Position numbers and translations under genes: made by a program
Source: Phyllobates terribilis
Taxonomy: Eukaryota
Assembly (NCBI RefSeq): GCF_046119375.1
Contig: NW_027362765.1
Coordinates: 257,114,001 to 257,178,000 of the forward strand
Direction: 5' to 3'
Length of the DNA stretch: 64,000 nucleotides
Shown here: piece by piece, positions 1 through 64,000 of the stretch
How positions within the stretch are numbered: the first letter of the stretch is position 1
Layout of the letters: each line of letters starts with the position of its first letter
Notes under the pieces: model-generated
Told to the model about the DNA's origin: nothing
The model's input: the letters and a program-made list of their open reading frames with translations, nothing else
The model's database searches: none

Positions 1-785
1 ACTTTTTGTTTGGCGATATGATGAAAAAGCATAGTTTTTTTATTTATTTTTATTACGGTGTGCACAGAAGGAGTTAATTAGTGTGACAGTTTTATAGATC
101 GGGTTGTTTCGGATGCGGCGATACCAAATATGTGTACTTTTTTTGTTTTTGCATAAATATACGAATTTATTGGTTTCATATTTTACTTATTTTTATTTAT
201 TTTGTGATTTTTTTTAACAGTTTGAAAACATTTTTTTTACTTTTTTTTTACATTTTTACTCAGTCCCTGTATGGGACATTAATTTTTATTTTTACAATCA
301 CTGTTCTCATGCAATGCAATAGACATGTATTGCATTGCATGAGAACTTTGCTGACAGTTTCACACTGTCTGTCTCCTGCTAGACTTCAGCTGCAGGCTGA
401 GCCTAGCAGGACACCATATATGGCAGATCGGGAGGCGGTCATGTGACCTCCAGCTGCCATAACAACGGCAGGTCCTGGAAGACATCAGGGGGCCGTCGGA
501 GAGGTAAGTGGACGACCCCTTCTCCTCTCACTATTTTCTAAATGGCGCGATCACTATAGATCGCGGCATATAGAAGATAGCAAAGGGTTAACATCATTGG
601 GACCTGATCCAATCAGGTCCCGATGATGTCCCCTGTCAGAGCTGTCGCTCTGAACCGCAACCGCAGCACTTGGAGGACCCTGGGGGTCCTGAGCGCTGCG
701 GGACCACCAACCGTTCATAAACGTCGGCGCTGCACAGAGCCCAGGCATCGACGACGTTTATGTACAGTGGGCGGTCTGGAAGCGG
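1..785. mobile_element. Right part of a TTAA-flanked non-autonomous DNA transposon (piggyBac-like ends)
   Basis: Ends ...GGAAGCGG|TTAA at 785-789. Positions ~100-140 (CGGATGCGGCGATACCAAATATGTGTAC) match 63970-64000, which lies inside a similar element starting TTAA|CTCCTT at 62338. Confidence 0.5.
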
Positions 786-794
786 TTAAAGGTT

Positions 795-1075
795 TGAACA
801 TTAGGCGAGAGTCTGATATGTTTTGTACTACAGAGTTCAAGAGTAGGGGGGATGCACGGGAGAAATCTTGTATGCGATTGTGGGAAGATGAGATAAGAGG
901 GGAGTAGAGAAGGCGATCTTGTGAGGATCGGAGGTTGCATGCAGGTATGTATCGGGAGAAAAGGTCATAGATATATGGAGGAGACAGGTTGTGGATGGCT
1001 TTGTATGTCATAGTTAGGGTTTTGAACTGGAGTCTCTGGGCAATGGGGAGCCAGTGAAGGGATTCTATAGATTGC
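795..1075 (-). mobile_element. L2/CR1-group LINE, 3' fragment of ORF2
   Basis: The translation LHWLPIAQRLQFKTLTMTYKAIHNLSPPYI...NLRSSQDRLL...FSRASPLLLN matches the typical L2 ORF2 C-terminus (LHWLP..R..FK, NLRS, FS.A.P.LWN). Confidence 0.8.
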
Positions 1076-1542
1076 AATCTTATAGATTGTTGGAGCCAGT
1101 CCACAGTAAAAAAGCAATCATAGAGTGTCCGGGAACCTTCCCACAGACTTTTTTTTAGCCAGGGCTACTTCTCGGCAGGGTTGGATGGGCCCACCAGAGA
1201 ACAGAAGACTCCTCTGGTGGGCCCTGGCTTCTCCTTCAGGACAGTTCATAGTACAAACCTTGCAGGTTGTGTTGATGATAGAGGCCACCATCTCCTTAGC
1301 ATGCTGCTGGTACTTTTCTGTGGGAATCTGCTTGGCTCCTACCAGCCTGGAATATTTCCAGTGAACTATGGCACGACGCCATGGTATTAGCGGTGCCATC
1401 CACAATTTCCTTCTCAGGAAATTTATTTGGTAGACTGAGTGGCTGCCCAAATACATTAGTTTCTCACAAAGGAGCTGAAGATACTGAGTGGCAATAGGTG
1501 CAAGTTTCTCCAGCATGTTAGATATCAGAGGGAGAACAGAGA

Positions 1543-1670
1543 GGGCAGCACAGTGGCTCAGTGGTTAGCACTGAAGCCTTGCAGCGCTGGGGTCCAGGGT
1601 TCAAATCCCACCAAGGACAATATCTGCAAGGATTTTGTATGTTCTCCCCGTGTTTGTCTGGGTTTCCCCC
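1543..1670 (+). mobile_element. tRNA-derived SINE, 5' part
   Basis: GGGCAGCACAGTGGCTCAGTGG (A box) and GGTTCAAATCCC (B box). Same family as the full copy at 37501-37768. Confidence 0.8.
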
Positions 1671-2961
1671 TCAGTAAAAAATCAGCCATAGAGTGGAACC
1701 TTCACACAGACTTTTCTTAGCCAGGGCTGTTTCTCAGCAGGGTTGGATGGGTTCACCAGAGAACCGGAGAATCCTCCGTTGGGCCCTGGTTTCTCCTTCA
1801 GGGGAGTTCATAGCGCAAACCTTTCAGCTGCTGTGGGGCTCCTGAGCGGGGGAGAAAGGTGGGCACTCAGAATAAAATCCTCTGGTGGGCCCAATGTTCT
1901 TCAGTTTGACACTGCTTCTTGTATTTCACCACAGCCATATTCTTTAGCTCGGTGAAAGGACTGGCATAGAGGGAAACCGTATCTACTCCGGCTGTCATTT
2001 CTCCTAGGAAGTCCTCTAGTTCAGCTTGTTGCATAAGCAATGGCAGCCCATCCAACATCAGCTCACACTTCTCAGTGGTGCTTCGACACACAAAGATCTT
2101 TCTTTGTGCCTTGAATTTCATGACTACAGAGATGGGCAATGGCCTGATCTGCTATGTTGTTTGAGAAATAATATGCATAGCACGTCCAATCCACAGTAAA
2201 AAAAAGCAGCCATAGAGTGTCTGGGAACCTTCACACAGACTTTTATAAGCCAAGGCTGCTTCTTGGAGAGAGTTGTATTTCACCACAGCCATATTCTTTA
2301 GGTCGGATGAAAGAACTGGCATACAGGGAAACCGTATCTACTACAGCTGTCATTTCTCTGCCACCAGGTTTCGGCCATTTCACACACGAAGATGCCTGGC
2401 TGTATGTTCAGCGGTGAAAGCCACAGATCTGCCTGCTATGTTACAGCTTTCAACAACTCTACAGCGGTGTACGGTTTGTCACCTAAGCATTAAGCATATT
2501 AGCTTCAGCACAGCCTGTTGCCCCTTGGCCAAGGCAGTCCAGCTTGTGACTGATGTGGTCATTTCGGAGATGGAGGCCGAACAGGAGGAGGAGGTGCAGG
2601 AGCTGAACAATGTGATTATTACATTGAGGTTACATTGGCGAGTCTTGTTTTTATACTAAATATCCGACTGTGTTTTTAATTTTTTTTTTTACGTCTCTTC
2701 AAATGTGTATTGGAATGCATCCTAACCCTGCTTGCCTTACTTTTTAAGCAAATAATCAGGATTAAGATAAATAAAAAATTAGCCCTAGCCTCTGATATCT
2801 GGGGCTATGTCTACAAATATCTGTAACAGCAACAGCAGACAGAACGTGCAATGGACCCTCTTGTGCGGTATACACTGCCACAAACCCTGCCTGCCTAACT
2901 CCTGCTATCACAGCTGGATTATTCCTCAGAAGGACTGTTAGTTCAGATGGATAAATAGATA

Positions 2962-4585
2962 CAGTGAGTATGGAAAGTATTCAGACCTCTTTAAATTTTT
3001 CACTCTTTGTTTTATTGCAGCCATTTGGTAAATTCTAAAAAGTTCATTTCTTTTTCTCATTACACTCTACACCCCATCTTAACTGAAAAAAAGAGAAATG
3101 TAGAAATGTTTGCAAATTTATTAAAAAAGAAAAACTGAAATATCATATGGTCCTAAGTATTCAGACCCTTTTCTCAGACAATCATATTTAAGTCACATGC
3201 TGTCCATTTCCTTGTGATCCTCCTTGAGATGGTTCTACTCCTTCATTAGAGTCCAGCTGTGTTTAATTAAACTGATAGGACTTGATTTGGAAAGGCACAC
3301 ACCTGTCTATATAAGACCTCACAGCTCACAGTGCATGTCAGACCAAATGAGAATAATGAGCTCAAAGGAACTGCCCAAGGAGCTCAGAGACAGAATTGTG
3401 GACAGATCTGGCCAAGGTTACAAAAGAATTTCTGCAGTACTCAAGGTTCCTAAGAGCACAGTGACCTCCATAATCTTTAAATGGAAGAAATTTGGGACCA
3501 CCAGAAGTCTTCCTTGACCTGGCCATCCAGCCAAACTGAGCAATCGTGGGAGAACAGCTTTGGTGAGAGAGGTAAGGAAGAACCCCAAAATCACTGTGCC
3601 TGAGCTCCAGAGATGCAGTAGGGAGATGGGAGAAAGTTCCACAAAGTCAAGTATCACTGCAGCCCTCCACCAGTCGAGCCTTTATGGCAGAGTGGCCTGA
3701 CGGAAGCCTCTCCTCAGTGCAAAACATATGAAAGCCCACATACACTTTGCTCAAAAACACATGAAGGACTCCCAGACTATGAGAAATAAGATTCTCTGGT
3801 CTGATGAGACGAAGATATAACTTTTTGGTGATAATTCTAAGCGGTATGTGTGGAGAAAAACAAGCACTGCTCATCACCTGCCCAGTACAATCCCAATAGT
3901 GAAACATGGTGGTGGCAGCATCATGCTATGGGGGTGTTTTTCAGCTGCATGGACAGGACGACTTGTTGCAATTGAAGGAAACATGAATGTAGCCAAGTAC
4001 AAAGATATCCTGGATGAAAACCTCTTCCAGAGTGCTCTGGACCTCAGACTTGTCCGAAGGTTCACCTTCCAACAAGACAATGACCCTAAGCACACAGCTA
4101 AAATAACAAAGGAGTGGCTTCAGAACAACTCTGTGACCATTCTTGACTGGCCCCGCCAGAGCCCTGACCTAAACCCAATTGAGCATCTCTGGAGAGACCT
4201 GGAAATGGCTTTCCACCAATATTCACCATCTAACCTGACGGAACTGGAGAGGATCTGCAAGGAAGAATGGCAGAGGATCCCCAAATCCAGGTATGAAAAA
4301 CTTGTTGCATCATTCCCAAGAAGACTCATGACTGTACTAGCTCAAAAGGGTGCTTCTACTTAATACTGAGCAAAGGGTCTGAATACTTATGACCATGTGA
4401 TATTTCAACTTTTCTTTTTTAATAAATTTGCAAAAAATTTTACATTTCTGTTTTTTTTCAGTCAAGATGGAGTGCAAAGTGTACATTAATGATAAAAAAA
4501 TGAACTTTTTAGAATTTACCAAATGACTGCAATGAAACAAAGAGTGAAAAATGTAAAGGGATCTGAATTCTTTCCGTACCCACTG
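2962..4585 (+). mobile_element. Full-length Tc1-like DD34E transposon (~1.6 kb, ~210-bp IR/DR-type TIRs, TA TSD)
   Basis: TA|CAGTGAGTATGGAAAGTATTCAGA at the left end and TCTGAATTCTTTCCGTACCCACTG|TA at the right. 2962-3170 is an inverted copy of 4372-4585. Confidence 0.95.
3356..4363 (+). pseudogene. Tc1 transposase pseudogene (frameshifts and stops)
   Basis: Contains MSSKELPKELRDRIV, WSDETK, VKHGGGSIMLWGCF and FQQDNDPKH...SPDLNPIEHLW, with 34 residues between the second D and the E. Split across several ORFs. Confidence 0.93.
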
Positions 4586-5459
4586 TATGTTGTGGAATAC
4601 CTACACTAACTAATAAACAAGCAAATCTCTCCCTCACACAGCAGCTGCTTTCCCTACTCTGCCTGTTTCTGGGTTAGACTGTGACAAGCATAGGGGCACC
4701 ATGTCTTAAATAAACCCGATGACGCTATGCGGCCAGCAAATCACTGTAATGCCACAACCAACATGGCTACAGCATTACAGTGCGTGGCAGGCAATCCCTG
4801 CATGTTCCTTGGCTCTCTAAAGAGTGCCAAACATGCAGGGCGGTGGACCAGAGCTCCCGCCGAGCAACCCCCGAAATACTCGCCGAGTGCCGAGCATGTC
4901 GAGCACTGTGATGCTCGGGGGAGTACCGAGTAGAGGTGAGCAGGCTCGCTCATCACTAGTAATAACGAATATTGAAAATTTGCTTAGAAAATCAGATGTT
5001 GACTTGTGATTCAGTAGTTTTATACATCTCTAGTTACAAATTAAATTGTACTAATAATATAATGGGTATAAGAGAGAATACTGATGTTAGCAAGCAGCAA
5101 ATTTGTGTGCCAACAGCAACAATCTGTGCTTGCCTATCATAAATGTCTTCAAATATTAAAAATTATTTTTGGCACCATGCCTTCTGATGATAAAAGAGCA
5201 TGACTGACACATTTGAAATCTCAGCTAAAAGAATATGTCTTAGTTCATCTGCATGTTTAATGCTTCAGAATTTAGGTTTCAGGATTTCCGTCAAACTAAA
5301 AGCAGTTTATAGCACTCTTCATTGTAGATATAAAAATTGGAAGCACTATGAACCCCTTTATGGTCTATGGGGTTCATCAATATCAAATTAGATGTGTTGG
5401 AAAGCAAATCCATTTCAGCATCATGGCATCCGGAAACTGTGGGGTTGATGGAAACAGAA

Positions 5460-6195
5460 GCTAAGTCTCCTCTTAACAGTTGTTGTAGAGATGTGTCTGC
5501 TGCTAGAACTCTGTGTGGCATTGACCTGGTCTCTAATCTGAGCTGCTGTTAACCTGCGATTTCTGAGGCTGGTGACTCGGATAAACTTATCCTCAGAAGT
5601 AGAGGTGACTCTTGGTCTTCCTTTCCTGGGGCGGTCCTCATGTGAGCCAGTTTCTTTGTAGCGCTTGATGGTTTTTGCAACTGCACTTGGGGACTTTTTC
5701 AACATTTTCCCAATTTTTCGCACTGACTGACCTTCATTTCTTAAAGTAATGATGGCCACTCGTTTTTCTTTACTTAGCTGCTTTTTTCTTGCCATAATAC
5801 AAATTCTAACAGTCTATTCAGTAGGACTATCAGCTGTGTATCCACCAGACTTCTGCACAACACAACTGATGGTCCCAACCCCATTTATAAGGCAAGAAAT
5901 CCCACTTATTAAACCTGACAGGGCACACCTGTGAAGTGAAAACCATTTCCGGTGACTACCTCTTGAAGCTCATCAAGAGAATGCCAAGAGTGTGCAAAGC
6001 AGTCATCAAAGCAAAAGGTGGCTACTTTGAAGAACCTAGAATATAAGACATATTTTCAGTTGTTTCACACTTTTTTGTTAAGTATATAATTCCACATGTG
6101 TTTTGATGCCTTCAGTGTGAATGTACAATTTTCATAGTCATGAAAATACAGAAAAATCTTTAAATGAGAAGGTGTGTCCAAACTTTTGGTCTGCA

Positions 6196-6198
<3 letters not shown>
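5460..6198 (-). mobile_element. 5' half of a second Tc1-like element (DNA-binding domain only)
   Basis: ORF 5795->5460 reads MARKKQLSKEKRVAIITLRNEG...KRYKETGSHEDRPRKGRPR (paired-like HTH plus GRPR motif). Terminus ...CTTTTGGTCTGCACTG|TA at 6198. Confidence 0.85.

Positions 6199-6237
<39 letters not shown>
6199..6237. repeat. (TA)n microsatellite between two Tc1 termini
   Basis: Directly visible. Confidence 0.95.
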
Positions 6238-6242
<5 letters not shown>

Positions 6243-7019
6243 ATACTTCATGAGCTACATACAGTTGAAACCAGAATTTTACATACACTATTGGTGTTGA
6301 GCGAGCACTAAAATGCTCGGGTGCTCGAAGCTCGGGCCGAGCTCACCGTGATACTCGGGTGCTCGACCAGAGCAACGAGCCCAATGTTAGTCTACGGGAG
6401 ACCCGAGCATTTTTGCAGCGGCACCCCCAGCAGTCTGTAGAAAGCCTAAAAAGTGCCCAAACGATAGTAACATTGCTCAAATTACATGGGGAAAGCATGG
6501 GGATCGCCCCAGGAAGCATTTCTAACCCCCAGGTCACTGCTGTCAACAACGTGGTCAGAGGTATTAAGCCACTTTTACGGGCTCACAATAAAACGTTCAA
6601 AAACGAAACTGAAAGTGCTTTCCTGTGAAATATGTTAAGGAACATCCTTTCCAGGGTAAAGACTTGTGTATAAGGTAAAATAAATAACCAAAAACAAAAA
6701 TACTCCTCCACACCTTGGGCTATGTTCAAAAGTAGCATTTTTTATGCGTTTTTGCACTTTTGTATTGCTTTCAACCGTGATAAATGCATTCACCGGGAAA
6801 TGTAATTTTAACATTTTACAACCTTATCTGCCCATGTGCTGTGTGACACATGCATACAGTGCAGAGAAGACATGGGAACAGCATGGGGAAGACCCCTGGA
6901 AGCATCTCTGACACCCAGGTCACTGCCTAAAAGTGTGCCCATCAGAAGTGATTCTTGCCGCATCAGACTTACAAGTCCTTGTCCCAGGGCAGTGTTCAAT
7001 TGTATCTCCCCCATACCTT

Positions 7020-8150
7020 GCAATGCAAGCGCAAGTATGCAGCCTGCCACCCACCCACCCCCAGGCTGCAATACCATACTGCTTGCTTGCTTGCACTTGA
7101 AATTGGGCCTTTTAGGCATGTGGAGGCGGAATCTGGCCACCACGTCAAGGCTGCGTCGGCGGCCTGGTATCCATGCTTAATCCCTAGCCACCCGGCGGGG
7201 TGGCCGGGTGTCCACGCTTGGTCCCCAGCCGCCAGGGGGCAGTCGGGTGTCCATAAACAGCCCTCAATCGACCCTATTTGTCCCGGTAATCTTCCCCACA
7301 CTTTTCTTAGCCTGGCCTGCTTTAGGGCAGCATTGGCCGAGCCCACCAGAGAACCAGACTCCTCCGTTGGGCCCTGGCTTCTCCATCAGGGGAGTTGAGA
7401 GTGCCAAGGTGAGGAGCATGATGATGATGATAGAAGTTAGCATCTGCTTTGTTTTCTTGGAATGCAAGCATAAGTGTGCAGCCTGCCACCCACCCACCCC
7501 TAGGCTGCAATACCATACTGCTAGCTTGCTTGCACTTGAAATTGGGCCTTTTAGGCATGTGGAGGCGGAATCTGGCCACCACGTCATGGCTGCGTCGGCG
7601 GCCTGGTATCCATACTCAGTCCCCAGCCGCCAGACGGCCGGGTGTCCACGCTTGGTCCCCAGCCGCCAGGGGGTGGCCAGGTGTCCATAAACGGTCCCCA
7701 GCCGCCCCTATTTGTCCCGGTAATCTTCCCCACACTTTTCTTAGCCTGACCTGCTTTAGGGCAGCATTGGCCGAGCCCACCAGACAACCAGACTCCTCCG
7801 GTGGGCCCTGGCTTATCCATCAGGGGAGTTGAGAGTGCCAAGGTGAGGAGCATGATGATGATAGAAGTTAGCATCTGCTTTGTTTTCTTGGAATGCAAGC
7901 GTAAGTGTGCAGCCTGCCATCCTCCCACCCCCAGGCTGCAATACCATACTGCTAGCTTGCTTGCACTTGAAATTGGGCCTTTTAGGCATGTGGAGGCGGA
8001 ATCTGGCCACAACGTCATGGCTGCGTCGGCGGCCGGGTGTCCACCCTCGGTCCCCAGCCGCCAGGGGGCCGGGTGTCCACGCTTGGTCCCCATGCGCAAG
8101 GGGGCGGCCGGGTGTCCATAAACGGTCCCCAGCCGCCCCTATTTGAAGGA
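7020..8150. repeat. ~430-440 bp tandem repeat (about 2.6 copies) inside the hAT element
   Basis: The unit start (G)AATGCAAGC..AAGT.TGCAGCCTGCCA recurs at ~7020, ~7459 and ~7890. Confidence 0.85.
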
Positions 8151-9016
8151 CAGCCTAACCACAAACATGTGGACCAGTGAATGTGGCCAGGGATGGTCCA
8201 TCTCACTAACGCCTTCACACTGGGTTAATATTGTGGAAGCCGGGACACTGTTGGACACTGGGATGCAACACGTCCTCCAGACATAGAGGATTGCAGGTCC
8301 TGGGTCCATCAGGCTTCAACACAAAGTTCAGAAGGTAGACAGCAGCAGTGGTCGGCCTCCTACACAATGAGTAAATTATTCATGATCATGAGATCATCCA
8401 TCTACTTAGCTTTCTGTTCCTTGGAATGCAAGCGCAAGCATGAGGTAGCGGCTAGGCCTGAGGTGGTCAGCGTTTTGGCGCATATCCTACCTCCTCCGAG
8501 GATTGCTGGATGTTTTCCTGCTACTATCCCAGTTCTATGACTCCCATTAAAACAAAGCTTCAGGTGATGAATGATGGATGAGGTGTTGGCAAAGGAGAAA
8601 GAGCAGGAGGAACAGGGACCATTCACATCAATATCAGGCCAGTCAACCACACATGTCTTGTAGGATATGTTTCTGTCCCAAAAGGAGCGGTTAGGCTACA
8701 CAGTTATAGGGCAAACAGTGAGTGCAATGCCTACCAAAAATTCCGAGGCACTCCAATGCCCCTTGGAAGTGACATGGAGGTCAGAGGGCCTTAACTAAAC
8801 CGTTTTTTACATTTATAGCAACTGGGTCTCCTCTACACTGTTGGCCTAAGCAGTGAATGGAAGGCTTTCCAAAAATTATGAGGAACTGCAATGCCCCTTG
8901 AAACAGACATGGATTACAGTGTACTAAAAACCTTCTACCCATTATTGGGGAGTGGGTCTCCCTTTGTGTTCACCTATGCATTGAAAAGCAAAAGCTGACT
9001 AAAATTAGGAGAAAAT

Positions 9017-10330
9017 GCAATGCCCGTTGGAAGAGTCGTGGAGGTTAGAGTTAATTAAAAACAACATTTCAATGCCCGTTGGAAGAGCAGTAGAGTTCAG
9101 AGTGGTTTAACAAGACGATTTTAATGCCACTTGGAAGAGACGTGGAGGTCACAGTAGCTTAACAAGACGGTTTTAATGCCCCTTGGAAGAGCGGTGGAGG
9201 TCGCAGTAGCTTAACAAGACGGTTTTAATGCCACTTGGAAGAGTGGTGTAGGTCGCAGTAGCTTAACAAAACGGTTTTAATGCCCCTTGGTAGAGCGTTG
9301 GAGGTCGCAGTGGAATAAAAAGGCAATATCAATGCCCCTTGGAAGAGTGGTGGAGGTCGCAGTTGCTTAACAAGACTTTTTTAATGCCCCTTGGAAAAGT
9401 GGTGGAGGTCGCAGTAGCTTAACAAGACGGTTTTAATGCCCCTTGGAAAAGTGGTGGAGGTCGCAGTAGCTTATCAAGACAGTTTTCATGCCCCTTGGAA
9501 GAGCGGTGGAGGTCACAGTAGCTTAACAAGGCGGTTTTAATGCCCCTTGGAAGAGCAGTGGAGGTCGCAGTAGCTTAACAAGACGGTTTTATTGCCCCTT
9601 GGAAAAATGGTGGAGGTCGCAGTAGCTTAACAAGATGGTTTGAATGCCCCTTGGAAGAGTGGTGGAGGTCGCAGTAGCTTAACAAGATGGTTTTAATGCC
9701 CCTTGGAAAAGTGGTGGAGGTCGCAGTATCTTAACAAGATGGTTTTAATGCCCCTTGGAAAAGTGGTGGAGGTCGCAGTAGCTTAACAAGACGGTTTTAA
9801 TGCCCCATGGAAGAGCGGTGGAGGTCACAGTAGCTTAACAAGACAGTTTTAATGCCCCTTGGAAGAGCGGTGGAGGTCGCAGTAGCTTAACAAGACGGTT
9901 TTAATGCCTCTTGGAAAAGTGGTGGAGTTCACAGTAGCTTAACAAGACGGTTTTAATTCCCCTTGGAAGAGTGGTGGAGGTCGCAGTGGATTAAAAAGAC
10001 AATATCAATGCCCCTTGGAAGAGTGGTGGAGGTCGCAGTAGCTTAACAAGACGGTTTTAATGCCCCTTGGAAGAGCGGTGGAGGTCGCAGTAGCTTAACA
10101 AGACAGCTTTAATTCCCCTTGGAAGAGCGGTGGAGGTCGCAGTAGCTTAACATGACGGTTTTAATGTCCTTTGGAAAAGTCGTGGAGGTCGCAGTAGCTT
10201 AACAAGACGGTTTTAATGCCCCTTGGAATAGACGTGGTGGTCTCCGTAACTTAACAAGACGGTTTTAATGCCCCTTGGAAGTGACGTGGAGGTCACAGTA
10301 GCTTAACAAGACAGTTTTCATGCCCCTTAC
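9017..10330. repeat. 52-bp minisatellite, ~25 copies, inside the hAT element
   Basis: Unit TTAATGCCCCTTGGAAGAGCGGTGGAGGTCGCAGTAGCTTAACAAGACGGTT. Positions 9121 and 10265 are exactly 22x52 apart. Confidence 0.95.
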
Positions 10331-10617
10331 AAGAGCCATGCAGTACAGCATATTCAAAACATTATTCCCATTATTGGTGAGTGGGTCTCCCATAGTCTTT
10401 GCCTATGCCTTCCAAGCAAAAGCTGCCAAAAATTAGGACGGAGGAACTTGCAATGCTGGCAACACAGACCACGGTCACCCTGGTGGTATAGTGGTGGTGG
10501 AGGCTGAGGATAAGGAGAAAAGCAAAAAACTTCCGAAATGAGGAAGCGTATACCCATGTGTGGGTGTGAAGCGGTGCATGGCAATACACCTCCCGAAATA
10601 ACACAGTGGATTTGACT

Positions 10618-13600
10618 TTATGTTACTCTGCTGTCATTTGGTGGTGATGAGAAGTCTGGCCCAATCCATCCCTTGTTCAGTTTGATAAGGGTCAGCTTGT
10701 CAGCATTGTCAGTTGACAGGCTAGCGGCAGGGCAGGCCAGGACCTCCAAGGCGTACAGAGCAAGTTCATTCCAAGTTTCCAGCTTGGATACCCAATAATT
10801 AAAAGGCACAGAGGAATCACGGAGGACGCTGGTACGGTCGACAAGGTACTCCCTCACTATCTTTTGAAACTTTCCACTCCTTGTGAGAGTACCCCATGCC
10901 TCAGGGCCTGTAAGCTTGGCAGGTCTCAGAAAACTGTCCCAGAATGTTGACAGTGTTCCCCTGCCTCTGTTGGATTGGAGCTGCGTCTCTCTTGCCTGTA
11001 CGCATTGGTTGGTCAACGAACTGTGACCTCTGCCGCTAGCGTGTTCAGATGGGAATTTTTTTAACAGTTCTGCAGCAAGGGCCTTCTGGTACTGCCCCGT
11101 TTTTGTAGACCTCTCCACCTCAGGAATAAGAGAAAGTTTTCCTTGTAGCGGGGGTCTAAAAGTGTCACCAACCAGTAATGACTGTCACCCAACATTTTGA
11201 CAACGCGAGGGTCACGGTTAAGGCAGCGTAACATAAAGTCAGCCATGCGTGCCAGACTGGTAACGGGCAAGACTACCGTGTCCTCACCAAGATGATGACT
11301 GACCATGCTCTCCTCCTCCTCCTCCTCCTCCCCCCTGTCCTCAGGCCACCCACACTGAACCGACGGTATGACAGTTGTACAGGTACTCCCGTCTACAGCG
11401 CATGATACCAGCTCCTGTTCTTCCTCCTCCTCCTCTCCCTCATTGTCCCCCAATGCATGTTGGGATGAGATGAGGCTGGGCTGTGTGTAATCGCCAATTA
11501 CAGGTTCTTGATCCATCTCATCATACTCTGGCTGCAATGCCTCCTCTTTAATTCTCTGCAGAGAGCGCTGCAAAAGACAGACAAGTGGGATGCTGACGCT
11601 AATGATGGCGTCATCGCCACTCACCATCTTGGTGGACTCCTCAAAGTTTGTCAGGATGGTACATATGTCAGACATCCAGGTCCACTCCTGAGGTCTTATG
11701 TGTGGAGTCTGACCTAAATATCGACGGCCTTGTTGCAGCTGGTACTCCACAACTGCTCTCTTCTGCTCACAAATCCTTTGCAACATGTGGAGGGTAGAGT
11801 TCCAACGTGTGGGGACATCACACACCAGTCGGTGTGCCGGAAGCTGCAAACGCTGCTGCAACACAGCAAGGGCGGCGGAAGCTGTAGCCGACTTCAGAAA
11901 ATTAGCTGACAGGCGGCGTACTTTGACGAGCAGGCAACTCGGGGTACGATTTAAGAAACCGCTGAACCATGAGGTTAAGCACATGAGCCAGGCATGGTAC
12001 GTGTGTGATCTTGCCTCGCCTCAGAGCCGCCACCAGGTTACGGCCATTGTCACACACGACCATGCCTGGATGTAGGTTCAGCGGTCTCAGCCACACATCT
12101 GCCTGCTCTTTCACAGCTGTTCACAACTCACAAGCAGTGTGAGGTTTCTCACCTAAGCTTATGAGTTTCAGCACATCCTGTTGCCTCTTGGCTGAGGCAG
12201 TACTGCAGTGCGTCCAGCTTGTAACTGATGTGGTGATAGCTGAGATGGAGGCTGAACATGAGAAGGAGAAGGAGGATGATGCGCAGGAGCTGTACACTGT
12301 GGGGGCAACTCTGACTGACATAGGGCCCGTAATCCTCGGTGTGGGGAGGATGTGTTCCGTCCCAAGGTCCGACTGGGTCCCGGCTTCCACTATGTTTACC
12401 CAGTGTGCCTTCAGGGAGATGTACCGTCCCTGGCCACAAGCACTTGTCCACGTGTCCGTTGTCAGGTGGACTCTCCCAGTAACTGCGTAGTTGAGGGCAC
12501 GGCAGATGTTTTGGGAAACATGCTTGTGTAGTGCGGGGATGACACACCAGGCTAAATAGTGTCGGCTGGGGTCCGAGTACCGAGGGACGGTCACTGCCAT
12601 AAGGTTGGGGAAGGATTCCGTCTCCACCAGCCTAAAAGGCAGCATTTCCAACGCAAGCAGTTGTGAAATGTGCGAATTTAGGACTGTGGCCTGTGGGGCA
12701 TTGGCTGCGAATTTGCGTTTTCGTTCAAAGGTCTAGGATATAGACAATTGAACGCTGCGGTGGGACGTGGACGTTGATGCTGTTTCTTGAGAAACTGCCA
12801 TAACAAGTGAAGACTGAGAGGAGGGGGCATCTTTGCATGCAGTGTGGACAGGGGATTGCCTTGCACGCACAACAGGGCATTCTCTTACACGCACAACAGC
12901 GGAAGAAGTAGTGGTGACACCCGCTGACACTGGTCGTGGACCCTGGGGTTCGCCCCACAAAGTCGGGTGCTTTGCTGACATGTGCCTGATCATGCTGGTG
13001 GTGGTCAGGCTGGTAGTTTTGTCACCCCTGCTGATGCTGGCATGACAGGTGGTACAAATGGCCTTTTTGGGGTTATCAGCAGAGTCTTGAAAAGAATTCC
13101 AGACTCTGGAAGACCTACCGGTTGTACTGGCAACGTCCCTCGTGTTTGTGTTATGGGGAACTGTTGCCCGCCTTCTGTGTGCAGCCACCACACTGCTTCT
13201 TCCTGCCTGTTGGGGTACTCTGCCTCCCTCTCCCTGTGTGCTGCTGGCCTCGCTCTGCGTGTCCTCCTGCCACGTTGAGTCAGTTACTAGATCATCCACC
13301 ACCTCCTCCTCTTCCACTTGCGCACCACGATCCTCCTCCTCACTTTGTGGCAATTGTGTCTCGTCATCGTCCACCTCTTGTGACAAATTGCCAGCGTCGA
13401 CTTCCTGTGGCCGTGGCTGTTCAAATATTTGGGCATCGCTACATGGGATCTCCTCTTCCACCACTTCAAGCGGAGCAGGCGAGGGGCACAAATATGGAAA
13501 AGGACCAGTGAACAGCTCTTCAGAGTGTCCAACTGTGGGATCAGTTGCTGTCTGACGACACTCGGCATGGTGGGAGGAAGGAGCATCAGGGTGAGTAGGA

Positions 13601-13896
13601 GTATGCGGTCGAGACTCACGGCTACTAAAACCTGACCGTGTGGAAGACAGACCGGAGGTGGTGGTGCCCAGGTAACTGGAAGTATTATCTGCCATCCAAT
13701 TAATAACCTGTTCACACTGATCAGTTCGCAATACGGGTGTTGTAGTGTGCTTCCCAAGTAATTCGGTCAAGAAGTGGGAGCGAGAAGATGTGACAGTTGG
13801 TTGTGGCACATTTTCACATTGGCCACAGCCTCGTCCTCTACACGCACCATCACCAGAACATCCAGTTCCACGTCCCTTGCCACGCGCCTTGCCCAT
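10618..13896 (-). pseudogene. hAT (ZBED/Ac-like) transposase pseudogene
   Basis: Contains a BED finger (VWNSF...CTTC...MIRHMSAKH), catalytic HLTTDTWTS and VVCDNGRN, a CLAH motif, DVPTRWNST and the dimerisation domain YWVSK..W.EL..YALEVL.CPA. Broken into at least 5 ORFs. Confidence 0.93.
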
Positions 13897-13959
13897 TGTA
13901 AATGAAGTAAAATAGCTTACACTCGCACTATCAATGGAAAAAGGGTAATAAATAGGAGA

Positions 13960-15697
13960 TTAGAACCGTGGAAGAGGAAAACCACAGTTCTATTTCTCTG
14001 GCCTACACCAGAATCTTTTAAACAGATATATTTGTGTCTGAACAGTCAGGGAGACACTATTACTGTTTTTTTTAATGTAAAAAGGCCAAAAGCTGCAAAA
14101 TACTGAGATTTGAACCGTGGAACTGCAAAACCAAACTTCTAGTTATCTGGCCTACACCAGAATATTTTAAACAGATATATTTGTGTCTGAACAGTCAGGG
14201 AGACACTATTACTGTTTTTTTTAATGTAAAAAAGGCCAAAAGCTGAATAATACTGAGATTTGAACCGTGGATCTGCAAAACCAAACTTCTAGTTATCTGG
14301 CCTACACCAGAATATTTTAAACAGATATATTTGTGTCTGAACAGTCAAGGAGACACTATTACTGTTTTTTTATGTAAAAAAGGCCAAAAGCTGCATAATA
14401 CAGAGATTTGAACCGTGGAACTGCAAAACCAAACTTCTAGTTATCTGGCCTACACCAGAATATTTTAAGCAGATATATTTGTGTCTGAACAGTCAGGGAG
14501 ACACTATTACTGTTTTTTTATGTAAAAAAGGCCAAAAGCTGCATAATACAGAGATTTGAACCGTGGAACTGCAAAACCAAACTTCTAGTTATCTGGCCTA
14601 CACCAGAATATTTTAAACAGATATATTTGTGTCTGAACAGTCAGGGAGACACTATTAGTGTTTTTTTTATGTAAAAAGGCCAAAAGCTGCATAATACAGA
14701 GATTTGAACAGTGCAACTGCAAAACCAAAGTTCTAGTTATCTGGCCTACGCCAGAATATTTTAAACAGATATATTTGTGTCTGAACAGTCAGGGAGACAC
14801 TATTACTGTTTTTTTTTTATGTAAAAAAGGCCAAAAGCTGCATAATACTGAGATTTGAACCGTGGAACTGCAAAACCAAACTTCTAGTTATCTGGCCTAC
14901 ACCAGAATATTTTAAACAGATATATTTGTGTCTGAACAGTCAGGGAGACACTATTACTGTTTTTTTTTTATGTAAAAAAGGCCAAAAGCTGCATAATACT
15001 GAGATTTGAACCGTGGAACTGCAAAACCAAACTTCTAGTTATCTGGCCTACACCAGAATATTTTAAACAGATATATTTGTGTCTGAACAGTCAGGGAGAC
15101 ACTATTACTGTTTTTTTTATGTAAAAAAAGGCCAAAAGCTGGATAATACTGAGATTTGAACCGTCGAACTGCAAAACCAAACTTCTAGTTATCTGGCCTA
15201 CACCAGAATCTTTTAAACAGATATATTTGTGTCTGAACAGTCAGGGAGACCCTATTACTGTTTTTTTTATGTAAAAAAGGCCAAAAGCTGCATAATACTG
15301 AGATTTGAACCGTGGAACTGCAAAACCAAGCTTCTAGTTATCTGGCCTACACCAGAATATTTTAAACAGATATATTTGTGTCTGAACAGTCAGGGAGACA
15401 CCATTACTGTTTTTTTTATGTAAAAAAGGTCAAAAGCTGGATAATACTGAGATTTGAACCGTGGAACTCAAAACCAAACTTCTAGTTATCTGGCCTACAC
15501 CAAAATATTTTAAACAGTTATATTTGTGTCTGAACAGTCAGGGAGACACTATTACTGTTTTTTTTATGTAAAAAAGGCCAAAAGCTGCATAATACAGAGA
15601 TTTGAACCATGGAACTGCAAAACCAAGCTTCTAGTTATCTGGCCTACACCAGAATATTTTAAACAGATATATTGGTGTCTGAACAGTCACAGACACA
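13960..15697. repeat. ~149-bp tandem repeat, ~11.5 copies, upstream of the hAT transposase start
   Basis: TTTGAAC recurs at 14109, 14259, 14407, 14555, 14703, 14854, 15005, 15155, 15304, 15453 and 15601. Length variation comes from the poly-T and poly-A tracts. Confidence 0.95.
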
Positions 15698-17084
15698 CTC
15701 AATTTTTTTTTTTTGGGGGGGGGGGGATACCAAAAAGTGAATAAGATGCCTATTTGTACAGTCTGACTGAGGAAAAAAAAATACAGGATTTAGATGAGAA
15801 AAAAAGGATTTTTCCTGGCCCCTGAGACCGGGGGATAAGTTTAGCAATATGACCAGCAGGAGCACACAGGACTGTAATGCAGTGTTTGTTGGTATAACCA
15901 CTGCGTCTCCTATACAGCCTGCCTGCCTGCCTGATATCTGGGTTGGATATTAGTGCTGAGAAGGACTGTTTGTTTGATTTGGCTGGCTGTAGAGACCCTA
16001 CACTAACTATTTCACAGTATAAATCTCTCCCTAGCTCTGCAGCACTGACCCTACACTGTCTGATCCGGAGCGACTGTGTCCAAGATGGCGGCGCCCGGTT
16101 TTAAATACTCGAGGTGACGCTGTGCGGCCAGTCAATCACTGTAATGCCCACAAACAACATGGCTGCGGCATTACAGTGACTGGCTGGCAATCCCTGCATG
16201 TTCATTGGCTCTGTAAATAGCGCCAAACGTGCAGGGCGGAGACCCAAGCTCCCGCCCGAGTAACCCGGAAATGCTCGGTGCTCGCCGAACATCCCGAGTA
16301 GCGAGATGCTCGGGCGAGTACCGAGCAGTGTCGAGCATGCTCGCTCAACACTATACACTATATTAAGAGGCACATATGCATTTGTTCCCAATATGTGACA
16401 TGAAATCAGAATAAACCTTTCCCGTTTTAGGTCAATTAGGATTACCATAATTTTTAATATTTGCCAAATGCCAGAATAATGAGAAGAGAGAATGTTTTTA
16501 AGGCATTTTTTTTACTTACTGCAAAGTCAAAAGTCCTATTAGTAGTGATGGTTTTCTTTGCTCTGTTATTGCAAGGGTTAAATCAGTTCTGACTATCTCC
16601 TGGAGCTCTCCCACCTGAATTGCCTCAGCTATTCTGTGTTGGGCACTCCTCTCAGGTATTTAGGCTCACCTCTTGCACTAGGGAATTGCTGGTTATAGTT
16701 ACAACTTCTTGGTTTGGTCGTGAAGGAGGGTTCTGAATTAATAGCAGTTGGTTGGTGTAGTTTACAGGAGTTTACAGGTTTGTGTAATTCTATACACTTC
16801 TGTTCCATACCTCTCTGGGTCCGGGAAGAAACAGATCAACGTGCATAAAAGAGAATAGAAAGGTATGAGACCCCAGCATCTCCACTTTCAGGGGTAATCT
16901 GGGGTACAGGGATTGGCTAACCCATGGGTGTCATAGCAACCCAGTGGTGACTCACGATGAGGTCACGGGCATGCCGATGGCAGAGTTAATTAGGCGCACG
17001 CATGGTGGCGCATGTTAAATGCTGCTGTTAGAGATTGACAGCGGCATTTTACAGGTTAACGATCGGTCCACCAGAGTTTGTTAG

Positions 17085-17869
<785 letters not shown>

Positions 17870-17953
17870 TATATATATATACACATACACACATAAGGTA
17901 CATATATATAGGCATATAAAGTGCATATATATTTATTTACACACACAAAAAGT

Positions 17954-17996
<43 letters not shown>

Positions 17997-18747
17997 CACA
18001 CTACTACAGACATATGACATGCACATACATACTCTCAGCCCGGAATCCTCCCAGCACTGATACTCCCTCACTCTCAGCCCGGCATGCTCCAGCGCTCTCT
18101 CTCCTGTCTCGACTACTGCTGGTGACATCACAACAGAGGGAGGAGGAATCCCGCTGGAATCCTCCATCTTGTTCTCCTCACAGCCCTGGCGCTGCCCACC
18201 TCCTCTCATTGGTTTCTGCAGTCCCCTGCTTGATTTCATTGGCTGAGCTTGCTAGAGACAGCAGCTGCTGGACATCTGAGCCAGGTGCGGCCTATGAGTC
18301 ACATATGTAAATTAGTCATGCTGCCAGCCTGCCCTGCTAACAACGCCCATGGGGCCTAGTGAGCAGAAGCAAAGAGGGGGGCCCAGACCATTCAGAGCCC
18401 CCCTCTGCTCAATGGGCCCCATACACCAGTAATGCCAGTAATGCCCTGATGGTGGCCCTGATGCTCAGCATTGATAGTGCCTTTTAAGATGTGTAAGCTT
18501 CCCATATCATAATCACTAATCCATCCCCACAACATTATGAAATACAGCTGAAAGCATGCCTCGGCATTTTCACTGTCAGTTCACTCTGCACAGATGCTCT
18601 GCAAAGCAAGCTGTCAAAGTATAGGGTGTGCTAACAGTTGCTGCATGAGCAGTGACTGTAGCCTCTCCGAGCATGCCTCTATGACTGAAGGGGAATAAAG
18701 TTAATTTTCTCCCAGTAGCCACACTTTTAGTAATATAGCATTGTAAC

Positions 18748-19690
18748 TAGAGATGAGCGAACCTTTTGATGTTCGGGTTCGTTGACTAGACCCGAACATC
18801 AAAAAAAATTAGTGTTCGAGCACCCAAGCCCGAACACGAACGGGGCTCTGAATATCCCTGGTTTCCCACACTTTCATCAGCATGACAGAGCGTAAAACAG
18901 GGGCTGTGATCGGTGGTAACATCATCACAGCACTGCGGGATCACACTCTCAGATGTCAGCTTGATCCCGCAGCTGTGACAGTGACCCACGGTAAAAAGCT
19001 TACTGTGGGTCATAGGCGCCGGCTGATGGGACTACTACCCAAATCAGCCGGCACCTGCTGACACTATTAACAAGTGGCGCAAGCGGCGCTGGTGGGAGGA
19101 GTAATCTTTCATCAGCCGGCACTTGTGCAGTAAAAGTGAACGTAAAAAAAAAAGTTACAATTAAAAAATAATTATTTACATAAAAATAATAAACACATTA
19201 TACTATTGAAATAAAGAAAAAATAATAAACCACCATAATTCTCACCTATCTGCCGTAGCAGGCAATATTAAGTGTCCCACGCAGATCTCACTGATAGCAC
19301 AGCCACATCCAGCAGCCCGCGGTACAATGACAGGAGCGTGAGCGCTTCAGCAGTGTATCGCGATGAGCTGCTGTGAGACAGGTCACGCAAATTCACCTGC
19401 TGATGAGCTCGTGTGACCTCACTTACTGCTCTGCCGAGTGAGAAAATTCTCATGCAGCAGTGGTGCCGTAAGTGAGGTCACAGGAGCTCTCATCTGATTG
19501 AACTCCAGCGACCTCTCTCACTGAAGCTCAGCACTGTACACTGACAGGAGTGATTACAGTCCTGTCAGTGTATAGCCGGCTGTCTTGTAGACCAGTCACA
19601 TCAGTGACTGCTGATGTGACTGTCCAACAAATGATCGCCGTGGGACACTCGGGATTATGTCATCATGGCGGACAGGTGAGGGATATGGTT
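18748..19690. mobile_element. Non-autonomous hAT-type fragment
   Basis: Begins TAGAGATGAGCGAAC with GTTCGG subterminal repeats, resembling the hAT TIRs in this window. The right end is unclear. Confidence 0.5.
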
Positions 19691-20068
19691 GTTTCTAATC
19701 AGTACTTGGGATTTATAACAATTTCTGTGTTTTTGTTTGTCCACTCGCTTTTTGAGGATTGACCACAGGTTCTCAGTTGAATTGAGATCCGTGAAGTTTC
19801 CTGGCCATGGATCCAAAATATCAATACTTTCTTCACCTAGCAACTTAGTTATCACTTTTGCCTTGTGATATGGTGCTACATCATGTTTGAAAAAGCATTA
19901 TTCATCACCAAATGGCTCCTGGATGTTGAGAGAAGTTGCTCTTGGAGTATGCTTAGATACCATTCCTTGTTCTTAGGCAAAATTGTGAGTGAGCCCACAT
20001 CCTTGGATGAAAAGCAATCCCACACATGAATGGTTTCAGAATCCTTAACTGTTGGCATGACACAGGAC

Positions 20069-22090
20069 CAGGACCAACATCACTACCCGCCGCACCTGGG
20101 CAAGTGCCTGGGCCCTGAGAAAGCGGGGGCTGAATCGCCTTTGGGGATAATGGCGCGCTATGGGGTCTGTGAGTCGGGAGGACCCTGTGCTTTAAACTGC
20201 TTGCAATACTTACCTCTCTCTGTTCCTCTGCAGCTCAGGCGACTTCCGTGTCTTCTGACTCTGTACCGTCTCAGAACTGAGGGTGGCGCAATGATGTGAC
20301 TACAGCGCGCCCTCTGTGCTGAGCAGTCACAGTACAGAGATGCTTCGAAGACGGTACCTGCGGCCAGCAAGGAGAGGTGAATATTTGATTTTTTTAAATG
20401 TATGGAGCATTACATTGAGCCCATTCTGTATGGAGCATTATATGGGGTCCATTCTGTATGCAGCATTATATAGGGCCCATTCTATATTGAGCATTATATG
20501 GGGCCCACTCTGTATGGCGCATTATATGGAGCCCATTCTATATGGAGCATTATATGGGGCCCATTCTGTATGCAGCATTATATAGGGCCCATTCTATATT
20601 GAGCATTATATGGGGCCCTTTCTGTATGGAGCATTATATGGGGCCCATTCTGTATGGCACATTGTATGGAGCATTACATTGAGCCCATTCTGTATGGAGC
20701 ATTATATGGGGTCTATTCTATATGCAGCATTATATGGGGCCCATTCTGTATGGCGCATTATATGGGGCCCATTCTGCATGGAGCATTATATGGGGCTTAT
20801 ACTGTATGGAGCAATATATGGGGCCCATTCTGTATGGAGCATTATATGGGGCCCATTCTGTATGGAGCAATATATGGGGTCCATACTGTATGGAGCATTA
20901 TATGGGGCCCATTTTGTATGGAGCATTACATGGGTCCCATTCTGTATGCAGCATTATATGGGGCCCATTCTATATGGAGGATTATATGGGGCCTATACTG
21001 TATTGAGCAATATATGTGGCTCATACTGTATGGCACATTATATGGGGCCCATTCTGTATGGAGCATTATATGGGGCCCATTCTGTATGGGGCATTATATG
21101 CAGCCCATTCTGCATGGAGCATTATGTGGCATCTATTATTCTGTATGGAGCATTATATGGGGTCCATTATTCTCTATGGAGCATTATATGAGGCCCATTA
21201 TTCTGTGTGGAGCATTACATGGGGTCCATTATTCTGTATGGAGCATTACATGGGGTCCATTATTCTGTATGGAGCATTACATGGGGTCCATTATTCTGTG
21301 TGGAGCATTACATGGGGCCCATTATTCTATATGGAGCATTATATGGGGTCCATTATTCGGTATGGAGCATTATATGAGGCCCATTATTCTCTGTGGAGCA
21401 TTACATGGGGTTCATTATTCTGTATGGAGCATTATATGGGGTCCATTATTCTGTATGGAGCATTATATGGGGTCCATTATTCTGTGTTGAGCATTACATG
21501 GGGTCCATTATTTTGTATGGAGCATTATATGGGGCTCATTATTCTGTATGAAGCAATATATGGGGCTCATTATACTGTATTGAGGACTATGTGGTGCCCA
21601 CAATACTGTATGGAGGACTATGTGGTGCTCATAATACTGTATGGAGGACTATATGGTGCCTATAATACTGTATGGAGGACTATGTGGCGCCCATTATACT
21701 GTATGGAGGACTATGTGGGGCACATTATACTGTATGGAGGACTATGTGGGGCCATTATACGGTATGGAGAACTATGTGGGGCACATTATACTGTATGGAG
21801 GACTATATGGTGCCCATAATACTGTATTGAGGACTATGCTGTTCGGTCTAAAATGAACTTTTGAATCCCCCCGGTCTGCACTGTGCGCTGCGAGGATTCG
21901 GCGGTTTCTGAGCCATTGTAGAATTTACAATAGATATCACTCATGTAATGTAAGAAGTGAAATCTTTCTCCTTGTACTATATATATATATATTTCTCTGC
22001 GGTATCTGTGCATCATGAATCATGATATGTGTTAAACGGGCCACTGAGACTCTTTCACCCACGGCCCACAAAAACCTGGAGCCGGCCCTG
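20069..22090. mobile_element. Non-autonomous hAT element (~2 kb) with 8-bp TSD CACAGGAC
   Basis: CACAGGAC at 20061-20068 and 22091-22098. Ends are CAGGACC.. and ..GCCGGCCCTG. Confidence 0.85.
20400..21830. repeat. 28-31 bp minisatellite (GGAGCATTATATGGGGCCCATT(ATT)CTGTAT) inside the hAT MITE
   Basis: Directly visible. It accounts for the repetitive MEHYMGPILY ORFs. Confidence 0.95.
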
Positions 22091-23265
22091 CACAGGACTC
22101 ACTGTAGCTTTCACCTTTTCTTCCTCTAGATGTCCCAAAACATATGATGGGACTTCATCAGAGAAAGTAACTTACAGGGATGAAATGCAGAGGAGTAGGG
22201 TAAAGGTATTTTTTCCAATGATGTTACTGTTTGGGACATCTGGAAGGATGATTCAGGCTAAAAGTAGAGCAGAAACTTGTCAAAAAGAGAGTTTAATAAG
22301 TAGTATTTTCAGACTCTATATTATTCCTGTGCTTTCTCTGTAAGTCCCTGCTTTCCTTTAATGTTCTTGATTCTTGAAACATAAGACTACATGCCTATTC
22401 TGCATTCCTGCTCCTGGCTCAGACATATATACTTGCATCTTCATATTGTCTTGTCTCCATCTCCTTTGTCTTACCCTATTAGTCTCTGGTGTTCTTCTTG
22501 ATCCCTCCCTCACGCCAATGTGCTGTATTCAGCTGTCCTACTTTCTGCTGCTCCAGCAGCTGCTTTCTTACACAGTGCATGCTGTCAGATAAATAGATTG
22601 TTCCAGCAGTAATTACAGCTGTGACTATATGTCGATGGTGTTTACACCATCTCGGCGCTGCATCCCCCTCTGGGAACCTGTTACATCCTCCTGTTGGTAG
22701 AAATGAGGAATGACCTGTGTGGAAGTAGCTGCTGGAAGTGGTCTCAAGGAGTTTTATGAATGAAACCTTTCTCAGTTTCTAGTATGTATCTCCTCTGAGG
22801 TGTCTTTTATCCTCCTGTTGTTTCATGCATTTTTATGCGCGTTTGAAGTAGGCCTGGTGACTAGTGATGGATGATCGCTGTTCACGTGTCTTCTCTGATA
22901 TCTTTTCCTATTCTTCATACTTTCTCTAATTTTAGTCAATTTCCCTCAGTTCTTTCTCCTCCTTCCCTCTGCGCCACTTTTATATGTACTCCCAAATTTC
23001 AATCTAATTTTTCCTTTTGTAGAGCAGTTTATCCTCTGAAATACACATCCTCCAGTCTTTATTGGATACATTTATTTGTTTTTCTGGAAATGCTCGTTGT
23101 TAATTCTCCATATGTCACCCCTTCTGTTTCTCTTGCACTATGCTTATCTTATTGAATTTACGATAAATTCTGGTAGCTTTTGCCTTTGCTTATGCCTCTA
23201 ATAAGAAGAATAGAGAATTTTAGCATTCAGCTAATATTTTACTATATTATACTTATCATAAGGTG

Positions 23266-23745
23266 AGAGGAACCTATCAAGTCCCCCATGCCCCCAGAAC
23301 CACCAGCAGTTGTGCCTACATATTTAAAGACCCTGCCTAACAGTCCCTGTATTACATTACACACACAAACAGATCTTTAGAAAAAGTATTTCTAAAGTCT
23401 ATTGATGATATGTAAATGAGGCCTTTGACTAGTCGATAGGGCGTTAGTGTCCCCAGACTAGTCAGCCCACTTAGCATGTTATCACACCCCTGTGGGCACG
23501 ATAACATAACTTATAAGCATCAGAGTCATCGCTAGCGCTACACTTACCTCGCGCTTGCGGGCAGATTCTTCCCCTTTCATCATTGATCCTCTTACGTTGG
23601 GTGTAACAGTGCCGGATTCAGAGAGGCGCACTGCGCATGATCGGAAGTCTCTGCACTTCCGATCATGCACAGTGCGACTCTCTGAAGCTGGCACTGTTAC
23701 ACCCGACTAGTCAAAGGCCTCATTTACATATCATAAACGGATTTT
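23266..23745. mobile_element. Truncated palindromic MITE (T2/Kolobok-like)
   Basis: Internal inverted repeat ATATGTAAATGAGGCCTTTGACTAGTCG (~23409) / CGACTAGTCAAAGGCCTCATTTACATAT (~23703). Confidence 0.5.
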
Positions 23746-23837
23746 ATGCCTGAGCAGCAGCGATGGAGCAATAGGAATGTTACTGGATGAGAAATAGTTA
23801 TTTTATTACATTTAAAAATAAAAAAAGCCTGCATAAC

Positions 23838-24479
23838 TGTCACAGGTGTGTCAGGTTTGACAGGCAGTCATACGGGGTCCGGCTGTAGAAGGTCACTGCG
23901 TTTGGCCTAGCAAACATCTTCCTGATTCTTTCATGATCCCTCTCTCTCTAGGACCCAGCGGTGATCCTCACCTTGCTTGGGAATTATACCTTTAGGACCC
24001 AGCGATGAGCCTCACCTTTTGCTGCTAATTACCACACCCTTGCTGTATCCTTCAATACACTCAGTTTCTCCAAAGAGTCGCTGGTGATAGAGTGTTCTGA
24101 TCTATTCAGGCGTGGAATTCTAGTAGTCGTCTAGAATTTTCTTGGAGTTTCTTCATGGATTGTTGCCTTGTTTTCCCCAATGTCATCTTTAAGCTAAGTG
24201 TATTCCCTTGTTTGTTTCCCTTGTGTGTAGTCTAGTTTGCAGTGGGGCTGACTAGTGCTTACCCCTTCCCTTCCCTACCTAGGGCCTGGCTTTAGGGTCA
24301 GCTAGGGCCAGGTTTCCTGCTCGGCGATAGGTGCAGAACCTATATAGGGTCCATGGGGGAATAAGGGTTTGTCGTTTTGAGCTGTTTAGGGGTCTCCACT
24401 CTCTGTTTCCCCACTTGTAGGGAACCTTTCACTTTTCCTGTCGTTATACTCTGGGTTCCCCCCCATACCCAGCATGACA
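23838..24479. mobile_element. Solo LTR (642 bp, TGTCA...TGACA) with 5-bp TSD ATAAC
   Basis: ATAAC at 23833-23837 and 24480-24484. It is the reverse-complement homolog of the split LTR at 38630-38994 / 47405-47623. Confidence 0.85.
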
Positions 24480-26067
24480 ATAACCCCTACAACAAGGTGA
24501 AAGGTTTTCAATCAAATATTTTCATCTGAGATCTCCAAGAACTTTGATCTAGCCATGGTAAGATATTAGAAACCAGAATGACCAGTTATTATGAGTCTCA
24601 GTTTTTTAAGTACATTCACATAGGTTGGATACACAGTGGATTTTTTTGTGTGTGAAATCTTCAGTAAATCCTTAGCATTACCATAAGAAGATCTGCACAG
24701 TTTGGTGTGGATTTTGCCACTACAAACTTTCGGTCCTGTGTGGACGTACCATTACTCTTCCAATGTTGCTCCTTCACTATTCTGAATCACGTATGGCTTT
24801 GCCCAAACAAAACGATCTCATTTTCTATGTTTCATTCATTTACTCTTCGATCAACCTTCTTTACTCAGTTTTTTCTACCTTTTCCCTTCCTCTCCCCCTC
24901 TGTCCCCTGACAGTGTCAGGTGCATTTATCTAGCTGCCTCTCTGGTTGAGGATTAACACAACTGACCCACTTCTGAGACAGAGCTTGTTTGTTGTATGAA
25001 TAGTTGTGTTAGCAGCAGGGAACAGGACGCTCTGATGCCACGATTAATAAATGAGCCTCCTGTGAACAGCTGCGTCAGCCCCTGATCTGTCCAACCTGAG
25101 CCGGTCTGGATAGGAGAAATGAACTGGAATTTGATGGGAGACAAGAGAAAGGAAATAAAGTGGAAATCATGATTATTTATAATTCACTTTCTTGTGTATC
25201 ACAGATCCCTTATCCCTGGCAGTAGGAATCTGTCTCTAACTAATTATCCATTTTGCTCAAGGGGTTGCCTTGTGTTTGATCTCAAACTCTTCAATGTACA
25301 GAGTTTCATAATCTTTATGCTCTCCGGTAGTGGAGAAAGCAAAGTTCACTAGCATCAATCTAAATCTTCTGACTGTGAGTAATGATGGTTATCATCGTTC
25401 ATTAAGGGTTAGATTTTTAATTTGATGACTCAATTTATAGCAGCCGTTCTATATCTGAAATTGGATTTTAGTGGATGTGTTATTGTAGCATTTAAAGTTT
25501 TAAATTGTACATTATGGTTTAAGAAACCGAATACGATGATGTGGCAAGAGATAGAAAAGAACATTAATCTACTGAAACATGGGCAATAGTCAATAAATAT
25601 GTGAGGAGATCAATGATCAGGTATAGTCTCACTGATTTATAAAGACCTACTGTGACATAGATTTATAGCAGGTTGATTCACCAGTCTACAGCCCCGAAAA
25701 TCGCACATTTTGTTACAAGTAAATTGTTTGCTAACCATTTCTAAATAAATAAAGAGCTGACATTTTATTCCAATCAAATGAATATTTAAATAGCCAACAA
25801 CAAACCTATTCCATCATTTCTATTACAAGCTTTATCATAATGCTGCAAAAATAGGAGAAAACTGCCCCTATTTACGGTACTCTACCTGTTAAGTACAGCA
25901 CTATTACTGCTCCATACTCCATTGCCTTCCTTCTACTTCATCTTTGTTATTGTGCTACAATGCTGGGTATAGGTCTTGTGGTGCTCATGTTACTGGCAGA
26001 ATATCATTTTATCACAGTGACCTATTCAAGTCTTTGTGTTCCTGATGTATTCCTAGGTTATTCTTAA

Positions 26068-26411
26068 AGAGGTTGTCCACTACTTATATATTGATGCCCT
26101 ATCCGTAGGCCCAGCACCCCCACCAATCAGCTGTTATCAGTGTCTGCGGCTGCCGGCCGGAAGTACTTGCGTCACTTGGCCGTCTAGTTGTAGTAGTCGC
26201 CGCGGGGTACTACACATCCGCCTCCCATTGAATTGAATAGGAGAAGGATGTACAGTACCCTGCGGTGGCCACTACAACTAGACAGCCAAGATCAGCAACT
26301 AAGTACTTCTGGCCGGTGGCCGCCAACACTGATAACAGCTGATCAGCGGGGGTGCCGGGTGCCGGACCCCGGACGATCAGACATTGATGACCTAAGTAGT
26401 GGACAACCTCT
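26068..26411. mobile_element. T2/Kolobok-type MITE, 344 bp, TTAA TSD
   Basis: TTAA|AGAGGTTGTCCACTACTT ... AAGTAGTGGACAACCTCT|TTAA, with a palindromic interior. Confidence 0.9.
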
Positions 26412-28152
26412 TTAATTTATTGCACGACTTCGCCCTGCTGTAGCAAAACTTTCCGGTTCTGAGCTTTTTTTATATATATTTACAATAGAGCACATTATTT
26501 TTTAATAAATATATATTGCAAATATACATTTTTCACATGCTGTATTTAGTTTTGAACAATACTTTTGGTAAGACAACCCTTTTAAATACTAGACAGCAGC
26601 TCATCAAAATATACAGTATTCACATTCCCAAGAAATTTAGATTACCAATAACACAAGTATCAGTAGATACTTTTATTCATTTCTGCTGGTAAAAATAACT
26701 CCAGTAATGATGGTGTCATACCAAAGACAAGCTGTTGATTTATGAGAGGTTAACAGCCTGCCCTGACAGAGTAATCTACAATGGCACTGGATATTATGAG
26801 AGTCGTTAGTGTACTCTTTCTGTTAGTCCCCTCTTTCTCTTATTCATTATTATCTTCTGCTTAAACAATTAGTAGATATAATTGCATCTGTTTTTGGATT
26901 CTACCTTGATTTCAATGAATGTTATTTTTTATTAGGGTCTTGGTATATTCCAGTGATTGTCTCTTTAAGTTAACCCCTAGAATCAGTGCAGTACCTTGGC
27001 TATTCTGAGACAGTGATTTCTAATATACCAATTAATACAATCTTGACCATTAATTAACTGTAGTATGGACTCATGTAGGGTTCATCTTTAATTTTCTTAA
27101 TTTTCAGGAAATTCCCTTTTTTTATATTTTTTTTTATTAAACTGCATATTTAATGATTATACATATTTTATTTTGTTTAATTTGCATTTGATTTTATATG
27201 TTCTGTATTCAAAAAAAGGTTTGTTTTTCCAGGAGAACATGCCAGCAACATGCTGATAACAGAGGATTTGATGTTTGTGCTGGCAAGGATGAAAACCCAG
27301 ATTAACCATCCTACATTTTGCTGCATTTGTTTTTTTTCCTGTTATCTCCCAGGATCTCATTTAGCTAACACTGACCAAAAAGGCAATTTGTATTATTCAC
27401 CTATTTAGTCCCCATGACAGTTTCCTTTTACAACTTTTTTCTTCCTCCTGTAAAAAAGTGATCTATAGTTTGTGTAGATTTAGAGAACCTACTTATTTCT
27501 AGCAGTATTGCGGGTAATGTGTAACTAGCATTAATAAAAGAAGTTGTCTGATCTTGACAAGCTCCTATTATGACTTATGTGGGCTCATAAACATCATAGT
27601 TGGAGTCCCAATACTGAATCGCCCTTCTCCTATGAGCCAAAATGGAAAACTGTCCATCCATGTATTACATGGCCATATGTAAACCTACATTTCCTTTGTA
27701 GTGGTCTCTTCTCGGGAAATATAAAGGTGACTTTTGAAAAAATGACCAGACTAATGCTGATGCCACCCTAAAGGACCAGACTTTGTAGCAAAAGTTGAGT
27801 CCAAACTACCAGATTATGGGATCCCACACCCTTACATGTCTTCCTTCATTGACAAAGTATAAGATTTGAAGTGTTATCTTGAGATTTTGCGCTTTTAACT
27901 CGAGCGCTGCCGCATTATGTACAGAGCAGTTACTGATCAGTAATAACTATAATGGTTGCAGTTATGTGAATAAAGGTTCCTATTATGATTTGCATAATTT
28001 CCATATCTGATGTGCTAATATTCATTTTTGCTGTGATATTTCTTTTTCTAGATACATTGGCACCTGCAGTGAATTATAATATATACTAAATTGGTTTCTT
28101 CTTGTTTATTAATTTACTGTAAGTGGAGTGTATGGCACCTCAGCTATACAAG

Positions 28153-29426
28153 TGTAGCGCCCCGAGGGCTCGGTCGCTACAGGGGTATTGCACCTCACCC
28201 AGAGGTGTGATATTCCACTCCCGGGTAAGGATGGAGTATGGACCAGGGCTCAGTTAGCTGCATGCATCACACACACCCCATTTCCGGAGGACAGCTCAAC
28301 GGTGCTCCCATTTAGACAGTAATGCAGGCACGACAGACCATGTCCCTGGCTGGAGTGGGGAGGGGGGAGGAAAACCCAGTGATGTAGGAGCAGGAGGGGA
28401 CGGTTCCTGAGCGTAGGTAGGGGCTCATTGGTTGCTGGTCACCTGGGCTCATGTTCTAGAGGGAAGTATAAAAGGTGGGCACCATCTTAGATCGAGGTTC
28501 AGTCTGTTCGGTGGAGAACGCAGAAGAGAAGACAGGGAGCAGAGGCTCTACAGGAGCTCTGCTCAGAGGCAGGCCTAGAGAAAAGGCCGGGGCCTGAGAG
28601 GAGAAGGAACAGAGGAGAAGAGAAGGAACAGAAAAGGGAAAGAAGTGGCTGAGAAACAGAAGGGCTCAGGAACAAGAAGGTGGAAGGGACCCTAAGGACC
28701 AACGTGAATCGGGTGACGGGTCAGGCAAGAAGAGGGTACCGGATCCCAATTTGGTGGAAGCTAATAATCTTCAGCCAAGAACCGGAGGTCACGACCATCA
28801 CTTGGTGCGACCCCTTGCCAAACCTTGCTAGGAAGGCATAACATATAGGGTAGCGGGAAACGGGGCCCACGTTTGCCCACATAGACCCGCAGGAGCTGGA
28901 CAGAAGCTTGGTCACTGGCGGGGCATGAGCCGAAGGAAGGATAGGAAGGAGCTCTGAACCATACTCCTGAAGTGCCTGGGGGTTGACCGAGTCCCTCACC
29001 TGGTGGACACCGCACGGCTTGGGTGGTCACTGCTTGCGCCGAAGTGACCCGGAGCATATGAACTGTGAGTAAAAGACATTGGACTGCAGTACGTTGTCTG
29101 TGTACTCCTTGCTCCTCCAGTACTAACGGCACTTGGACTCTCTGCACCATCACCCCCACCATCCTCTACACTGCCCTGGGGCTGCACTCTTCCCGTGGGG
29201 AGTAACACTACCTCAGCTGCAAACACCATCAGCCTCAGCGGTCTGCCTTGCAGCGGCGGTTCATAATAGCCGCAATCCACGGGTAGCGTAGTCGGACATT
29301 ACCTACTGCACATAGCAGACTACCACTGGTCTGACCACCCTGAGCCACGGGACCGGGTCGCCACTACTACTCCCAGCATTGCCCCGAAGTCCGGTCCCGA
29401 GTGCCCACGGCCCAGGGGGCGAGTCA
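28153..29426 (+). mobile_element. Solo LTR of the cold-shock-domain LTR family, 4-bp TSD CAAG
   Basis: TGTAGCGCCCCGAGGG...CCCAGGGGGCGAGTCA, with CAAG on both sides. The first ~90 bp nearly match 57015 and 60311. Confidence 0.9.
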
Positions 29427-30243
29427 CAAGCATCATTGTACCATACCATTGTACAATCATTGTATCATACTATTTTATTATGATACATGCTGTGCAGGGT
29501 ATAAGAAGACACTGCATCATATTAGTCATAGGATTAGGGACAATGTGTAAGTCTGAGATAATGATTTTTAATGGGTTGTGAGTGACTAAGAGCTGCTACA
29601 CAATATAGAAGGTGGGAGCATTTTTTCTATGTTTTAACTGTCTTGTCAATGGTAAAAAAATCCCTTCAAAGAAAAATTTCATTGCAGAACCTGAATTGTT
29701 GATTATGTGTTACAGAGAATTTTCTGCTTAGGAAAAAAAATTGCATTTCCCATTAAATAAAGTCTGAGTCCTTCTTTTGCATTATTTCATCCATTTTTTT
29801 GCATTATACTGTTCCTTCCATTATTTTTCCTTGCAATTTATGAATACATTGATAACCATTACCTAAATAATATGTAGTATTGAAAAATACTACTACATAT
29901 GTGTTCTTCATAAAACAAAAATAAGGAGGCTAAACCATCTTTTATTTAACTCCTAGTTTTCTCCTGTTCCTCTATTATTTTCCTCTATAAAGGTACAGTC
30001 AGACGGCCTTATAACTCGGACAAGGACTGCAATGCAGTGCTTGGACTGGCTGACGGCTCTCCTGACCTAAGTGTGACAGCTGCATAGAAACACACGCTGT
30101 CATGCTTGGGTTGGGGGAGTCGCAGGCCAGTCCGAGCATCTGAATTATTTAGGTGAGGCCAGTTGGTATTACCAGTTTGAAAGGGGGCTTCCCCACATAG
30201 TATAAGGGCTCGTTGAGACAACCGTATTCTTAGTCCAAGTGCT

Positions 30244-30460
30244 GTGTCATGCACGGTGTGGGAAAGACTAAATGCAGCACAAAGGGATGAGGGGAGCGTA
30301 GCCCAAACACTAGGGTAAGGGGAAGTGGAGACCCCTAGGCAGATCTAATATCACCCTACCTGTCCTACTGTCCCTATATAGGTTTCACACCTAGGGAGGG
30401 AGAGGAGAGGTGAGCACTGGTCAGTCCCCACTCTAAACTAAAGACAACAAGACAACATGC
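30244..30460. mobile_element. Partial LTR, same family as 38630-38994
   Basis: TGTCATGCACGGTGTGGGAAAGAC...AGGGATGAGGGGAG...CACTAGGG aligns with 38630-38760. Confidence 0.6.
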
Positions 30461-32049
30461 TGTCCTTGAAAAAATATACTGCACTAGGACCAATGTTATA
30501 CAATGAGGCAGTGCAGAAGAGTTTTTTTTTTTTTCACTGACCGAATCTCATGTGAAAAAAATTGAAGCATGCACTAGTTTCTTCTTTCTGTATCGGAAGA
30601 GACTCTCCCTTTCAAGTCTATGGGTGCGCAAAAGAAATTGGATGCCATACGGAGTTACGATATATCATCCATTTTTTACGGACACATTATAATTCTGAAA
30701 AGTAGGAAGCTGTAAATGGTCTTGTATATTATTTATATTGCTGCTGTAAAGAATGGATTACATTTGGACTGCATACGGATGACAAGTGAGAAGAAAATGT
30801 TCCAAGATTTCCAGATGAAACAATTTTTTATACACTCGTGTGACCCTACCCCACCAGCATATAATAGCTGCTGATATTATATTTGAACCTTTAGCCCAAA
30901 CTATTCATTTGCCAATGTATAGTATACCTTTCACAGAAGTCTCTAAGACACACTACTGTAGAAACAGGCAAACAGTGGCACATGTCACCAATAGGCAAAG
31001 GCTCCCATTGTAGAAAGAAAGTATACTACCAGACTTGGACTGGCCCACAGGAGAACAGGAGAGTCCTCCGGTGGGCTCCTGTACTAGAGTGGGTCACCAC
31101 CCTCTTATCTGAGCAGTACTTGGCACAATATACTTGAATCACTATGTACAGACAGAGGCAGCATCTTATTCATGTACAATATACCCAGTTCATTGTTATA
31201 TAAATTTGTGATTGATGATAATGTCACATTTGCATGAAGCTTAAAAGTGGGGCCCTGGAGTTGGATAGTGGTGGGCCCCTTGGCATCCCGGTCCAACGCT
31301 GGTTGTGTCTCTTGTATTTGGCGGCTCTGTGTCACGGTCTTCAGTCTTCTGTCAGGTAGTTTGTTGTGTAGGACATATACAATTTTAGTACCCTGCCCCC
31401 ATCACAGAGATCGCCCCCCCCCCCCAACAGCCGTAATGTAACTTGGGACAGGAGCTGACATTATTTTACCACAATGGGTGGGGATATATGTGGTCTGCCG
31501 TCTGTAAATGGCGCCCCCATAATTCTTGGTCCTACTTGAGGAATAATAAGGGTAGTAGTGATCACTCCCATCATTGTAACTGTAAAAAAAAAAGGCCAAG
31601 ACAAAAAAACTCACATGACAATTTTATTTTCTTTCTTTTTATTTTTTATTGGAATAGCAATAAGCAACATTGTAACACCAATATTACTGGCCCTTTTAGA
31701 AATTAAACTATGATCGCAATGACTCTCAGGTCAGGCCCCCTAGAGACCACAGAACTGGCTGTGGTCATTGAGGACCGGCTGAGAGACACTGGACCCAAAG
31801 ATCCAGAGGAAGGCAAAGAAACCCCCCGGAGAGTTCTGCCTCAGGGGGGGAAAAAATTACTTCCTGACCCCAGTGGTGACGATCGGATATTTCCCTGGAT
31901 CACGTCTGTCCTGCTGCATATTGCTGTAAATCTGCATTTATTATAAGCTCAGGAGAAGGAAAAGACAAATACACCCTGCTCAAGAGGAGCTTACAATCTA
32001 ATATACAATGTACAGGCTGCTCCTGAGGGCATGCAGAATAATGTACACC

Positions 32050-32820
32050 CTTTAAACACCGCTCTGCTGATTGGTCGCGACCGCCGGCCGCGACCAATCA
32101 GCGATTTTGGCGCCAAATTTAAACACGCTCTCCGGTCCTCACTAACACGGTTCGCTGATTGGTCGTGGTCGCCGGCCGCAACCAATTAGCAATTTTGGCA
32201 CCAAATTTAAACACGCTCTCCGGTCCTCACTAACACGGTTCGCTGATTGGTCGCGGTCGCCGGCCGCAACCAATCAGCGATATTGGCGCCAAATTTAAAC
32301 ACCGCTCTGCTGATTGGTCGTGGCCGCGACCAATCACCGATATTGGCGCCAAATTTAAACACCGCTCTGCACAGAGGTCAGCGGCGATGCAGCCGGGAGA
32401 TGACCGGCGCTGACCTCCATGCGGCTACCTTCGGGACCGGGGAGCGACACCGCCGGTCGGGATACTTCTGCTGCGAGCAGCCGGTCATCTCCCGGCTGCT
32501 CGAAGCAGAAGTACCAGCACAGGCAGCGCCACTCCCTGGTCCTCACTAATACGATTTGCTGATCGCCGGGCCGCGACCAAACAGCAATATTGGCGCCAAA
32601 TTTAAACGCCGCTTTGCTGATTGGTCGCGGTTGCCAGCCGCGTCCAATCAGTGATATTGGCGCCAAATTTAAACACCGCTTTGCTGATTGGTCGGGGTCG
32701 CCAGCCGCGACCAATCAGCGATTTTGGCGCCAAATTTAAACACCGCTCTGCTGATTGCGCCGGGTCGGCCGCATACATATTCTAGAATACCCGATGCGCT
32801 AGAATCGGGCCACCATCTAG
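32050..32820 (+). mobile_element. Non-autonomous Helitron 3' portion with internal palindromic ~66-bp repeats
   Basis: Hairpin CCCGAT-GCGCTAGA-ATCGGG followed by CCACCAT-CTAG|T at 32820, which is the canonical Helitron 3' end. No 5' TC end was found. Confidence 0.7.
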
Positions 32821-33915
32821 TATATAATATACAGGCTGCTCCTGAGGGCATGCAGAATAATGTACACCCTGTCCTAGGAGCTTACAATCTAATATATAAT
32901 ATACAGACTGCTCCTCAGGGCATGCAGAATAATGTACACCCTGTCCTAGGAGCTTAGAATCTGATATATAATATACAGACTGCTCCTGAGGGCATGCAGA
33001 ATAATGTACACCCTGTCCTAGGAACTTACAATCTAATATATAATATACAGACTGCTCCTCAGGGCATGCAGAATAATGTACACCCTGTCCTAGGAGCTTA
33101 GAATCTGATATATAATATACAGACTGCTCCTGAGGGCATGCAGAATAATGTACACCCTGTCCTAGGAACTTACAATCTAATATACAATATACAGACTATT
33201 CCTGAGGGCATGCAGAATAATGTACACCCTGTCCTAGGAGCTTGCAATCTAATTTATAACATACAGGCTGCTCCTGAGGGCATGCAGAATAATGTACACC
33301 CTGTTCTAGGAGCTTACAATCTACAGTAATATACAATATACAGACTACTCCTGAGGGCATGCAGAATAATGCACACCCTGTCCTAGGAGCTTACAATCTA
33401 ATATACAATATATAGACTACTCCTGAGGGCATGCAGAATAATCTACACCCTGTCCTAGGAGCTTACAATCTAATTTATAACATACAGGCTGCTCCTGAGG
33501 GCATGCAGAATAATGTACACCCTGTCCTAGGAGCTTACAATCTAATTTATAACATACAGACTACTCCTGAGGGCATGCAGAATAATGTACACCCTGTCCT
33601 AGGAGCTTACAATCTAATTTATAACATACAGACTACTCCTGAGGGCATGCAGAATAATGTACACCCTGTCCTAGGAGCTTACAATCTAATATACAATATA
33701 CAGACTACTCCTGAGGGCATGCAGAATAATCTACACCCTGTCCTAGGAGCTTACAATCTAATTTATAACATACAGGCTGCTCCTGAGGGCATGCAGAATA
33801 ATGTACACCCTGTCCTACGAGCTTACAATCTAATATATAATATACAGACTGCTCCGGAGGGCATGCAGAATAATGTACACCCTGTCCTAGGAGCTTACAA
33901 TCTAATATACAATAT
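32821..33915. repeat. 72-bp tandem array, ~15 copies
   Basis: Unit TATAATATACAG(A/G)CTGCTCCTGAGGGCATGCAGAATAATGTACACCCTGTCCTAGGAGCTTACAATCTAATA. Unit starts at 32829, 32901, 32973 and 33045. One further copy lies at ~31975-32050. Confidence 0.95.
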
Positions 33916-34029
33916 CTGAAGGTAGCTTACTGAGGGATGGCTGCGGTGGAGAGGAGTCACAGGAGGCAGTGTCACTGCTTCAGGAGGCCAGTGTCAGCGG
34001 GCCCTAGGCTCTCATAAAACGTCGGCGCT

Positions 34030-34443
34030 GGTGAGCAGAGTCCCTTTTCCCATTGATTGCCCTGCAGTGGGTTTTGGCAAAATAGACGCTGGAGGCGGTG
34101 CATGCATCTTCCAAGATCTCAATCTGTGCATGCGTCGCCTCCAGCGGCCACTTTTCCAAAGCCCACTGCAGGGCAATCAATGGGAAAGGGGAATCTGCTC
34201 ACTGGCGTTAACATCTTATGAGAGTCCAGGGCCCTCAGCATTGCCCCACTCCTGCGGTCGCCGGCCCACTGAAGCAGCGGCCCTGCCTCATGTGACCACG
34301 CTCCACCGCTGCAGCCTCCCCGGTAACCTACTGTTAAATGGACTACAAGAGGCACTACCATTTTATTTAAAAAATATATTTTCCACCCCAAAATTTGGGG
34401 TTCGTCTTATGGTCCGGTGCGTCTTATAGTCCGCAAAATATGG
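34030..34443. mobile_element. Tc/mariner-superfamily MITE end with an internal ~170-bp hairpin
   Basis: Terminus GCGTCTTATAGTCCGCAAAATATGG|TA. Inverted repeat TTCCCATTGATTGCCCTGCAGTGGG / CCCACTGCAGGGCAATCAATGGGAA. Confidence 0.6.
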
Positions 34444-36120
34444 TAATGGCAATGCAAGTCTATGAGTCTGTGAAAAAATTGGACCACACTTTGATGACAT
34501 CTGAGTGAGGTCCGATTTTCACTGACTGACAGAAGGGAGAAGGTGAGAAACCTTTTGTTTCTCCTCTCCACATCCAAGGAAAACTGATGCCACTCTGATC
34601 AAAGTCCTCCTGCTGCCATCAAGCTACTACGTTCTCCGTTGTTTCTGCTCGGCCGTCCTGCTGCGTCATCTGTCCTTGCTTCATTACAGCTTCTCATCTG
34701 AACTAGAAGAGACATAACACCTACCTATCATTACAAAAAAAATAGGATTAAATGATAGGTCCTATTAAAGGAATCATTCTTATACACAAGAGAGAACACG
34801 TCACTCAGAGATGTTTGCTGAGATTTTTTAGGGATAAATGGTGCAGTTTTAAACTTCACCACAAACACCCCACAACTACACAATGTGTGATTGGGGCCTT
34901 AGTGTTAAGTGAACAGCTACCTACTTGGACTTGTCTTCCTCAAGCTGCTGCTGGGACACAAGATGGTTCAGGATTAGAACTTTACACATTCTGTACTAAT
35001 TGTGATATCATGTGATATCTATGATGTCATGTGCCCTGTGACGTCATATCCCCTGTGATGTCGTAATAACCTCCACTGCTGTGCTATGTATCAAATTTCC
35101 AACATCAAGGAAGAGTTGAATTAATAAAACAAAATCACAGGCGGCAAATAACCACCAGCCTCATTTTTAATTGAGTCATGACGCACGTACTTATAACCTA
35201 AATTTTCCATCCTTTTATTCTAATCTGTGTCACCTAATGTTCTATGAACTAAAGGAAAACACAGGACGCCATACTGCAATTCCTGATCACGATAAACCGT
35301 CAGTTCCCGGTCACTCCTGATCCAGCAGGACCATGAGAGCTGACAATGGAGAACTGTAGCAGTCTGCAATTAAATGTATGTTCTGAAAACGCTATGTTTT
35401 GACAACATTAATGGCACCGCTACCCAAAAATGGAACCAAATAGAGTGGTCTCAACTGGCCCAACCCTATCTATATGCTTTTATTAGAGCACATGAGTGTC
35501 ATAGAGGGCAAAACCAGCCATTGCTGAGGGTTTTCAAGACCTCTGACAGATGATCAATTGATCAACCAGCAAGTCCTCATTTAGGGAAGCGGTTGTCCAG
35601 ATTGGTAACCCCTGTTAGGCCAGGCTCACACTGGCTTACTAAAGCACCCAAATGTGCAGATTTTCCTTGGAATCTGGTCAATAAATTTTTTTTTAAATCA
35701 TAGAATCATTATAACAATCACAGCACAGGACACATGATCCAGCGCCATTTGCTGAGATTTTCAGGTTAATGATGCAGTTCTGAATCCCACTACTAACCCC
35801 CCATCTATACAATGTATGAGTGAGCTCGTAAGTGAAGAGTTCCCTACCTGGACTTGTTTCCATCAAGCTGTCAGGCTCTAATGAAACAAGATGGCTCAGG
35901 TGTTACAGTTTGTACATTCTATACCAATTGTGATGTCATATGATGTCTATGATGTTTATGTGCTTTGTGATGTCAACAAAACTGCCTGTTTAACCCTTTC
36001 CAACCCAATGACATAATGTGATTTTGTGAACAGGTTATTTGGATGCAACGGCGCAGACAGTGAAGGGACAATAGTAATCATCCAAAACTATAACTATAGG
36101 GACCCACATACATATATATA

Positions 36121-37960
36121 CAGTTGAAACCAGAAGTTTACATACACTATATGAAAAGACACATATTCATGTTTTTGTCAATATCTGACATAAAATCAGA
36201 ATAAACCTTTCCCATTTTGGGTCAATTAGGATTACCATAATTTTTAATATTTGCCAAATGCCAGAATAATGAGAGAGAGAGAGAGAGAGAATGTTTTAAG
36301 GCATTTTTATTACTTACTGCAAAGTCAAAAGTTTACATACACTGAGATTACAATGCCTTTAAACAATTCTGGACTGCCCATATGATGATGTCATGTGTTT
36401 GGAAGTTTTTTGACAACATCTAAGTTAATTAGAAACGCACATGTGGATGTATTTTAATGCACACCTGAAACACACTGCTTCTTTGTGTAGCATCATGGGA
36501 AAGTCTACAGAAATTAGCCAATATATCAGGAATAGAATTGTGGACTTGCACAAGTCTAGCTCATCCTTGGGTACAATTTCAAGATACCTGAAGGTGCCTC
36601 GTTCATCTGTACAAACAATTATACACAAGTACAAACAAGATGGGAATGTTCAGCCATCATACCGCATAGGAAAGAGACGGGTTCTGTGTCAGACAGATGA
36701 ATGTGCATGTCAACCCAAATACAACATCAAAAGACCTTGTGAAGATGATGGCGGAGGCTGGTAAGATTATGTCAATATCCACAGTGAAAGGAGTACTGTA
36801 TCAACATGGGCTGAAAGGCCACTCTGCCAGGAAGAAGTCATTACTCCAAAAGAAGCATAAAAAAAGCCAGATTAATGTTTGCAAATGCACACAGGAACAA
36901 AGACCTTAATTTTTGGAGACATGTCCTGTGGTCTTATGAAACTAAAATTTAACTTTTTGGATATAATCACCATCGTTACATTTGGAGGAAAGAGGGAGAG
37001 GCTTGAAAGCCTAAGAACACCATCCTAACTGTGAAGCACGGGGGTGGCAGCATCTTGTTGTGGGTTTTTTTTGCTGCAGGAGGGACTGGTGCACTTCACA
37101 AAATAGATGGCATCATGAGAAAAGAAGATTATGTGGCAATACTGAAGCAACATCGCAAGACATCAGCCAGGAAGTTAAAGCTTGGGCGGATATGGGTCTT
37201 CCAAATAGACAATGACCAGAAGCATACAGCCAAAATGGTAACAAAGTGGCTTAAGGATAACAAAGTCAATATTTTGGAGTGACCATCACAAAGCCCTGAT
37301 CTGAATCCTATTGAAAATTTGTGGGCTAAGCTGAAAAGGCAGATAGAGCAAGGCAACCTATAAACCTGGATCAGTTACACCAGTTTTGTTAGGAGGAATG
37401 GGCCCAAATTCTGACCAACTATTGTAAGAATCTTGTGGAAGGATATCCCAAACGTTTGACCCAAGTCATTTAGTTTAAGGGCAATGGTACCAAATACTAA
37501 TTTATTTAGTTATTTTACTCACCTATATAGCACCATTAATTCCACAGCGATTCACAGACAATATTGGCACTGTCCCCACCGTGGCTCACAATCTAAATTC
37601 CCTATCAATATGTCTTTGGAGTGTGGGTGGAAACCGGAGAACCCGAAGGAAACCCATGCAAACACGGGGAGAACAAACTCCTTGCAGATGTTGTCCTTGG
37701 TGGGACTTGAACCCAGGAATCCAGTGCTACAAAGCTGCAGTGCTATCTACTGAGCCACCGTGCTGCCCATAACAAATGAAATGTATGTCAACTTTTGACT
37801 TTGCAGTAAGTAATAAAAATGCCTTAAAACATTCTCTCTCTCATTATTCTGGCATTTGACAAATATTAAAAATTATGGTAATCCTAATTGACCTAAAACG
37901 GGAAAGGTTTATTCTGATTTCATGTCAGAAATTGAGAAAAACATGCATATGTGTCTTTTT
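36121..37960 (+). mobile_element. Near full-length Sleeping-Beauty-like Tc1 DD34E element; transposase pseudogene at 36495-37500; right TIR truncated
   Basis: TA|CAGTTGAAACCAGAAGTTTACATACACT. Translation includes MGKSTEISQYIRNRIVDLHKS, KHGGGSILLW and DNDQKH...SPDLNPIE, with stops and frameshifts. Confidence 0.9.
37501..37768 (-). mobile_element. Full tRNA-derived SINE with an L2-like tail, inserted just after the Tc1 stop codon
   Basis: The reverse strand begins GGGCAGCACGGTGGCTCAGT (A box), contains GGTTCAAGTCCC (B box) and ends in an AT-rich tail. Confidence 0.85.
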
Positions 37961-38024
37961 ATGGCTGATCGGAACAGTGTTCCATTCAGTACACATGAGG
38001 AGCAGAAGTAAGAGATTCACCAAT

Positions 38025-38450
38025 GGCAGCACCGCTCTCCCTGGTTGTTCCAGGTGTGCTATCGCAGTGTTCAGGATCCAGCAGAATTAATCAGTGTTCT
38101 GGTCAGTACGATTAGTGATCTGCAGTCTGCAGCTGAAGAGATTCAGTGAGCGGTACTCTGATCTCCCGGGATGTCTACTACTGGAAGAAGTAGTCAGCAG
38201 TATTCAGTGACACTAGCATATGACATGCTGCAAGCAAGGCAGCTCACATGTGTTAGTGCTACTGATTACTATTCGCGGCTTCTCCCAGCATTAGACATCC
38301 TGGCAGAGTGCAGGGGTCACTGAATCTCTTCTGCTGCAGTGCAGACAGCAGCTCACTTCTCGTACTGACAGAACTCTGTCATTCCTGTTGGATCTTTGTC
38401 ACTGCGATACCGCACCAACAACCAGGGAGAGCGGTGCTGCTGTTTGTAAG
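38025..38450. mobile_element. Palindromic MITE remnant
   Basis: CAGCACCGCTCTCCCTGGTTGTT / AACAACCAGGGAGAGCGGTGCTG and GAAGAGATTCAGTGA / TCACTGAATCTCTTC are nested inverted repeats. Confidence 0.6.
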
Positions 38451-40717
38451 TCTAACAGTGATTGGCAGCAGCGCAGCAAATCAGTGTTAAGTTTTGTTTG
38501 TGGCTTCTCCCCCGCGCTGACAGCAGAGCTCAGGTAATGAGCCATGCTGTGCTGAGTAACAGTGCTCCTCCTCCACTATGTCACAGGCTGACAGTAAGAA
38601 GCACAGGGAGATGGATGACTGCCTACTACTGTCACACACAGTGTAGGAAAGACAAAGTGTGACACGAAGGGATGAGGGGAAGGGAGTCCAGACACTAGGG
38701 AATGGGGGAAATGGAGACCTCCTAGGCTGATCTGCAATTACCCTGTCTCCCCTACCGTCCCTATATTGGTTCTTAACCAATTGCCGCACAGGAACCTATC
38801 CCTGTATTTCCCTAGCGCTTGGCCCTGGATAGGGAAGGGGGGATGAGGGCTAGTCGATCCCCACTGACAACTAAAGACAGCAAAGGGACACAGATACGGG
38901 GGAAGTAGCTTAGCTTGAGGCGACTTCAGAGAGATGGCACACTCGTCCTCTTAGCACTAGAGAGGAAGTAAGAACTGCACTTGCTCCAACCCTTTGACGC
39001 GCCCAGGGGAATGGGGACGACTCGGCGCCTGGACCTTGTTGTTGCCTGACCTCGGGGGATGTCGCGGTGGTCGGCTCCTGGGCCCGTACCCTGGGGTCAC
39101 TCTTAAAAAGAAGGGGGAAGTTATATGGGATAGGGGAATGTTCGTGACGCCACCTGTGGTGTCTGGTGAGGATCACCAGCGCTGCGACAGTCCTCTGAGG
39201 CCGGTCTTCGGGCAGCTTAGTTGATGCGGCTCCCCACAGGTGGAGCGGGGCCTCAGGGCAGCGTAAGTGTAGGGATGCAGGACAGAGGGGACCCAGTCGG
39301 GACAGAGGAAGAATAGGCACACTCACAACAGTTCACTTCAGTACCTTTGCTGGTGGTGTTTCTGGCACGGTCCAGGGTACTTCAGGGTGAAGGGTACATA
39401 TCAGGACTCTCCCCAGTGAGCGGGTGTGGGGCCTCCTGGTTCTTGCCTTTCCTTGATAAGTTTCTGACCTGCCTGGAGCTAGGCCTAACTTGGTCTCTGT
39501 CTTGCACCTGCTGACCTGGTGGTAGGGCCTTCTGTTGGCGATCACACTCCCTGGTCTCTTGTGCCTCCGTGATTCCTGACCCTGGTATAACAGTCAGCTT
39601 TTGGTGTTCCTGGAACATATAGTTCGCCAGGGGTTCCGGTTATTTCTGCTGGATGTAAGGAATCCCTGCAGACGCGGACCCGGTGTCTGGTAAATGGTTT
39701 TGGGGTGAGCTGGTTAAGCTCCTCTGCCCCCTATGTTGCTTGCTTACTCCACTCGCCTTTGGCCACGCTCGGGGCCCTCACTAGCCTTCACACAGACAGT
39801 AGGCCTCGCTACTCTTCACCGCTATTTTGGCGTCGGCACGCCCTAGGCTCACTAACTCGAGCTCTCTGAGTCTGGACTGACCTGACAACCTCTCTGGCTG
39901 CAGCAGACTTCACACAGACTTCACTCTCTGTGGACTCCAGACTGTGGACTCCAGACTGTAGACTCCAAACTGAACTGCCTAGCTCCACCTTCCCTTTTTA
40001 TATCCCTAAGGGGCTCCCTCTGCTGGTTTGAGGTGGAAGGTGGAGGTGTGTGAATGCTATGAGGGCCTCTTGTGGAGGAATCCGTCCATGCAACCCTCTG
40101 GGATCTGTGGCACCAATGCGCAGCAGGGCGCCACATTCCCCCCTAGCTAAGCTCAGTACTCCCGGACTGAAGTAATTTTTATAACAGATGACAACAATAA
40201 CTCTTCACTTTACGGGAGGCACTTTGCTTGAACGTTACATATAAAACATTAGAGATAATAAATAGATATGTACAATACAATAAGCAACCTCAGAATTCAA
40301 GTCTCTTCCGGTGAGGTCCCCTAACAGGGTGTCCATCTCACAGGTTAAAGTACAAGGTAGCTTGAGGGACCTGTCCAAAGCAAACCCTCAACGTAGGCCC
40401 TGGGGTGGCTGCAGGGCATGGCGATCCTGAGCTGGACCTCCACTTCTGCCACGCCAGACAGGTTTTTGTTCTGAGGTCACCTAAAGGGGCACTCCAGGGA
40501 GTGCAATTATTTACCGCAAATAGTTTTTGGGCTGCACACAGTCCTCAGCCACAAAGTTCTTTATGTACCCTTACGGGTAACTAGAGATAACAAGGGAAGT
40601 GTCCATATCACTTAAATTGTCCATTATAAGGAAAAACACAAGTTAAGGAATTCATACATGAAAATACACAATATAATACCCCAAGGGCAACTATTTACAC
40701 TGTCAGAGTTTCCTTCT

Positions 40718-43700
40718 CTATTCTCTGTATCTGCCAGGGGTCTGACCTCGTGTGCTACGTGTCGACCTACGTGGTACGGGAGTGCGGATGGTATCTGTGT
40801 CTGCACCATCTGCTACCCTGTCACTTCTACGTGTGGGTAGATTGTAAAACTGCCTTAACCTCTCTATGGGACTGGCAAGTGTACCATTGGCTAGGCCTTC
40901 TTGCTCTGCTCCAACCGGGGATCCTTCTTCCGGGGATTCTTCTTGAGGCTCTTCTGAAGCACTTACAGGTTCTACTTGCTGTGGAGGGTCTTCTGGCTGT
41001 TGAAAGAAGTGGATCACAGGTATTATTACTGCTCCTCCTAGTTGAGGCCAATCTGCCGGGAAATCTCCTAAGTCAGTATGGAGTGCTGCTTCTTTAGGCT
41101 CCTCCGGTACGGTCAGAGGCACTTCTTCTTGGGGCTTTAGCAGGTCTGGACACAACTTCAGATGGTCTCTAGATACCGTTGCAGTCGTTATTTCTCCGTC
41201 TTTGCTAATCAAACAGGTCTTCTTGTTATCAAATCTTGAATTTAACACAGTGTAGGGTTCTCTCTCCCACTGGTCATCAAGTTTGTGGTTTCTCCTTTTC
41301 CTCTTTAACACCACTTCTCCTGGTGTGAAGGGTTCTGCTGGCGCACTTTTAATGTAGTGGGCTTCCTGCTTGTCCCTTACCCGAGTGAGACTGTCTTCGA
41401 CACAGGCCTGTACTCTTCTGTACTGCTCCTGTCTGGTCGCGTCCCAGTCCTCAGTGGACATATCTGCTTCTGGTTCTACTACACCCAGCTCCAGGTCCAT
41501 GGGCAACTTTCTGGATCTTGCTCGCATGAGATATGCTGGAGTACAATTGATGGAACTCACAGGTATGTGGTTGTACAGATCTACCAGGTCAGGTAGTAGG
41601 TCTGGCCACTGATTTCTCTCCTCTAGTGGTAAGGTCTTCAGCAGGTTGATGACAATGTTATTCATCTTTTCACAGAGACCGTTGGTTTGGGGGTGGTACA
41701 GTGTAGTCCGGATCTTTTTACACCCGTACAGATGGCAGAACTCCTTGAACAGTTCGGCTTCAAAGGCTGGGCCTTGATCCGTCAGCACCTGCTCCGGGTA
41801 TCCATGGGGCCTGCAGAAGTATGCCTAGAACGTCTTCACCGCAGTTTCTGCCGTCAGATCCTTGACGGGGGCGATCACCAGGAACCGGGAGTAGTGATCC
41901 ACCATGGTCAGGGCATAGGAATATCCTGACCTGCTGGGTGACAGCTTGACATGATCCAGGGCCACGATCTCCAAGGGACGAGTCATCTTGATGGGTTGCA
42001 GGGGTACCTTCTGGCTGCTGTAGTGTTTTCTTCTGAGGCTACAGGGTCCACAATTCCGGCACCACCTCTCAATGGAACTGCGCATTTCTACTCATAAAAC
42101 CAACACTTCAGCAGGGTTTCTAGCTTCTTCCAACCAAAGTGCCCCGCCTGATCGTGGTAGGCTTCCAACACCATCTGGATGACTGTCTTGGACACCACTA
42201 TCTGCCATACCATCTCATGGGTTTTGGGGTTGACTTACCTCCGGCACAGCTTCTCTCTATAGATGAACAGCCGGGCTCTTCTCATTCCACAGCTGCTTGG
42301 CTTGTAGAGACGCGTCCTTCTCCAGGGAGGAACCTTCCTGGGTTATCAGCTCTTTGATACGGCTGACAACCGGGTCGCTGTCCTGGGTCTCCTTCCAGCT
42401 GTGGTGAGGCAGGGGGTTTAACGTCTTTCTGCGATGCCTCCTGGAGGCTCGTTGCTCATGGACCACTCCATTCCGATGAAAGGCAGGTAGTTCAATCTCC
42501 TCCAGGTCATCCACTTCTTCCTCAGTGTCCGACTGGTGAGGCATCCTGGACAGGGCATCGGCGTTGGCGTTCTTGCGGCCCACCCGGTACTTAATAATGA
42601 ATTGGTAGTTTGACAGCCGAGCCATCCATAGTTGCTCCATGGCTCCTAGCTTGGCTTTTCCAGATGAGTCAAGGGGTTATCATCAGTGAAGGCAGTGAAC
42701 TTACTGGAGTCTAGGTAGTGCTTGAACCGCTCGGTGATGGCCCAGACCAGGGTCAGGAACTCCAACTTGAAGCTGCTATAGTTCTCTGGGTTCCTCTCGG
42801 TCGGGCAGAGCTTCCTGCTTGCATAGGCGATCACCTTCTCTCGGCCATTCTGCTTCTGACTTAACACAGCCCCTAATCCCTCGTTGCTGGCATCAGTGTA
42901 CAGCAGGAATGGTTAGCTGTAGTCAGGGTAGGCTAGGATCTCTTCGCCGGTCAGGATCTCCTTCATCGCCTCAAAGGATTCAGCTTGCTCCTTATCCCAC
43001 TGGAACGGGGGGTTTCTGCCTCTCCCGGACTGTCCTACCAGGAGATCTTGCAAAGGCGCCACTTTCTTGTTATAGTCATTCACAAACCTCCGGTAATACC
43101 CGACTAGTCCCAGGAACTGACGTACCTCCTTGAGGCTCTTCGGCTCCGGCCATTTCTGGATGGCAGTGACCTTTTCCGGGTCTGGTGCTACTCCCTCTGG
43201 ACTAACGATGTGCCCCAGGTACTGTACCTTTCGCTTGAGCAGGTGGCACTTTGAGGGCTTCAGCTTCATCCCATACCAGTACAGCGACTCAAATACCTCT
43301 GCCAGGTGCTTCAAATGGTCCTCGTACGTTTTGGAGTACACATTCACGTCATCCAGGTATAGTAGTACAGTCTTGAAGTTGCGGTGTCCCAGGCAGCACT
43401 CCATCAATCTCTGGAACATTCCGGGGGCGTTGCAGAGTCCAAACGGCATACTATTGAAATTGCAGAGTCCCATCGGGGTGGTGAAGGCCGTCTTCTCCTG
43501 ATCCTCCTCAGCAACAGCTACTTGCCAGTACCCACTAGTGAGGTCAAGGGTGGAGAAGTAATTTGCAGACTTCAAGGCAGCCAGGGATTCCTCTATACGT
43601 GGTAAAGGGTATGCATCTTTATGTGTAATGTGATTTACTTGTCTGTAATCTACACACATTCTCATGCTTCCGTCCTTTTTCCTGACTAGAACTAGGGGAG

Positions 43701-44859
43701 CTGCCCAGGGACTACAACTATCCCTCACTACCCCTGCCTTCTTCATGTCATGCAACATCTCTTTCGCCTTCTGGTAGTGTGCTGGTGGTATAGGCCTGTA
43801 ACGTTCTTTGATGGGTGGATGGTCGCCTGTGGAGATATGGTGTTGAACCCCCTTAATCCTCCCAAAGTCAAGTGGGTGCTTACTGAATACCTGCACGTAT
43901 TCCTGAACCACCCGGTGTACACCCTGCTTCTGATGGGCAGGAGTGGTGTCTGTCTTAACATGAAGCTGTTGACACCAATCCTCCACCTGGGTTGCCGGGT
44001 CGTTATCCTCTACTTCGTCTGGTGAGGTTAAGGACTCCACCGTGTGTATGGAGTTGTTATTTACTGTGTACAGCTTGGCAACAGTGGCATAGCGTGGTAA
44101 TCTAACCTCGTCCTCCCCATAGTTTAGGAGGCGTACGGGCACCCTCCCATTGCGTACATCTACTACCCCTCTGGCAGTCAGGAGTGTAGGTCTATGTTCC
44201 GAGTTAAGGGGCTCTACTACCGTCTGGTAGCTCCATCCTTTGAGACCTATTGCTGCTCTACACCAAATCAGCATTTCACTCATCGGGGGAATCACAATGG
44301 GTACCGGGTCTGTCACCCGCACATTACCAATTTCACCGCCTGTTAGCTTTACCTGTTGCTGGTACATACATAAGGGCTCGGATCTCTTTCTGGAGCGCCC
44401 TTCTCTGCCCTGATCTGGCAGTGTCAGCTATCTGTTGGAGCAAGAACTCCACTTCTCCCAAACAGTTACTAACAATATTTGTGCCAAGTACCATATACAA
44501 GTCTGTATCATCAGGATTAGTCTCTGCTACAATTAGTCCCTGGTCCTTCAGTTCCACTCTTCCCACCTTTACTGCCACATCCTTAACCCTGACTAGGTTA
44601 AGGGGGAGGCGTTTGAGGCATACACGGAAAGATTTGGATCTGGTGGGTGAAGTTAGTCTAAGGACCAGAACCTTTTGTAGAGGACATCAGGCATAATGGT
44701 TACCTGAGATCCTGTGTCCAGCAGAGCAGGTGTCGCGATGCCGTCCAGCACGATGGACAGGAAAGGTCTTCCTCCCACGAACCTGCGGTACCAGTTTGAT
44801 GGGCCTGAGGGGTCTACTCCTGGGTATCGGCCCTCGGCCCCAGGGTTTGTTCGTTTAAA
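40718..44859 (-). pseudogene. pol: Gypsy Pol (PR, RT, RNase H, integrase), disrupted
   Basis: Contains LLDTGSQ, YLDD, YTDAS...IAYASR, GHFG...C..C, LDHV, TDQG and NGLCEKMN. It is entered by a -1 frame at the slippery heptamer TTTAAAC (44853-44859). There is an in-frame stop at ~44654 and several frameshifts. Confidence 0.95.
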
Positions 44860-45752
44860 GGACAGCTCCGGATGGCGTGACCTGTCTTGTGGCAGCGGTG
44901 GCAGACAGGGTCCTTCGGCGGGCGGCTTTGGTCACTGGTCCTCCCAGGGGGTGGCGTTGTCCTCCTTCTCCTTCTCATCCAGGGGACATCCTCAGGGCTG
45001 TCGGCTAGCAGGATCCTCCCTTCCTCCTCGGGCTCTGTCCGGTGCTGCAGGGCACTCAGTACAGTGGTCAGGGTTTTGCTCAACTGACGCACTTCCGAGC
45101 GCAGGCTGTCCAGCTCACTAGGGAACGTTGCTTGCACCTTGGCTTCAGCAGCCACCGGGGAAAAGGTGGACGCTGCGGGCACTGGGGTGGCCCCACCCTG
45201 GTAAAATTGGATAGCAGTTGTTTCCAGGGGCTGCAGTCCTTTTATAGCCATGTCCTTAAGGGTGTCAAAGGTGGCATCTGGGTGATCCAGGGACCACCAA
45301 TGCACAGTCCTGCTCTTCTCTTGAGACCTCAGTCCCCGGATAAACTGTTCCTTCAGCATTCTATTTTCATTATCCATGCTGGTTGGACTAACCTGTTTCA
45401 GAGCTCGCAGGGCCCCTTGTAAATGCCAGGCATAGTCCCGAACACTGTCCTCTGGTTGCTGAGAGCAGTTGTAGAACCTCATCCGGAGGTCTGTCTCAGT
45501 ACGATTCTCAAAGACAGTCTGTAACTTTTTAAAGATTGCGGACACTGACTCCTGGCCTGCGGCCGACCAGGTCTCTACTTCTCGCTCCGCAGCACCAGTC
45601 AATTGTCCTAATACAACAGCGGCTCTTTGCTTGCCTGTCATAGAGTACATGTCCAGTATACCGCATATTTTCCTTTTGAATCCAGACAGGGTATCTGGTT
45701 TGCCGCTGTACTGGGGGATCCACTTCGCTCCAGGGATGTACGATAGGGCCAT
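44814..45752 (-). CDS. gag: Gypsy Gag (PNMA-like capsid plus CCHC zinc knuckle)
   Basis: 312-aa ORF with C-terminal CHRCHKTGHAIRSC (CX2CX4HX4C). Confidence 0.9.
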   Translation of the reverse strand: MALSYIPGAKWIPQYSGKPDTLSGFKRKICGILDMYSMTGKQRAAVVLGQLTGAAEREVETWSAAGQESVSAIFKKLQTVFENRTETDLRMRFYNCSQQPEDSVRDYAWHLQGALRALKQVSPTSMDNENRMLKEQFIRGLRSQEKSRTVHWWSLDHPDATFDTLKDMAIKGLQPLETTAIQFYQGGATPVPAASTFSPVAAEAKVQATFPSELDSLRSEVRQLSKTLTTVLSALQHRTEPEEEGRILLADSPEDVPWMRRRRRTTPPPGRTSDQSRPPKDPVCHRCHKTGHAIRSCPLNEQTLGPRADTQE

Positions 45753-46236
45753 GGGTATGACAGGGGTTACAAGCCCTGCTGGTGGAGCGGCTGTTTCGGC
45801 CTGCTCGGCGCCGAGCCGGGTTGAACATCAGGGTCGTTAACCGGTATTCCGGCGTTGTGCTGTTCTTCGGACATTCTGGCGCCCCCCTAACGAACCGTGG
45901 CCTACCTTCTCTTCTTTACTTCCGGTAGGCCGTAGCTCCGCAGGTGACGGTCTTCCTTCCGGACCTTGCGTCGCTTGCGTCCTATGTCAGAGCGTTCACC
46001 GGGGCTCCTTCCAGGACCTGGCGCTTCCTGGTTTGATGTCAAGGTGTGGGGCGTGTTCGGGGCTTCACGCGAATCAGCAGCTACACCTCTCAGTTTCCCG
46101 CGGTTACACCCTTCTTCCCGCTCGGCGGCACAACAATGGCGGCGATCTTCGCCACAGCTATATACACAGTTCTGATTAAAGGCGCACAGTACCCGGTGGC
46201 AACAGGCACAACACTCCGTCATTGCAGCGGGCACGG

Positions 46237-46255
46237 AATCCTGTTCGTGACGCCA
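46237..46255 (-). promoter_or_regulatory. Gypsy primer-binding site, tRNA-Ser (CGA-type)
   Basis: TGGCGTCACGAACAGGATT is complementary to ...AATCCTGTTCGTGACG-CCA, the vertebrate tRNA-Ser(CGA) 3' end as I recall it. Confidence 0.85.
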
Positions 46256-47799
46256 GGAAGAGATGACGCGCCCAGGGGAATAGGGACGACTCGGCGCCCG
46301 GACCTTGTTGTTGCCTGACCTCGGGGGATGTCGCTGTGGTCGGCTCCCGGGCCTGTACCCTGGGGTCACTCTTAAAAAGAAGATGGAAGTTATATGGGAT
46401 AGGGGAATGTTCGTGACGCCACCTGTGGTGTCTGGTGAGGATCACCAGCGCTGCGACAGTCCTCTGAGGCCGGTCTTCTGGCAGCTTAGTTGATGCTGCT
46501 CCCCACAGGTGGAGCGGGGCCTCAGGGCAGCGTAATTGTAGGGATGCAGGACAGAGGGGACCCAGTCGGGACAGAGGAAGAATAGGCACACTCACAACAG
46601 TTCACTTCAGTACCTTTACTGGTGGTGTTTCTGGCACGGTCCAGGGTACTTCAGGGTGAAGGGTGCATATTAGGACTCTCCCCAGTGAGCGGGTGTGGGA
46701 CCTCCTGTTTCTTGCCTTTCCTTGATAAGTTTCTGACATGCCTGGAGCTAGGCCTAACTTGGTCTCTGTCTTGCACCTGCTTACCTGGTGGTAGGGCCTT
46801 CTGTTGGAGATCACACTCCCTGGTCTCTTGGGCCTCCGTGATTCCTGACCCTGGTATAACAGTCAGCTTTTGGTGTGCCTGGGACATATAGTTCGCCAGG
46901 GGTTCCGGTTATTTCTGCTGGATGTAAGGAATCCCTGCAGACGCGGACCCGGTGTCCGGGAAATGGTTTTGGGGTGAGCTGGTTAAGCTCCTCTGCCCCC
47001 TATGTTGCTTGCTTACTCCACTTGCCTTCGGCCACGCTCGGGGCCCTCACTAGCCTTCACACTGGCAGTAGGCCTCACTACTCTTCACCGCTATTTTGGC
47101 GTCGGCACGCCCTAGGCTCACTAACTCGAGCCCTCTGAGTCTGGACTGACCTGATAACCTCTCTGGCTGCAGCAGACTTCACACAAACTTCACTCACTGT
47201 GGACTCCAGACTGTGGACTCCAGACTGTAGACTCCAGACTGAACTGCCTAGCTCTACCTTCCCTTTTTATATCCCTAACGGGCTCCCTCTGCTGGTCTGA
47301 GGTGGAAGGTGGAGGTGTGTGAATGCTATGAGGGCCTCTTGTGGAGGAATCCATCCATGCACCCCTCTGGGATCTGTGGCACCAATGCGCAGCAGGGCGC
47401 CACACCTTCACAAGGTCATAAGGGATCATGTGAATATCACCGGCACCTCCCTCTAGCAACAGTCAGTATTTAAACACCCAGCCTGGGTGTCAATTAGCCA
47501 GAGGCAGGTAGTCGCTGGGTCCTAGAGTGAGACAGCTAAGAAGGTGCCTGTAATTCCAAACAAAGAGATCTTCGGCAACCAACTGCAGGGCGACTGTCTG
47601 TCACTTCTGACACACCCGTGACAGCTACATCACTCACCAAAGGTTAGATATATGTAGCTGAGCTTGATTATCACCAATAGTGAGCCCTTGCCAACACAAA
47701 CAGTGGGTATCATAGGCGGCTTTACTCACTGGTGATAAAGGGTGAGTGGGCTCAGTCACTAAGGGAGGATTTCCCTCATTTTTTTGTTTCACCCCTGAC

Positions 47800-48410
47800 T
47801 GATCCTCCCCTGTATCACCCCTTATTGAGCCTCCTTTGTATCACCCCTGACTGACTGAGCCTCCCCTGTATCACCCCTGACTGACTGAGCCTCCCCTGTA
47901 TCACCCCTGACTGACTGAGCCTCCCCTTTATCACCCTTGACTGAGCTCCCCTGTATCACCCGTGACTAAGCCTCCCCTGTATCACGCCTGACTGACTGAC
48001 CATCCCCTGTATCACCCCTGACTGAGCCTCCCCTGTATCACCCCTTGCTGAGCCCACCAAGTACCACCCCTGACTGATAAAATGTCCCCATTTTGGTATA
48101 ATATCCCCATCCAGGGCCCATGCTATAATCATGTCCACTTCCTGGTATAATGTCCGCTATCCTGGTTTAATGTTACCCATCCTGGTATATTATCCCAATT
48201 CTGGTATATTGTCCCCATCCTAATATAATGTCCCCAGCCTGGTATGTTATCCCTCATTTTGACATAATGTCCTCCATCCTGATATAATGTCACATCTTGA
48301 TATAATGTCCGCCATCCTGATATAATGTCCGCCATCCTGGTATAATGTCCCCCATCCTGGTATAATGTCCTCCATCCTGGTATAATGTCTGCCATTCTGG
48401 TTTAATGTTT
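47800..48410. repeat. Two adjacent minisatellites (~30 bp CCTCCCCTGTATCACCCCTGACTGACTGAG; ~20 bp TATAATGTCC.CCATCCTGG), probably the interior of a MITE
   Basis: Directly visible at 47800-48050 and 48090-48410. Confidence 0.8.
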
Positions 48411-49618
48411 CCCCAGCTGGGAGCTGACTTCTGTGGCCCGCCAAGGTCCACTCACGACGTCACTGCCATGTGCAACCCATCATTGGCAAGCTGACATATG
48501 CTGCCAGCCTCTGATTGGCCGGCAGAGTATATTGCAGTGCAGGGAGCCGGCGGGTCTCTGCGTCACAATACATTTCAAAAGAATGTGCATCAGAGGATGT
48601 ACATCCAGGTGAAATTGGTGTCGGTGGAACACGCTCAAGCATGGGTCTGGTTCCGGTTGCACCCTCTATGACCGTGATCATTACGCCCCTGCTTGTTTTG
48701 TATGTTTTATTATAACAGTAACAGTAACAGTATTGCAGTATATAGTGGAGATAATGATCTCATAAGAATCCAGCTTAATGCTGGACTTCACAGGAGTATC
48801 AAGATGGGGGCTCACAGCTGAATGGTAACCATACAGGCACATGCCCGCTGTATGTTGCGTGTGAAGTGGGCTCCACTTCTGAGCCAACTCCACTCATGCA
48901 GTTCCTGCTGTGGACGTTCTGGTACTGTATGTTCATCTGTGCCAAGGGATTAATATTTTGAATTGATTTTATGCATATGCATGTGGAGAAGAGTGCCCTT
49001 ATCCTGGCACTGGCGGTCTTAAAAAAGGCACGGAACAAATGCATTTATATTAAAACTATTTTTACATGCATGAAAAGTTGCAATTTGTACAAAATTATAT
49101 AACTATGCAACATTTGACACACTGGACGCCAGCTCTTTTTTTAACATCGAGAAGTGTGCTACCATGCTTACAATGTTGTGTTAAATAATTTGCACCAAAT
49201 TTATCATTAGGGGTAAAATTTGCTAAATATGTGGAGTTGAAGTGAGTACACTTTGGCTCAAATTTTGCCATTTTTGATAAATGTGAACCATTGTGTTTTT
49301 ATGTTACACCACAATATTAGCACATTTTATCTCAGGAATGATTTTTTCTGGTGGGCCCAAGTCACACCAGTCCGATGCTGTATACTGCTATACTAATATT
49401 AATAATAACAATGTACATATTCTACCTACTAAAAAGATCACATAATTAACAATTAGATGTGTGAAAGGGGCCTAATACTGAGCAATCTAGTTTGTTTCTA
49501 GTATTCCTGTGTCTGGGATCCCCTGCAAAATAGGGCAAAAGGTCCATTGCCGTTTTCCTAAAAACGACCCTGCTTATTGGACACTGAGATGTATCAATGG
49601 CTGTTTCTGAGTATGTAA

Positions 49619-50057
49619 GGCTATGTTCACACACGTTGTGTTTTGCTGCGGACTTTGTAGAAGATTTTTATGCAAATTTTCAGCTGCGTCTAGCAGTACC
49701 AGCAAAGTGTATGAGAAACCAGAATTCTCTGTTCACATATGTTGCTTTTTGTTTGCTGCATCTTTCCTGCCTTGCCTGCATTTTTGGAAAATAGAGCATG
49801 TCACGTCTTTCAGCATTTTTTCAGCGTTTTTCACCCATAGAAAGTAATGGGTGGTGAAAAGAATGCTGAAAAAACTAAGCTAAATTTTTTTCAGTGTTTT
49901 TTCAGTGTTTTTGATTGCAAAATATTGGTTCTATTTTGTGATTACCCTCTTGTCTTGGTCACTGAGATGGTTGTTTGCATTGGTACAGTGTAAACATTCT
50001 CTGACCTACTTGTGAGGTTGAACAATACCTGTGTCTCAGTGAGGTGTGAACATAGCC
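49619..50057. mobile_element. PIF/Harbinger-type MITE
   Basis: Perfect 14-bp TIRs GGCTATGTTCACAC / GTGTGAACATAGCC, with flanks TAA / TAC. Confidence 0.75.
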
Positions 50058-52915
50058 TACATGACTTTTCTTGATCTGATTTGGGCTGCATTGTTGCATT
50101 GAAGTCCGTATAAAGTCTTATTTTTCATGAATATTGTAAAGAGCAGCATAACGTATGAGGTTTCAGAAAATAGATTGCCTCTCATTAAATGTAATGGCAG
50201 CATTATCATCTTATAGATGCTATAACAGGCCCTTATTAGAACTCAGTAGGACAGACTGCAAATGGTTCTGTCTTTTTCAGCATAGCTTTCATTTGTGCTC
50301 TACATTTTCCAATTACCTTCTACTGTTTTTAGTGGTATCAAAGCACATTCCCTTTCATTAATTCTCTGGTCTTTTAATTGCTTTAGGGATAATTATGAAA
50401 AATGTCATAACGTGTTTTGCACACAAAGCCAGAAGCTTACTGTACACCTTATCTGTCTGTGCGGCAATGCCTCAGGAGGAAGACACAATGAATTATGTAG
50501 TGTAGATTTGAAAGTACTAATTAATCAGAAAGCTAGACCCCAGGAAGAGAGGAAGGAACAAGCAAAACTGTGGAATGGGCATCCTGCCTCCTTACTCCAA
50601 TGTGGCAGGTCATAAAAACTAATCCTTGCATTACTCAAAACATGCAAAAAAGACAAGATCTAGAGATATGATACTCTTTCATAACAGCACAAAAGTGCCC
50701 AAAAAAATAACTAACACCATTTATTATGTACTCTCACAGTAAACACACGAGTGAGGAATTGGAATTACATATAAAATGTAAAACATGGCAGATTATTTAC
50801 AAATTCCTAAGGCCAATTTCTTATAGTTATGTCCATACTGAAGAATTCCCTTGTGGGCTATTTTCTTCATACTGCCAAGAGAGAAAATATGACATTTACA
50901 AGACTAGAACCTCCCATTTTAGACTATTAGTTTCAGTAGATCTCCCGCATTAAACATAAGTATTTCCCATACATCATCACTACACAAGTGCACACTGAGA
51001 ATTAATATACTTCCAACTTTACTGTACCCTCTGAAATATATAAGCATTGTGCTGATCTATACCGTGTACGGTAGGTACCCTGTTTATGGTTGTCAACTGC
51101 CCAGCCACTCCTCTCCTCTCCTATCCCTTTGGTCCTTTCCCTTTCCTTTTCAGTCTCTTTCCTTTCCCTTTCTGTCATGTCCCATGATTTGGAAGTCATA
51201 CAGACAGTATTGTATTATCATTGTGACGCGCCCCCTGGGACATATTCCTTTTTGAGGGGAATACCCGGCACCGGATCAGATGGGGGGTTGTAGTCTCCGA
51301 GCGGCTGTGACCCGGCCCCGTGCCCAGGGCGTCAAGCTCAGTGTTATGTGGCAGTCCTACAGATGTTATTAAGAGTTCTTTTGTGTCGACTACGCCACCC
51401 GTTGTGATGCGGTCACTGTGGCCGCCGCTGCAGCAGGGTCCGCTGAGGCTGATGGTGGATGCGCAGCTTGGTGGGATAACCCCCAACGGGAGGGGTATAG
51501 CCTCAGAGGGGACAGGCGCAGAGGATGGGGGTTGTGGTGGTGCGGTGCAGCCGGCAGTGAAGACAGAGTCGGGTTGTGCAGTTAAGGGTGTTTACTTACT
51601 GCAGATGTTGTACTGGTCACTCCAGCTGCTAGTGACCACCCGAGCCGTGCTGCGTCCACCAGGTCCTGGATCCAGCCAACCCCCAAACAAGTCCGGAGCG
51701 TGGCCCTGAGCTCTCCCTCTGTCCTTTCTTCAGCCGTCCCCACCAGTGATTCACCTAGGTCCAGCTCCCTCGGGCCTTCTGTTGGGACACCCTTGGCCCT
51801 GGGTTCCCTGACCCTTCATGTGGTGTGCCTTCGGGGTGAATATGGTGGGTGACCGTGGCAAACGCTGCCCACGATCTCCGGTCTCTGGCTAGGGATTGTT
51901 TTTGCCCCCACCAGCTTGGGTTCCGGTACCCTGATGCTGACTCCTCACCCGGTGCTCTAATTTGGGTTCTTGGGTCCCTTCAGTCTTCCCCCTCTGGGTC
52001 TTTCTCTGCTCCACTCTCTCTCTCTCCAGGGCTGCTGTTTCCTTCTCTCTCCTCTCCAACTCACTTTCTGCGTCTGAACTTGTCCTCTGCAGCTGACTGA
52101 CCCTGATCTAAGTTGGTGCCCTCCTTATATATCCCTCTATGTGTGAGCTCAGGTGACCAGCACCCAATGAGCTCCTATCACTACCCAGACTGCTCCCCCT
52201 ATCTGCCCCTACACTACATGGGATGTACCACCCCCCTCCCACTCCAGCCAGGAACAGGCTCGGTTGTACCTGCACATTTCTAAGTGGGAGTACCGTCGGC
52301 CTGCTCCTCTGAAATGGGATGTATGTAGTGCATGCAGTCTATCTGAGCTCAGTTCCACACTCCATCCTTACCCGGGAGTGGAATATCACACCTCTGGGTT
52401 GAGGTGCAATACCCCTGTAGCAGCCGAACCCTCAGGGTGCTACATTCCCCCCTGGTAAACCACAGCACGTCCTCGGGCTGTAAAGACATAAAACACCAAA
52501 ACATACAATTTTTTTTTTTTTTTTTCATATAAACATATAAAACATATAAAACATTATATATATAAAACTTTTTTATATAAACATTCTCGTAGACTTCTCT
52601 TGTCTCTGGTTCCTCCTCCGGACACTGTGCAACGTGTGTCCGGGAAAAGTGCGACAGTCTCTTAGAAAAACTGGTTTTCTATAAAACCGGTAGGGGGCGC
52701 TTTAGGAAGCGCAACTATATACAGGGAGAAGTTGGAAGTTGGCCGCTCTCAGTCCTCGGCCAGGTAGAGGGAAGGGAATGGCTGCTCACAGTCCTCAGCC
52801 TGTAGGATAAAGGGGTTAACGGGTAAACAGTTCACTGGTCCCAACGGGGACTATTTTAGCTCTAACGGTTCACTGTGCCCCGACGGGCAACTATATACAG
52901 TCTCTACTCCCGTCC

Positions 52916-54742
52916 TCAACGACGGCTCCCTCCTGCTTTTTCTTGATATGGTGTTGCTTCAGACCCGTCCGGGTCCTCTGGCTCCTCCTCTCCGTACCGC
53001 AACTCCTCCTCCGTCAAGCGGTGTACGTGGAGGGCGTAAGGTCCTTTGGCACACTTGTGCCGGGTGAAAGTGACTTCGTCTCCGACGTAGAGGTCACGGC
53101 CTTTGTGACCTTCCGGCAGGTGGGACTCGACGTCTCTGCGAGTCACAAAAACGTCACCGCGGTTGTTACGGTCCCGAATAAAGCCCCACCCATGCTGCGG
53201 GTTGAACTTTATCACTGTCCCGATGGTGCGGGGACAATGCGCTGCACGGGGGTTCCTCCTAGTCCGGCTCTTCTGCTCCGCGCTCCGGATTTGGGCCTGT
53301 TGTTCTCTGACCCGCCTCTCCTCCCGTTCTCTCTTAAACTCTGCTAGCTGCTGACGACAACACTCAGTACGCTCAGCGGCGACTGCCCGAGTTTCTCCGG
53401 TGAACCCCATCAAATCTTCTCCCGTGGGGTCCCACACGAATTGGGCTTCTTCTAAAGGAGGCGAGACCCGAGTCACGGGCTTCGGAGCCGGGATCAGGGG
53501 TTCACACAAGGGCCCTAGTCTTTGTTGCCGCTCCAGCTCATGGTATCCTTCGGGCCAGATGAAGGGTCGCCCGTCCGGCCATGTGAGCTGGCTGAAGAGG
53601 TCCTCCCCCAGGTGTGGCACCCTTGGTATTGCGGGCGCGGGCGCGGTGGTGGTGGCGCCCGGGTTGCCCAGGCCTTGCGGCCAGGCCTGGGGCACCTGGA
53701 AGGTGAAGGGCACCGTTAGGACGGCGGCGCCCTGGGCTACCTGGCCTTGCGGCCAGGCCGGAGGCTCCGCGGAGGTAGGGGGCGCTGTTGGTGGTGCGGC
53801 GCCCGGGGGTACTAGGCCTTGCGACCAGGCTGGTGGTAATTCCTGCTTTGTCACGCTCCGGGTCGAGGCGCGTGACGTCACAGGGGTCGCTGCGGTGGCT
53901 TCCGGTCGGGGCCTAGTCCATGGCGGTGACATGGCGGCTACGGGCACAGCAGGGGGACTTTCGGGCTCTGCGACGGGGAGCTGGGGCAGGTGGGCGGTTT
54001 CACGGCTTGGGGTATAGACGTCCCCTTTACCTGCCTCCATGCGTTCGGCTCCCTCCTCGGCGCCGTCTCCGGCCTTGGGTCCTCCCGCGCCATCCTCAGA
54101 GGCGGTCTGCTTCCTCTTCCAGGGTAGCGTGCTCCGTTGACTGGTCTCTGCTTGCTGGGCCATCTCCCGGCTCCACTCCGCCAGTATCTCACGCTGTACC
54201 CGGGCCATCCTCCTTGCGAGGCCCTCCAGGGCAGTTTGTGCACACTCCCGGTCTCGGGGGAGCTGCGCTAAGATCTCCGCTAGACCTAGCGGGGTTGTGG
54301 ACTCTAGCAGGCTCCTGACCATCGGGTCGGTGCTGCTCTGCTCTTCTTCCGGCAGGCTCCTGGCCAGCGGGCCGGTGCTGCTCTGCCCTCCTTCCTCGGT
54401 CTCTAGCAGACTCCTGGCCAGCGGGCCGGTGCTGTTCTGCTTTCTCTCCATCTCCGGGTGAGCTCCTCCGCTACTCCTCGTTAGACCTCTTGCCTCCGGG
54501 TGCGCTCGCTCCAGACTCCTCCAGGCGACACCCATCTTTGTTCTCTCCTTTCGTCTCCTCCCACTTCGAGGGCGGTCCCGGGGCAACTCGGTGACTGTCA
54601 GCTCCAGGGGTAGTTCTTTCACGCTGACAGACACCTCCAACATCACAGTCTCTGTTGGTGGGGGCGGTTTCCACTTTTGGCGCCATTTTCTGTCCTGGCC
54701 CACGATGGGAGGTGGCCTCCTGCCCTCCTTTGGCACGCCCAT
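52916..54742 (-). CDS. ~608-aa Pro-rich/coiled-coil protein with a C-terminal Y-box-like cold-shock domain (CSD at ~53015-53224) and an acidic tail
   Basis: Uninterrupted ORF. GTVIKFNPQHGWGFIRDRNNRGDVFVTRRDV...GDEVTF...KGPYALHV aligns to the CSD pattern (GTVKWFN..GYGFI...DVFVH...G..V.F...KG..A..V). The first ATG after the PBS is at 54742, and the frame is also open further upstream. Confidence 0.88.
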   Translation of the reverse strand: MGVPKEGRRPPPIVGQDRKWRQKWKPPPPTETVMLEVSVSVKELPLELTVTELPRDRPRSGRRRKERTKMGVAWRSLERAHPEARGLTRSSGGAHPEMERKQNSTGPLARSLLETEEGGQSSTGPLARSLPEEEQSSTDPMVRSLLESTTPLGLAEILAQLPRDRECAQTALEGLARRMARVQREILAEWSREMAQQAETSQRSTLPWKRKQTASEDGAGGPKAGDGAEEGAERMEAGKGDVYTPSRETAHLPQLPVAEPESPPAVPVAAMSPPWTRPRPEATAATPVTSRASTRSVTKQELPPAWSQGLVPPGAAPPTAPPTSAEPPAWPQGQVAQGAAVLTVPFTFQVPQAWPQGLGNPGATTTAPAPAIPRVPHLGEDLFSQLTWPDGRPFIWPEGYHELERQQRLGPLCEPLIPAPKPVTRVSPPLEEAQFVWDPTGEDLMGFTGETRAVAAERTECCRQQLAEFKREREERRVREQQAQIRSAEQKSRTRRNPRAAHCPRTIGTVIKFNPQHGWGFIRDRNNRGDVFVTRRDVESHLPEGHKGRDLYVGDEVTFTRHKCAKGPYALHVHRLTEEELRYGEEEPEDPDGSEATPYQEKAGGSRR

Positions 54743-54978
54743 AATGGCGTCCGCTGCTCTTCCAAGGCGGGAAATCTGCGGTTTTGGCGGGAAGCGTCGC
54801 CCAGTGGCGGGAAACTCTGCAGATGGCGGGAACAAGCTGGAAATGGCGGACAATCGGCGGGAAACGACTGGTGATGGAGTCCGATGGCGTGGACCCTCCG
54901 GAACCGGCGGGAGACTTCTTTCTGAGGTAAACTTGCACTTTTCTTCAGGCACGCAGTACCCGGGTGTTGCGGGCACGT

Positions 54979-54997
54979 AATCCTGCCGACTACGCCA
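54979..54997 (-). promoter_or_regulatory. Primer-binding site, tRNA-Ser (AGA/TGA-type)
   Basis: TGGCGTAGTCGGCAGGATT is complementary to ...AATCCTGCCGACTACG-CCA. An identical PBS occurs at 58288-58306. Confidence 0.88.
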
Positions 54998-57014
54998 AAG
55001 TTGACGCGCCCCCTGGGACATATTCCTTTTTGAGGGGAATACCCGGCACCGGATCAGATGGGGGGTTGTAGTCTCCGAGCGGCTGTGACCCGGCCCCGTG
55101 CCCAGGGCGTCAAGCTCAGTGTTATGTGGCAGTCCTACAGATGTTATTAAGAGTTCTTTTGTGTCGACTACGCCACCCGTTGTGATGCGGTCACTGTGGC
55201 CGCCGCTGCAGCAGGGTCCGCTGAGGCTGATGGTGGATGCGCAGCTTGGTGGGATAACCCCCAACGGGAGGGGTATAGCCTCAGAGGGGACAGGCGCAGA
55301 GGATGGGGGTTGTGGTGGTGCGGTGCAGCCGGCAGTGAAGACAGAGTCGGGTTGTGCAGTTAAGGGTGTTTACTTACTGCAGATGTTGTACTGGTCACTC
55401 CAGCTGCTAGTGACCACCCGAGCCGTGCTGCGTCCACCAGGTCCTGGATCCAGCCAACCCCCAAACAAGTCCGGAGCGTGGCCCTGAGCTCTCCCTCTGT
55501 CCTTTCTTCAGCCGTCCCCACCAGTGATTCACCTAGGTCCAGCTCCCTCGGGCCTTCTGTTGGGACACCCTTGGCCCTGGGTTCCCTGACCCTTCATGTG
55601 GTGTGCCTTCGGGGTGAATATGGTGGGTGACCGTGGCAAACGCTGCCCACGATCTCCGGTCTCTGGCTAGGGATTGTTTTTGCCCCCACCAGCTTGGGTT
55701 CCGGTACCCTGATGCTGACTCCTCACCCGGTGCTCTAATTTGGGTTCTTGGGTCCCTTCAGTCTTCCCCCTCTGGGTCTTTCTCTGCTCCACTCTCTCTC
55801 TCTCCAGGGCTGCTGTTTCCTTCTCTCTCCTCTCCAACTCACTTTCTGCGTCTGAACTTGTCCTCTGCAGCTGACTGACCCTGATCTAAGTTGGTGCCCT
55901 CCTTATATATCCCTCTATGTGTGAGCTCAGGTGACCAGCACCCAATGAGCTCCTATCACTACCCAGACTGCTCCCCCTATCTGCCCCTACACTACATGGG
56001 ATGTACCACCCCCCTCCCACTCCAGCCAGGAACAGGCTCGGTTGTACCTGCACATTTCTAAGTGGGAGTACCGTCGGCCTGCTCCTCTGAAATGGGATGT
56101 ATGTAGTGCATGCAGTCTATCTGAGCTCAGTTCCACACTCCATCCTTACCCGGGAGTGGAATATCACACCTCTGGGTTGAGGTGCAATACCCCTGTAGCA
56201 GCCGAACCCTCAGGGTGCTACAATTGTGTTTATATTGTGCCGTTTGTTGCTATGCAATAAGGTTTGCGCTCTTTAGAATTTGTCCTTCCTCTCTCCTTGT
56301 CTCTCTCTGATGTCAGTAACACCTCCCTTCTTCCTCATTCACTGTATATCAGCCATCTTAGAAGCTCATGTGTTTCTGAAAAGTTTTTTTTACCTACTGT
56401 AACTGTGCATAACTACAAGAATTCAGCTGGAAAATAAACCTTCTTCTGGAATCTTTATATATGCTTCCTGCAGTCGAGTTCAAGCTATCTGAGGACATCA
56501 CTCTGTGTGAGTAACGGTTGATAGAGGCAGCCTAGAACTGGTGTCTCAAGCTCTCTACACTTGCAGCTTAGTTATTGAGTAAGAATACTTTTCTTTTTCC
56601 CTTCCCTTCGCTTTCGTTTCCTGCAGACCTTCTGAGCCCTGTACCTTCTTGGTAGGCGATATTATCCTCTAACTTGTCTTCTTCAGAGAATGGACATGCA
56701 ATCTGAATATGCTATCCTTGAACTGTTGACTTTTCTGCCTCGTCCCCAGATTATCTTCTTTCTTTAGATGAGAGAATCTATTTTGCACGGAATGAGTTTG
56801 GTACAAATCTTTCTTCACTCATCAGTTTGTAAATACAACTAATTTGGGATTAGTTTTCTGCTGATCGCCCAAAATGGCCACTGCCAGGTTAATAGGTAGC
56901 ATAAGACAGAGGAGAAGACTGGATAATATGTCAGAGAAGAAGGATGTATCACATGAACTCGGATGCGGCTGGGCAGGCTTCCCAATAATGCCTTGCAGTT
57001 ACTCCACACGATAG

Positions 57015-60000
57015 TGTAGCACCCCGAGGGCTCGGCTGCTACAGGGGTATTGCACCTCGAACCAGAGGTGTGGTATTCCACTCCCGGGTAAGGATGGAGT
57101 GTGGACTAGAACTCAGTTAGCTGCATGCACCACACACACCCCATTTCCGAGGAACAGACCGACGGCACTCCCACTAGAAAGATGTGCAGGTACGACAGCT
57201 TCTGTTCCTGGCTGGAGTGGGGAGGGGGAGGAAAACCCAGTGGTGTAGGAGCAGATAGGGGCGGGTTTCTGGGCATAGGAAGGAGCCCATTGGTTGCTAA
57301 TCACCTGGGCTCGGATGTCAGAGGGAGTATAAAAGTTGGGCACCATCTTAGGAGTGAGTTCAGTTGAGTCAGACAGAAGAAGAGGGAGAAGAGGAGTGAC
57401 AGGGAGCAGCAGCCCTGTCTGGGTGCTGCCCCTGGAGGGAGCAAGAGTGAAGAAGAAAGGAACAAGAAGCAAGGAAAGAATGAAACATAAGAAAAGGCCC
57501 AGAGACATGAAGCAAGAAGGAACCCGAACACGCTAGGAGTCAGCGGGTGAAGGGTTGGCAGATCAGGGTACCGGATCCCAAACTGGTGGAGGCCACTTAT
57601 CCTCAGCCAGGAACCGGAGGATGTGGCCACGTCTTGGCGCGACCACTCACTACACTCACCACGAAGGCATGCCACATAGGGTCAGGGAGACCGGAGAAAG
57701 GTTTCGCCATCAGAAGGCCTGAGGAAGCTGGACATGGGTGGGTCCCTAGTGGGGACGGCCAGAGAAAGGAACGGGGAAAGGAGTTCAAGGTCACACTCTG
57801 GAACTGCCTGGGGGTTGGTCGAGCCCCGTACCTGGTGGACGCAGCACGACTCGGGTGGTCCTACTGTGCACGGACGACCTGGTAAAGAACTGTGAGTAAA
57901 GCTTTTGAAACTGCACTTCAAGCCTCCGTGTTTCGTCGTCGCACCTGCACCATCAGTACTGGGACACCCGCACCATCACTCCCATTGTCATTTCTTTCAT
58001 AGCTGCCCTGAGGCCATACCCCTCCCGTTGGGGGTTATACCATCCACGCTGCACATCCGTACCACCGGCCTCAGCGGACTGCCCTGCAGCGGCGGCTTCA
58101 TAGCCGCATTCAACGGGTGGCGTAGTCGGACACTAATACCATCAAATCAATAGCGCCACTTAGTTTGACCACCCTGGGCACGGACCGGGTCACCGCCACG
58201 AGGACTACTACCCCTATCTGATCCGGCTCCGGGTATTCCCCGCGTGCGCAACGCTACCCAAACATGGCCCAGGGGGCGCGTCAACTTTGGCGTAGTCGGC
58301 AGGATTACGTGCCCGCAACCACCGGGTACTGCGTGCCTGAAAAAAGAGACTTTTATACTTGCCTGTGGTGAAGTTTTCCGCCGTCCGGAGTCGTTTCCCG
58401 CCATCTGGAGCCGATTCCCGCCATCCGACGCCATCTTCTGCCTTCTTCCCGCCATCCGTGGAGTTTTCCCACCATTGGACGCCATCTTGAGGACGCCGCG
58501 CGGGAAGAAGAGGGGCGTGGACTCCGAAAGCCCGCGAGAACTGAAGCCCCGCCTCACGTCCGGACGTTGCGTAAGGTCCTGGAAGGAGCCCAGCAGACGC
58601 CGACGTCACAGGAGCGCGACGGAAGGTCCTCAACCCTGACGATCCACTGCGTAGCCGCGGCCTACGGAAGAGGATCATCACAAGGTAGGCCACGGTCCAC
58701 TAGGGGGGAGGAGGATGTCGGATACGGAGGAGAGCTTCACTACCGCAGCCACCATCCAGCACTGCGTCCATCCCGAGAGGCAGCAGAAGCGGATCGGAGG
58801 CCGAGGATGACGCCGCGGGGGAGGCCGCAACGACAAGTAAGGGGAACGCCGTTACTCCGGGCCCTGAGGCCGCGGACCTGCCCCTACCTCCCGCCGCGGA
58901 ACCCGAAGCTCTGGGTGCCGCACCGCCCGCCGTGCCTCCATCACCAGCAGTTAGCCCTCCAGCAGCATGCTCTGCAGCGGAGCCTCGCCCAGGACCGTGC
59001 TCCCCAACATCGGGCACGATCAGAAAGTCACCGGCCTGGTTGAAAGGCCGAGTGCCCGCGGGCGCTTCACCCCAGCCGGGGCCCCCAGTCGTACCACCAT
59101 TGGGGAAAGACCTGTATGAGCAGCACACCTGCCCGGAGGGGACACCATTCGTCTGGCCGCCTGAATACACCAACCCCCGCTCCAGGAAGAGTCACCCCGT
59201 AGGAGCAAGGGCCCCAGATGAACCGTTAATCCCAGCTCCGGAGCCGTGGACCTCTCTTCACCCCCGCTGGAAGACGCCAATTCGAAGGGGACCCCACTGG
59301 AGAAGACCTGATGGGGTTCACTCAGGAGACCCGGGCGGGCGCCGTCCGGCGCTATGGGACCTGCCGCCAACAACGGGCAACGGTTGAGCGGGAGCGGAGA
59401 GAGAGGAAAGTGAAGGAGAAGTGGCTCCACATTAAAAACGTGGAGCAGAAGACAAGGGCCCGCCAGGACCCCCCGTACAGCTCACGGTCCCCGAGTCACC
59501 GGGACTGTTGTTAAGTTTCATATGGCATGTGGCTGGGGCATCATTTAAAACCCGAAGACCATGAGCCAGGTGTTTGTAAACAGGAGCGACGTAGAGTCCC
59601 ACCTACCGGAGGGGCACAGTGGACGGGACCTGGTGCCTGGAGATACCGTCACCTATACCAGGCATAAGGGAGTGAAGGGGTGGTGCGCCCTTCATGTCCA
59701 CCGGGTCAAGGAGGAGGAGGAGTTATCGTACCAGGAGGAGAAGAAAGAGGGCCCGGACGGGTCTGAACCTGAGGAAGAGGAAGGAGCGTGTGGAGGATAC
59801 CGTAAATCGTAAACGGTAAAAGAGGAGATGTAAATAGTTACCCGATCGGGTATAAGGACTGTTGTGAGACTGTTTCCACAAAGAGTGTGGTCCCCGTTGG
59901 GACAGAAAGAGAACTGTTGCCTGTTTTGCCCTAATCCCTAACCTGACCGAGGACTGAGAGCGGTCATCCTTTCCCTCTACCTGGCTGAGGACTGACAGCG

Positions 60001-61580
60001 GCCAGATCCCAAGGAGTCAAGAATGTTGAAAATGTTTTATATGAAAAATGTCTAAATGTGAAAGTTTTACAATGCCTCTAAAAGTAACGATGCTGAAGTT
60101 TTATATATCGTGTTTTCTACAAAAGAGTTCCCGTGGCATTAGCAAAAGCGTTGATATCAGTAACGTTAAAGTGAAAAGAGTACCTCCCATAAAGGGATGA
60201 TTTGAAAGTTAATGTCTTATTTATGAGTGTACACTTTAAAATTTTTGTAAGTTTGTAATTGTTTTGCTCTGTTTCAGCCCGAGGACGTGCTGTGATTTAC
60301 CAGAGGGGAATGTAGCACCCCGAGGGCTCGGCTGCTACAGGGGTATTGCACCTCGAACCAGAGGTGTGGTATTCCACTCCCGGGTAAGGATGGAGTGTGG
60401 ACTAGAACTCAGTTAGCTGCATGCACCACACACACCCCATTTCCGAGGAACAGACCGACGGTACTCCCACTAGAAAGATGTGCAGGTACGACAGCTTCTG
60501 TTCCTGGCTGGAGTGGGGAGGGGGAGGAAAACCCAGTGGTGTAGGAGCAGATAGGGGCGGGTTTCTGGGCATAGGAAGGAGCCCATTGGTTGCTAATCAC
60601 CTGGGCTCGGATGTCAGAGGGAGTATAAAAGGTGGGCACCATCTTAGGAGTGAGTTCAGTTGAGTCAGACAGAAGAAGAGGGAGAAGAGGAGTGACAGGG
60701 AGCAGCAGCCCTGTCTGGGTGCTGCCCCTGGAGGGAGCAAGAGTGAAGAAGAAAGGAACAAGAAGCAAGGAAAGAATGAAACATAAGAAAAGGCCCAGAG
60801 ACATGAAGCAAGAAGGAACCCGAACACGCTAGGAGTCAGCGGGTGAAGGGTTGGCAGATCAGGGTACCGGATCCCAAACTGGTGGAGGCCACTTATCCTC
60901 AGCCAGGAACCGGAGGATGTGGCCACGTCTTGGCGCGACCACTCACTACACTCACCACGAAGGCATGCCACATAGGGTCAGGGAGACCGGAGAAAGGTTT
61001 CGCCACCAGAAGGCCCGAGGAAGCTGGACATGGGTGGGTCCCTAGTGGGGACGGCCAGAGAAAGGAACGGGGAAAGGAGTTCAAGGTCACACTCTGGAAC
61101 TGCCTGGGGGTTGGTTGAGCCCCGTACCTGGTGGACGCAGCATGGCTCGGGTCGTCATCACCTGCAGGACTGACGTTAATAACAACTGTGAGTAAAGCAT
61201 TGAAAACTGCAATCAGTCTCAGTGTTCCATCGCACCACCAGCACCATAGGTACCGGGACGCTCTTACTATCACTCCCTTCACCCGCACCAGCTGCCCTGA
61301 GGCTATACCTCTCCCGTTGGGGGTTATACCACCATAGCTGCACATATATACCATCGGCCTCAGCGGACTGATTTGCAGTGGCGGCCTTGCGACCGCAAAT
61401 CAACGGGTGGCGTAGTCGGACACTAATACCATCATACCAATAACTGCCACTTAGTTTGACCACCCTGGGCACGGACCGAGTCACCGCCACATGAAGACTA
61501 CTACCCCCATCGGATCCGGCTCCGGGTATTCCCCGCGCGCACGCGCGCCGTACTACAGCACTGGCCCAGGGGGTGAGTCA
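57015..61580 (+). mobile_element. Second subfamily of the CSD-carrying LTR element (4566 bp), TSD ATAG
   Basis: LTRs at 57015-58283 and 60311-61580, PBS at 58288-58306 and PPT at 60299-60310. ATAG occurs at 57011-57014 and 61581-61584. Confidence 0.95.
58600..59812 (+). pseudogene. Disrupted homolog of the CSD protein
   Basis: Conserved blocks KGNAVTPGPEAADLP, GKDLYEQHTCPEGTPFVWP, EPLIPAP, DLMGFTQETRA and GTVVKFHMACGWGII*NPKTMSQVFVNRSDVESHLPEGHSGRDL. Has frameshifts and a TAA at 59546. Confidence 0.88.
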
Positions 61581-61965
61581 ATAGCACAGCCAATCATGAG
61601 GGGCTATGAGTCCAGAGGTCCTTGATGACTCATTATCGCTATAAAAGCCTAAGTAGAAGATGCTGCTGCTACTTTCTGGGGAATGTTGATAGGTGAGGAG
61701 ACCTCAGAACTCAGCCAGAGAGATATACTACCCATTGTGAGGATTAGTGTATGAAGAAAAGAGAATAGATACATTAAATTATAAGAAATTTATATAAAAA
61801 GGAGAGAGGGAGGAGACACTGAATTTAGTGAGGTACGACACTCTTTTTTTTGGACCGGGCCAGTGGCTGAATTTGCATCTTCCAATGTTGCTGTCTATTC
61901 AGTGCAGGCTGAATGGTGTCTGTAAAAAATGTCTGAGAGAGTGGCAGTGGATGAGATAATATTAA

Positions 61966-62301
61966 AGGGAATCTGTCATATGATTTTTCTGCCCAAACTA
62001 TGGGTAGCATAAATCGGAGCCTGGCAGCATGATTGCACCTAGATATGTTTTTTCTCTGAACCAGCATTTCAGAGAAAATATAGTTAAAAGATCTGGCCAT
62101 CTGGCTATGATCCATAGCTGGAGATGAGACTGGTCTTGTACTGTCCCTAGTCAGCTTTTTCCTGCACTGCTCTAGGTGATTGACAGGTCTCTTGCAATGG
62201 AATTTTCTAATTATACTCTCTCTGAAACACTCAGGCTGCCACCAGGCTCTGATTTAAGCTGCTTGTAGTTTGGGCAGCATGAATTAAGTGGTAGATTCCA
62301 T
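61966..62301. mobile_element. T2/Kolobok-type MITE
   Basis: TTAA|AGGGAATCTGTCA ... GGTAGATTCCAT|TTGA, with a degenerate right TSD. Confidence 0.55.
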
Positions 62302-63341
62302 TTGAAGAGAATCTGCAATTCGTTTTTTGCCACTTAACTCCTTTACCACCCAAGGTGGTTTGCACGTTAATGACCAGGCCAATTTTTACAATTCTGACCA
62401 CTGTCACTTTATGAGGTAATTACTCTGGAACGCTTCAATGGATCCCCCTGATTCTGAGATTGTTTTTTCGTGACATATTGTACTTCATGATTGTGGTGAA
62501 ATTTCTTTGATACCACTAGTGTTTATTTGCGGAAAAAATGGAAATTTGGTGAAAATTTTGAAAATTTTTCTAATTTTCAAAATTTGAATTTTTATGCCTT
62601 TAAATCAGAGAGATATGTCACACAAAATAGTTAATAAATAACATTTTCCACATGTCTACTTTACATCAGTACAATTTTGGAACAAAATTTTTTTTTTTTA
62701 GGGAACTATAAGGGTTAAAAGTTGACCAGCAATTTCTCATTTTTCCAACAAAATTTTTTTAGGAACCACATGACATTTGAAGTCACTTTGAGGGGTCTTT
62801 ATGACAGAAAATGCCCAAAACTGACTCTATTCTAAAAACTGCACCCCTCAAGGTGCTCAAAACCACATTCAAGAACTTTATTAACCCTTCAGGTGTTTCA
62901 GAGGAATTTTTGGAATGTGGAAGAAAAAAAATTAACATTTAACTTTTTTCACAAAAATGTTATTTTAGACCCAATTTTTTTTATTTTCCCAGGGGTAAGA
63001 GGAAAAAATGAACCACAAAATTTGTTGTGCAATTTCCCCTGAGCACGCAGATACCCCATATGTGGGAAAAAAACACTGTTTGGGCGCACGGCAGGGCTCG
63101 GAAGGGAAGGAGTGCCATTTGACTTTTTGATTGTAAAATTTGCTTGAATATAATTAGAGGACGCCATGTTGCATTTGGAGAGCCCCTGATGTGCCTAAAC
63201 AGTAGAAACCCCCACAAGTGACTCTATTTTGGAAACTACACCCCTCAAGGATTTTATCAAGGGATATAGTGAACATTTTGAACCCAGAGGTACGACTCAG
63301 AATTTGATAACATTAGGTCATCATATTGAATAAGTTGTTAT

Positions 63342-63640
63342 TAGTCTTGAGCGCAAGTGCTCGCTACTTGAGTTTGCATTGGGTACTCAGGTATGCACCA
63401 TGTATCACGGGTGCTCGACTGACATGCTCAAGTCCCCACCCGCATGTTTCACGGTTATTAGACACCCAAAAAAAACATGCAGGGATCGCTCGTGCATGGC
63501 AGGCAATCCCGCAAGGTTTTTTTTGCCCGCGAAGCATGTGGGGCGGAGACTCGAGCATGTCACTTGAGCACCCGCGATACTCAGTGCATACCCGAGCACC
63601 CGATGCAAACTCAAGTAGCGAGCACTTGTGCTCAACACTA
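63342..63640. mobile_element. 299-bp palindromic hAT MITE with TIRs related to the 10-kb hAT
   Basis: TAGTCTTGAGCGCAAGTGCTCGCTACT / AGTAGCGAGCACTTGTGCTCAACACTA. The 8-bp flanks GTTGTTAT / GTTGCCAT match at 6 of 8 positions. Confidence 0.8.
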
Positions 63641-63682
63641 GTTGCCATATCGTCATCTTTTTTTTTACTTTTGAAAAAAATC

Positions 63683-63962
63683 CCAACCCTAACCCCAACC
63701 CTAACCCTAGCCCAACCCTAACCCAACCCTAACCCCAACCCCAACCCTAACCTTAACCCCAACTCTAACCCCAACCCTATCCCCAACCCTAACCCCAACC
63801 CTAACCCTAGCCCAACCCTAACCCTAGCCCAACCCTAACCCCAACCCTAGCCCAACCCTAGCCATAACCCCAACCCTAACCCTAGCCTAACCCTAGCACA
63901 AACCTAACCCTAGCCCAACCCTAACCCCAACCCCAACCCTAACTCTAGCCCAACCCTAACCC
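63683..63962 (+). repeat. Degenerate telomere-like hexamer tract (CCCTAA/CCCCAA/CCCTAG mix)
   Basis: Directly visible. Flanked on both sides by transposon sequence. Confidence 0.9.
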
Positions 63963-64000
63963 CAGGTCGTTCCGGACGCAGCAATACCAAATATGTGTAC

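Follow-up and report, generated by a model that had tools for sequence, protein, structure and literature searches.

A cold-shock-domain LTR lineage of Phyllobates terribilis, probably a satellite of a Gypsy clade

The window analysed here, a 64,000-nucleotide stretch of the Phyllobates terribilis genome, contains three complete LTR elements: a Gypsy retrotransposon on the minus strand (A), and two elements with a cold-shock domain (CSD), one on the minus strand (B) and one on the plus strand (C). A sequence-only reading had noted motifs common to all three, and had proposed that the CSD elements are satellites mobilised in trans by the lineage of A. Do B and C depend on a Gypsy helper, and if so, on which one? 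Our results indicate that they belong to a large and young LTR lineage lacking RT and integrase, which is likely (probability of about 0.8) copied in trans by a Gypsy clade comprising A and a second lineage, G2. The helper of today is likely G2, and the A lineage likely filled this role before it.

Elements of the window and their coding content

The features of the window are as follows.

28153..29362, plus: lone LTR-like copy of the CSD family, 72% identical to the LTRs of C
38995..47404, minus: element A, Gypsy LTR retrotransposon with gag-PR-RT-RH-IN order, frameshifts and stops, and a 4-bp TSD
46264..47404 and 38995..40135, minus: LTRs of A, 96.7% identical
46238..46255, minus: PBS of A, complementary to tRNA-Ser(CGA)
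46180..46209, minus: predicted post-PBS hairpin of A at +56, containing motif 3
44814..45827, minus: gag frame of A (Pfam PNMA, Retrotrans_gag and zf-CCHC_2, each just under cut-off)
42913..44427, minus: RT-containing frame of A (RVT_1, E 4.5e-37)
40718..41824, minus: integrase-containing frame of A (rve, weak)
40531..40698, minus: 3' UTR motifs of A (motif 4, 40685-40698; motif 5, 40531-40550), common to CSD elements and not in G2
51224..56222, minus: element B, CSD satellite with a 4-bp TSD
55002..56222 and 51224..52444, minus: LTRs of B, 100% identical
54980..54997, minus: PBS of B, complementary to tRNA-Ser(AGA/TGA), identical to the PBS of G2
52916..55369, minus: open frame of B: 817 codons between stops, or 608 when counted from a conserved MGVP start at 54742
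53021..53221, minus: cold-shock domain of B (Pfam CSD at E 1.5e-8, with a predicted fold like that of CspA, YBX1/2 and CARHSP1)
52781..52898, minus: 3' UTR motifs of B (motif 4, 52885-52898; motif 5, 52781-52800)
57015..61580, plus: element C, CSD satellite with a frameshifted ORF and a 4-bp TSD
57015..58283 and 60311..61580, plus: LTRs of C
57820..58283, plus: foreign R-end/U5 tract in the 5' LTR of C, 67-92% identical to its own 3' LTR (first 800 bp, 99-100%)
58002..58762, plus: U5-PBS-leader block of C common to G2 Gypsy, 88.6-89.7% over about 770 bp (leader 94-100%)
58288..58338, plus: PBS of C (58288-58305) and predicted post-PBS hairpin with motif 3
59480..59707, plus: cold-shock domain region of C, frameshifted, 62% identical to B
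59830..59994, plus: 3' UTR motif 4 and motif 5 core of C

A and G2 have the features of Ty3/Gypsy elements (Metaviridae): LTRs with TG..CA ends, a PBS, a PPT, a short TSD and the order gag, RT, IN according to Pfam and tblastn, with protease and RNase H placed by eye. The sub-threshold match of the A gag to Pfam PNMA, which the accessible text of one source places under Barthez (PMC3670739), may serve as a lead to the lineage of this clade. LTRs, PBS, PPT and TSD are all present in B and C. The 4-bp TSDs proposed for the three elements are indeed there (in sense orientation AAGG for A, CAAT for B and ATAG for C). Automatic calling on 40 loci gave exact 4-bp matches in 24 and 5-bp matches in none; as it overlooked the plain TSD of A, its misses are at least partly boundary errors.

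The protein of B consists of a low-complexity N part, a predicted 45-residue helix and the cold-shock domain. The latter exceeds the Pfam cut-off (34.8 bits vs 27), and its predicted model is a five-strand OB fold matching CspA, YBX and CARHSP1 at E 1e-6 to 1e-5. The CSD and the helix before it each show a dN/dS of 0.10 (four pairs without any sequence in common), and the domain is kept by purifying selection. By family membership, the protein is predicted to bind RNA or single-stranded nucleic acid. Homologues with the same CSD insert were found in Phyllobates, two Ranitomeya species and Anomaloglossus. In sequence, Atlas and fold searches bacterial cold-shock proteins came out slightly ahead of YBX and CARHSP1, with Atlas scores below 0.9; these margins are too small, and we therefore name no donor. 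The openly searchable literature yielded no description of a CSD-coding non-autonomous Gypsy element in frogs, although a Repbase or Dfam entry may exist, and the main text of two poison-frog genome papers mentions neither 'cold shock' nor 'non-autonomous'.

B and C are non-autonomous elements that have recently multiplied. Among PBS-anchored rows, gag, RT and IN are absent from all 23 non-Gypsy rows, and the CSD from all 39 Gypsy rows. RT or IN adjoins the anchor at 0/20 CSD-type 3'-end loci, one of which has gag only (L087, a gag-only chimera). Their ORF of 600-800 codons under purifying selection sets them apart from TRIMs and LARDs, which have no coding capacity, and the absence of gag in all 23 satellite rows from TR-GAG elements, which retain a gag ORF.

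Could these elements instead be deleted copies of a larger autonomous element coding for both CSD and gag-pol? Captured CSDs do occur in bird endogenous retroviruses (ERVs) that are otherwise retroviral, according to the accessible text of PMC12287698, and one locus (L136) has CSD and integrase matches together. However, L136 is no joint element but the insertion of a young satellite into an A-type integrase gene, no Gypsy row carries a CSD, and G2 3' ends joined to satellite U3 gave zero matches genome-wide, as did the reverse junction (in the control, the native forms match 13/18 and 14/20 fetched copies). The loci free of RT and IN and the absent junctions largely refute such an origin, which we regard as extremely improbable. 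Nor did we find any longer CSD copies with their own gag-pol, and the CSD elements did not arise by truncation of a longer, autonomous element with a CSD.

The sequence-only reading had placed the CSD ORF in the gag-pol slot of a Gypsy backbone, with unrelated coding regions. The elements do lack RT and integrase and do have a backbone of the A/G2 clade, and by position the slot is correct. The coding regions of A are unrelated to those of B and C, but C opens with about ten codons of another Gypsy lineage's gag. In 12/12 C-type copies the captured ATG of gag and the CSD lie in different reading frames, which rules out an in-frame gag-CSD fusion there.

Abundance and age of the lineages

The satellite family has about 31,000 3'-end matches, and G2 about 34,000. 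The B/C-type PBS was counted 38,462 times, against 2,731 for the A type, and 40 loci with the former comprised 20 G2 Gypsy elements and 20 satellites. Median LTR identity is 99.6% for satellites (n=32), 99.1% for G2 (n=17) and 95.8% for the A lineage (n=4, the only complete A-type elements in the tallies). LTR identity can misdate a copy, since C appears 8% diverged yet is young. The first 41 Mb of contig C1 supplied most of the loci, and four of the first 20 were chosen for a rarer letter after the PBS. Tallies and trees leave out L026 (no PBS in the fetched orientation) and L019, L028 and L038 (LTR bounds miscalled); L051, which has an internal deletion, was dropped from the tallies alone, as were L082 and L087, and loci lacking two LTRs that could be aligned were also excluded.

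Frames of at least 1,300 codons occur in 8/20 PBS-anchored G2 rows vs 0/19 A-type rows. None was present at 20 motif-anchored A-type loci either (longest, 1,049 codons), and the five LTR pairs longer than 1,000 bp at these loci are 94.7-97.3% identical. A few A-type RT matches lie within frames longer than 1,400 codons, which may reflect residual activity of the A lineage. Among the satellites, at least 233 C-type copies have a dead ORF, and CSD-deleted copies have LTRs that are 99.8% identical, indicating that the CSD is dispensable in cis.

A U5-PBS-leader module and the motifs around it

G2 is younger than the A lineage. It has exactly the same tRNA-Ser PBS as B and C, and up to 770 bp of U5-PBS-leader in common with them at 89%. 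In contrast, A uses another tRNA-Ser and has only islands in common with B and C. Against a shuffled background of 0.55, U5-leader identity is 0.77 to the best G2 and 0.59 to A for B, and 0.90 and 0.61, respectively, for C. The G2-like block of C ends about ten codons into the G2 gag (ATG at 58715). No sampled G2 U5 is more than 0.77-0.80 identical to that of the large B-like burst, and a closer unsampled helper may exist.

The U3 tree (59 rows) recovers the satellites as a single clade (SH-aLRT 100), whereas in the U5-leader tree (59 rows) they need at least seven changes and a single clade is rejected (p-AU 0.00017); a 3' UTR tree was poorly resolved and not used. Five satellites are nearer to the A-type than to the G2-type U5, some older ones have an A-like U5 together with an A-type PBS, and in C a single TSD encloses two distinct U5 modules. 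The discordance between U3 and U5-leader indicates that satellites swapped this module with both Gypsy lineages. The two trees, the AU test and sliding identity all point to region-specific LTR exchange, while U3, the 3' UTR and the cold-shock-domain gene have remained the lineage's own.

The same mosaics are also expected from ectopic DNA recombination or gene conversion. Shared ancestry combined with such exchange among tens of thousands of LTRs, with any Gypsy machinery moving the satellites and no specific partnership, would account for the two U5 modules of C as a conversion tract, and a gag-only chimera does exist; generalist mobilisation is also proposed for beet elements in the accessible text of PMC13570524. 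We nevertheless judge this unlikely: exchange is limited to the U5-PBS-leader, with U3 and 3' ends not exchanged, and the unrelated young Gypsy lineage that we sampled has none of the motifs. The U5-PBS-leader is the part copied first in reverse transcription. Trans-mobilisation by an autonomous partner, suggested by the common module and overlapping ages, remains our preferred reading.

All eight coordinate pairs given for the motifs by the sequence-only reading hold on the sense strands, yet several of its interpretations change. The proposed U5 end, GGGCGCGTCA, closes five of the six LTRs, but the 3' LTR of C ends in GAGTCA. Both element types do use a tRNA-Ser PBS, although the two PBSs differ at 5/18 letters and correspond to different tRNAs, and GGATT is part of the tRNA complement rather than a separate motif. 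Motif 3 matches at 18/20 positions between A and C and is found in B with two mismatches; its position is not matched throughout, being +56 from the PBS in A vs +31 in B and C, because the post-PBS hairpin of A is displaced by a 25-nt insert. CGTGCCCG and motif 3, taken as two signals, are predicted to pair as the arms of a single hairpin. Motif 4 lies 19, 17 and 17 nt past the last stop (A, B and C, respectively), and motif 5 matches at 19/20 positions between A and B, both as proposed.

The motifs exceed chance expectation: in shuffled controls across 53 complete elements, matches were 0/265 for motif 3, 1/265 for motif 4 and 0/265 for motif 5. The motifs might have been generic to vertebrate Gypsy elements, but they are absent from a young, unrelated lineage of the same genome; an RNase H family search gave mainly this lineage, with integrase before RT, so it is a single control and not a survey. 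Half of the pairs in the U5 hairpins (18/36) are changed on both sides, above 500/500 shuffles and all slid controls, counted on a structure derived from the same alignment and with related rows inflating covariation counts. The post-PBS hairpin is almost invariant (1/7 pairs changed on both sides), and covariation is therefore hardly informative about it.

Motifs 4 and 5 occur in 4/4 A-type elements and 29-30/32 satellites, and in 0/17 G2 copies. This distribution, the older satellites with A-like U5 and A-type PBS, and 6,699 matches of the A-type 3' motif fit the original proposal that the A lineage is the helper and that its proteins read all six motif classes as packaging or replication signals. 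We consider this improbable. A-type copies are older, fewer and broken, while the LTRs of B are identical; the primer tRNA of B and C differs from that of A, and their U5-leader is close to background against it; G2 has the exact PBS and the long contiguous U5-leader block. Since no G2 copy carries motif 4 or 5, these are not signals in common with today's likely helper, and are better read as inheritance from an A-like backbone. The likely present helper evidently does without them.

A candidate route of exchange and known partnerships

Under the preferred reading, with G2 as likely present helper, satellite RNA would enter helper particles via the folded U5-PBS-leader module, and template switching between co-packaged RNAs would replace this module, with a left crossover near the R/U5 border and a right crossover in the leader, at most about ten codons into gag. 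Through such replacement the satellite would remain compatible with the helper active at the time, down to its primer tRNA. Helper specificity of Gypsy RNA would then likely be set by the U5-PBS-leader and not by the 3' UTR. More tentatively, the helix-plus-CSD protein might be an RNA chaperone for satellite RNA, protecting it or aiding its packaging, with the 3' UTR motifs as possible sites of action; it might work in trans as well, which would let ORF-dead subfamilies such as C free-ride. It is conceivable, though we would not expect it to hold in full, that these elements form a long-lived, protein-coding satellite of one vertebrate Gypsy clade, which survived a first helper lineage because co-packaging allowed it to take over the U5-PBS-leader and primer tRNA of a second, that its own cold-shock protein wins packaging or escapes silencing, and that it reached about as many copies as its helper, adding ~100 Mb to a giant frog genome. 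If so, it could be proposed as an analogue of phage satellites among animal retrotransposons.

Partnerships between helpers and non-autonomous LTR elements are already known, and the CSD satellite with its module swapping varies that theme. MaLR, VL30 and replication-defective transducing retroviruses are vertebrate LTR elements that depend on a helper, which in their case is retroviral, unlike that of the frog satellites. The MaLR ORF is Gag-derived; in transducing viruses a non-viral gene replaces gag-pol, but to our knowledge these are not long-lived germline lineages. The soybean SNARE (SARE/SNRE) of Du et al. 2010 is reportedly a high-copy non-autonomous LTR element kept matched to its autonomous partner by 'LTR swapping', and resembles the CSD satellites in exchanging LTR sequence with that partner. 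The frog system differs in being an animal Gypsy, in exchanging only the U5-PBS-leader while U3 remains satellite-specific, in having crossed two helper lineages with different primer tRNAs, and in carrying a selected cold-shock-domain gene.

Further partnerships or elements of this kind named in the accessible text of two sources are Dasheng/RIRE2, BARE-2/BARE-1, RLG_Quinta/RLG_Cereba, LARDs and TR-GAG (PMC4079214, PMC13570524), which, as described there, have in common with the satellites incomplete coding capacity, cis sequence common to the partner and high copy number; they are non-coding or hold gag/pol remnants, whereas the CSD satellites keep a protein unrelated to gag-pol at dN/dS 0.10. 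In non-autonomous grass pararetroviruses, as in the frog satellites, region-specific recombination maintains the partnership, there by homogenising non-coding regulatory sequence; they lack an LTR integration cycle, and the accessible text mentions no CSD (PMC5491270). Bird ERVs also have a cold-shock domain within an LTR retroelement, as 46 scattered ERVs from repeated captures in the accessible text (PMC12287698), while the frog elements form one Gypsy-derived lineage of tens of thousands of copies with the CSD as the only gene.

Non-autonomous LTR elements are usually viewed as decayed or non-coding passengers; the CSD satellite is instead a stable lineage that carries a gene of its own under selection, and a likely contributor to genome size in dart frogs. 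It also offers a natural test of the role of a cold-shock domain in a retroelement, such domains having been captured repeatedly by bird ERVs as well. Homologues occur in three dart-frog genera, and tens of thousands of copies provide a record from which helper switching can be dated.

Shared motifs of the three LTR elements

Three complete LTR elements were found in the window, two of them carrying a cold-shock domain (CSD):

47404..38995, minus strand: element A, a broken Gypsy, LTRs 96.7% identical
56222..51224, minus strand: element B, a CSD element, LTRs identical
57015..61580, plus strand: element C, a CSD element, complete

Target duplications are 4 bp in each. Every motif that the sequence-only reading had listed was present at its position, with 19, 17 and 17 nt between the last stop codon and motif 4 in A, B and C, and shuffled controls gave 0/265 matches for motif 3 (post-PBS), 1/265 for motif 4 and 0/265 for motif 5 (both in the 3' UTR). 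The listed motifs are real, and they amount to fewer independent facts than listed, because GGATT belongs to the tRNA complement and the U5-end motif CGTGCCCG pairs with motif 3 in a single predicted hairpin. The primer is tRNA-Ser(CGA) in A and tRNA-Ser(AGA/TGA) in B and C; ARAGORN called these tRNA-Ser genes in 4 of 12 loci fetched.

Whether the motifs are generic to vertebrate Gypsy elements was addressed with a control of one lineage in one genome: an RNase H family search whose 20 loci belonged mostly to an unrelated lineage with integrase before RT, RT 38-46% identical to that of A and another PBS. None of the 20 loci had motif 5, and single matches in the 10-kb stretches to motifs 3 and 4 and to the U5 end lay at positions read as outside the element. 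The one unrelated Gypsy lineage sampled does not carry the motifs.

Elsewhere in the window, the broken element at 10618-13959 carries a BED zinc finger and is likely a hAT-type transposase, and repeat arrays are present:

8915-10410, 13916-15714, 20287-21809, 32674-33986, 63670-63980: tandem arrays with units of 52, ~150, 28/31 and 72 nt, and a degenerate CCCTAA array resembling telomere repeats

Genome-wide copies, ages and coding capacity

The B protein gave 41,535 first-look candidates in the window's genome (10.6 Gb), the best 150 of these at 99-100%. Exact genome counts were 38,462 for the B/C-type PBS pattern, 2,731 for the A-type PBS and 31,046 for the CSD-type 3' end. Forty fetched loci with a B/C-type PBS comprised 20 satellites, as we call the CSD family, and 20 copies of a second gag-pol Gypsy lineage, G2, whose RT is 80-84% identical to that of A in 18/19 rows and whose 3' end motif has 34,295 genome matches; 19 A-type PBS loci were 18 Gypsy elements and one CSD element. 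The fetched loci came mostly from the first 41 Mb of contig C1. Median LTR identity was 99.6% in satellites (n = 32), 99.1% in G2 (n = 17) and 95.8% in A-type copies (n = 4). Frames of at least 1,300 codons occurred in 8/20 G2 rows and 0/19 A-type rows, and none was present at another 20 loci, fetched by the A-type 3' motif and all belonging to A-type Gypsy or older elements. Some satellites (L082 and others) are head-to-tail tandems about 3.8 kb apart, apparently sharing one LTR.

The expectation that no longer CSD copies encode their own gag-pol was upheld: gag, RT and integrase had no match in 23/23 satellite rows, the CSD had none in 39/39 Gypsy rows, and at none of 20 loci fetched by their CSD-type 3' end did RT or integrase lie beside that anchor, while one had gag alone. 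Junctions of the G2 3' end with satellite U3, or the reverse, were absent genome-wide, in a search whose positive controls were run on the fetched copies. At locus L087 (C1:14022700-14032699), a truncated Gypsy gag is flanked by a U3 and a 3' end of the CSD type, forming a gag-only chimera.

Exchange of the U5-PBS-leader module

The proposal that the lineage of A serves as the present helper was not supported. By BLAST, B has one 21-nt island in common with A, and C two short stretches, but both share a long module with G2: across four G2 copies compared, C aligns over ~770 contiguous bases at 88.6-89.7% in three and 75% in the fourth, and B over 400-527 bases at 72-74% in three. A-type elements are also older, fewer and broken. 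The block common to C and G2 begins near the R/U5 border, past the AGTAAA signal and ~290 nt 5' of the PBS, and the leader of C is 94-100% identical to G2 through about codon 10 of G2 gag. This leader/gag junction has 233 exact matches in the genome; in 12/12 copies carrying it, the frame opened by the gag ATG ends after 99 codons and does not match that of the CSD part, which carries a frameshift of its own.

In a U3 tree of 59 rows, 37 satellites formed one clade (SH-aLRT = 100), whereas in the U5-PBS-leader tree of 59 rows they required at least seven changes and a single clade was rejected (p-AU = 0.00017). Five satellites lie nearer the A-type U5; most of these are older copies that branch deep in the CSD tree, which has a midpoint root only. 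Motifs 4 and 5 occur in 4/4 A-type elements, 29-30/32 satellites and 0/17 G2. Taken together, the U3, U5-leader and 3' UTR results indicate that satellites are mosaics, with their own U3 and ORF, a 3' UTR of A-like descent and a 5' module that G2 has mostly supplied. The observation behind the sequence-only reading of a helper/satellite pair is confirmed and its interpretation partly supported.

Element C records such an exchange. Its LTRs differ at four positions in the first 800 bp, but identity drops to 67-92% across the final 470 bp (57820-58283 versus 61115-61580). In the 3' LTR and the leader C groups with its own subfamily, and in the 5' U5 with another satellite subfamily. The intact target duplication marks C as one young insertion, and its two U5 modules, which arose either from two co-packaged RNAs or from a later conversion tract, make it look older, at 92% LTR identity, than it is.

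Conserved hairpins are predicted for the U5-leader module. In 18/36 pairs of these hairpins both sides have changed, a count that none of 500 shuffles and no slid control reached; this covariation supports the fold without proving it, as the structure was drawn from the alignment itself and such counts are inflated by related rows. The post-PBS hairpin with motif 3 is nearly invariant, so that covariation is uninformative there. A further PBS-like site lies in each LTR, ~146-176 nt upstream of the LTR end, and matches the element's own primer tRNA in 60/62 rows:

46409-46423, 39140-39154, 55165-55177, 51387-51399, 58116-58128, 61406-61418: second PBS-like sites in the LTRs of A, B and C

A short complementary stretch further downstream covaries with this site, possibly a second tRNA contact or RNA switch. 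A splice-donor-like AAG/GTAGG immediately precedes the gag ATG (45894-45908, 58682-58696 in the window) in 15/17 G2, 3/4 A-type elements and 3/32 satellites, and an acceptor-like pyrimidine tract with CAG lies immediately 5' of the PPT (52475-52490, 60270-60285); a spliced leader-to-LTR RNA is conceivable.

The satellite protein and related systems

In A, gag, RT and integrase occupy separate broken frames, gag matching PNMA, Retrotrans_gag and zinc knuckle slightly below each cut-off. B has a single long frame with a Pfam cold-shock domain at its end (E = 1.5e-8). In a model of its final 152 conserved residues, a 45-residue helix leads into a barrel of five strands, which in a fold search matches CspA, YBX1/2 and CARHSP1. 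Between satellite subfamilies, dN/dS was 0.10 in both the CSD and the helix region before it, 0.37 for the N-terminal part and 0.49 for the Pro/Ala-rich middle (four pairs, three for the N-terminal part, every sequence used once), so the protein has been under selection during replication.

Satellites lack enzymes, have spread recently, keep their CSD under selection and are modular mosaics. In the usual course of LTR reverse transcription, U5 and the PBS-leader sit at the 5' end of the RNA, where they would carry signals for priming and, by analogy, for packaging. Should helper and satellite RNAs enter one particle, template switching could swap this module, and selection would favour recombinants fitting whichever helper is active. 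The CSD protein most probably works on RNA, both in cis and in trans, because ORF-dead and CSD-deleted copies also spread.

The proposed satellite/helper partnership resembles plant helper/non-autonomous pairs such as Dasheng, BARE-2 and SNRE (PMC4079214, PMC13570524; PMC6894440 for recombination during reverse transcription) and non-autonomous pararetroviruses, which homogenise regulatory sequence (PMC5491270). CSD capture is documented in bird ERVs (PMC12287698), and animal TRIMs with 4-bp target duplications are described as short elements whose LTRs enclose nothing but a PBS and a PPT (PMC10886601). Our literature search found no account of this frog CSD satellite family.

A word-based search for homologues of the B protein found two, both from Phyllobates terribilis. 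When 1.84 billion representatives were searched with a profile, the single-domain matches were headed by proteins from Phyllobates, Ranitomeya variabilis, R. imitator and Anomaloglossus baeobatrachus (seven proteins looked up, six named). In many B-like copies (54471-54944 in the window; L001-L059), the ORF is open upstream through leader and PBS to a U5 ATG at -24; this part has a dN/dS of 0.58, so either this ATG or one further downstream may be the true start of the ORF. One match, P0002, is a named poison-frog R3HCC1 protein model that begins with a CSD of the satellite family, either a gene-model artefact or an exonisation.

What the first reader, a model, noticed from the sequence alone, without database searches (positions are those of the whole stretch)
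39139..61419. Each LTR hides a second, family-matched PBS copy ~130-165 nt inside U5
Seen: the Gypsy LTRs contain TGGCGTCACGAACA (46408-46421, 39139-39152), the first 14 nt of their own PBS. The CSD-family LTRs contain TGGCGTAGTCG(G) (58118-58129, 61408-61419, 51387-51397, 55165-55175, and 11/12 at 29284-29295), the start of their own, different PBS. Position is conserved, the surrounding U5 is divergent, and the motif changes with the tRNA isotype. Inference: such covariation implies function or a recurrent mechanism, for example an alternative priming site, a tRNA/3'-tRF decoy or regulatory site, or a strand-transfer aid. I know of no standard description of this feature.
Basis: partly seen in the sequence, partly recalled or inferred. 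Interest (0 to 1): 0.7.

Follow-up and report, generated by a model that had tools for sequence, protein, structure and literature searches.

The report
Second tRNA dock inside retrotransposon LTR
A large frog-type family of jumping genes carries, inside its terminal repeats, a second short match to its primer tRNA set against a conserved folded RNA, plus a match to the tRNA's other end; together these likely catch and open the primer tRNA without starting DNA synthesis, an untested design that resembles a bacterial tRNA sensor.

Summary
Confirmed and far beyond chance. All seven LTRs carry an 11-14 nt copy (Y) of their own primer-binding site (PBS), 143-174 nt before the LTR end. In 60 elements sampled by PBS alone, 53 have it for their own tRNA and none for the other. 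The two 'families' have homologous LTRs using tRNA-Ser(AGA) or tRNA-Ser(CGA); trees need at least two switches. Y belongs to a larger U5 module. A covarying double pseudoknot has a 7-bp helix ending exactly at Y's TGG (60 of 62 subfamilies). A site X, complementary to tRNA nt 1-11, co-switches with Y (58 of 59). Four non-frog LTR families show Y against a hairpin. Y leaves essentially no priming products (3 full-length sites versus about 51,000 PBS; no confirmed short LTR). Best reading: a non-priming dock that opens the primer's acceptor stem before hand-over to the PBS (0.5). Its geometry resembles a T-box discriminator, so it might select uncharged tRNA (0.2). No binding is shown. Multipartite primer contacts are known (Ty1, Ty3, gypsy, FIV); I found no paper on this duplicate-site design. 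The scan noted a similar feature in another genome (e1-7508199).

The parts
38995..47404 (-). Element A: Ty3/Gypsy retrotransposon (PNMA-like gag with zinc knuckle, RT, integrase fragment), LTRs 46264-47404 and 38995-40135, TSD AAGG, tRNA-Ser(CGA) primer
   Evidence: LTRs 96.7% identical
46238..46255 (-). True PBS of A, 18 nt complementary to tRNA-Ser(CGA), 8 nt after the LTR end
46408..46421 (-). Site Y (internal PBS copy, 14 nt) in the 5' LTR of A
39139..39152 (-). Site Y in the 3' LTR of A
46422..46526 (-). Double-pseudoknot domain upstream of Y in A 5' LTR; helix P1 = 46503-46509 paired with 46422-46428, ending at the base before Y (3' LTR: 39234-39240 with 39153-39159)
   Evidence: structure predicted from covariation
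46330..46340 (-). Site X (match to tRNA nt 1-11, imperfect in this copy) in A 5' LTR; 39061-39071 in the 3' LTR
51224..56222 (-). Element B: non-autonomous LTR element with a cold-shock-domain ORF, identical LTRs 55002-56222 and 51224-52444, TSD CAAT, tRNA-Ser(AGA) primer
54980..54997 (-). True PBS of B
55165..55175 (-). Site Y in B 5' LTR; P1 = 55262-55268 with 55176-55182; X = 55068-55083; putative poly(A) signal at 55369-55374
51387..51397 (-). Site Y in B 3' LTR; P1 = 51484-51490 with 51398-51404; X = 51290-51305
57015..61580 (+). Element C: decayed relative of B, LTRs 57015-58283 and 60311-61580, TSD ATAG
58288..58305 (+). True PBS of C
58118..58129 (+). Site Y in C 5' LTR; P1 = 58024-58030 with 58111-58117; X about 58195-58208; putative poly(A) signal 57895-57900
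61408..61419 (+). Site Y in C 3' LTR; P1 = 61313-61319 with 61401-61407; X = 61486-61501
28153..29426 (+). Solo LTR D, TSD CAAG
29284..29295 (+). Site Y in D (one mismatch); P1 = 29192-29198 with 29277-29283; X = 29360-29370

Best explanation
The internal copy (Y) is one arm of a conserved U5 RNA module that likely captures the element's primer tRNA-Ser and holds its acceptor stem open without priming, before the tRNA is handed to the true PBS. Shown: Y matches NCCA plus the 3' acceptor strand (11 nt, up to 14); X matches tRNA nt 1-11 or 1-12; both follow the primer type; Y's TGG starts directly after a 7-bp covarying helix (P1); priming products from Y are essentially absent. Inferred: with Gag/NC as chaperone, Y takes the tRNA 3' strand and X the freed 5' strand (in one group a third box Z also takes the D-loop), leaving the anticodon, variable and T arms folded. 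The CCA end would stack on P1, which stabilises the short duplex and leaves no single-stranded template for reverse transcriptase. The 18-bp PBS would then take over the 3' end. The purpose would be primer selection, packaging or timing of initiation.
For: Y length equals NCCA plus the acceptor strand: matches hold to position 11 in 39-44 of 44 AGA and 16-18 of 18 CGA subfamily representatives, then fall to 0-1 by position 15 (rows were chosen for having a recognisable Y, so the level is inflated). X follows Y type in 58 of 59 scored representatives, 3 of 62 unscored. X is a contiguous 11-12 bp complement in many CGA copies and in the third AGA group and sits in the apical loop of the terminal hairpin in two of the three group consensus folds. 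Y, Z and X lie in the order that lets one tRNA pair with all three (cofold of L395); Z is present in 13 of 14 third-group representatives. In CGA families Y position 11 is A (18 of 18) and the facing X base is C, so each pairs with the tRNA's G7-U66 wobble partners but they mismatch each other. P1 of at least 7 bp ends exactly at Y-1 in 60 of 62 representatives, in three compensatory versions, versus no helix over 5 bp at 32 true PBS; its pair 33:116 has the top covariation score. Four unalignable metagenome LTR families (gags 36-44% identical to each other, 20-26% to frog ones) have Y at -37..-86 after a hairpin ending in G: 7, 7 and 6 bp by a strict test, the fourth only in the energy fold. 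At least two switches: gag tree 2 changes, one CGA clade rejected at p-AU 0.021; local-block tree 2 changes, 0 of 200 bootstrap trees with 1.
Against: No binding, structure probing or expression evidence exists. Independent events are few: the local-block tree does not reject a single CGA clade (p-AU 0.069); the upstream tree's 4 changes partly reflect recombination of the U5 block; independent pairs are only 3 of 3 for X versus Y (p 0.25) and 2 of 3 for PBS versus Y. In single-sequence folds Y is mostly paired (median unpaired 0.21-0.35), with partners that differ between subfamilies, and in 31 of 62 P1 can extend over Y's TGG. X is weak or overlaps the LTR terminal repeat in the non-frog families. 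Z is absent from all 18 CGA representatives. 19 of 23 other Ser-PBS metagenome representatives lack Y, so it is not a general need of tRNA-Ser priming. Hand-over to the PBS is pure inference.
Confidence: 0.5

Rival explanations
1. Intramolecular switch: Y is a stand-in for the PBS that pairs with X or other anti-PBS stretches in U5, keeping the true PBS free; tRNA never binds Y.
For: X's two halves can each pair with Y or the PBS; in the main AGA group Y forms a weak hairpin with the linker end in the consensus fold; Y is mostly paired in single folds. An earlier scan note (e1-7508199) read a similar feature this way.
Against: The halves of X are in the order complementary to the tRNA 5' end, not to Y, so only 5-7 bp can form with Y; A-C mismatch between Y11 and X in CGA families; no conserved partner of Y across groups; does not explain P1 ending at the CCA-binding TGG in five LTR families.
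Confidence: 0.15
2. Second-tRNA regulatory or bridging site: a separate tRNA stays bound at Y and X to control translation versus packaging, or to link two genomic RNAs, as tRNA bridges RNA ends in Ty3 and Drosophila gypsy.
For: Same sequence evidence as the best explanation; precedent for a dispensable second site that bridges RNAs (PMC1635307); the module lies in the 5' leader.
Against: A separate regulatory tRNA need not be the same isoacceptor as the primer, yet Y follows the PBS with only 1+1 exceptions.
Confidence: 0.12
3. Decoy or target for 3' tRNA fragments, which block LTR elements through the PBS.
For: Y pairs with the CCA-side 11-14 nt of such fragments; repression can be seed-independent (PMC12853362); every LTR copy carries Y (67,246 by one subfamily-limited pattern).
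Against: An 18-nt copy would be a better sponge, yet matches stop at 11-14 nt; X, Z and P1 are unexplained; Y lies downstream of the putative poly(A) signal.
Confidence: 0.1
4. Functionless relic: an old LTR end plus PBS absorbed into U5 and occasionally overwritten when reverse transcriptase jumps from Y onto the tRNA or PBS.
For: One element has Y overwritten to the full 18 nt in the 5' LTR only (L211); two have Y-to-PBS collapses with normal 3' LTRs; CCACAGG before Y reads like an old LTR end; L398 shows stacked LTR-end and PBS relics in another lineage.
Against: Overwriting is seen once in about 51,000 elements and gives 18 nt, not 11-13; X cannot be changed that way yet co-switches; Y identity 0.94-0.95 beside 0.32-0.34 linker; compensatory changes in P1. 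Likely the origin and the update route, not the reason for retention.
Confidence: 0.08
5. Alternative priming site or strand-transfer aid.
For: Three genomic copies have a full 18-nt site at Y.
Against: All three have a 3' LTR that runs on normally past Y, unlike a priming product; TGG is lost in 61 versus kept in 67,246 copies, and 29 of 30 inspected continue into downstream U5, with none confirmed as a TSD-bounded short LTR. Caveat: short cDNAs might be made but not integrate.
Confidence: 0.05

Closest known systems
Drosophila gypsy second tRNA-Lys2 site (Gabus et al. 2006, PMC1635307; abstract, one results section and discussion read)
   Same: Ty3/Gypsy element with a second 11-nt tRNA-binding site that is not used for priming.
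   Different: There the site is near the RNA 3' end and binds the anticodon and T stems. Here it is in U5 and duplicates the PBS segment itself, next to a helix.
Ty3 and Ty1 bipartite or multipartite PBS (PMC5371799, passages)
   Same: Several boxes complementary to different parts of the primer tRNA.
   Different: Those boxes complete one priming site; none duplicates the acceptor-end site. Here the 18-nt PBS is complete on its own.
FIV U5 stem-loop contact with the tRNA 5' end (PMC3230847, passages); HIV-1 PAS and A-loop (PMC3185550, passages)
   Same: Site X is the direct analogue: tRNA 5' nucleotides pairing with a U5 stem-loop.
   Different: No second CCA-end site and no abutting pseudoknot described in the passages read.
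T-box riboswitch discriminator (PMC7583486, passages)
   Same: UGGN fixed directly against a helix with no intervening base, so that tRNA A76 can stack on it; terminal G-C pair.
   Different: Eukaryotic retroelement; 11-14 bp invade the acceptor stem rather than 4; no Stem I, specifier or terminator found; no Rfam match.
Helenus TRIMs with tRNA-derived LTR sequence (PMC10886601, abstract and passages)
   Same: tRNA-related sequence inside an LTR.
   Different: Those carry a tRNA-like Pol III promoter unrelated to primer use; here short antisense boxes track the primer, and ARAGORN finds no tRNA in the window.

Membership tests
Ty3/Gypsy LTR retrotransposon | TG..CA LTRs, 4-bp TSD, PBS, purine tract before the 3' LTR | tested here: met
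Ty3/Gypsy LTR retrotransposon | gag, then RT, then integrase | tested here: met
   element A; B and C lack RT and are non-autonomous
Barthez lineage | RT phylogeny with named Barthez elements | not tested
   only a lead: PNMA-like gag (E 2.4e-5) and PNMA listed under Barthez in PMC3670739
Multipartite primer-binding systems (Ty1, Ty3, gypsy, FIV) | extra boxes complementary to other parts of the primer tRNA | tested here: met
   X (nt 1-12) and, in one group, Z (D-loop)
Multipartite primer-binding systems (Ty1, Ty3, gypsy, FIV) | tRNA annealing shown and needed for initiation | not testable with these tools
   needs biochemistry
Alternative priming site | integrated copies with LTRs ending at the site | tested here: not met
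T-box riboswitch | UGGN directly adjacent to a helix | tested here: met
   60 of 62 frog representatives; 3 of 4 non-frog families by strict test
T-box riboswitch | Stem I with specifier codon; match to the Rfam family | tested here: not met
   no Rfam hit; no clean codon-like column follows primer type outside Y and X
T-box riboswitch | discrimination of charged from uncharged tRNA | not testable with these tools
   needs binding assay
TRIMp3 / Helenus | tRNA-like Pol III sequence in a short LTR | tested here: not met
   LTRs are 1.1-1.3 kb

The most novel reading that the evidence does not exclude
The pseudoknot plus Y is a eukaryotic, convergent T-box-like discriminator: it stacks the primer tRNA's CCA end on helix P1 and admits only uncharged tRNA-Ser, giving the retrotransposon an RNA-only way to pick a primer with a free 3'-OH, and possibly to tie replication or translation to serine charging.
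Probability: 0.2. Interest if true: 0.88.

Novelty: new variant of a known kind. Interest (0 to 1): 0.64.

Why it matters
How LTR retroelements select, open and time their tRNA primer is worked out for only a few systems, and usually needs protein. Here a roughly 300-nt U5 module with natural isoacceptor swaps gives a ready specificity control, and it can be tested with short RNAs. It sits in a family with over 50,000 PBS-bearing copies in one 10.6-Gb genome and recurs in distant relatives. It also shows why primer switches are rare: PBS, Y and X change together, and a mis-primed copy did not spread. A tRNA 3'-end sensor outside bacteria would be a new riboswitch-like RNA.

Tried and rejected
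Third primer type in the frog family: a search for non-TGGCGT internal sites gave 6,774 hits; the 30 read were point mutants of the two types, mostly one LTR carried inside another repeat. A search for other PBS types gave 236 hits; the 100 listed were mutants of the two types. RNA evidence: no RNA holder listed; contigs of four runs cover the LTR but show no ends or strand, so the R/U5 border rests on motifs. Rfam: no meaningful match. Viral contigs: 0 and 1 pattern hits (the one hit, L363, was not examined) and no RT relatives. Genome contigs gave three mis-binned eukaryote-type loci; L398 has stacked PBS relics, and no Ser PBS was recognised in L399/L400. Single-sequence folding gave no consistent partner for Y. 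Splice-site and hammerhead or HDV ribozyme readings were dropped on inspection (no conserved AG before Y; helix order differs from what I recall of those ribozymes). A DNA-binding-protein site was dropped because five of eleven bases switch with the primer. Rows left out: L001 from the alignment (upstream not alignable); 19 of 185 loci without a callable Y; L372 and wA (truncated segments); gag matches under 200 aa. A concordant Y/PBS count with the same pattern as searches was not run.
Full report
OBSERVATION. All seven motifs are present as described. They sit in four insertions, each bounded by a 4-bp target-site duplication. A is an autonomous-type Ty3/Gypsy element with a PNMA-like gag, RT and an integrase fragment. 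Its closest named RT relatives are from Phyllobates (73%), Dendrobates (70%) and Bufo (67%), then fish. B and C are non-autonomous; B has a cold-shock-domain ORF. D is a solo LTR. The internal copy (Y) starts 143-174 nt before the LTR end, downstream of a conserved AGTAAA and GU-rich tract. It is therefore in U5 by inference; RNA data could not place the end.

MORE THAN CHANCE. The 10.6-Gb genome holds 46,653 and 4,665 exact copies of the two PBS 19-mers. They are complementary to tRNA-Ser(AGA) and tRNA-Ser(CGA) genes of the same genome. Several elements carry read-through copies of these tRNAs beyond 18 nt, a footprint of their use as primers. Among the first 30+30 loci chosen on the PBS alone, 29 and 24 have at least 10 of 11 matches to their own PBS upstream, and none to the other; chance is about 1e-4. 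Discordant elements number 1+1 genome-wide. One is a recombinant between two families and one looks like a single mis-primed copy.

HOW MANY SWITCHES. The two 'families' share homologous LTRs, so covariation must be counted on a tree. A third group of 9,247 LTRs has a CGA-like background with AGA-type Y. A tree of 62 subfamily representatives on 600 nt upstream of Y needs 4 changes, 3 forced by well-supported branches. The local U5 block with Y and X masked needs 2, with 0 of 200 bootstrap trees at 1, though the AU test does not reject one CGA clade (p 0.069). The gag tree with three non-frog outgroups needs 2 (p-AU 0.021 against one CGA clade). I conclude at least two switches are likely; the extra changes reflect recombination.

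THE MODULE. (1) Y matches the PBS through position 11, which is NCCA plus the 7-nt 3' acceptor strand, often to 12-14, and almost never at 15-16. (2) Upstream, about 110 nt form five helices with compensatory changes, two of them crossing others, i.e. a double pseudoknot (no Rfam match). The last helix, P1, ends exactly at the base before Y's TGG in 60 of 62 representatives, in three compensatory versions; at 32 true PBS no helix exceeds 5 bp. (3) After a variable AT-rich linker comes the terminal hairpin, whose loop carries X, complementary to tRNA nt 1-11 or 1-12. X follows Y type in 58 of 59 scored representatives, and in 3 of 3 independent pairs, too few for significance. X is contiguous in many CGA copies and in the third group, and split by a 0-5 nt bulge in the main AGA group, where L370 and L146 look like intermediates. 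(4) The third group also has Z, complementary to the D-loop, in 13 of 14. Y, Z and X lie in the order that lets one tRNA pair with all three while its anticodon, variable and T arms stay folded. Cognate tRNA co-folds better in 59 of 62, but Y alone drives much of that.

BEYOND FROGS. A metagenome scan for the AGA PBS gave 115 loci, many of them chance bacterial matches. Of 23 representatives I judged LTR-like, 4 families (L251, L260, L323, L343) have Y at -63, -37, -86 and -55; the other 19 reach at most 8 of 11. Their LTRs do not align with each other. The three full gags are 36-44% identical to each other and 20-26% to frog gags. In each, Y follows a hairpin ending in G: 7, 7 and 6 bp by a strict test (background fractions 0.012, 0.029, 0.15), the fourth only in the energy fold. 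I noticed this pattern before testing it. Hosts were not determined. X is weaker there.

Y DOES NOT PRIME. For one subfamily-limited context, TGG is kept in 67,246 LTRs and lost in 61. Of 30 read, 29 are small deletions or duplications that run on into U5, and one breaks off without a testable TSD. A full 18-nt site at Y occurs 3 times. Two are Y-to-PBS collapses and one an overwrite to exactly 18 nt, each in the 5' LTR only, with a 3' LTR that continues normally past Y. This fits rare template jumps or recombination, and gives a route by which Y could be updated after a primer switch. L398 shows how PBS relics can pile up at an LTR end in another lineage.

MECHANISM. Most likely (0.5) a non-priming capture and opening dock for the primer tRNA, with the CCA end stacked on P1 and later hand-over to the PBS. 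Complementarity, co-switching, helix position and absence of priming products are shown. Binding, stacking, hand-over and purpose are inferred. Against it: Y is mostly paired in predicted free folds, P1 can cover TGG in 31 of 62, and most other Ser-primed families lack Y. Rivals: intramolecular switch 0.15, second regulatory or bridging tRNA 0.12, tRF decoy 0.10, relic 0.08, alternative priming or transfer aid 0.05.

KNOWN SYSTEMS. It works like the extended primer contacts of Ty1 and Ty3 (PMC5371799, passages), Drosophila gypsy (PMC1635307, abstract and two sections), FIV and HIV (PMC3230847, PMC3185550, passages). X is the FIV-like part. None of the passages describes a duplicate acceptor-end site in U5. 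The UGG-against-helix geometry is the T-box rule (PMC7583486, passages), but other T-box features are not met. Ten searches (mostly seen as listings) found no description of this design. The library lacks most subscription journals, and Repbase annotations were not seen. An earlier scan note reports a similar LTR feature in another genome (e1-7508199).

VERDICT. A real, conserved feature, richer than first described; a new variant of multipartite primer binding, function untested. Interest 0.64. The boldest reading, selection of uncharged tRNA by a T-box-like pocket, has probability 0.2.

Noticed in passing
L092, L096, L097, L099-L103, L105 (G000): Elements whose PBS continues as a reverse copy of the tRNA past the usual 18-nt stop, several ending in the variable arm or near the anticodon: genomic fossils of reverse-transcriptase stops on the primer; L096 carries a TGA anticodon, so tRNA-Ser(TGA) also primes.
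   Followed up: partly
L398:730-885 and 6790-6850: A Gypsy-like element mis-binned in a bacterial MAG with four or five stacked LTR-end and PBS units of differing tRNA-Ser type; its 3' LTR includes one old PBS. It looks like a record of serial primer switches and LTR growth.
   Followed up: partly
window 52916-54750 (B), 58704-59387 (C); L364, L365, L378, L382, L388, L389, L395: Non-autonomous elements carry a cold-shock-domain ORF in place of gag-pol, in at least two LTR groups; a captured RNA chaperone might act on the structured leader.
   Followed up: no
window 51224-52444 and 55002-56222: LTRs of element B are 100% identical over 1,221 nt, so the insertion is very recent.
   Followed up: no
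window 46256-46263, 54998-55001, 58284-58287 and loci L001-L060: The spacer between the LTR-terminal CA and the PBS varies from about 2 to 9 nt between subfamilies, longer than the usual 0-3 nt (recalled).
   Followed up: no
window 58307-58331 and homologues: A conserved hairpin and a CCGGGTA-like motif directly downstream of the PBS, shared by both primer types; the motif also occurs in U5.
   Followed up: no
L127-L149 (most): One solo LTR with a mutated Y has been amplified as a passenger inside another repeat with constant flanks.
   Followed up: no
window 12733-13959: ORF with a BED zinc finger, probably a hAT-type transposase fragment.
   Followed up: no
window 7017-8145, 9019-10335, 13956-15689, 20399-21831, 32815-33915, 63682-63964: Tandem arrays of 431, 52, 148, 28-31 and 72 bp, and a degenerate telomere-like hexamer tract.
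   Followed up: no

Follow-up and report, generated by a model that had tools for sequence, protein, structure and literature searches.

Capture of cold-shock domains (CSDs) by LTR retroelements is not without precedent, as 46 bird endogenous retroviruses (ERVs) carry a host-type CSD (PF00313); these elements were found through their RT and belong to the ERV-A/B and ERV-G groups, and the capture appears to be recurrent, which suggests a benefit to the element (PMC12287698). Non-autonomous LTR elements mobilised in trans, such as LARD, TRIM, barley BARE-2, mouse ETn/MusD and VL30, and mammalian MaLR, retain LTRs, a primer-binding site (PBS) and a polypurine tract (PPT), have lost pol and depend on an autonomous relative that shares these cis signals; LARD, TRIM, ETn and VL30 are not known to have a conserved protein, while BARE-2 keeps a gag. 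The element described here was found in a 64-kb stretch of a frog genome (the window, meaning the whole stretch analysed). In contrast to the bird ERVs it has no gag, pol or env, its cis signals are Gypsy-like, and its only ORF is a gene for a Y-box-like CSD protein under measured purifying selection, whereas in comparison with the non-autonomous elements it retains a non-retroviral gene for a putative RNA-binding protein.

The original prediction of a complete LTR-PBS-ORF-PPT-LTR element with a target-site duplication (TSD), whose only gene encodes a Y-box-like CSD protein, was confirmed, with two corrections, namely that the element lies on the minus strand and that an in-frame ATG in U5 may be the real start of the ORF. 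The features of the element and of related insertions in the window are listed in the table. The two LTRs showed no differences, which marks a recent insertion. The PBS is composed of TGG plus 16 nt and located 4 nt after the 5' LTR, and its 16-nt complement is the exact 3' end of at least 12 tRNA-Ser genes called by ARAGORN, found in the loci L005, L014, L017, L033, L042, L044, L048, L053 and L080. A second PBS type (TGGCGTCACGAACAGGAT) could not be matched to a tRNA in the same way, since its hits on viral contigs held no tRNA genes.

Features of the CSD-bearing element and of related insertions in the 64-kb window (residue numbers refer to the 608-residue protein)
Positions	Strand	Feature	Details
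51224..56222	-	Complete non-autonomous LTR retroelement	4999 bp; identical LTR pair, TSD, PBS, PPT and a single ORF
55002..56222	-	5' LTR	1221 bp, TG..CA; 100% identical to the 3' LTR; TATA-like site at 55909
51224..52444	-	3' LTR	1221 bp
56223..56226	.	TSD, upstream copy	CAAT on the element strand
51220..51223	.	TSD, downstream copy	CAAT on the element strand
54979..54997	-	PBS	19 nt; complementary to the 3' end (with CCA) of tRNA-Ser (AGA/CGA/TGA)
54743..55001	-	Leader	Most conserved stretch at nucleotide level; 17-nt motif shared with the Gypsy (54947-54963); five TTCCCGCC repeats (54766-54863); open in the frame of the ORF from the ATG at 55021
52916..54742	-	ORF of 608 codons plus stop	Open frame 52916-55264; ATGs give 701 (from the in-frame ATG at 55021 in U5), 608 or 430 codons
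54134..54250	-	Predicted long helix 1	Residues 165-203; AF2 block pLDDT 68-92 (about 90 over the core)
53393..53632	-	Conserved Pro-rich middle block	Residues 371-450; overlaps the block used for dN/dS (about 53342-53641)
53255..53389	-	Predicted long charged helix 2, directly before the CSD	Residues 452-496; AF2 pLDDT 93-95; 30% K+R and 16% D+E
53018..53230	-	CSD, predicted five-strand barrel with a Y-box-length loop	Residues 505-575
52445..52453	-	PPT abutting the 3' LTR	AGGGGGGAA
57015..61580	+	Adjacent older relative of the same family	LTRs about 93% alike; TSD ATAG; tRNA-Ser PBS; CSD ORF remnant (outer bounds 58264-59806) broken by at least two frameshifts and four in-frame stops
28153..29426	+	Solo LTR of the same LTR superfamily	TSD CAAG
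38995..47404	-	Decayed Ty3/Gypsy element of the putative helper lineage	LTRs 96.7% alike; TSD AAGG; gag at 44814-45752; pol region (40718-44367) in several pieces, with at least one frameshift and at least three in-frame stops

The predicted absence of retroviral coding capacity also held. No CCHC, D[TS]G[AS] or YxDD pattern occurred in any of the six frames, and in a Pfam search no family other than the CSD hit the ORF or the other ORFs of the element, thus revealing no Gag, protease, RT, RNase H or integrase signal. The N-terminal and middle parts of the protein showed no homology to the gag of the local Gypsy element by BLASTP or by hhalign (probability 0.6%), and Foldseek returned CSDs only. 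The element is therefore not an autonomous member of the Ty3/Gypsy group with gag plus pol in the order PR-RT-RH-IN and, given its ORF of 608 to 701 codons, it also does not match LARD or TRIM, whose internal region is without coding capacity.

The C-terminal end of the protein passed the Pfam threshold for a CSD with 34.9 bits against a cut-off of 27. The AF2 model, a prediction and not a solved structure, displayed five strands at residues 505-514, 519-524, 530-534, 556-564 and 567-575, with block pLDDT values of 79-89 except for one block at 49, which covers the loop between strands 3 and 4. The top Foldseek hits were CspE, CspA and YB-1, with a target TM of 0.86-0.89 to the best-matching Csp chains (CspA, CspE, CspC) and about 0.8 to YBX1. 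The predicted motifs GWGFI and DVFV are present, and the Y-box-like long loop was confirmed, as the alignment to YB-1 is almost gapless (a single 1-residue gap), whereas a bacterial Csp needs a 5-residue gap. Of the four stacking residues of YB-1 (W65, F74, F85 and H87; PMC7498358), the F74 and F85 positions are kept and absent only in one degenerate relative, P0098 of Ranitomeya variabilis, while the W65 position is K here (A, D or S in relatives) and the H87 position is T here (A or N in relatives). Replacement of the usual W and H contacts, as predicted, was thus seen across the family, and nucleic-acid binding may therefore be weaker or different. The predicted helical segments and the Pro/Ala-rich disorder were likewise confirmed.

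Relatives of the ORF were found in Phyllobates, Ranitomeya and Anomaloglossus, namely P0001 (P. terribilis), P0002 and P0098 (R. variabilis), P0003 and P0011 (A. baeobatrachus), and P0005 (R. imitator). All five loci that could be resolved carry the intronless ORF between LTR-like repeats: L001, the nearest copy, which is located in P. terribilis and shows 88.6% nucleotide identity (LTRs 100% identical), L003 (99.5%), L004 (99.8%), L131 (98.7%) and L002 (about 95%). The sixth annotated relative, from R. imitator, is a chimeric gene model without such repeats. A more distant CSD ORF in the toad Bufo bufo (P0110, locus L133) lies between repeats that are 96.8% alike. Three word-indexed protein searches returned only P0001; the two whole-length searches scored the 8000 candidates sharing most words, a set probably crowded by the Pro/Ala-rich sequence, and the search with a restricted region scored 1131 candidates. 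As had been anticipated, public records list the relatives as "uncharacterized protein" or "Y-box-binding protein 2-A-like", the latter being the name given by NCBI to the Bufo relative. No description of such an LTR family was found in the literature searched, which did not include Repbase and Dfam.

In comparison with L001, dN/dS was 0.25 for the whole ORF (Fisher P 2e-23), 0.10 in the middle block and 0.03 in the CSD (Fisher P 6e-16). These values are far below 1, though they rest on a single pair of copies, and dS was oddly uneven, being about 0 in the leader and 0.98 in the CSD. At the nucleotide level, the leader is 97-99% identical to that of L001, against 70-93% over most of the element, with only the outermost LTR tips reaching 96%. 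Neither the CSD tests, nor the literature search, nor the dN/dS values, all three of which had been named beforehand as able to overturn the finding, did so.

The selection values speak against a passenger gene, i.e., a host Y-box-like retrogene that was transduced once and is merely carried along without a role in the life cycle of the element. In favor of this reading, the ORF is intronless and the family profile scored Y-box proteins best among solved structures (38 bits, E about 1e-8), but some metagenomic CspA-family proteins scored as high, and no full-length cellular homologue and no cellular progenitor with this architecture was found among 1.84 billion representatives. The CSD core is conserved across lineages that are otherwise only 24-41% identical, and an A17 run in the 3' UTR, considered as a possible retained poly(A) tail, is private to this copy and absent from L001, L002, L003, L004, L131 and the neighbouring element, so that it is not a remnant of an mRNA tail. 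We consider a passenger gene very unlikely. An origin of the CSD from dinoflagellates was also rejected, because the high total scores of the Biecheleria proteins result from 4-10 repeated CSDs, while their best single domains reached about 25 bits or less against the CSD of the window. Even less likely is that the ORFs are domesticated host genes using LTRs as promoters, with selection acting at host level; RefSeq models exist for several copies, but LTR pairs are 98.7-100% identical with intact TSDs at non-orthologous sites, and the window alone holds several insertions, including a decayed copy and a solo LTR, which is the pattern of an active transposon.

The idea of a helper Gypsy, also part of the original prediction, gained support. 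The decayed Gypsy of the window shares with the element the LTR tips TGTRGCRCCC...GCGCGTCA, the PPT GGGGGGAA and the 17-nt leader motif, which occurs exactly three times in 64 kb, always in leaders, with 0 expected; homology of the leaders was also seen by alignment, although the similarity is limited to these segments. The PBS of the Gypsy differs from that of this copy, but is identical to that of L003, L004 and L131. This points to trans-mobilisation. The local Gypsy copy is itself broken and represents the putative helper lineage, not the helper, and no autonomous partner with the same LTR was seen. The leader revealed no unusual folding stability (z = 0.29). The 5' leader of the full-length RNA is poor in ATGs, with 2 sense ATGs in 1138 nt against 13 expected (P about 0.0005); the same depletion was seen in L001, the neighbouring element and the Gypsy. 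The transcription start is inferred from a TATA-like site only.

Shared cis signals, together with the bird ERVs that combine an RT with a captured CSD, would also fit a deletion derivative, in which an autonomous Gypsy or ERV-like element carries the CSD gene as an accessory ORF next to gag-pol and the copies seen here are internally deleted descendants, with a protein working together with the Gag of the parent. However, none of the eight LTR-flanked CSD loci examined (the window element, its neighbour, L001, L002, L003, L004, L131 and L133) has gag or pol. The 1142-codon ORF of L004, first considered as evidence for an autonomous version, is a nested GIY-YIG/Penelope-like insertion fused in frame to the start of the CSD ORF, and it is the only extra ORF there. 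In addition, the Gypsy of the window has no CSD remnant, and the divergent lineages (24-41% protein identity) all have the same short layout, making this explanation unlikely.

Taken together, we explain the locus, with moderate confidence, as a young copy of a non-autonomous LTR retrotransposon family derived from, and dependent on, a Ty3/Gypsy lineage, which kept only the cis signals that the proteins of a helper must recognise (LTR tips, a tRNA primer site, a conserved leader and a PPT), while gag-pol was replaced by one intronless gene for a largely disordered protein with two long helices and a C-terminal Y-box-like CSD. The anatomy, the identity of the CSD, the recent insertion, the presence of the family in several frog genera, the strong purifying selection on the protein and the sharing of cis signals with a Gypsy were shown by our analysis, whereas mobilisation and the role of the protein, including its expression and RNA binding, are inferred from sequence alone. 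In this view, the RNA would be packaged, reverse-transcribed from a tRNA-Ser primer and integrated by Gag and Pol of an autonomous Gypsy relative. The CSD protein would be translated from the full-length RNA through the ATG-poor leader, bind that same RNA in cis, multimerise through its helices and act as a chaperone, stabiliser or packaging adaptor, standing in for the nucleocapsid function that the element lacks, much as ORF1p serves LINE-1. Cis action would explain why selection keeps the ORF intact in lineages that go on transposing, and cellular YB-1 supports retroviral replication (PMC6040738), which lends plausibility to such a role.

The interpretation given in the original prediction, a mobile RNA-binding cargo that could protect or package element RNA, assist a helper Gypsy or counter host silencing, is supported, though the roles proposed in it remain inference. 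A trans-acting regulator that manipulates the host or the helper, for example by masking or stabilising mRNAs in germ cells, blunting silencing or competing with the Gag of the helper, would be in line with the general ability of Y-box proteins to mask and package mRNAs and with the altered RNP residues, which suggest a changed specificity. It appears doubtful, because a purely trans-acting benefit is hard to maintain by selection among many copies of a non-autonomous element, and nothing in the sequence points to silencing pathways.

As a tentative and more far-reaching possibility, parasites of Gypsy elements in neobatrachian frogs may have replaced Gag with a self-encoded CSD protein that acts in cis, like ORF1p, which would be a previously unrecognised replication strategy for LTR elements; together with the independent captures in bird ERVs and the Bufo group, it would mean that CSDs are a convergent, repeatedly recruited substitute or supplement for the nucleocapsid chaperone. 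Non-autonomous LTR elements are usually thought of as protein-less hitch-hikers or gag-only cheaters, and a family that discards gag and pol, yet keeps a cellular-type gene for a putative RNA-binding protein under strong purifying selection, suggests that such parasites can invest in their own RNA-handling factor. It would be a natural case for asking what a nucleic-acid chaperone contributes to retroelement fitness, and could help to explain the very large, Gypsy-rich genomes of poison frogs. In practical terms, the current annotation of these ORFs as host genes inflates gene counts and can mislead studies of Y-box proteins.

Comparison with further systems underlines what is shared and what differs. 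The vertebrate Y-box proteins (YB-1, YBX2/FRGY2) are the best-scoring solved relatives of the family profile and have the same loop length between strands 3 and 4, but identity to the YB-1/YBX2 CSD is about 30%; their layout comprises a short Ala/Pro N-terminus, the CSD and a long tail of alternating basic and acidic blocks, while the CSD of the frog element is C-terminal and followed by only a 30-residue acidic tail. LINE-1 ORF1p provides a functional analogy only, being a retroelement-encoded protein with a helix or coiled coil followed by a nucleic-acid-binding domain; there is no sequence or fold relation, as ORF1p has an RRM plus CTD, and LINE-1 is autonomous and has no LTRs. Finally, the rare fixation of a cellular RNA-related domain in an LTR element is shared with LTR retrotransposons that gained additional or acquired domains, such as those with plant aORFs (PMC7264820), an orchid Gypsy with an m6A demethylase domain (PMC9289625) and maize Bs1, but those elements mostly keep gag-pol, while in the frog element the acquired gene has replaced them.

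The LTR element lies on the minus strand and is delimited by two direct repeats of 1221 bp, which revealed no difference between them. Read on the minus strand, each repeat starts with TG and ends with CA, and the four bases CAAT flank the element on both sides. Four bases after the 5' LTR, TGG is followed by 16 bases, and a search of metagenome contigs with the complement of those 16 bases uncovered nine loci, with at least twelve genes in all, in which ARAGORN calls tRNA-Ser (AGA, CGA or TGA) genes ending exactly at the match. The primer-binding site (PBS) is therefore real and represents a 19-nt match to tRNA-Ser with its CCA. The sequence AGGGGGGAA abuts the 3' LTR. Zero differences in 1221 bp mean a very recent insertion; at an assumed rate of 1e-9 per site per year, the age would be under about one million years.

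Coordinates of the element, its gene and other features of the window, and of two features at relative loci
Feature	Position	Strand	Remarks
5' LTR	55002-56222	minus	1221 bp
3' LTR	51224-52444	minus	1221 bp
Primer-binding site	54997-54979	minus	TGG plus 16 bases
AGGGGGGAA	52445-52453	minus	abuts the 3' LTR
Open frame	55264-52916	minus	in-frame ATGs give three possible products
ATG of the 701-codon product	55021	minus	inside U5, reading through the PBS; the only long-ORF ATG of the leader
ATG of the 608-codon product	54742	minus	good A-3/G+4 context
ATG of the 430-codon product	54208	minus	start used in the NCBI model of the P. terribilis relative
TATA-like site	55909	minus	
Leader depleted of sense ATG	54743-55880	minus	
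Leader of the neighbor element with similar ATG depletion	57015-58560		
Leader of the Gypsy with similar ATG depletion	45752-47270		
Five TTCCCGCC repeats in the leader	54766-54863	minus	about 20-nt spacing
Three TTCCCGCC repeats in the neighbor's leader	58395-58453	plus	
GTAAGT donor-like site	55377	minus	in the LTR
Pyrimidine run plus CAG	52454-52480		just upstream of the PPT
Tandem repeats inside the ORF	53654-53830 and 54302-54445		72 nt x 2.5 and 54 nt x 3
Region of codon comparison	52919-55021		compared with L001 5164-7293
Adjacent older relative	57015-61580		792 bp away, opposite orientation; TSD ATAG
Solo LTR	28153-29426		TSD CAAG
Ty3/Gypsy element	38995-47404	minus	TSD AAGG
Four satellite arrays	8915-10410, 13916-15714, 20287-21809, 32674-33986		periods of 52 nt, about 150 nt, 28/31 nt and 72 nt; some carry long spurious ORFs
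ORF with a BED zinc finger	12733-13896	minus	387 codons; may be a remnant of a hAT-type transposase or a ZBED gene
Nested Penelope-like (GIY-YIG) element	L004 3104-8246		Anomaloglossus copy
Repeat-flanked toad ORF	L133 7061-11896		Bufo bufo

Of the three possible products of the open frame, the 608-codon form is the ORF of the original prediction. Pfam finds only a cold-shock domain (CSD; 34.9 bits, cut-off 27), while the other ORFs of the element hit nothing. No CCHC, D[TS]G[AS] or YxDD pattern occurs in any frame, and both BLASTP and hhalign comparisons with the gag of the window's Gypsy were negative. AlphaFold2, run with a 7-row family alignment, predicts a mostly disordered chain with three confident parts, namely a helix at residues 165-203, a helix at residues 452-496 (pLDDT 93-95), and a five-strand barrel at residues 505-575. 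Foldseek analysis of this model against the PDB returned cold-shock proteins and Y-box CSDs, with a target TM of 0.86-0.89 for the best-matching Csp chains (CspA, CspE, CspC) and of about 0.8 for YBX1, whereas the viral structure library returned only phage and giant-virus CSDs and no Gag-like fold. At the sequence level, the alignment to YB-1 is nearly gapless through the long loop, while a bacterial Csp needs a 5-residue gap. A profile of the family scores YB-1/YBX2 best among solved structures, at 38 bits, followed by bacterial Csps at 32, Lin28 at 19, CARHSP1 at 17, and CSDE1 at 16. Of the four stacking residues of YB-1 (PMC7498358), the F74 and F85 positions are kept, while W65 is K and H87 is T, and both of the latter positions vary in relatives. 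The tandem repeats inside the ORF encode repeated Pro/Ala-rich and STGPLARSL-type peptides; the disordered region therefore grows by duplication.

An exhaustive HMMER search of 1.84 billion representatives with the C-terminal 250 residues unveiled six clusters carrying the family signature, all from dendrobatoid frogs: Phyllobates terribilis (P0001; 84% identity by BLASTP and 89% over the C-terminal 250 residues), Ranitomeya variabilis (P0002 and P0098), R. imitator (P0005), and Anomaloglossus baeobatrachus (P0003 and P0011). In each of the five resolvable loci, the ORF is intronless and lies between LTR-like direct repeats. In L001, the P. terribilis copy, these are 1247 bp long and 100% identical, and the whole element is 88.6% identical to the window copy. 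The repeats of L003 measure 1284 bp (99.5% identity), those of L004 1150 bp (99.8%), and those of L131 1017 bp (98.7%), while those of L002, of unresolved length, are about 95% identical and carry private indels. In L004, an Anomaloglossus copy, a Penelope-like element is nested inside the CSD ORF with a 263-bp duplication, creating a 1142-codon fusion frame. The sixth relative, P0005 (locus L132), is a chimeric multi-exon gene model at which no flanking LTR pair was seen. The nearest CSDs outside the family are a Logan contig protein (P0099) and P0110 of Bufo bufo (locus L133), named 'Y-box-binding protein 2-A-like' by NCBI. P0110, whose CSD is at the N-terminus, also sits between 1.13-kb direct repeats that are 96.8% alike, with a PBS one mismatch away from the Gypsy type, and may belong to a sister group of CSD-bearing LTR elements. 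The assemblies that hold relatives are GCA_046119375.1, GCA_051348905.1, GCA_048569485.1, GCA_958301615.1, and GCA_905171765.1.

The window itself holds two more insertions. The directly adjacent, older element of the same family has LTRs about 93% alike and the same tRNA-Ser PBS, but its ORF is broken by at least two frameshifts and four in-frame stops. The other is a solo LTR of the same LTR superfamily, which is about 80% identical to the LTR of the element over the first 360 nt.

Codon comparison with the intact L001 ORF gave a dN/dS of 0.25 overall, 0.10 in the conserved middle block, and 0.03 in the CSD. In the CSD, about 26 of 47 synonymous sites are changed, against about 4 of 154 non-synonymous sites; Fisher P is 6e-16 for the CSD and 2e-23 for the whole ORF. 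These values rest on a single pair of copies, and synonymous divergence is very uneven along the ORF, being about 0 in the leader codons, 0.2-0.3 over most of the ORF, and 0.98 in the CSD, which we cannot explain, though mosaic recombination between sub-lineages is possible. The first 93 codons, which form the leader, show almost no change of any kind and, at 97-99% identity, are the most conserved stretch of the element, which fits a cis-acting RNA or DNA role better than coding constraint. The leader also carries the TTCCCGCC repeats, and all eight occurrences in the window lie in the leaders of the element and its neighbor (2.1 expected). They are absent from the Anomaloglossus, Bufo, and Gypsy leaders and could be a protein-binding array on the RNA or DNA.

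The Ty3/Gypsy element of the window is decayed: its LTRs are 96.7% alike and it displays gag, RT, RNase H, and integrase in that order, but its pol is broken by at least one frameshift and at least three in-frame stops. Though it has no general nucleotide similarity to the CSD element, it shares the parts that a helper's proteins must read, namely the LTR tips (TGTRGCRCCC ... GCGCGTCA) and the PPT GGGGGGAA, a 17-nt leader motif that occurs three times in the window, all in leaders, with none expected by chance, and further leader homology with L003 and with the neighbor element. Its PBS (TGGCGTCACGAACAGGAT) is identical to that of the CSD elements L003, L004, and L131, while the window copy, its neighbor, and L001 have switched to tRNA-Ser. 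The pyrimidine run plus CAG just upstream of the PPT is likewise conserved in the family and in the Gypsy.

From the TATA-like site to the ATG of the 608-codon form, only two sense ATGs occur in 1138 nt, whereas shuffles gave 13.0 +/- 3.4 (P about 0.0005) and the antisense triplet CAT occurs 16 times. The two ATGs belong to a 22-codon upstream ORF and to the in-frame start in U5. The same depletion is seen in L001, the neighbor element, and the Gypsy. This suggests that scanning ribosomes reach the ORF on the full-length RNA and that the 701-codon form is a serious candidate. An ORF that starts in the LTR and contains the PBS is known from yeast Ty1.

Taken together, we consider it well supported, with high confidence, that this is a non-autonomous member of a Gypsy-related LTR lineage that transposed recently and carries a selected CSD gene. 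That the protein binds its own RNA in cis and acts as a chaperone, stabilizer, or packaging adaptor for a helper's particles is, in contrast, only inferred and remains tentative. The argument is evolutionary: a gene in a non-autonomous multicopy element stays under purifying selection only if intact copies transpose better, which requires a cis benefit. The alternatives considered are a deletion derivative of a CSD-bearing autonomous element, a trans-acting regulator, a passenger gene, and a host gene family.

We found no description of an LTR family of this kind in the literature searched, which did not extend to Repbase and Dfam. Non-autonomous LTR elements and retroelement capture of CSDs are both known, and precedents lend plausibility to the inferred role: cellular YB-1 supports HIV replication (PMC6040738), and CSDs were captured several times by bird ERVs (PMC12287698).

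Follow-up and report, generated by a model that had tools for sequence, protein, structure and literature searches.

The window analyzed here, a 64,000-nucleotide stretch of the Phyllobates terribilis genome, contains two related LTR elements without gag or pol, copies A and B, together with a solo LTR of the same group and a decayed gag-pol element, element C. Copies A and B each carry a single ORF, here called the cargo, that ends in a cold-shock domain (CSD) and an acidic tail. The features are as follows.

57015–61580, + strand: copy A, LTR element with TG...CA termini and a 4-bp target-site duplication, ATAG; broken and chimeric
57015–58283, +: copy A 5′ LTR, 1269 bp, with TATAAA at 57328 and AGTAAA at 57895
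57847–58741, +: copy A tract of different origin, spanning the end of the 5′ LTR, the primer-binding site and the leader
58288–58305, +: copy A primer-binding site, same sequence in A and B
58480–58722, +: copy A leader segment resembling the leader and probable gag start of element C (173/279 columns), not copy B
58745–59812, +: copy A cargo ORF, 5′-truncated, in three frames
59103–59337, +: copy A W/P-rich block, constrained, with no predicted fold
59338–59472, +: copy A charged helix
59495–59704, +: copy A CSD, with a stop codon inside it at 59546–59548
59705–59809, +: copy A acidic tail, without selection signal
60296–60310, +: copy A polypurine tract
60311–61580, +: copy A 3′ LTR, 1270 bp
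51224–56222, − strand: copy B, LTR element with target-site duplication CAAT
55002–56222 and 51224–52444, −: copy B LTRs, identical across 1221 bp
52916–54451, −: copy B intact cargo ORF, 511 codons counted from the ATG at 54451, a candidate start (frame open to 55264)
53384–53608, −: copy B W/P-rich block, 75 residues
53021–53221, −: copy B CSD (PF00313, 34.9 bits; cut-off 27)
38995–47404, −: element C, decayed Gypsy-type element with PNMA/gag, CCHC, RT, RNase H and integrase, and no CSD
28153–29426, +: solo LTR of the A/B group, target-site duplication CAAG

Copies A and B, members of a multicopy family, both have TG...CA LTR ends, target-site duplications, a primer-binding site past the 5′ LTR and a polypurine tract ahead of the 3′ LTR. 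The primer-binding site is presumably of the tRNA-Ser type, and a literature search with its motif gave no match. The internal regions are 2.0 and 2.6 kb (2027 bp in A, 2557 bp in B) and hold no pol; their similarity to element C is confined to the leader, and a search of copy B between primer-binding site and polypurine tract found no gag or pol remnant. Terminal motifs, primer-binding-site type and polypurine tract are common to A, B and element C. From these features and the leader shared with element C, which is of Gypsy order, we infer that A and B, themselves without RT, belong to Ty3/Gypsy, and element C would be a relative of their presumed helper. Rfam gave no matches within 51000–62000.

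Copy B is a fresh insertion, as its identical LTRs attest. Its ORF is longer than any stop-free run found among 1000 shuffles, the maximum being 371 codons, and encodes, in order, N-terminal helices, a Pro/Ala linker with three PxAWxQG repeats, the W/P block, a charged helix, the CSD and the acidic tail; the CSD is the sole domain matched by Pfam. Copy A is dead, its cargo changing frame once between 59240 and 59305 and once between 59337 and 59501 in addition to the stop codon in the CSD, and it is chimeric: its LTRs differ at 5/832 sites ahead of the tract of different origin and at 77/427 inside it. The former figure shows that copy A inserted recently although its ORF is broken; one round of insertion therefore does not require the protein in cis. 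The leader segment resembling element C folds no better than shuffled sequences (z −0.46). We also considered that the cargo had taken the place of gag, beginning at the gag ATG; this idea fits only the chimeric copy A, in which the cargo does not share the frame of that ATG, and was rejected.

A preliminary description of this DNA had named a series of peptide blocks common to two diverged subfamilies. All of them were found in both copies and in the same order, including the following.

GKDLY..FVWP: A 59103–59159, + strand; B 53608–53552, − strand
EPLIPAP: A 59220–59240, +; B 53503–53483, −
DLMGFTQETRA: A 59305–59337, +; B 53416–53384, −
DVESHLPEGH: A 59588–59617, +; B 53134–53105, −
ALHVHR: A 59687–59704, +; B 53035–53018, −

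The two cargo sequences were joined by tblastn at E 6e-49, and the homology reaches upstream beyond these blocks (A 58761–59102; local score 161, equaled by 0/500 shuffles). The blocks are thus shared as described, but copy A, being broken and chimeric, is not a clean representative of a subfamily. The LTRs, leader start, 3′ UTR and polypurine tract of A and B are also homologous, which indicates that the ORF diverged inside an element.

The same description held that the ORF was under purifying selection while the subfamilies diverged, and this was borne out. In a DNA-only alignment pN/pS between the A and B ORFs was 0.43 [0.34–0.54], with a signal in the ORF frame only; dN/dS was about 0.25, and across four alignment settings pS was 0.62 and pN 0.25–0.27, so that synonymous and non-synonymous divergence are far from equal. 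All these figures rest on one pair of DNA copies. The same residue is encoded at 111 of 188 codons; when the observed substitutions were shuffled among sites in 5000 rounds, the mean was 75 and the maximum 95, and no round reached the observed value. The third-position excess persisted after removal of CpG sites (p 6e-6), and LTR and 3′ UTR controls showed no periodicity. Neither the third-position excess in transversions alone (30/29/44, p 0.13) nor the deficit of stops (312/5000) was significant. By part, the W/P block had a pN/pS of 0.34, the CSD of 0.33 and the acidic tail of about 1.1; the tail is therefore present behind the CSD, as had been described, but carries no selection signal. 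The LTRs of A and B mismatch at 277/1186 sites (23%), far below the pS of the ORF, which implies that the LTRs have been constrained or exchanged and that ORF and LTR histories may differ. These comparisons support the conclusion that selection kept a cold-shock-type cargo intact during the divergence of two element lineages. They also suggest that the cargo is of use, either to the parasite or to its host. The cargo is, as previously proposed, no recently captured passenger: synonymous sites are near saturation, the nearest solved CSDs are only ~30% identical to that of copy B, and relatives occur in several frog genera.

The CSD of copy B was modelled as a five-stranded OB barrel at a pLDDT of 82–95, with an rmsd of 1.6–2.2 Å to Csp structures. 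Fold searches left Csp, Lin28, CARHSP1 and UNR domains tied, and copy B by itself, as opposed to the family, matched a bacterial Csp (28 bits) slightly better than YB-1 (24.7 bits). With a family profile against PDB, eight Y-box CSDs ranked first among 47 matches, a preference that leans partly on two members of unplaced genomic context (P0117 and P0127). The CSD is too diverged to point directly to a parent gene; the most likely donor is a Y-box gene, favored by the profile alone. In a tree of 22 CSD rows, eight poison-frog-type rows grouped together (86/88), and their sister group comprised a Bufo protein plus P0151 (81/86); this tree included no Y-box sequence, had no starred branch and is not proof of origin. 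The copy B ORF is continuous and places a host-type CSD between LTRs, that is, as intronless host sequence. In YB-1 numbering, the aromatic positions matching F74, F85 and F111 are kept in 9/10, 10/10 and 10/10 aligned proteins, and those equivalent to W65 and H87 are lost in 8/10 and 9/10, both being changed in copy B. Because of the latter losses, the predicted RNA affinity may be altered.

The W/P block had been proposed as an unrecognized domain. It is constrained, but Pfam and the Atlas gave no match and AlphaFold confidence was low. The block shares 72 of 75 residues with a Phyllobates protein, and block plus CSD are 140/146 identical to Phyllobates XP_073514116.1, compared with 220/284 elsewhere (Fisher p 2e-7); in more distant relatives only the last motif is visible. 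Among the matches listed, the block alone found P0001 and the repeat protein P0022, the latter with no single significant stretch, and the block plus helix gave no usable match in the ESM Atlas. Fold searches were dominated by the CSD and hence uninformative on the block. The coiled coil expected downstream of it looks in the models like a charged single helix instead. About 65 residues of the ORF are helical in the models, which also show a long Pro/Ala stretch of low confidence; a single-sequence model of the N-terminal part had a mean pLDDT of 55 and retrieved nothing in a fold search at E 0.001.

Related CSD proteins, annotated but uncharacterized, are present in records of five other frog species. 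Outside the CSD they are very divergent (25–41% to copy B). Among nine relatives scanned by Pfam, PF00313 passed the cut-off in five, matched below it in three and was not matched in one; gag or pol domains were found in 0/9. Three word-index protein searches returned P0001 only, nothing, and P0001 with P0105. Pattern matches in viral (16) and metagenome (124) contigs yielded no confirmed related locus, and the CSD retrieved only generic CSD clusters, under 0.9, from the ESM Atlas. Contigs from two sequencing runs, X9, presumably of RNA, and X12, which is unlabelled, were not taken as a sign of expression. Among the paper listings searched, which lay outside subscription journals, Repbase and Dfam, none described an LTR element with a CSD.

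These observations provide a possible model, to which we give about an even chance: A and B would be a helper-dependent Gypsy-type element that captured a Y-box-type CSD long ago and kept it as an accessory binding the RNA of its own transcript. They would represent two lineages of a non-autonomous Ty3/Gypsy-type frog retrotransposon that kept all cis signals (LTRs, primer-binding site, polypurine tract) and is copied in trans by the Gag-Pol of a putative related autonomous element. Capture of mRNA by LTR elements through template switching, followed by continued transposition as non-autonomous elements, has been described (PMC5131818); here the ancestor would have taken up a CSD, most likely Y-box-derived, and fused it into one ORF. 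YB-1 is reported to stabilize HIV and MLV genomic RNA (PMC6040738). The ORF may have been selected because its protein aids the element's own RNA. By analogy with Y-box proteins, which stabilize and mask stored mRNA, the CSD would bind the transcript and stabilize or mask it in the germ line. The helix would act as a spacer between the CSD and conserved Trp/Pro motifs that may dock a partner such as the helper Gag or an mRNP factor, and storage and packaging of element RNA would become more frequent. Lineages retaining the ORF would last as sources, and copies that lose it, like A, could still insert once but would then be dead ends. A mosaic such as copy A, with its gag-pol-type leader, is expected if A/B and helper RNAs come together in the same particle. 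A bolder version, which we regard as doubtful, is that of a currently active, widespread satellite retroelement of hyloid frogs, without Gag or Pol, whose own Y-box mimic would mask and store its RNA in oocytes, hand it to helper particles or shield it from silencing, and so add to LTR-driven genome expansion in poison frogs.

The protein may instead serve the frog, in a role such as the storage of mRNA in oocytes or a function early in development, with expressed loci under selection and the dispersed copies as offshoots. Selection at the level of the element is hard to envisage for a trans-acting protein, copy A moved with a broken ORF, and the NCBI annotations of several frogs list relatives as genes. 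There is precedent in the Gag of the non-autonomous zebrafish elements BHIKHARI Bik-1/Bik-2, described as acting for the host (PMC12067270), and in the pol-less Xenopus 1a11 and xretpos(L), described as expressed at gastrula (PMC4585706). We consider this unlikely: copy B is fresh with an intact ORF, the family is multicopy, and the divergence of relatives outside the CSD is unlike that of conserved host genes. Rather improbable is selection within an autonomous Gypsy lineage that carried the ORF as an additional one and from which A and B, as deletion derivatives, would have inherited it. Such ORFs are known (PMC9289625), and the features shared with element C, including the leader of copy A, fit this origin. 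However, element C has no CSD, tblastn of the copy B ORF across the window matched A and B only, and gag or pol was absent both from the nine relatives and from the interior of copy B. It is very unlikely that the ORF is an unrecognizable Gag, with the CSD in place of the nucleocapsid zinc knuckle, by which the element packages its own RNA. The ORF is the only one from primer-binding site to polypurine tract, where Gag-only elements hold Gag, and has N-terminal helices and a C-terminal domain of nucleic-acid-binding type; yet Pfam found no gag, PNMA or CCHC match, although the gag of element C gives them, BLASTP against that gag gave no match (best E 0.48), and the helices and Pro/Ala stretch in the low-confidence models do not look like a capsid fold. 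Lastly, conservation as an alignment or mutation artefact in a neutral passenger is hardly credible and largely refuted by the frame-specific signal across alignment settings, the CpG and permutation results and the controls, even though only two copies were compared and the LTRs are as alike as the non-synonymous sites.

Pol-less LTR elements with one ORF have been described in Xenopus (1a11, xretpos(L) and lambda-olt 2-1; PMC4585706) and in zebrafish and chicken (BHIKHARI Bik-1/Bik-2 and ENS-1/ERNI; PMC12067270). Like the 1a11, BHIKHARI and ENS-1 types, A and B are multicopy vertebrate LTR elements with no pol and one kept ORF. As described in these sources, however, the ORF of those types is called Gag or Gag-like and its expression and function have been demonstrated, whereas A and B, known from sequence alone, have no gag match and a CSD at the ORF end. 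A and B also resemble LTR-mediated retrocopies (Tan et al., PMC5131818, with maize Bs1 cited there) in that host-derived coding sequence occupies the place of gag and pol and has moved on as a non-autonomous element. The retrocopies described there are young and can be traced to a parent gene; the A/B cargo is old and remodelled (~30% to Y-box CSDs), forms part of a new protein and has been kept under purifying selection across the lineages. Similarly, in orchid Gypsy elements with an AlkB m6A demethylase ORF (PMC9289625), a host RNA-acting domain is fixed in a Gypsy lineage, with element RNA as its proposed target; those plant elements are described as large, with the ORF additional and the enzyme active in vitro, whereas A and B are small and the cargo is the only ORF. 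Among host proteins, the cargo is most like vertebrate YBX1/YBX2, with which the name FRGY2 is associated and which are the top profile matches, in having one CSD, with a longer Y-box-type loop, behind a Pro/Ala-rich region. It is unlike the Y-box proteins (YBX1–3) in its low CSD identity, in the general loss of the W65 and H87 positions, in its extra helices and W/P motifs, and in a 33-residue acidic tail in place of their long C-terminal domain, in which basic and acidic repeats alternate.

Loss of coding sequence is the expected course for non-autonomous elements, and where those of vertebrates retain an ORF, it is described as Gag. An element keeping only a remodelled host domain of RNA-binding type would point either to a limiting retrotransposon step worth a gene, the survival or packaging of RNA in the germ line, or to a new host co-option. 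These results also suggest that several frog gene annotations, 'uncharacterized' or 'YBX2-like', are element cargo. The A/B cargo is a concrete candidate, open to testing, in genomes with about a gigabase of Gypsy-type elements, which are reported to be highly expressed in ova (PMC6278860).

The interval singled out in the preliminary description coincides exactly with the internal part of an LTR element, copy A, in a window that is repeat-rich and eukaryotic in character. The features are as follows.

57015-61580 (+): copy A, LTR element; LTRs of 1269 and 1270 bp, TG...CA, target duplication ATAG
51224-56222 (-): copy B, LTR element, the "other subfamily"; LTRs identical over 1221 bp, duplication CAAT
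38995-47404 (-): element C, a Gypsy-type gag-pol element in decay; LTR pair 96.7% alike, target duplication AAGG
28153-29426: solo LTR of the A/B group
12733-13896 (-): ORF encoding a BED zinc finger (PF02892); probable remnant of a hAT-type DNA transposon
8915-10410, 13916-15714, 20287-21809, 32674-33986, 63670-63991: tandem arrays; listed units 52, ~150, 28 and 31, 72 bases, plus a degenerate CCCTAA-like array

Copies A and B have the same primer-binding site (PBS), each has a polypurine tract (PPT), and pol is absent from both. Every LTR of the two also contains an 11-base copy of the PBS start (A 58118 and 61408, +; B 55175 and 51397, -), some 165-175 bases upstream of the LTR end. The cargo ORFs (52916-54208 and 58745-59812) have CpG observed/expected ratios of 0.81 and 0.73, compared with 0.41 in the B LTR and 0.48 in the window. 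In element C, a dUTPase-like match of low significance (E 0.068) falls between the protease and RT.

The peptide blocks named in the preliminary description were all found, colinear in A and B. In copy B they lie in a single open frame of 782 codons counted from inside the LTR, or 511 from the ATG at 54451, whereas no run without a stop exceeds 371 codons across 1000 shuffles; its C-terminal cold-shock domain (CSD) exceeds the Pfam cut-off. In copy A the blocks are spread over three frames and a stop codon breaks the CSD. The protein closest to the cargo is P0001 (XP_073514116.1, uncharacterised, Phyllobates terribilis; 88% over the searched region), and in-frame tandem repeats of STGPLARSL type near the B ORF start (54451-54300, -) suggest a coding start upstream of the one annotated for P0001.

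In a full HMMER scan, 154 proteins reached E <=0.001 (150 of 154 listed). Ten relatives besides P0001, selected by resemblance, were looked up: six are from frogs (Ranitomeya variabilis 2, R. imitator 1, Anomaloglossus 2, Bufo bufo 1, annotated as 'Y-box-binding protein 2-A-like'), two are unnamed, one is from a dinoflagellate and one is a CspA-family protein. Among 47 matches to the family profile, eight YBX1/YBX2 CSDs came on top (56.0-57.8 bits), above CspA (48.7), Lin28 (34.2), CARHSP1 (19.5) and CSDE1 (18.8), and YBX1/YBX2 CSDs were likewise first with the Bufo protein as sole query; however, neither B alone nor fold searches separated the candidate donors, so a Y-box origin is likely, short of shown. 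At positions that we take to be equivalent to YB-1 F74, F85 and F111, aromatics occur in 9/10, 10/10 and 10/10 rows, W65 being retained in 2/10 and H87 in 1/10. The diverged CSD proteins P0117, P0106/P0151 and P0127 (Bufo bufo, unnamed assemblies) are more Y-box-like, and may represent earlier steps or independent captures. Gag and pol domains were absent from all nine relatives scanned as protein sequences. Host co-option of the CSD protein is an unlikely reading, and inheritance of the cargo ORF from an autonomous lineage a slightly less probable one. Because A/B homology extends also to the 3' LTR, leader start, 3' UTR and PPT, the ORF most likely diverged within an element.

AlphaFold2, run on a 10-row alignment, predicted the CSD barrel with confidence, together with a 47-residue helix that is 47% charged and 11% hydrophobic; we infer from this composition that it resembles a charged single helix more than the coiled coil proposed previously. 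Upstream of the W/P-rich block lie three PxAWxQG repeats (one in copy A) and ~65 helical residues. Pol-less LTR elements with a single ORF, described as Gag-like, are known from Xenopus (PMC4585706) and zebrafish (PMC12067270). That the cargo ORF is a disguised Gag is improbable here; a capsid-like fold was not seen in the low-confidence model of the upstream region.

The natural copies A and B were then aligned as DNA only and codons scored in the B frame. Over 221/230 codons, differences by codon position were 68/63/104, with pS 0.62 and pN 0.27 (ratio 0.43, bootstrap interval 0.34-0.54; 0.41-0.43 across four alignment settings) and a Jukes-Cantor dN/dS of ~0.25, dS being near saturation. 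The ratio was 1.13-1.37 in four other frames and 0.66 in the in-register antisense frame; three-base periodicity was absent from the LTR (90/100/87) and 3' UTR (60/52/55) alignments. The pattern held with CpG-context sites removed (35/149, 39/157, 74/159; p 6e-6), and 111/188 residues are identical, a count reached in 0/5000 substitution permutations (mean 75). Significance was not reached by transversions on their own (30/29/44, p 0.13) or by the deficit of stops (312/5000). The LTRs differ at 277/1186 sites, far under pS, and are therefore constrained or exchanged. By region, pN/pS is 0.48 in the helix, 0.33 in the CSD and 1.06-1.11 in the acidic tail. An independent comparison of B with P0001 agrees (W/P block 72/75 residues common, CSD 68/71, elsewhere 220/284). 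These data support the proposed purifying selection on the cargo during divergence, and neutrality of the ORF is barely credible. The W/P block, suggested to be an unrecognised domain, is indeed constrained (pN/pS 0.34, 70/75 codons, Fisher 1.6e-7; 0.13 in QFVWD-ETRA within it), but its pLDDT is only 46-64, on an alignment that is shallow there, and no fold was predicted. It is likely to be disordered, and we read it as conserved short motifs within a flexible region; its final motif, F-x-W...L-x-G-F-x-G-E, is recognisable in the related CSD protein P0002, the remainder not past P0001.

Copy A is a dead mosaic. Up to 57846 its LTRs differ at 5/832 sites, and beyond that point at 77/427 (~18%), with the target duplication intact. 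Its leader (58480-58722) does not align with B; it aligns with element C, over that element's leader and the probable start of its gag (173/279 columns, score 130, shuffle maximum 42). In four public sequencing runs, A-type contigs start matching at 58745 after 78 and 205 unmatched letters (records 31 and 13), others depart from the window at 58741, where summed depth falls ~300-fold, and no ATG occurs in the A cargo frame between 58704 and 59276. Together these observations indicate that 57847-58741 probably derives from another family; a template switch between co-packaged RNAs, or gene conversion, may have brought it in. Dating A by its LTRs would give too old an age. One 1122-base contig covers 58745-59784, differing at 44 letters and carrying 8 gap letters. 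At the A stop codon all contigs of runs X1, X9 and X12, and those of X2 in part (1857/7652 depth), are unlike the window, so the family as a whole does not share the stop; the variants listed are 40 out of 471 differences and 12 out of 112 indels. In X2, an A-type contig has a depth of 2236, where unique flank has 5.5-10.5; this points roughly to many copies, although depth is no copy number.

Pol-less single-ORF LTR elements are thus not new in themselves, and a captured RNA-acting domain has a precedent in orchid Gypsy elements (PMC9289625). Two poison-frog genome papers (PMC6278860; bioRxiv 10.1101/2023.11.06.565769) report abundant Gypsy/LTR elements, and 'cold shock' is absent from their main text, supplements aside. 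A literature search, with Repbase and Dfam outside its coverage, found no paper on a CSD within an LTR element, and the family may be catalogued in either without comment. Overall the observation is confirmed and selection supported, the W/P 'new domain' being doubtful.

We conclude that this is a gag/pol-less LTR element, recently inserted as B, whose one ORF has been under purifying selection and encodes a CSD fold. Y-box proteins mask oocyte mRNA. By analogy with such masking, and with YB-1 acting on HIV and MLV RNA (PMC6040738), the CSD protein may bind and stabilise the element's own RNA. A/B-type elements would be mobilised by a C-like helper, and the CSD would have been captured through template switching, a capture route reported for LTR elements (PMC5131818). 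We give this mechanism as a whole, from helper mobilisation and capture to stabilisation of its own RNA, an even chance.
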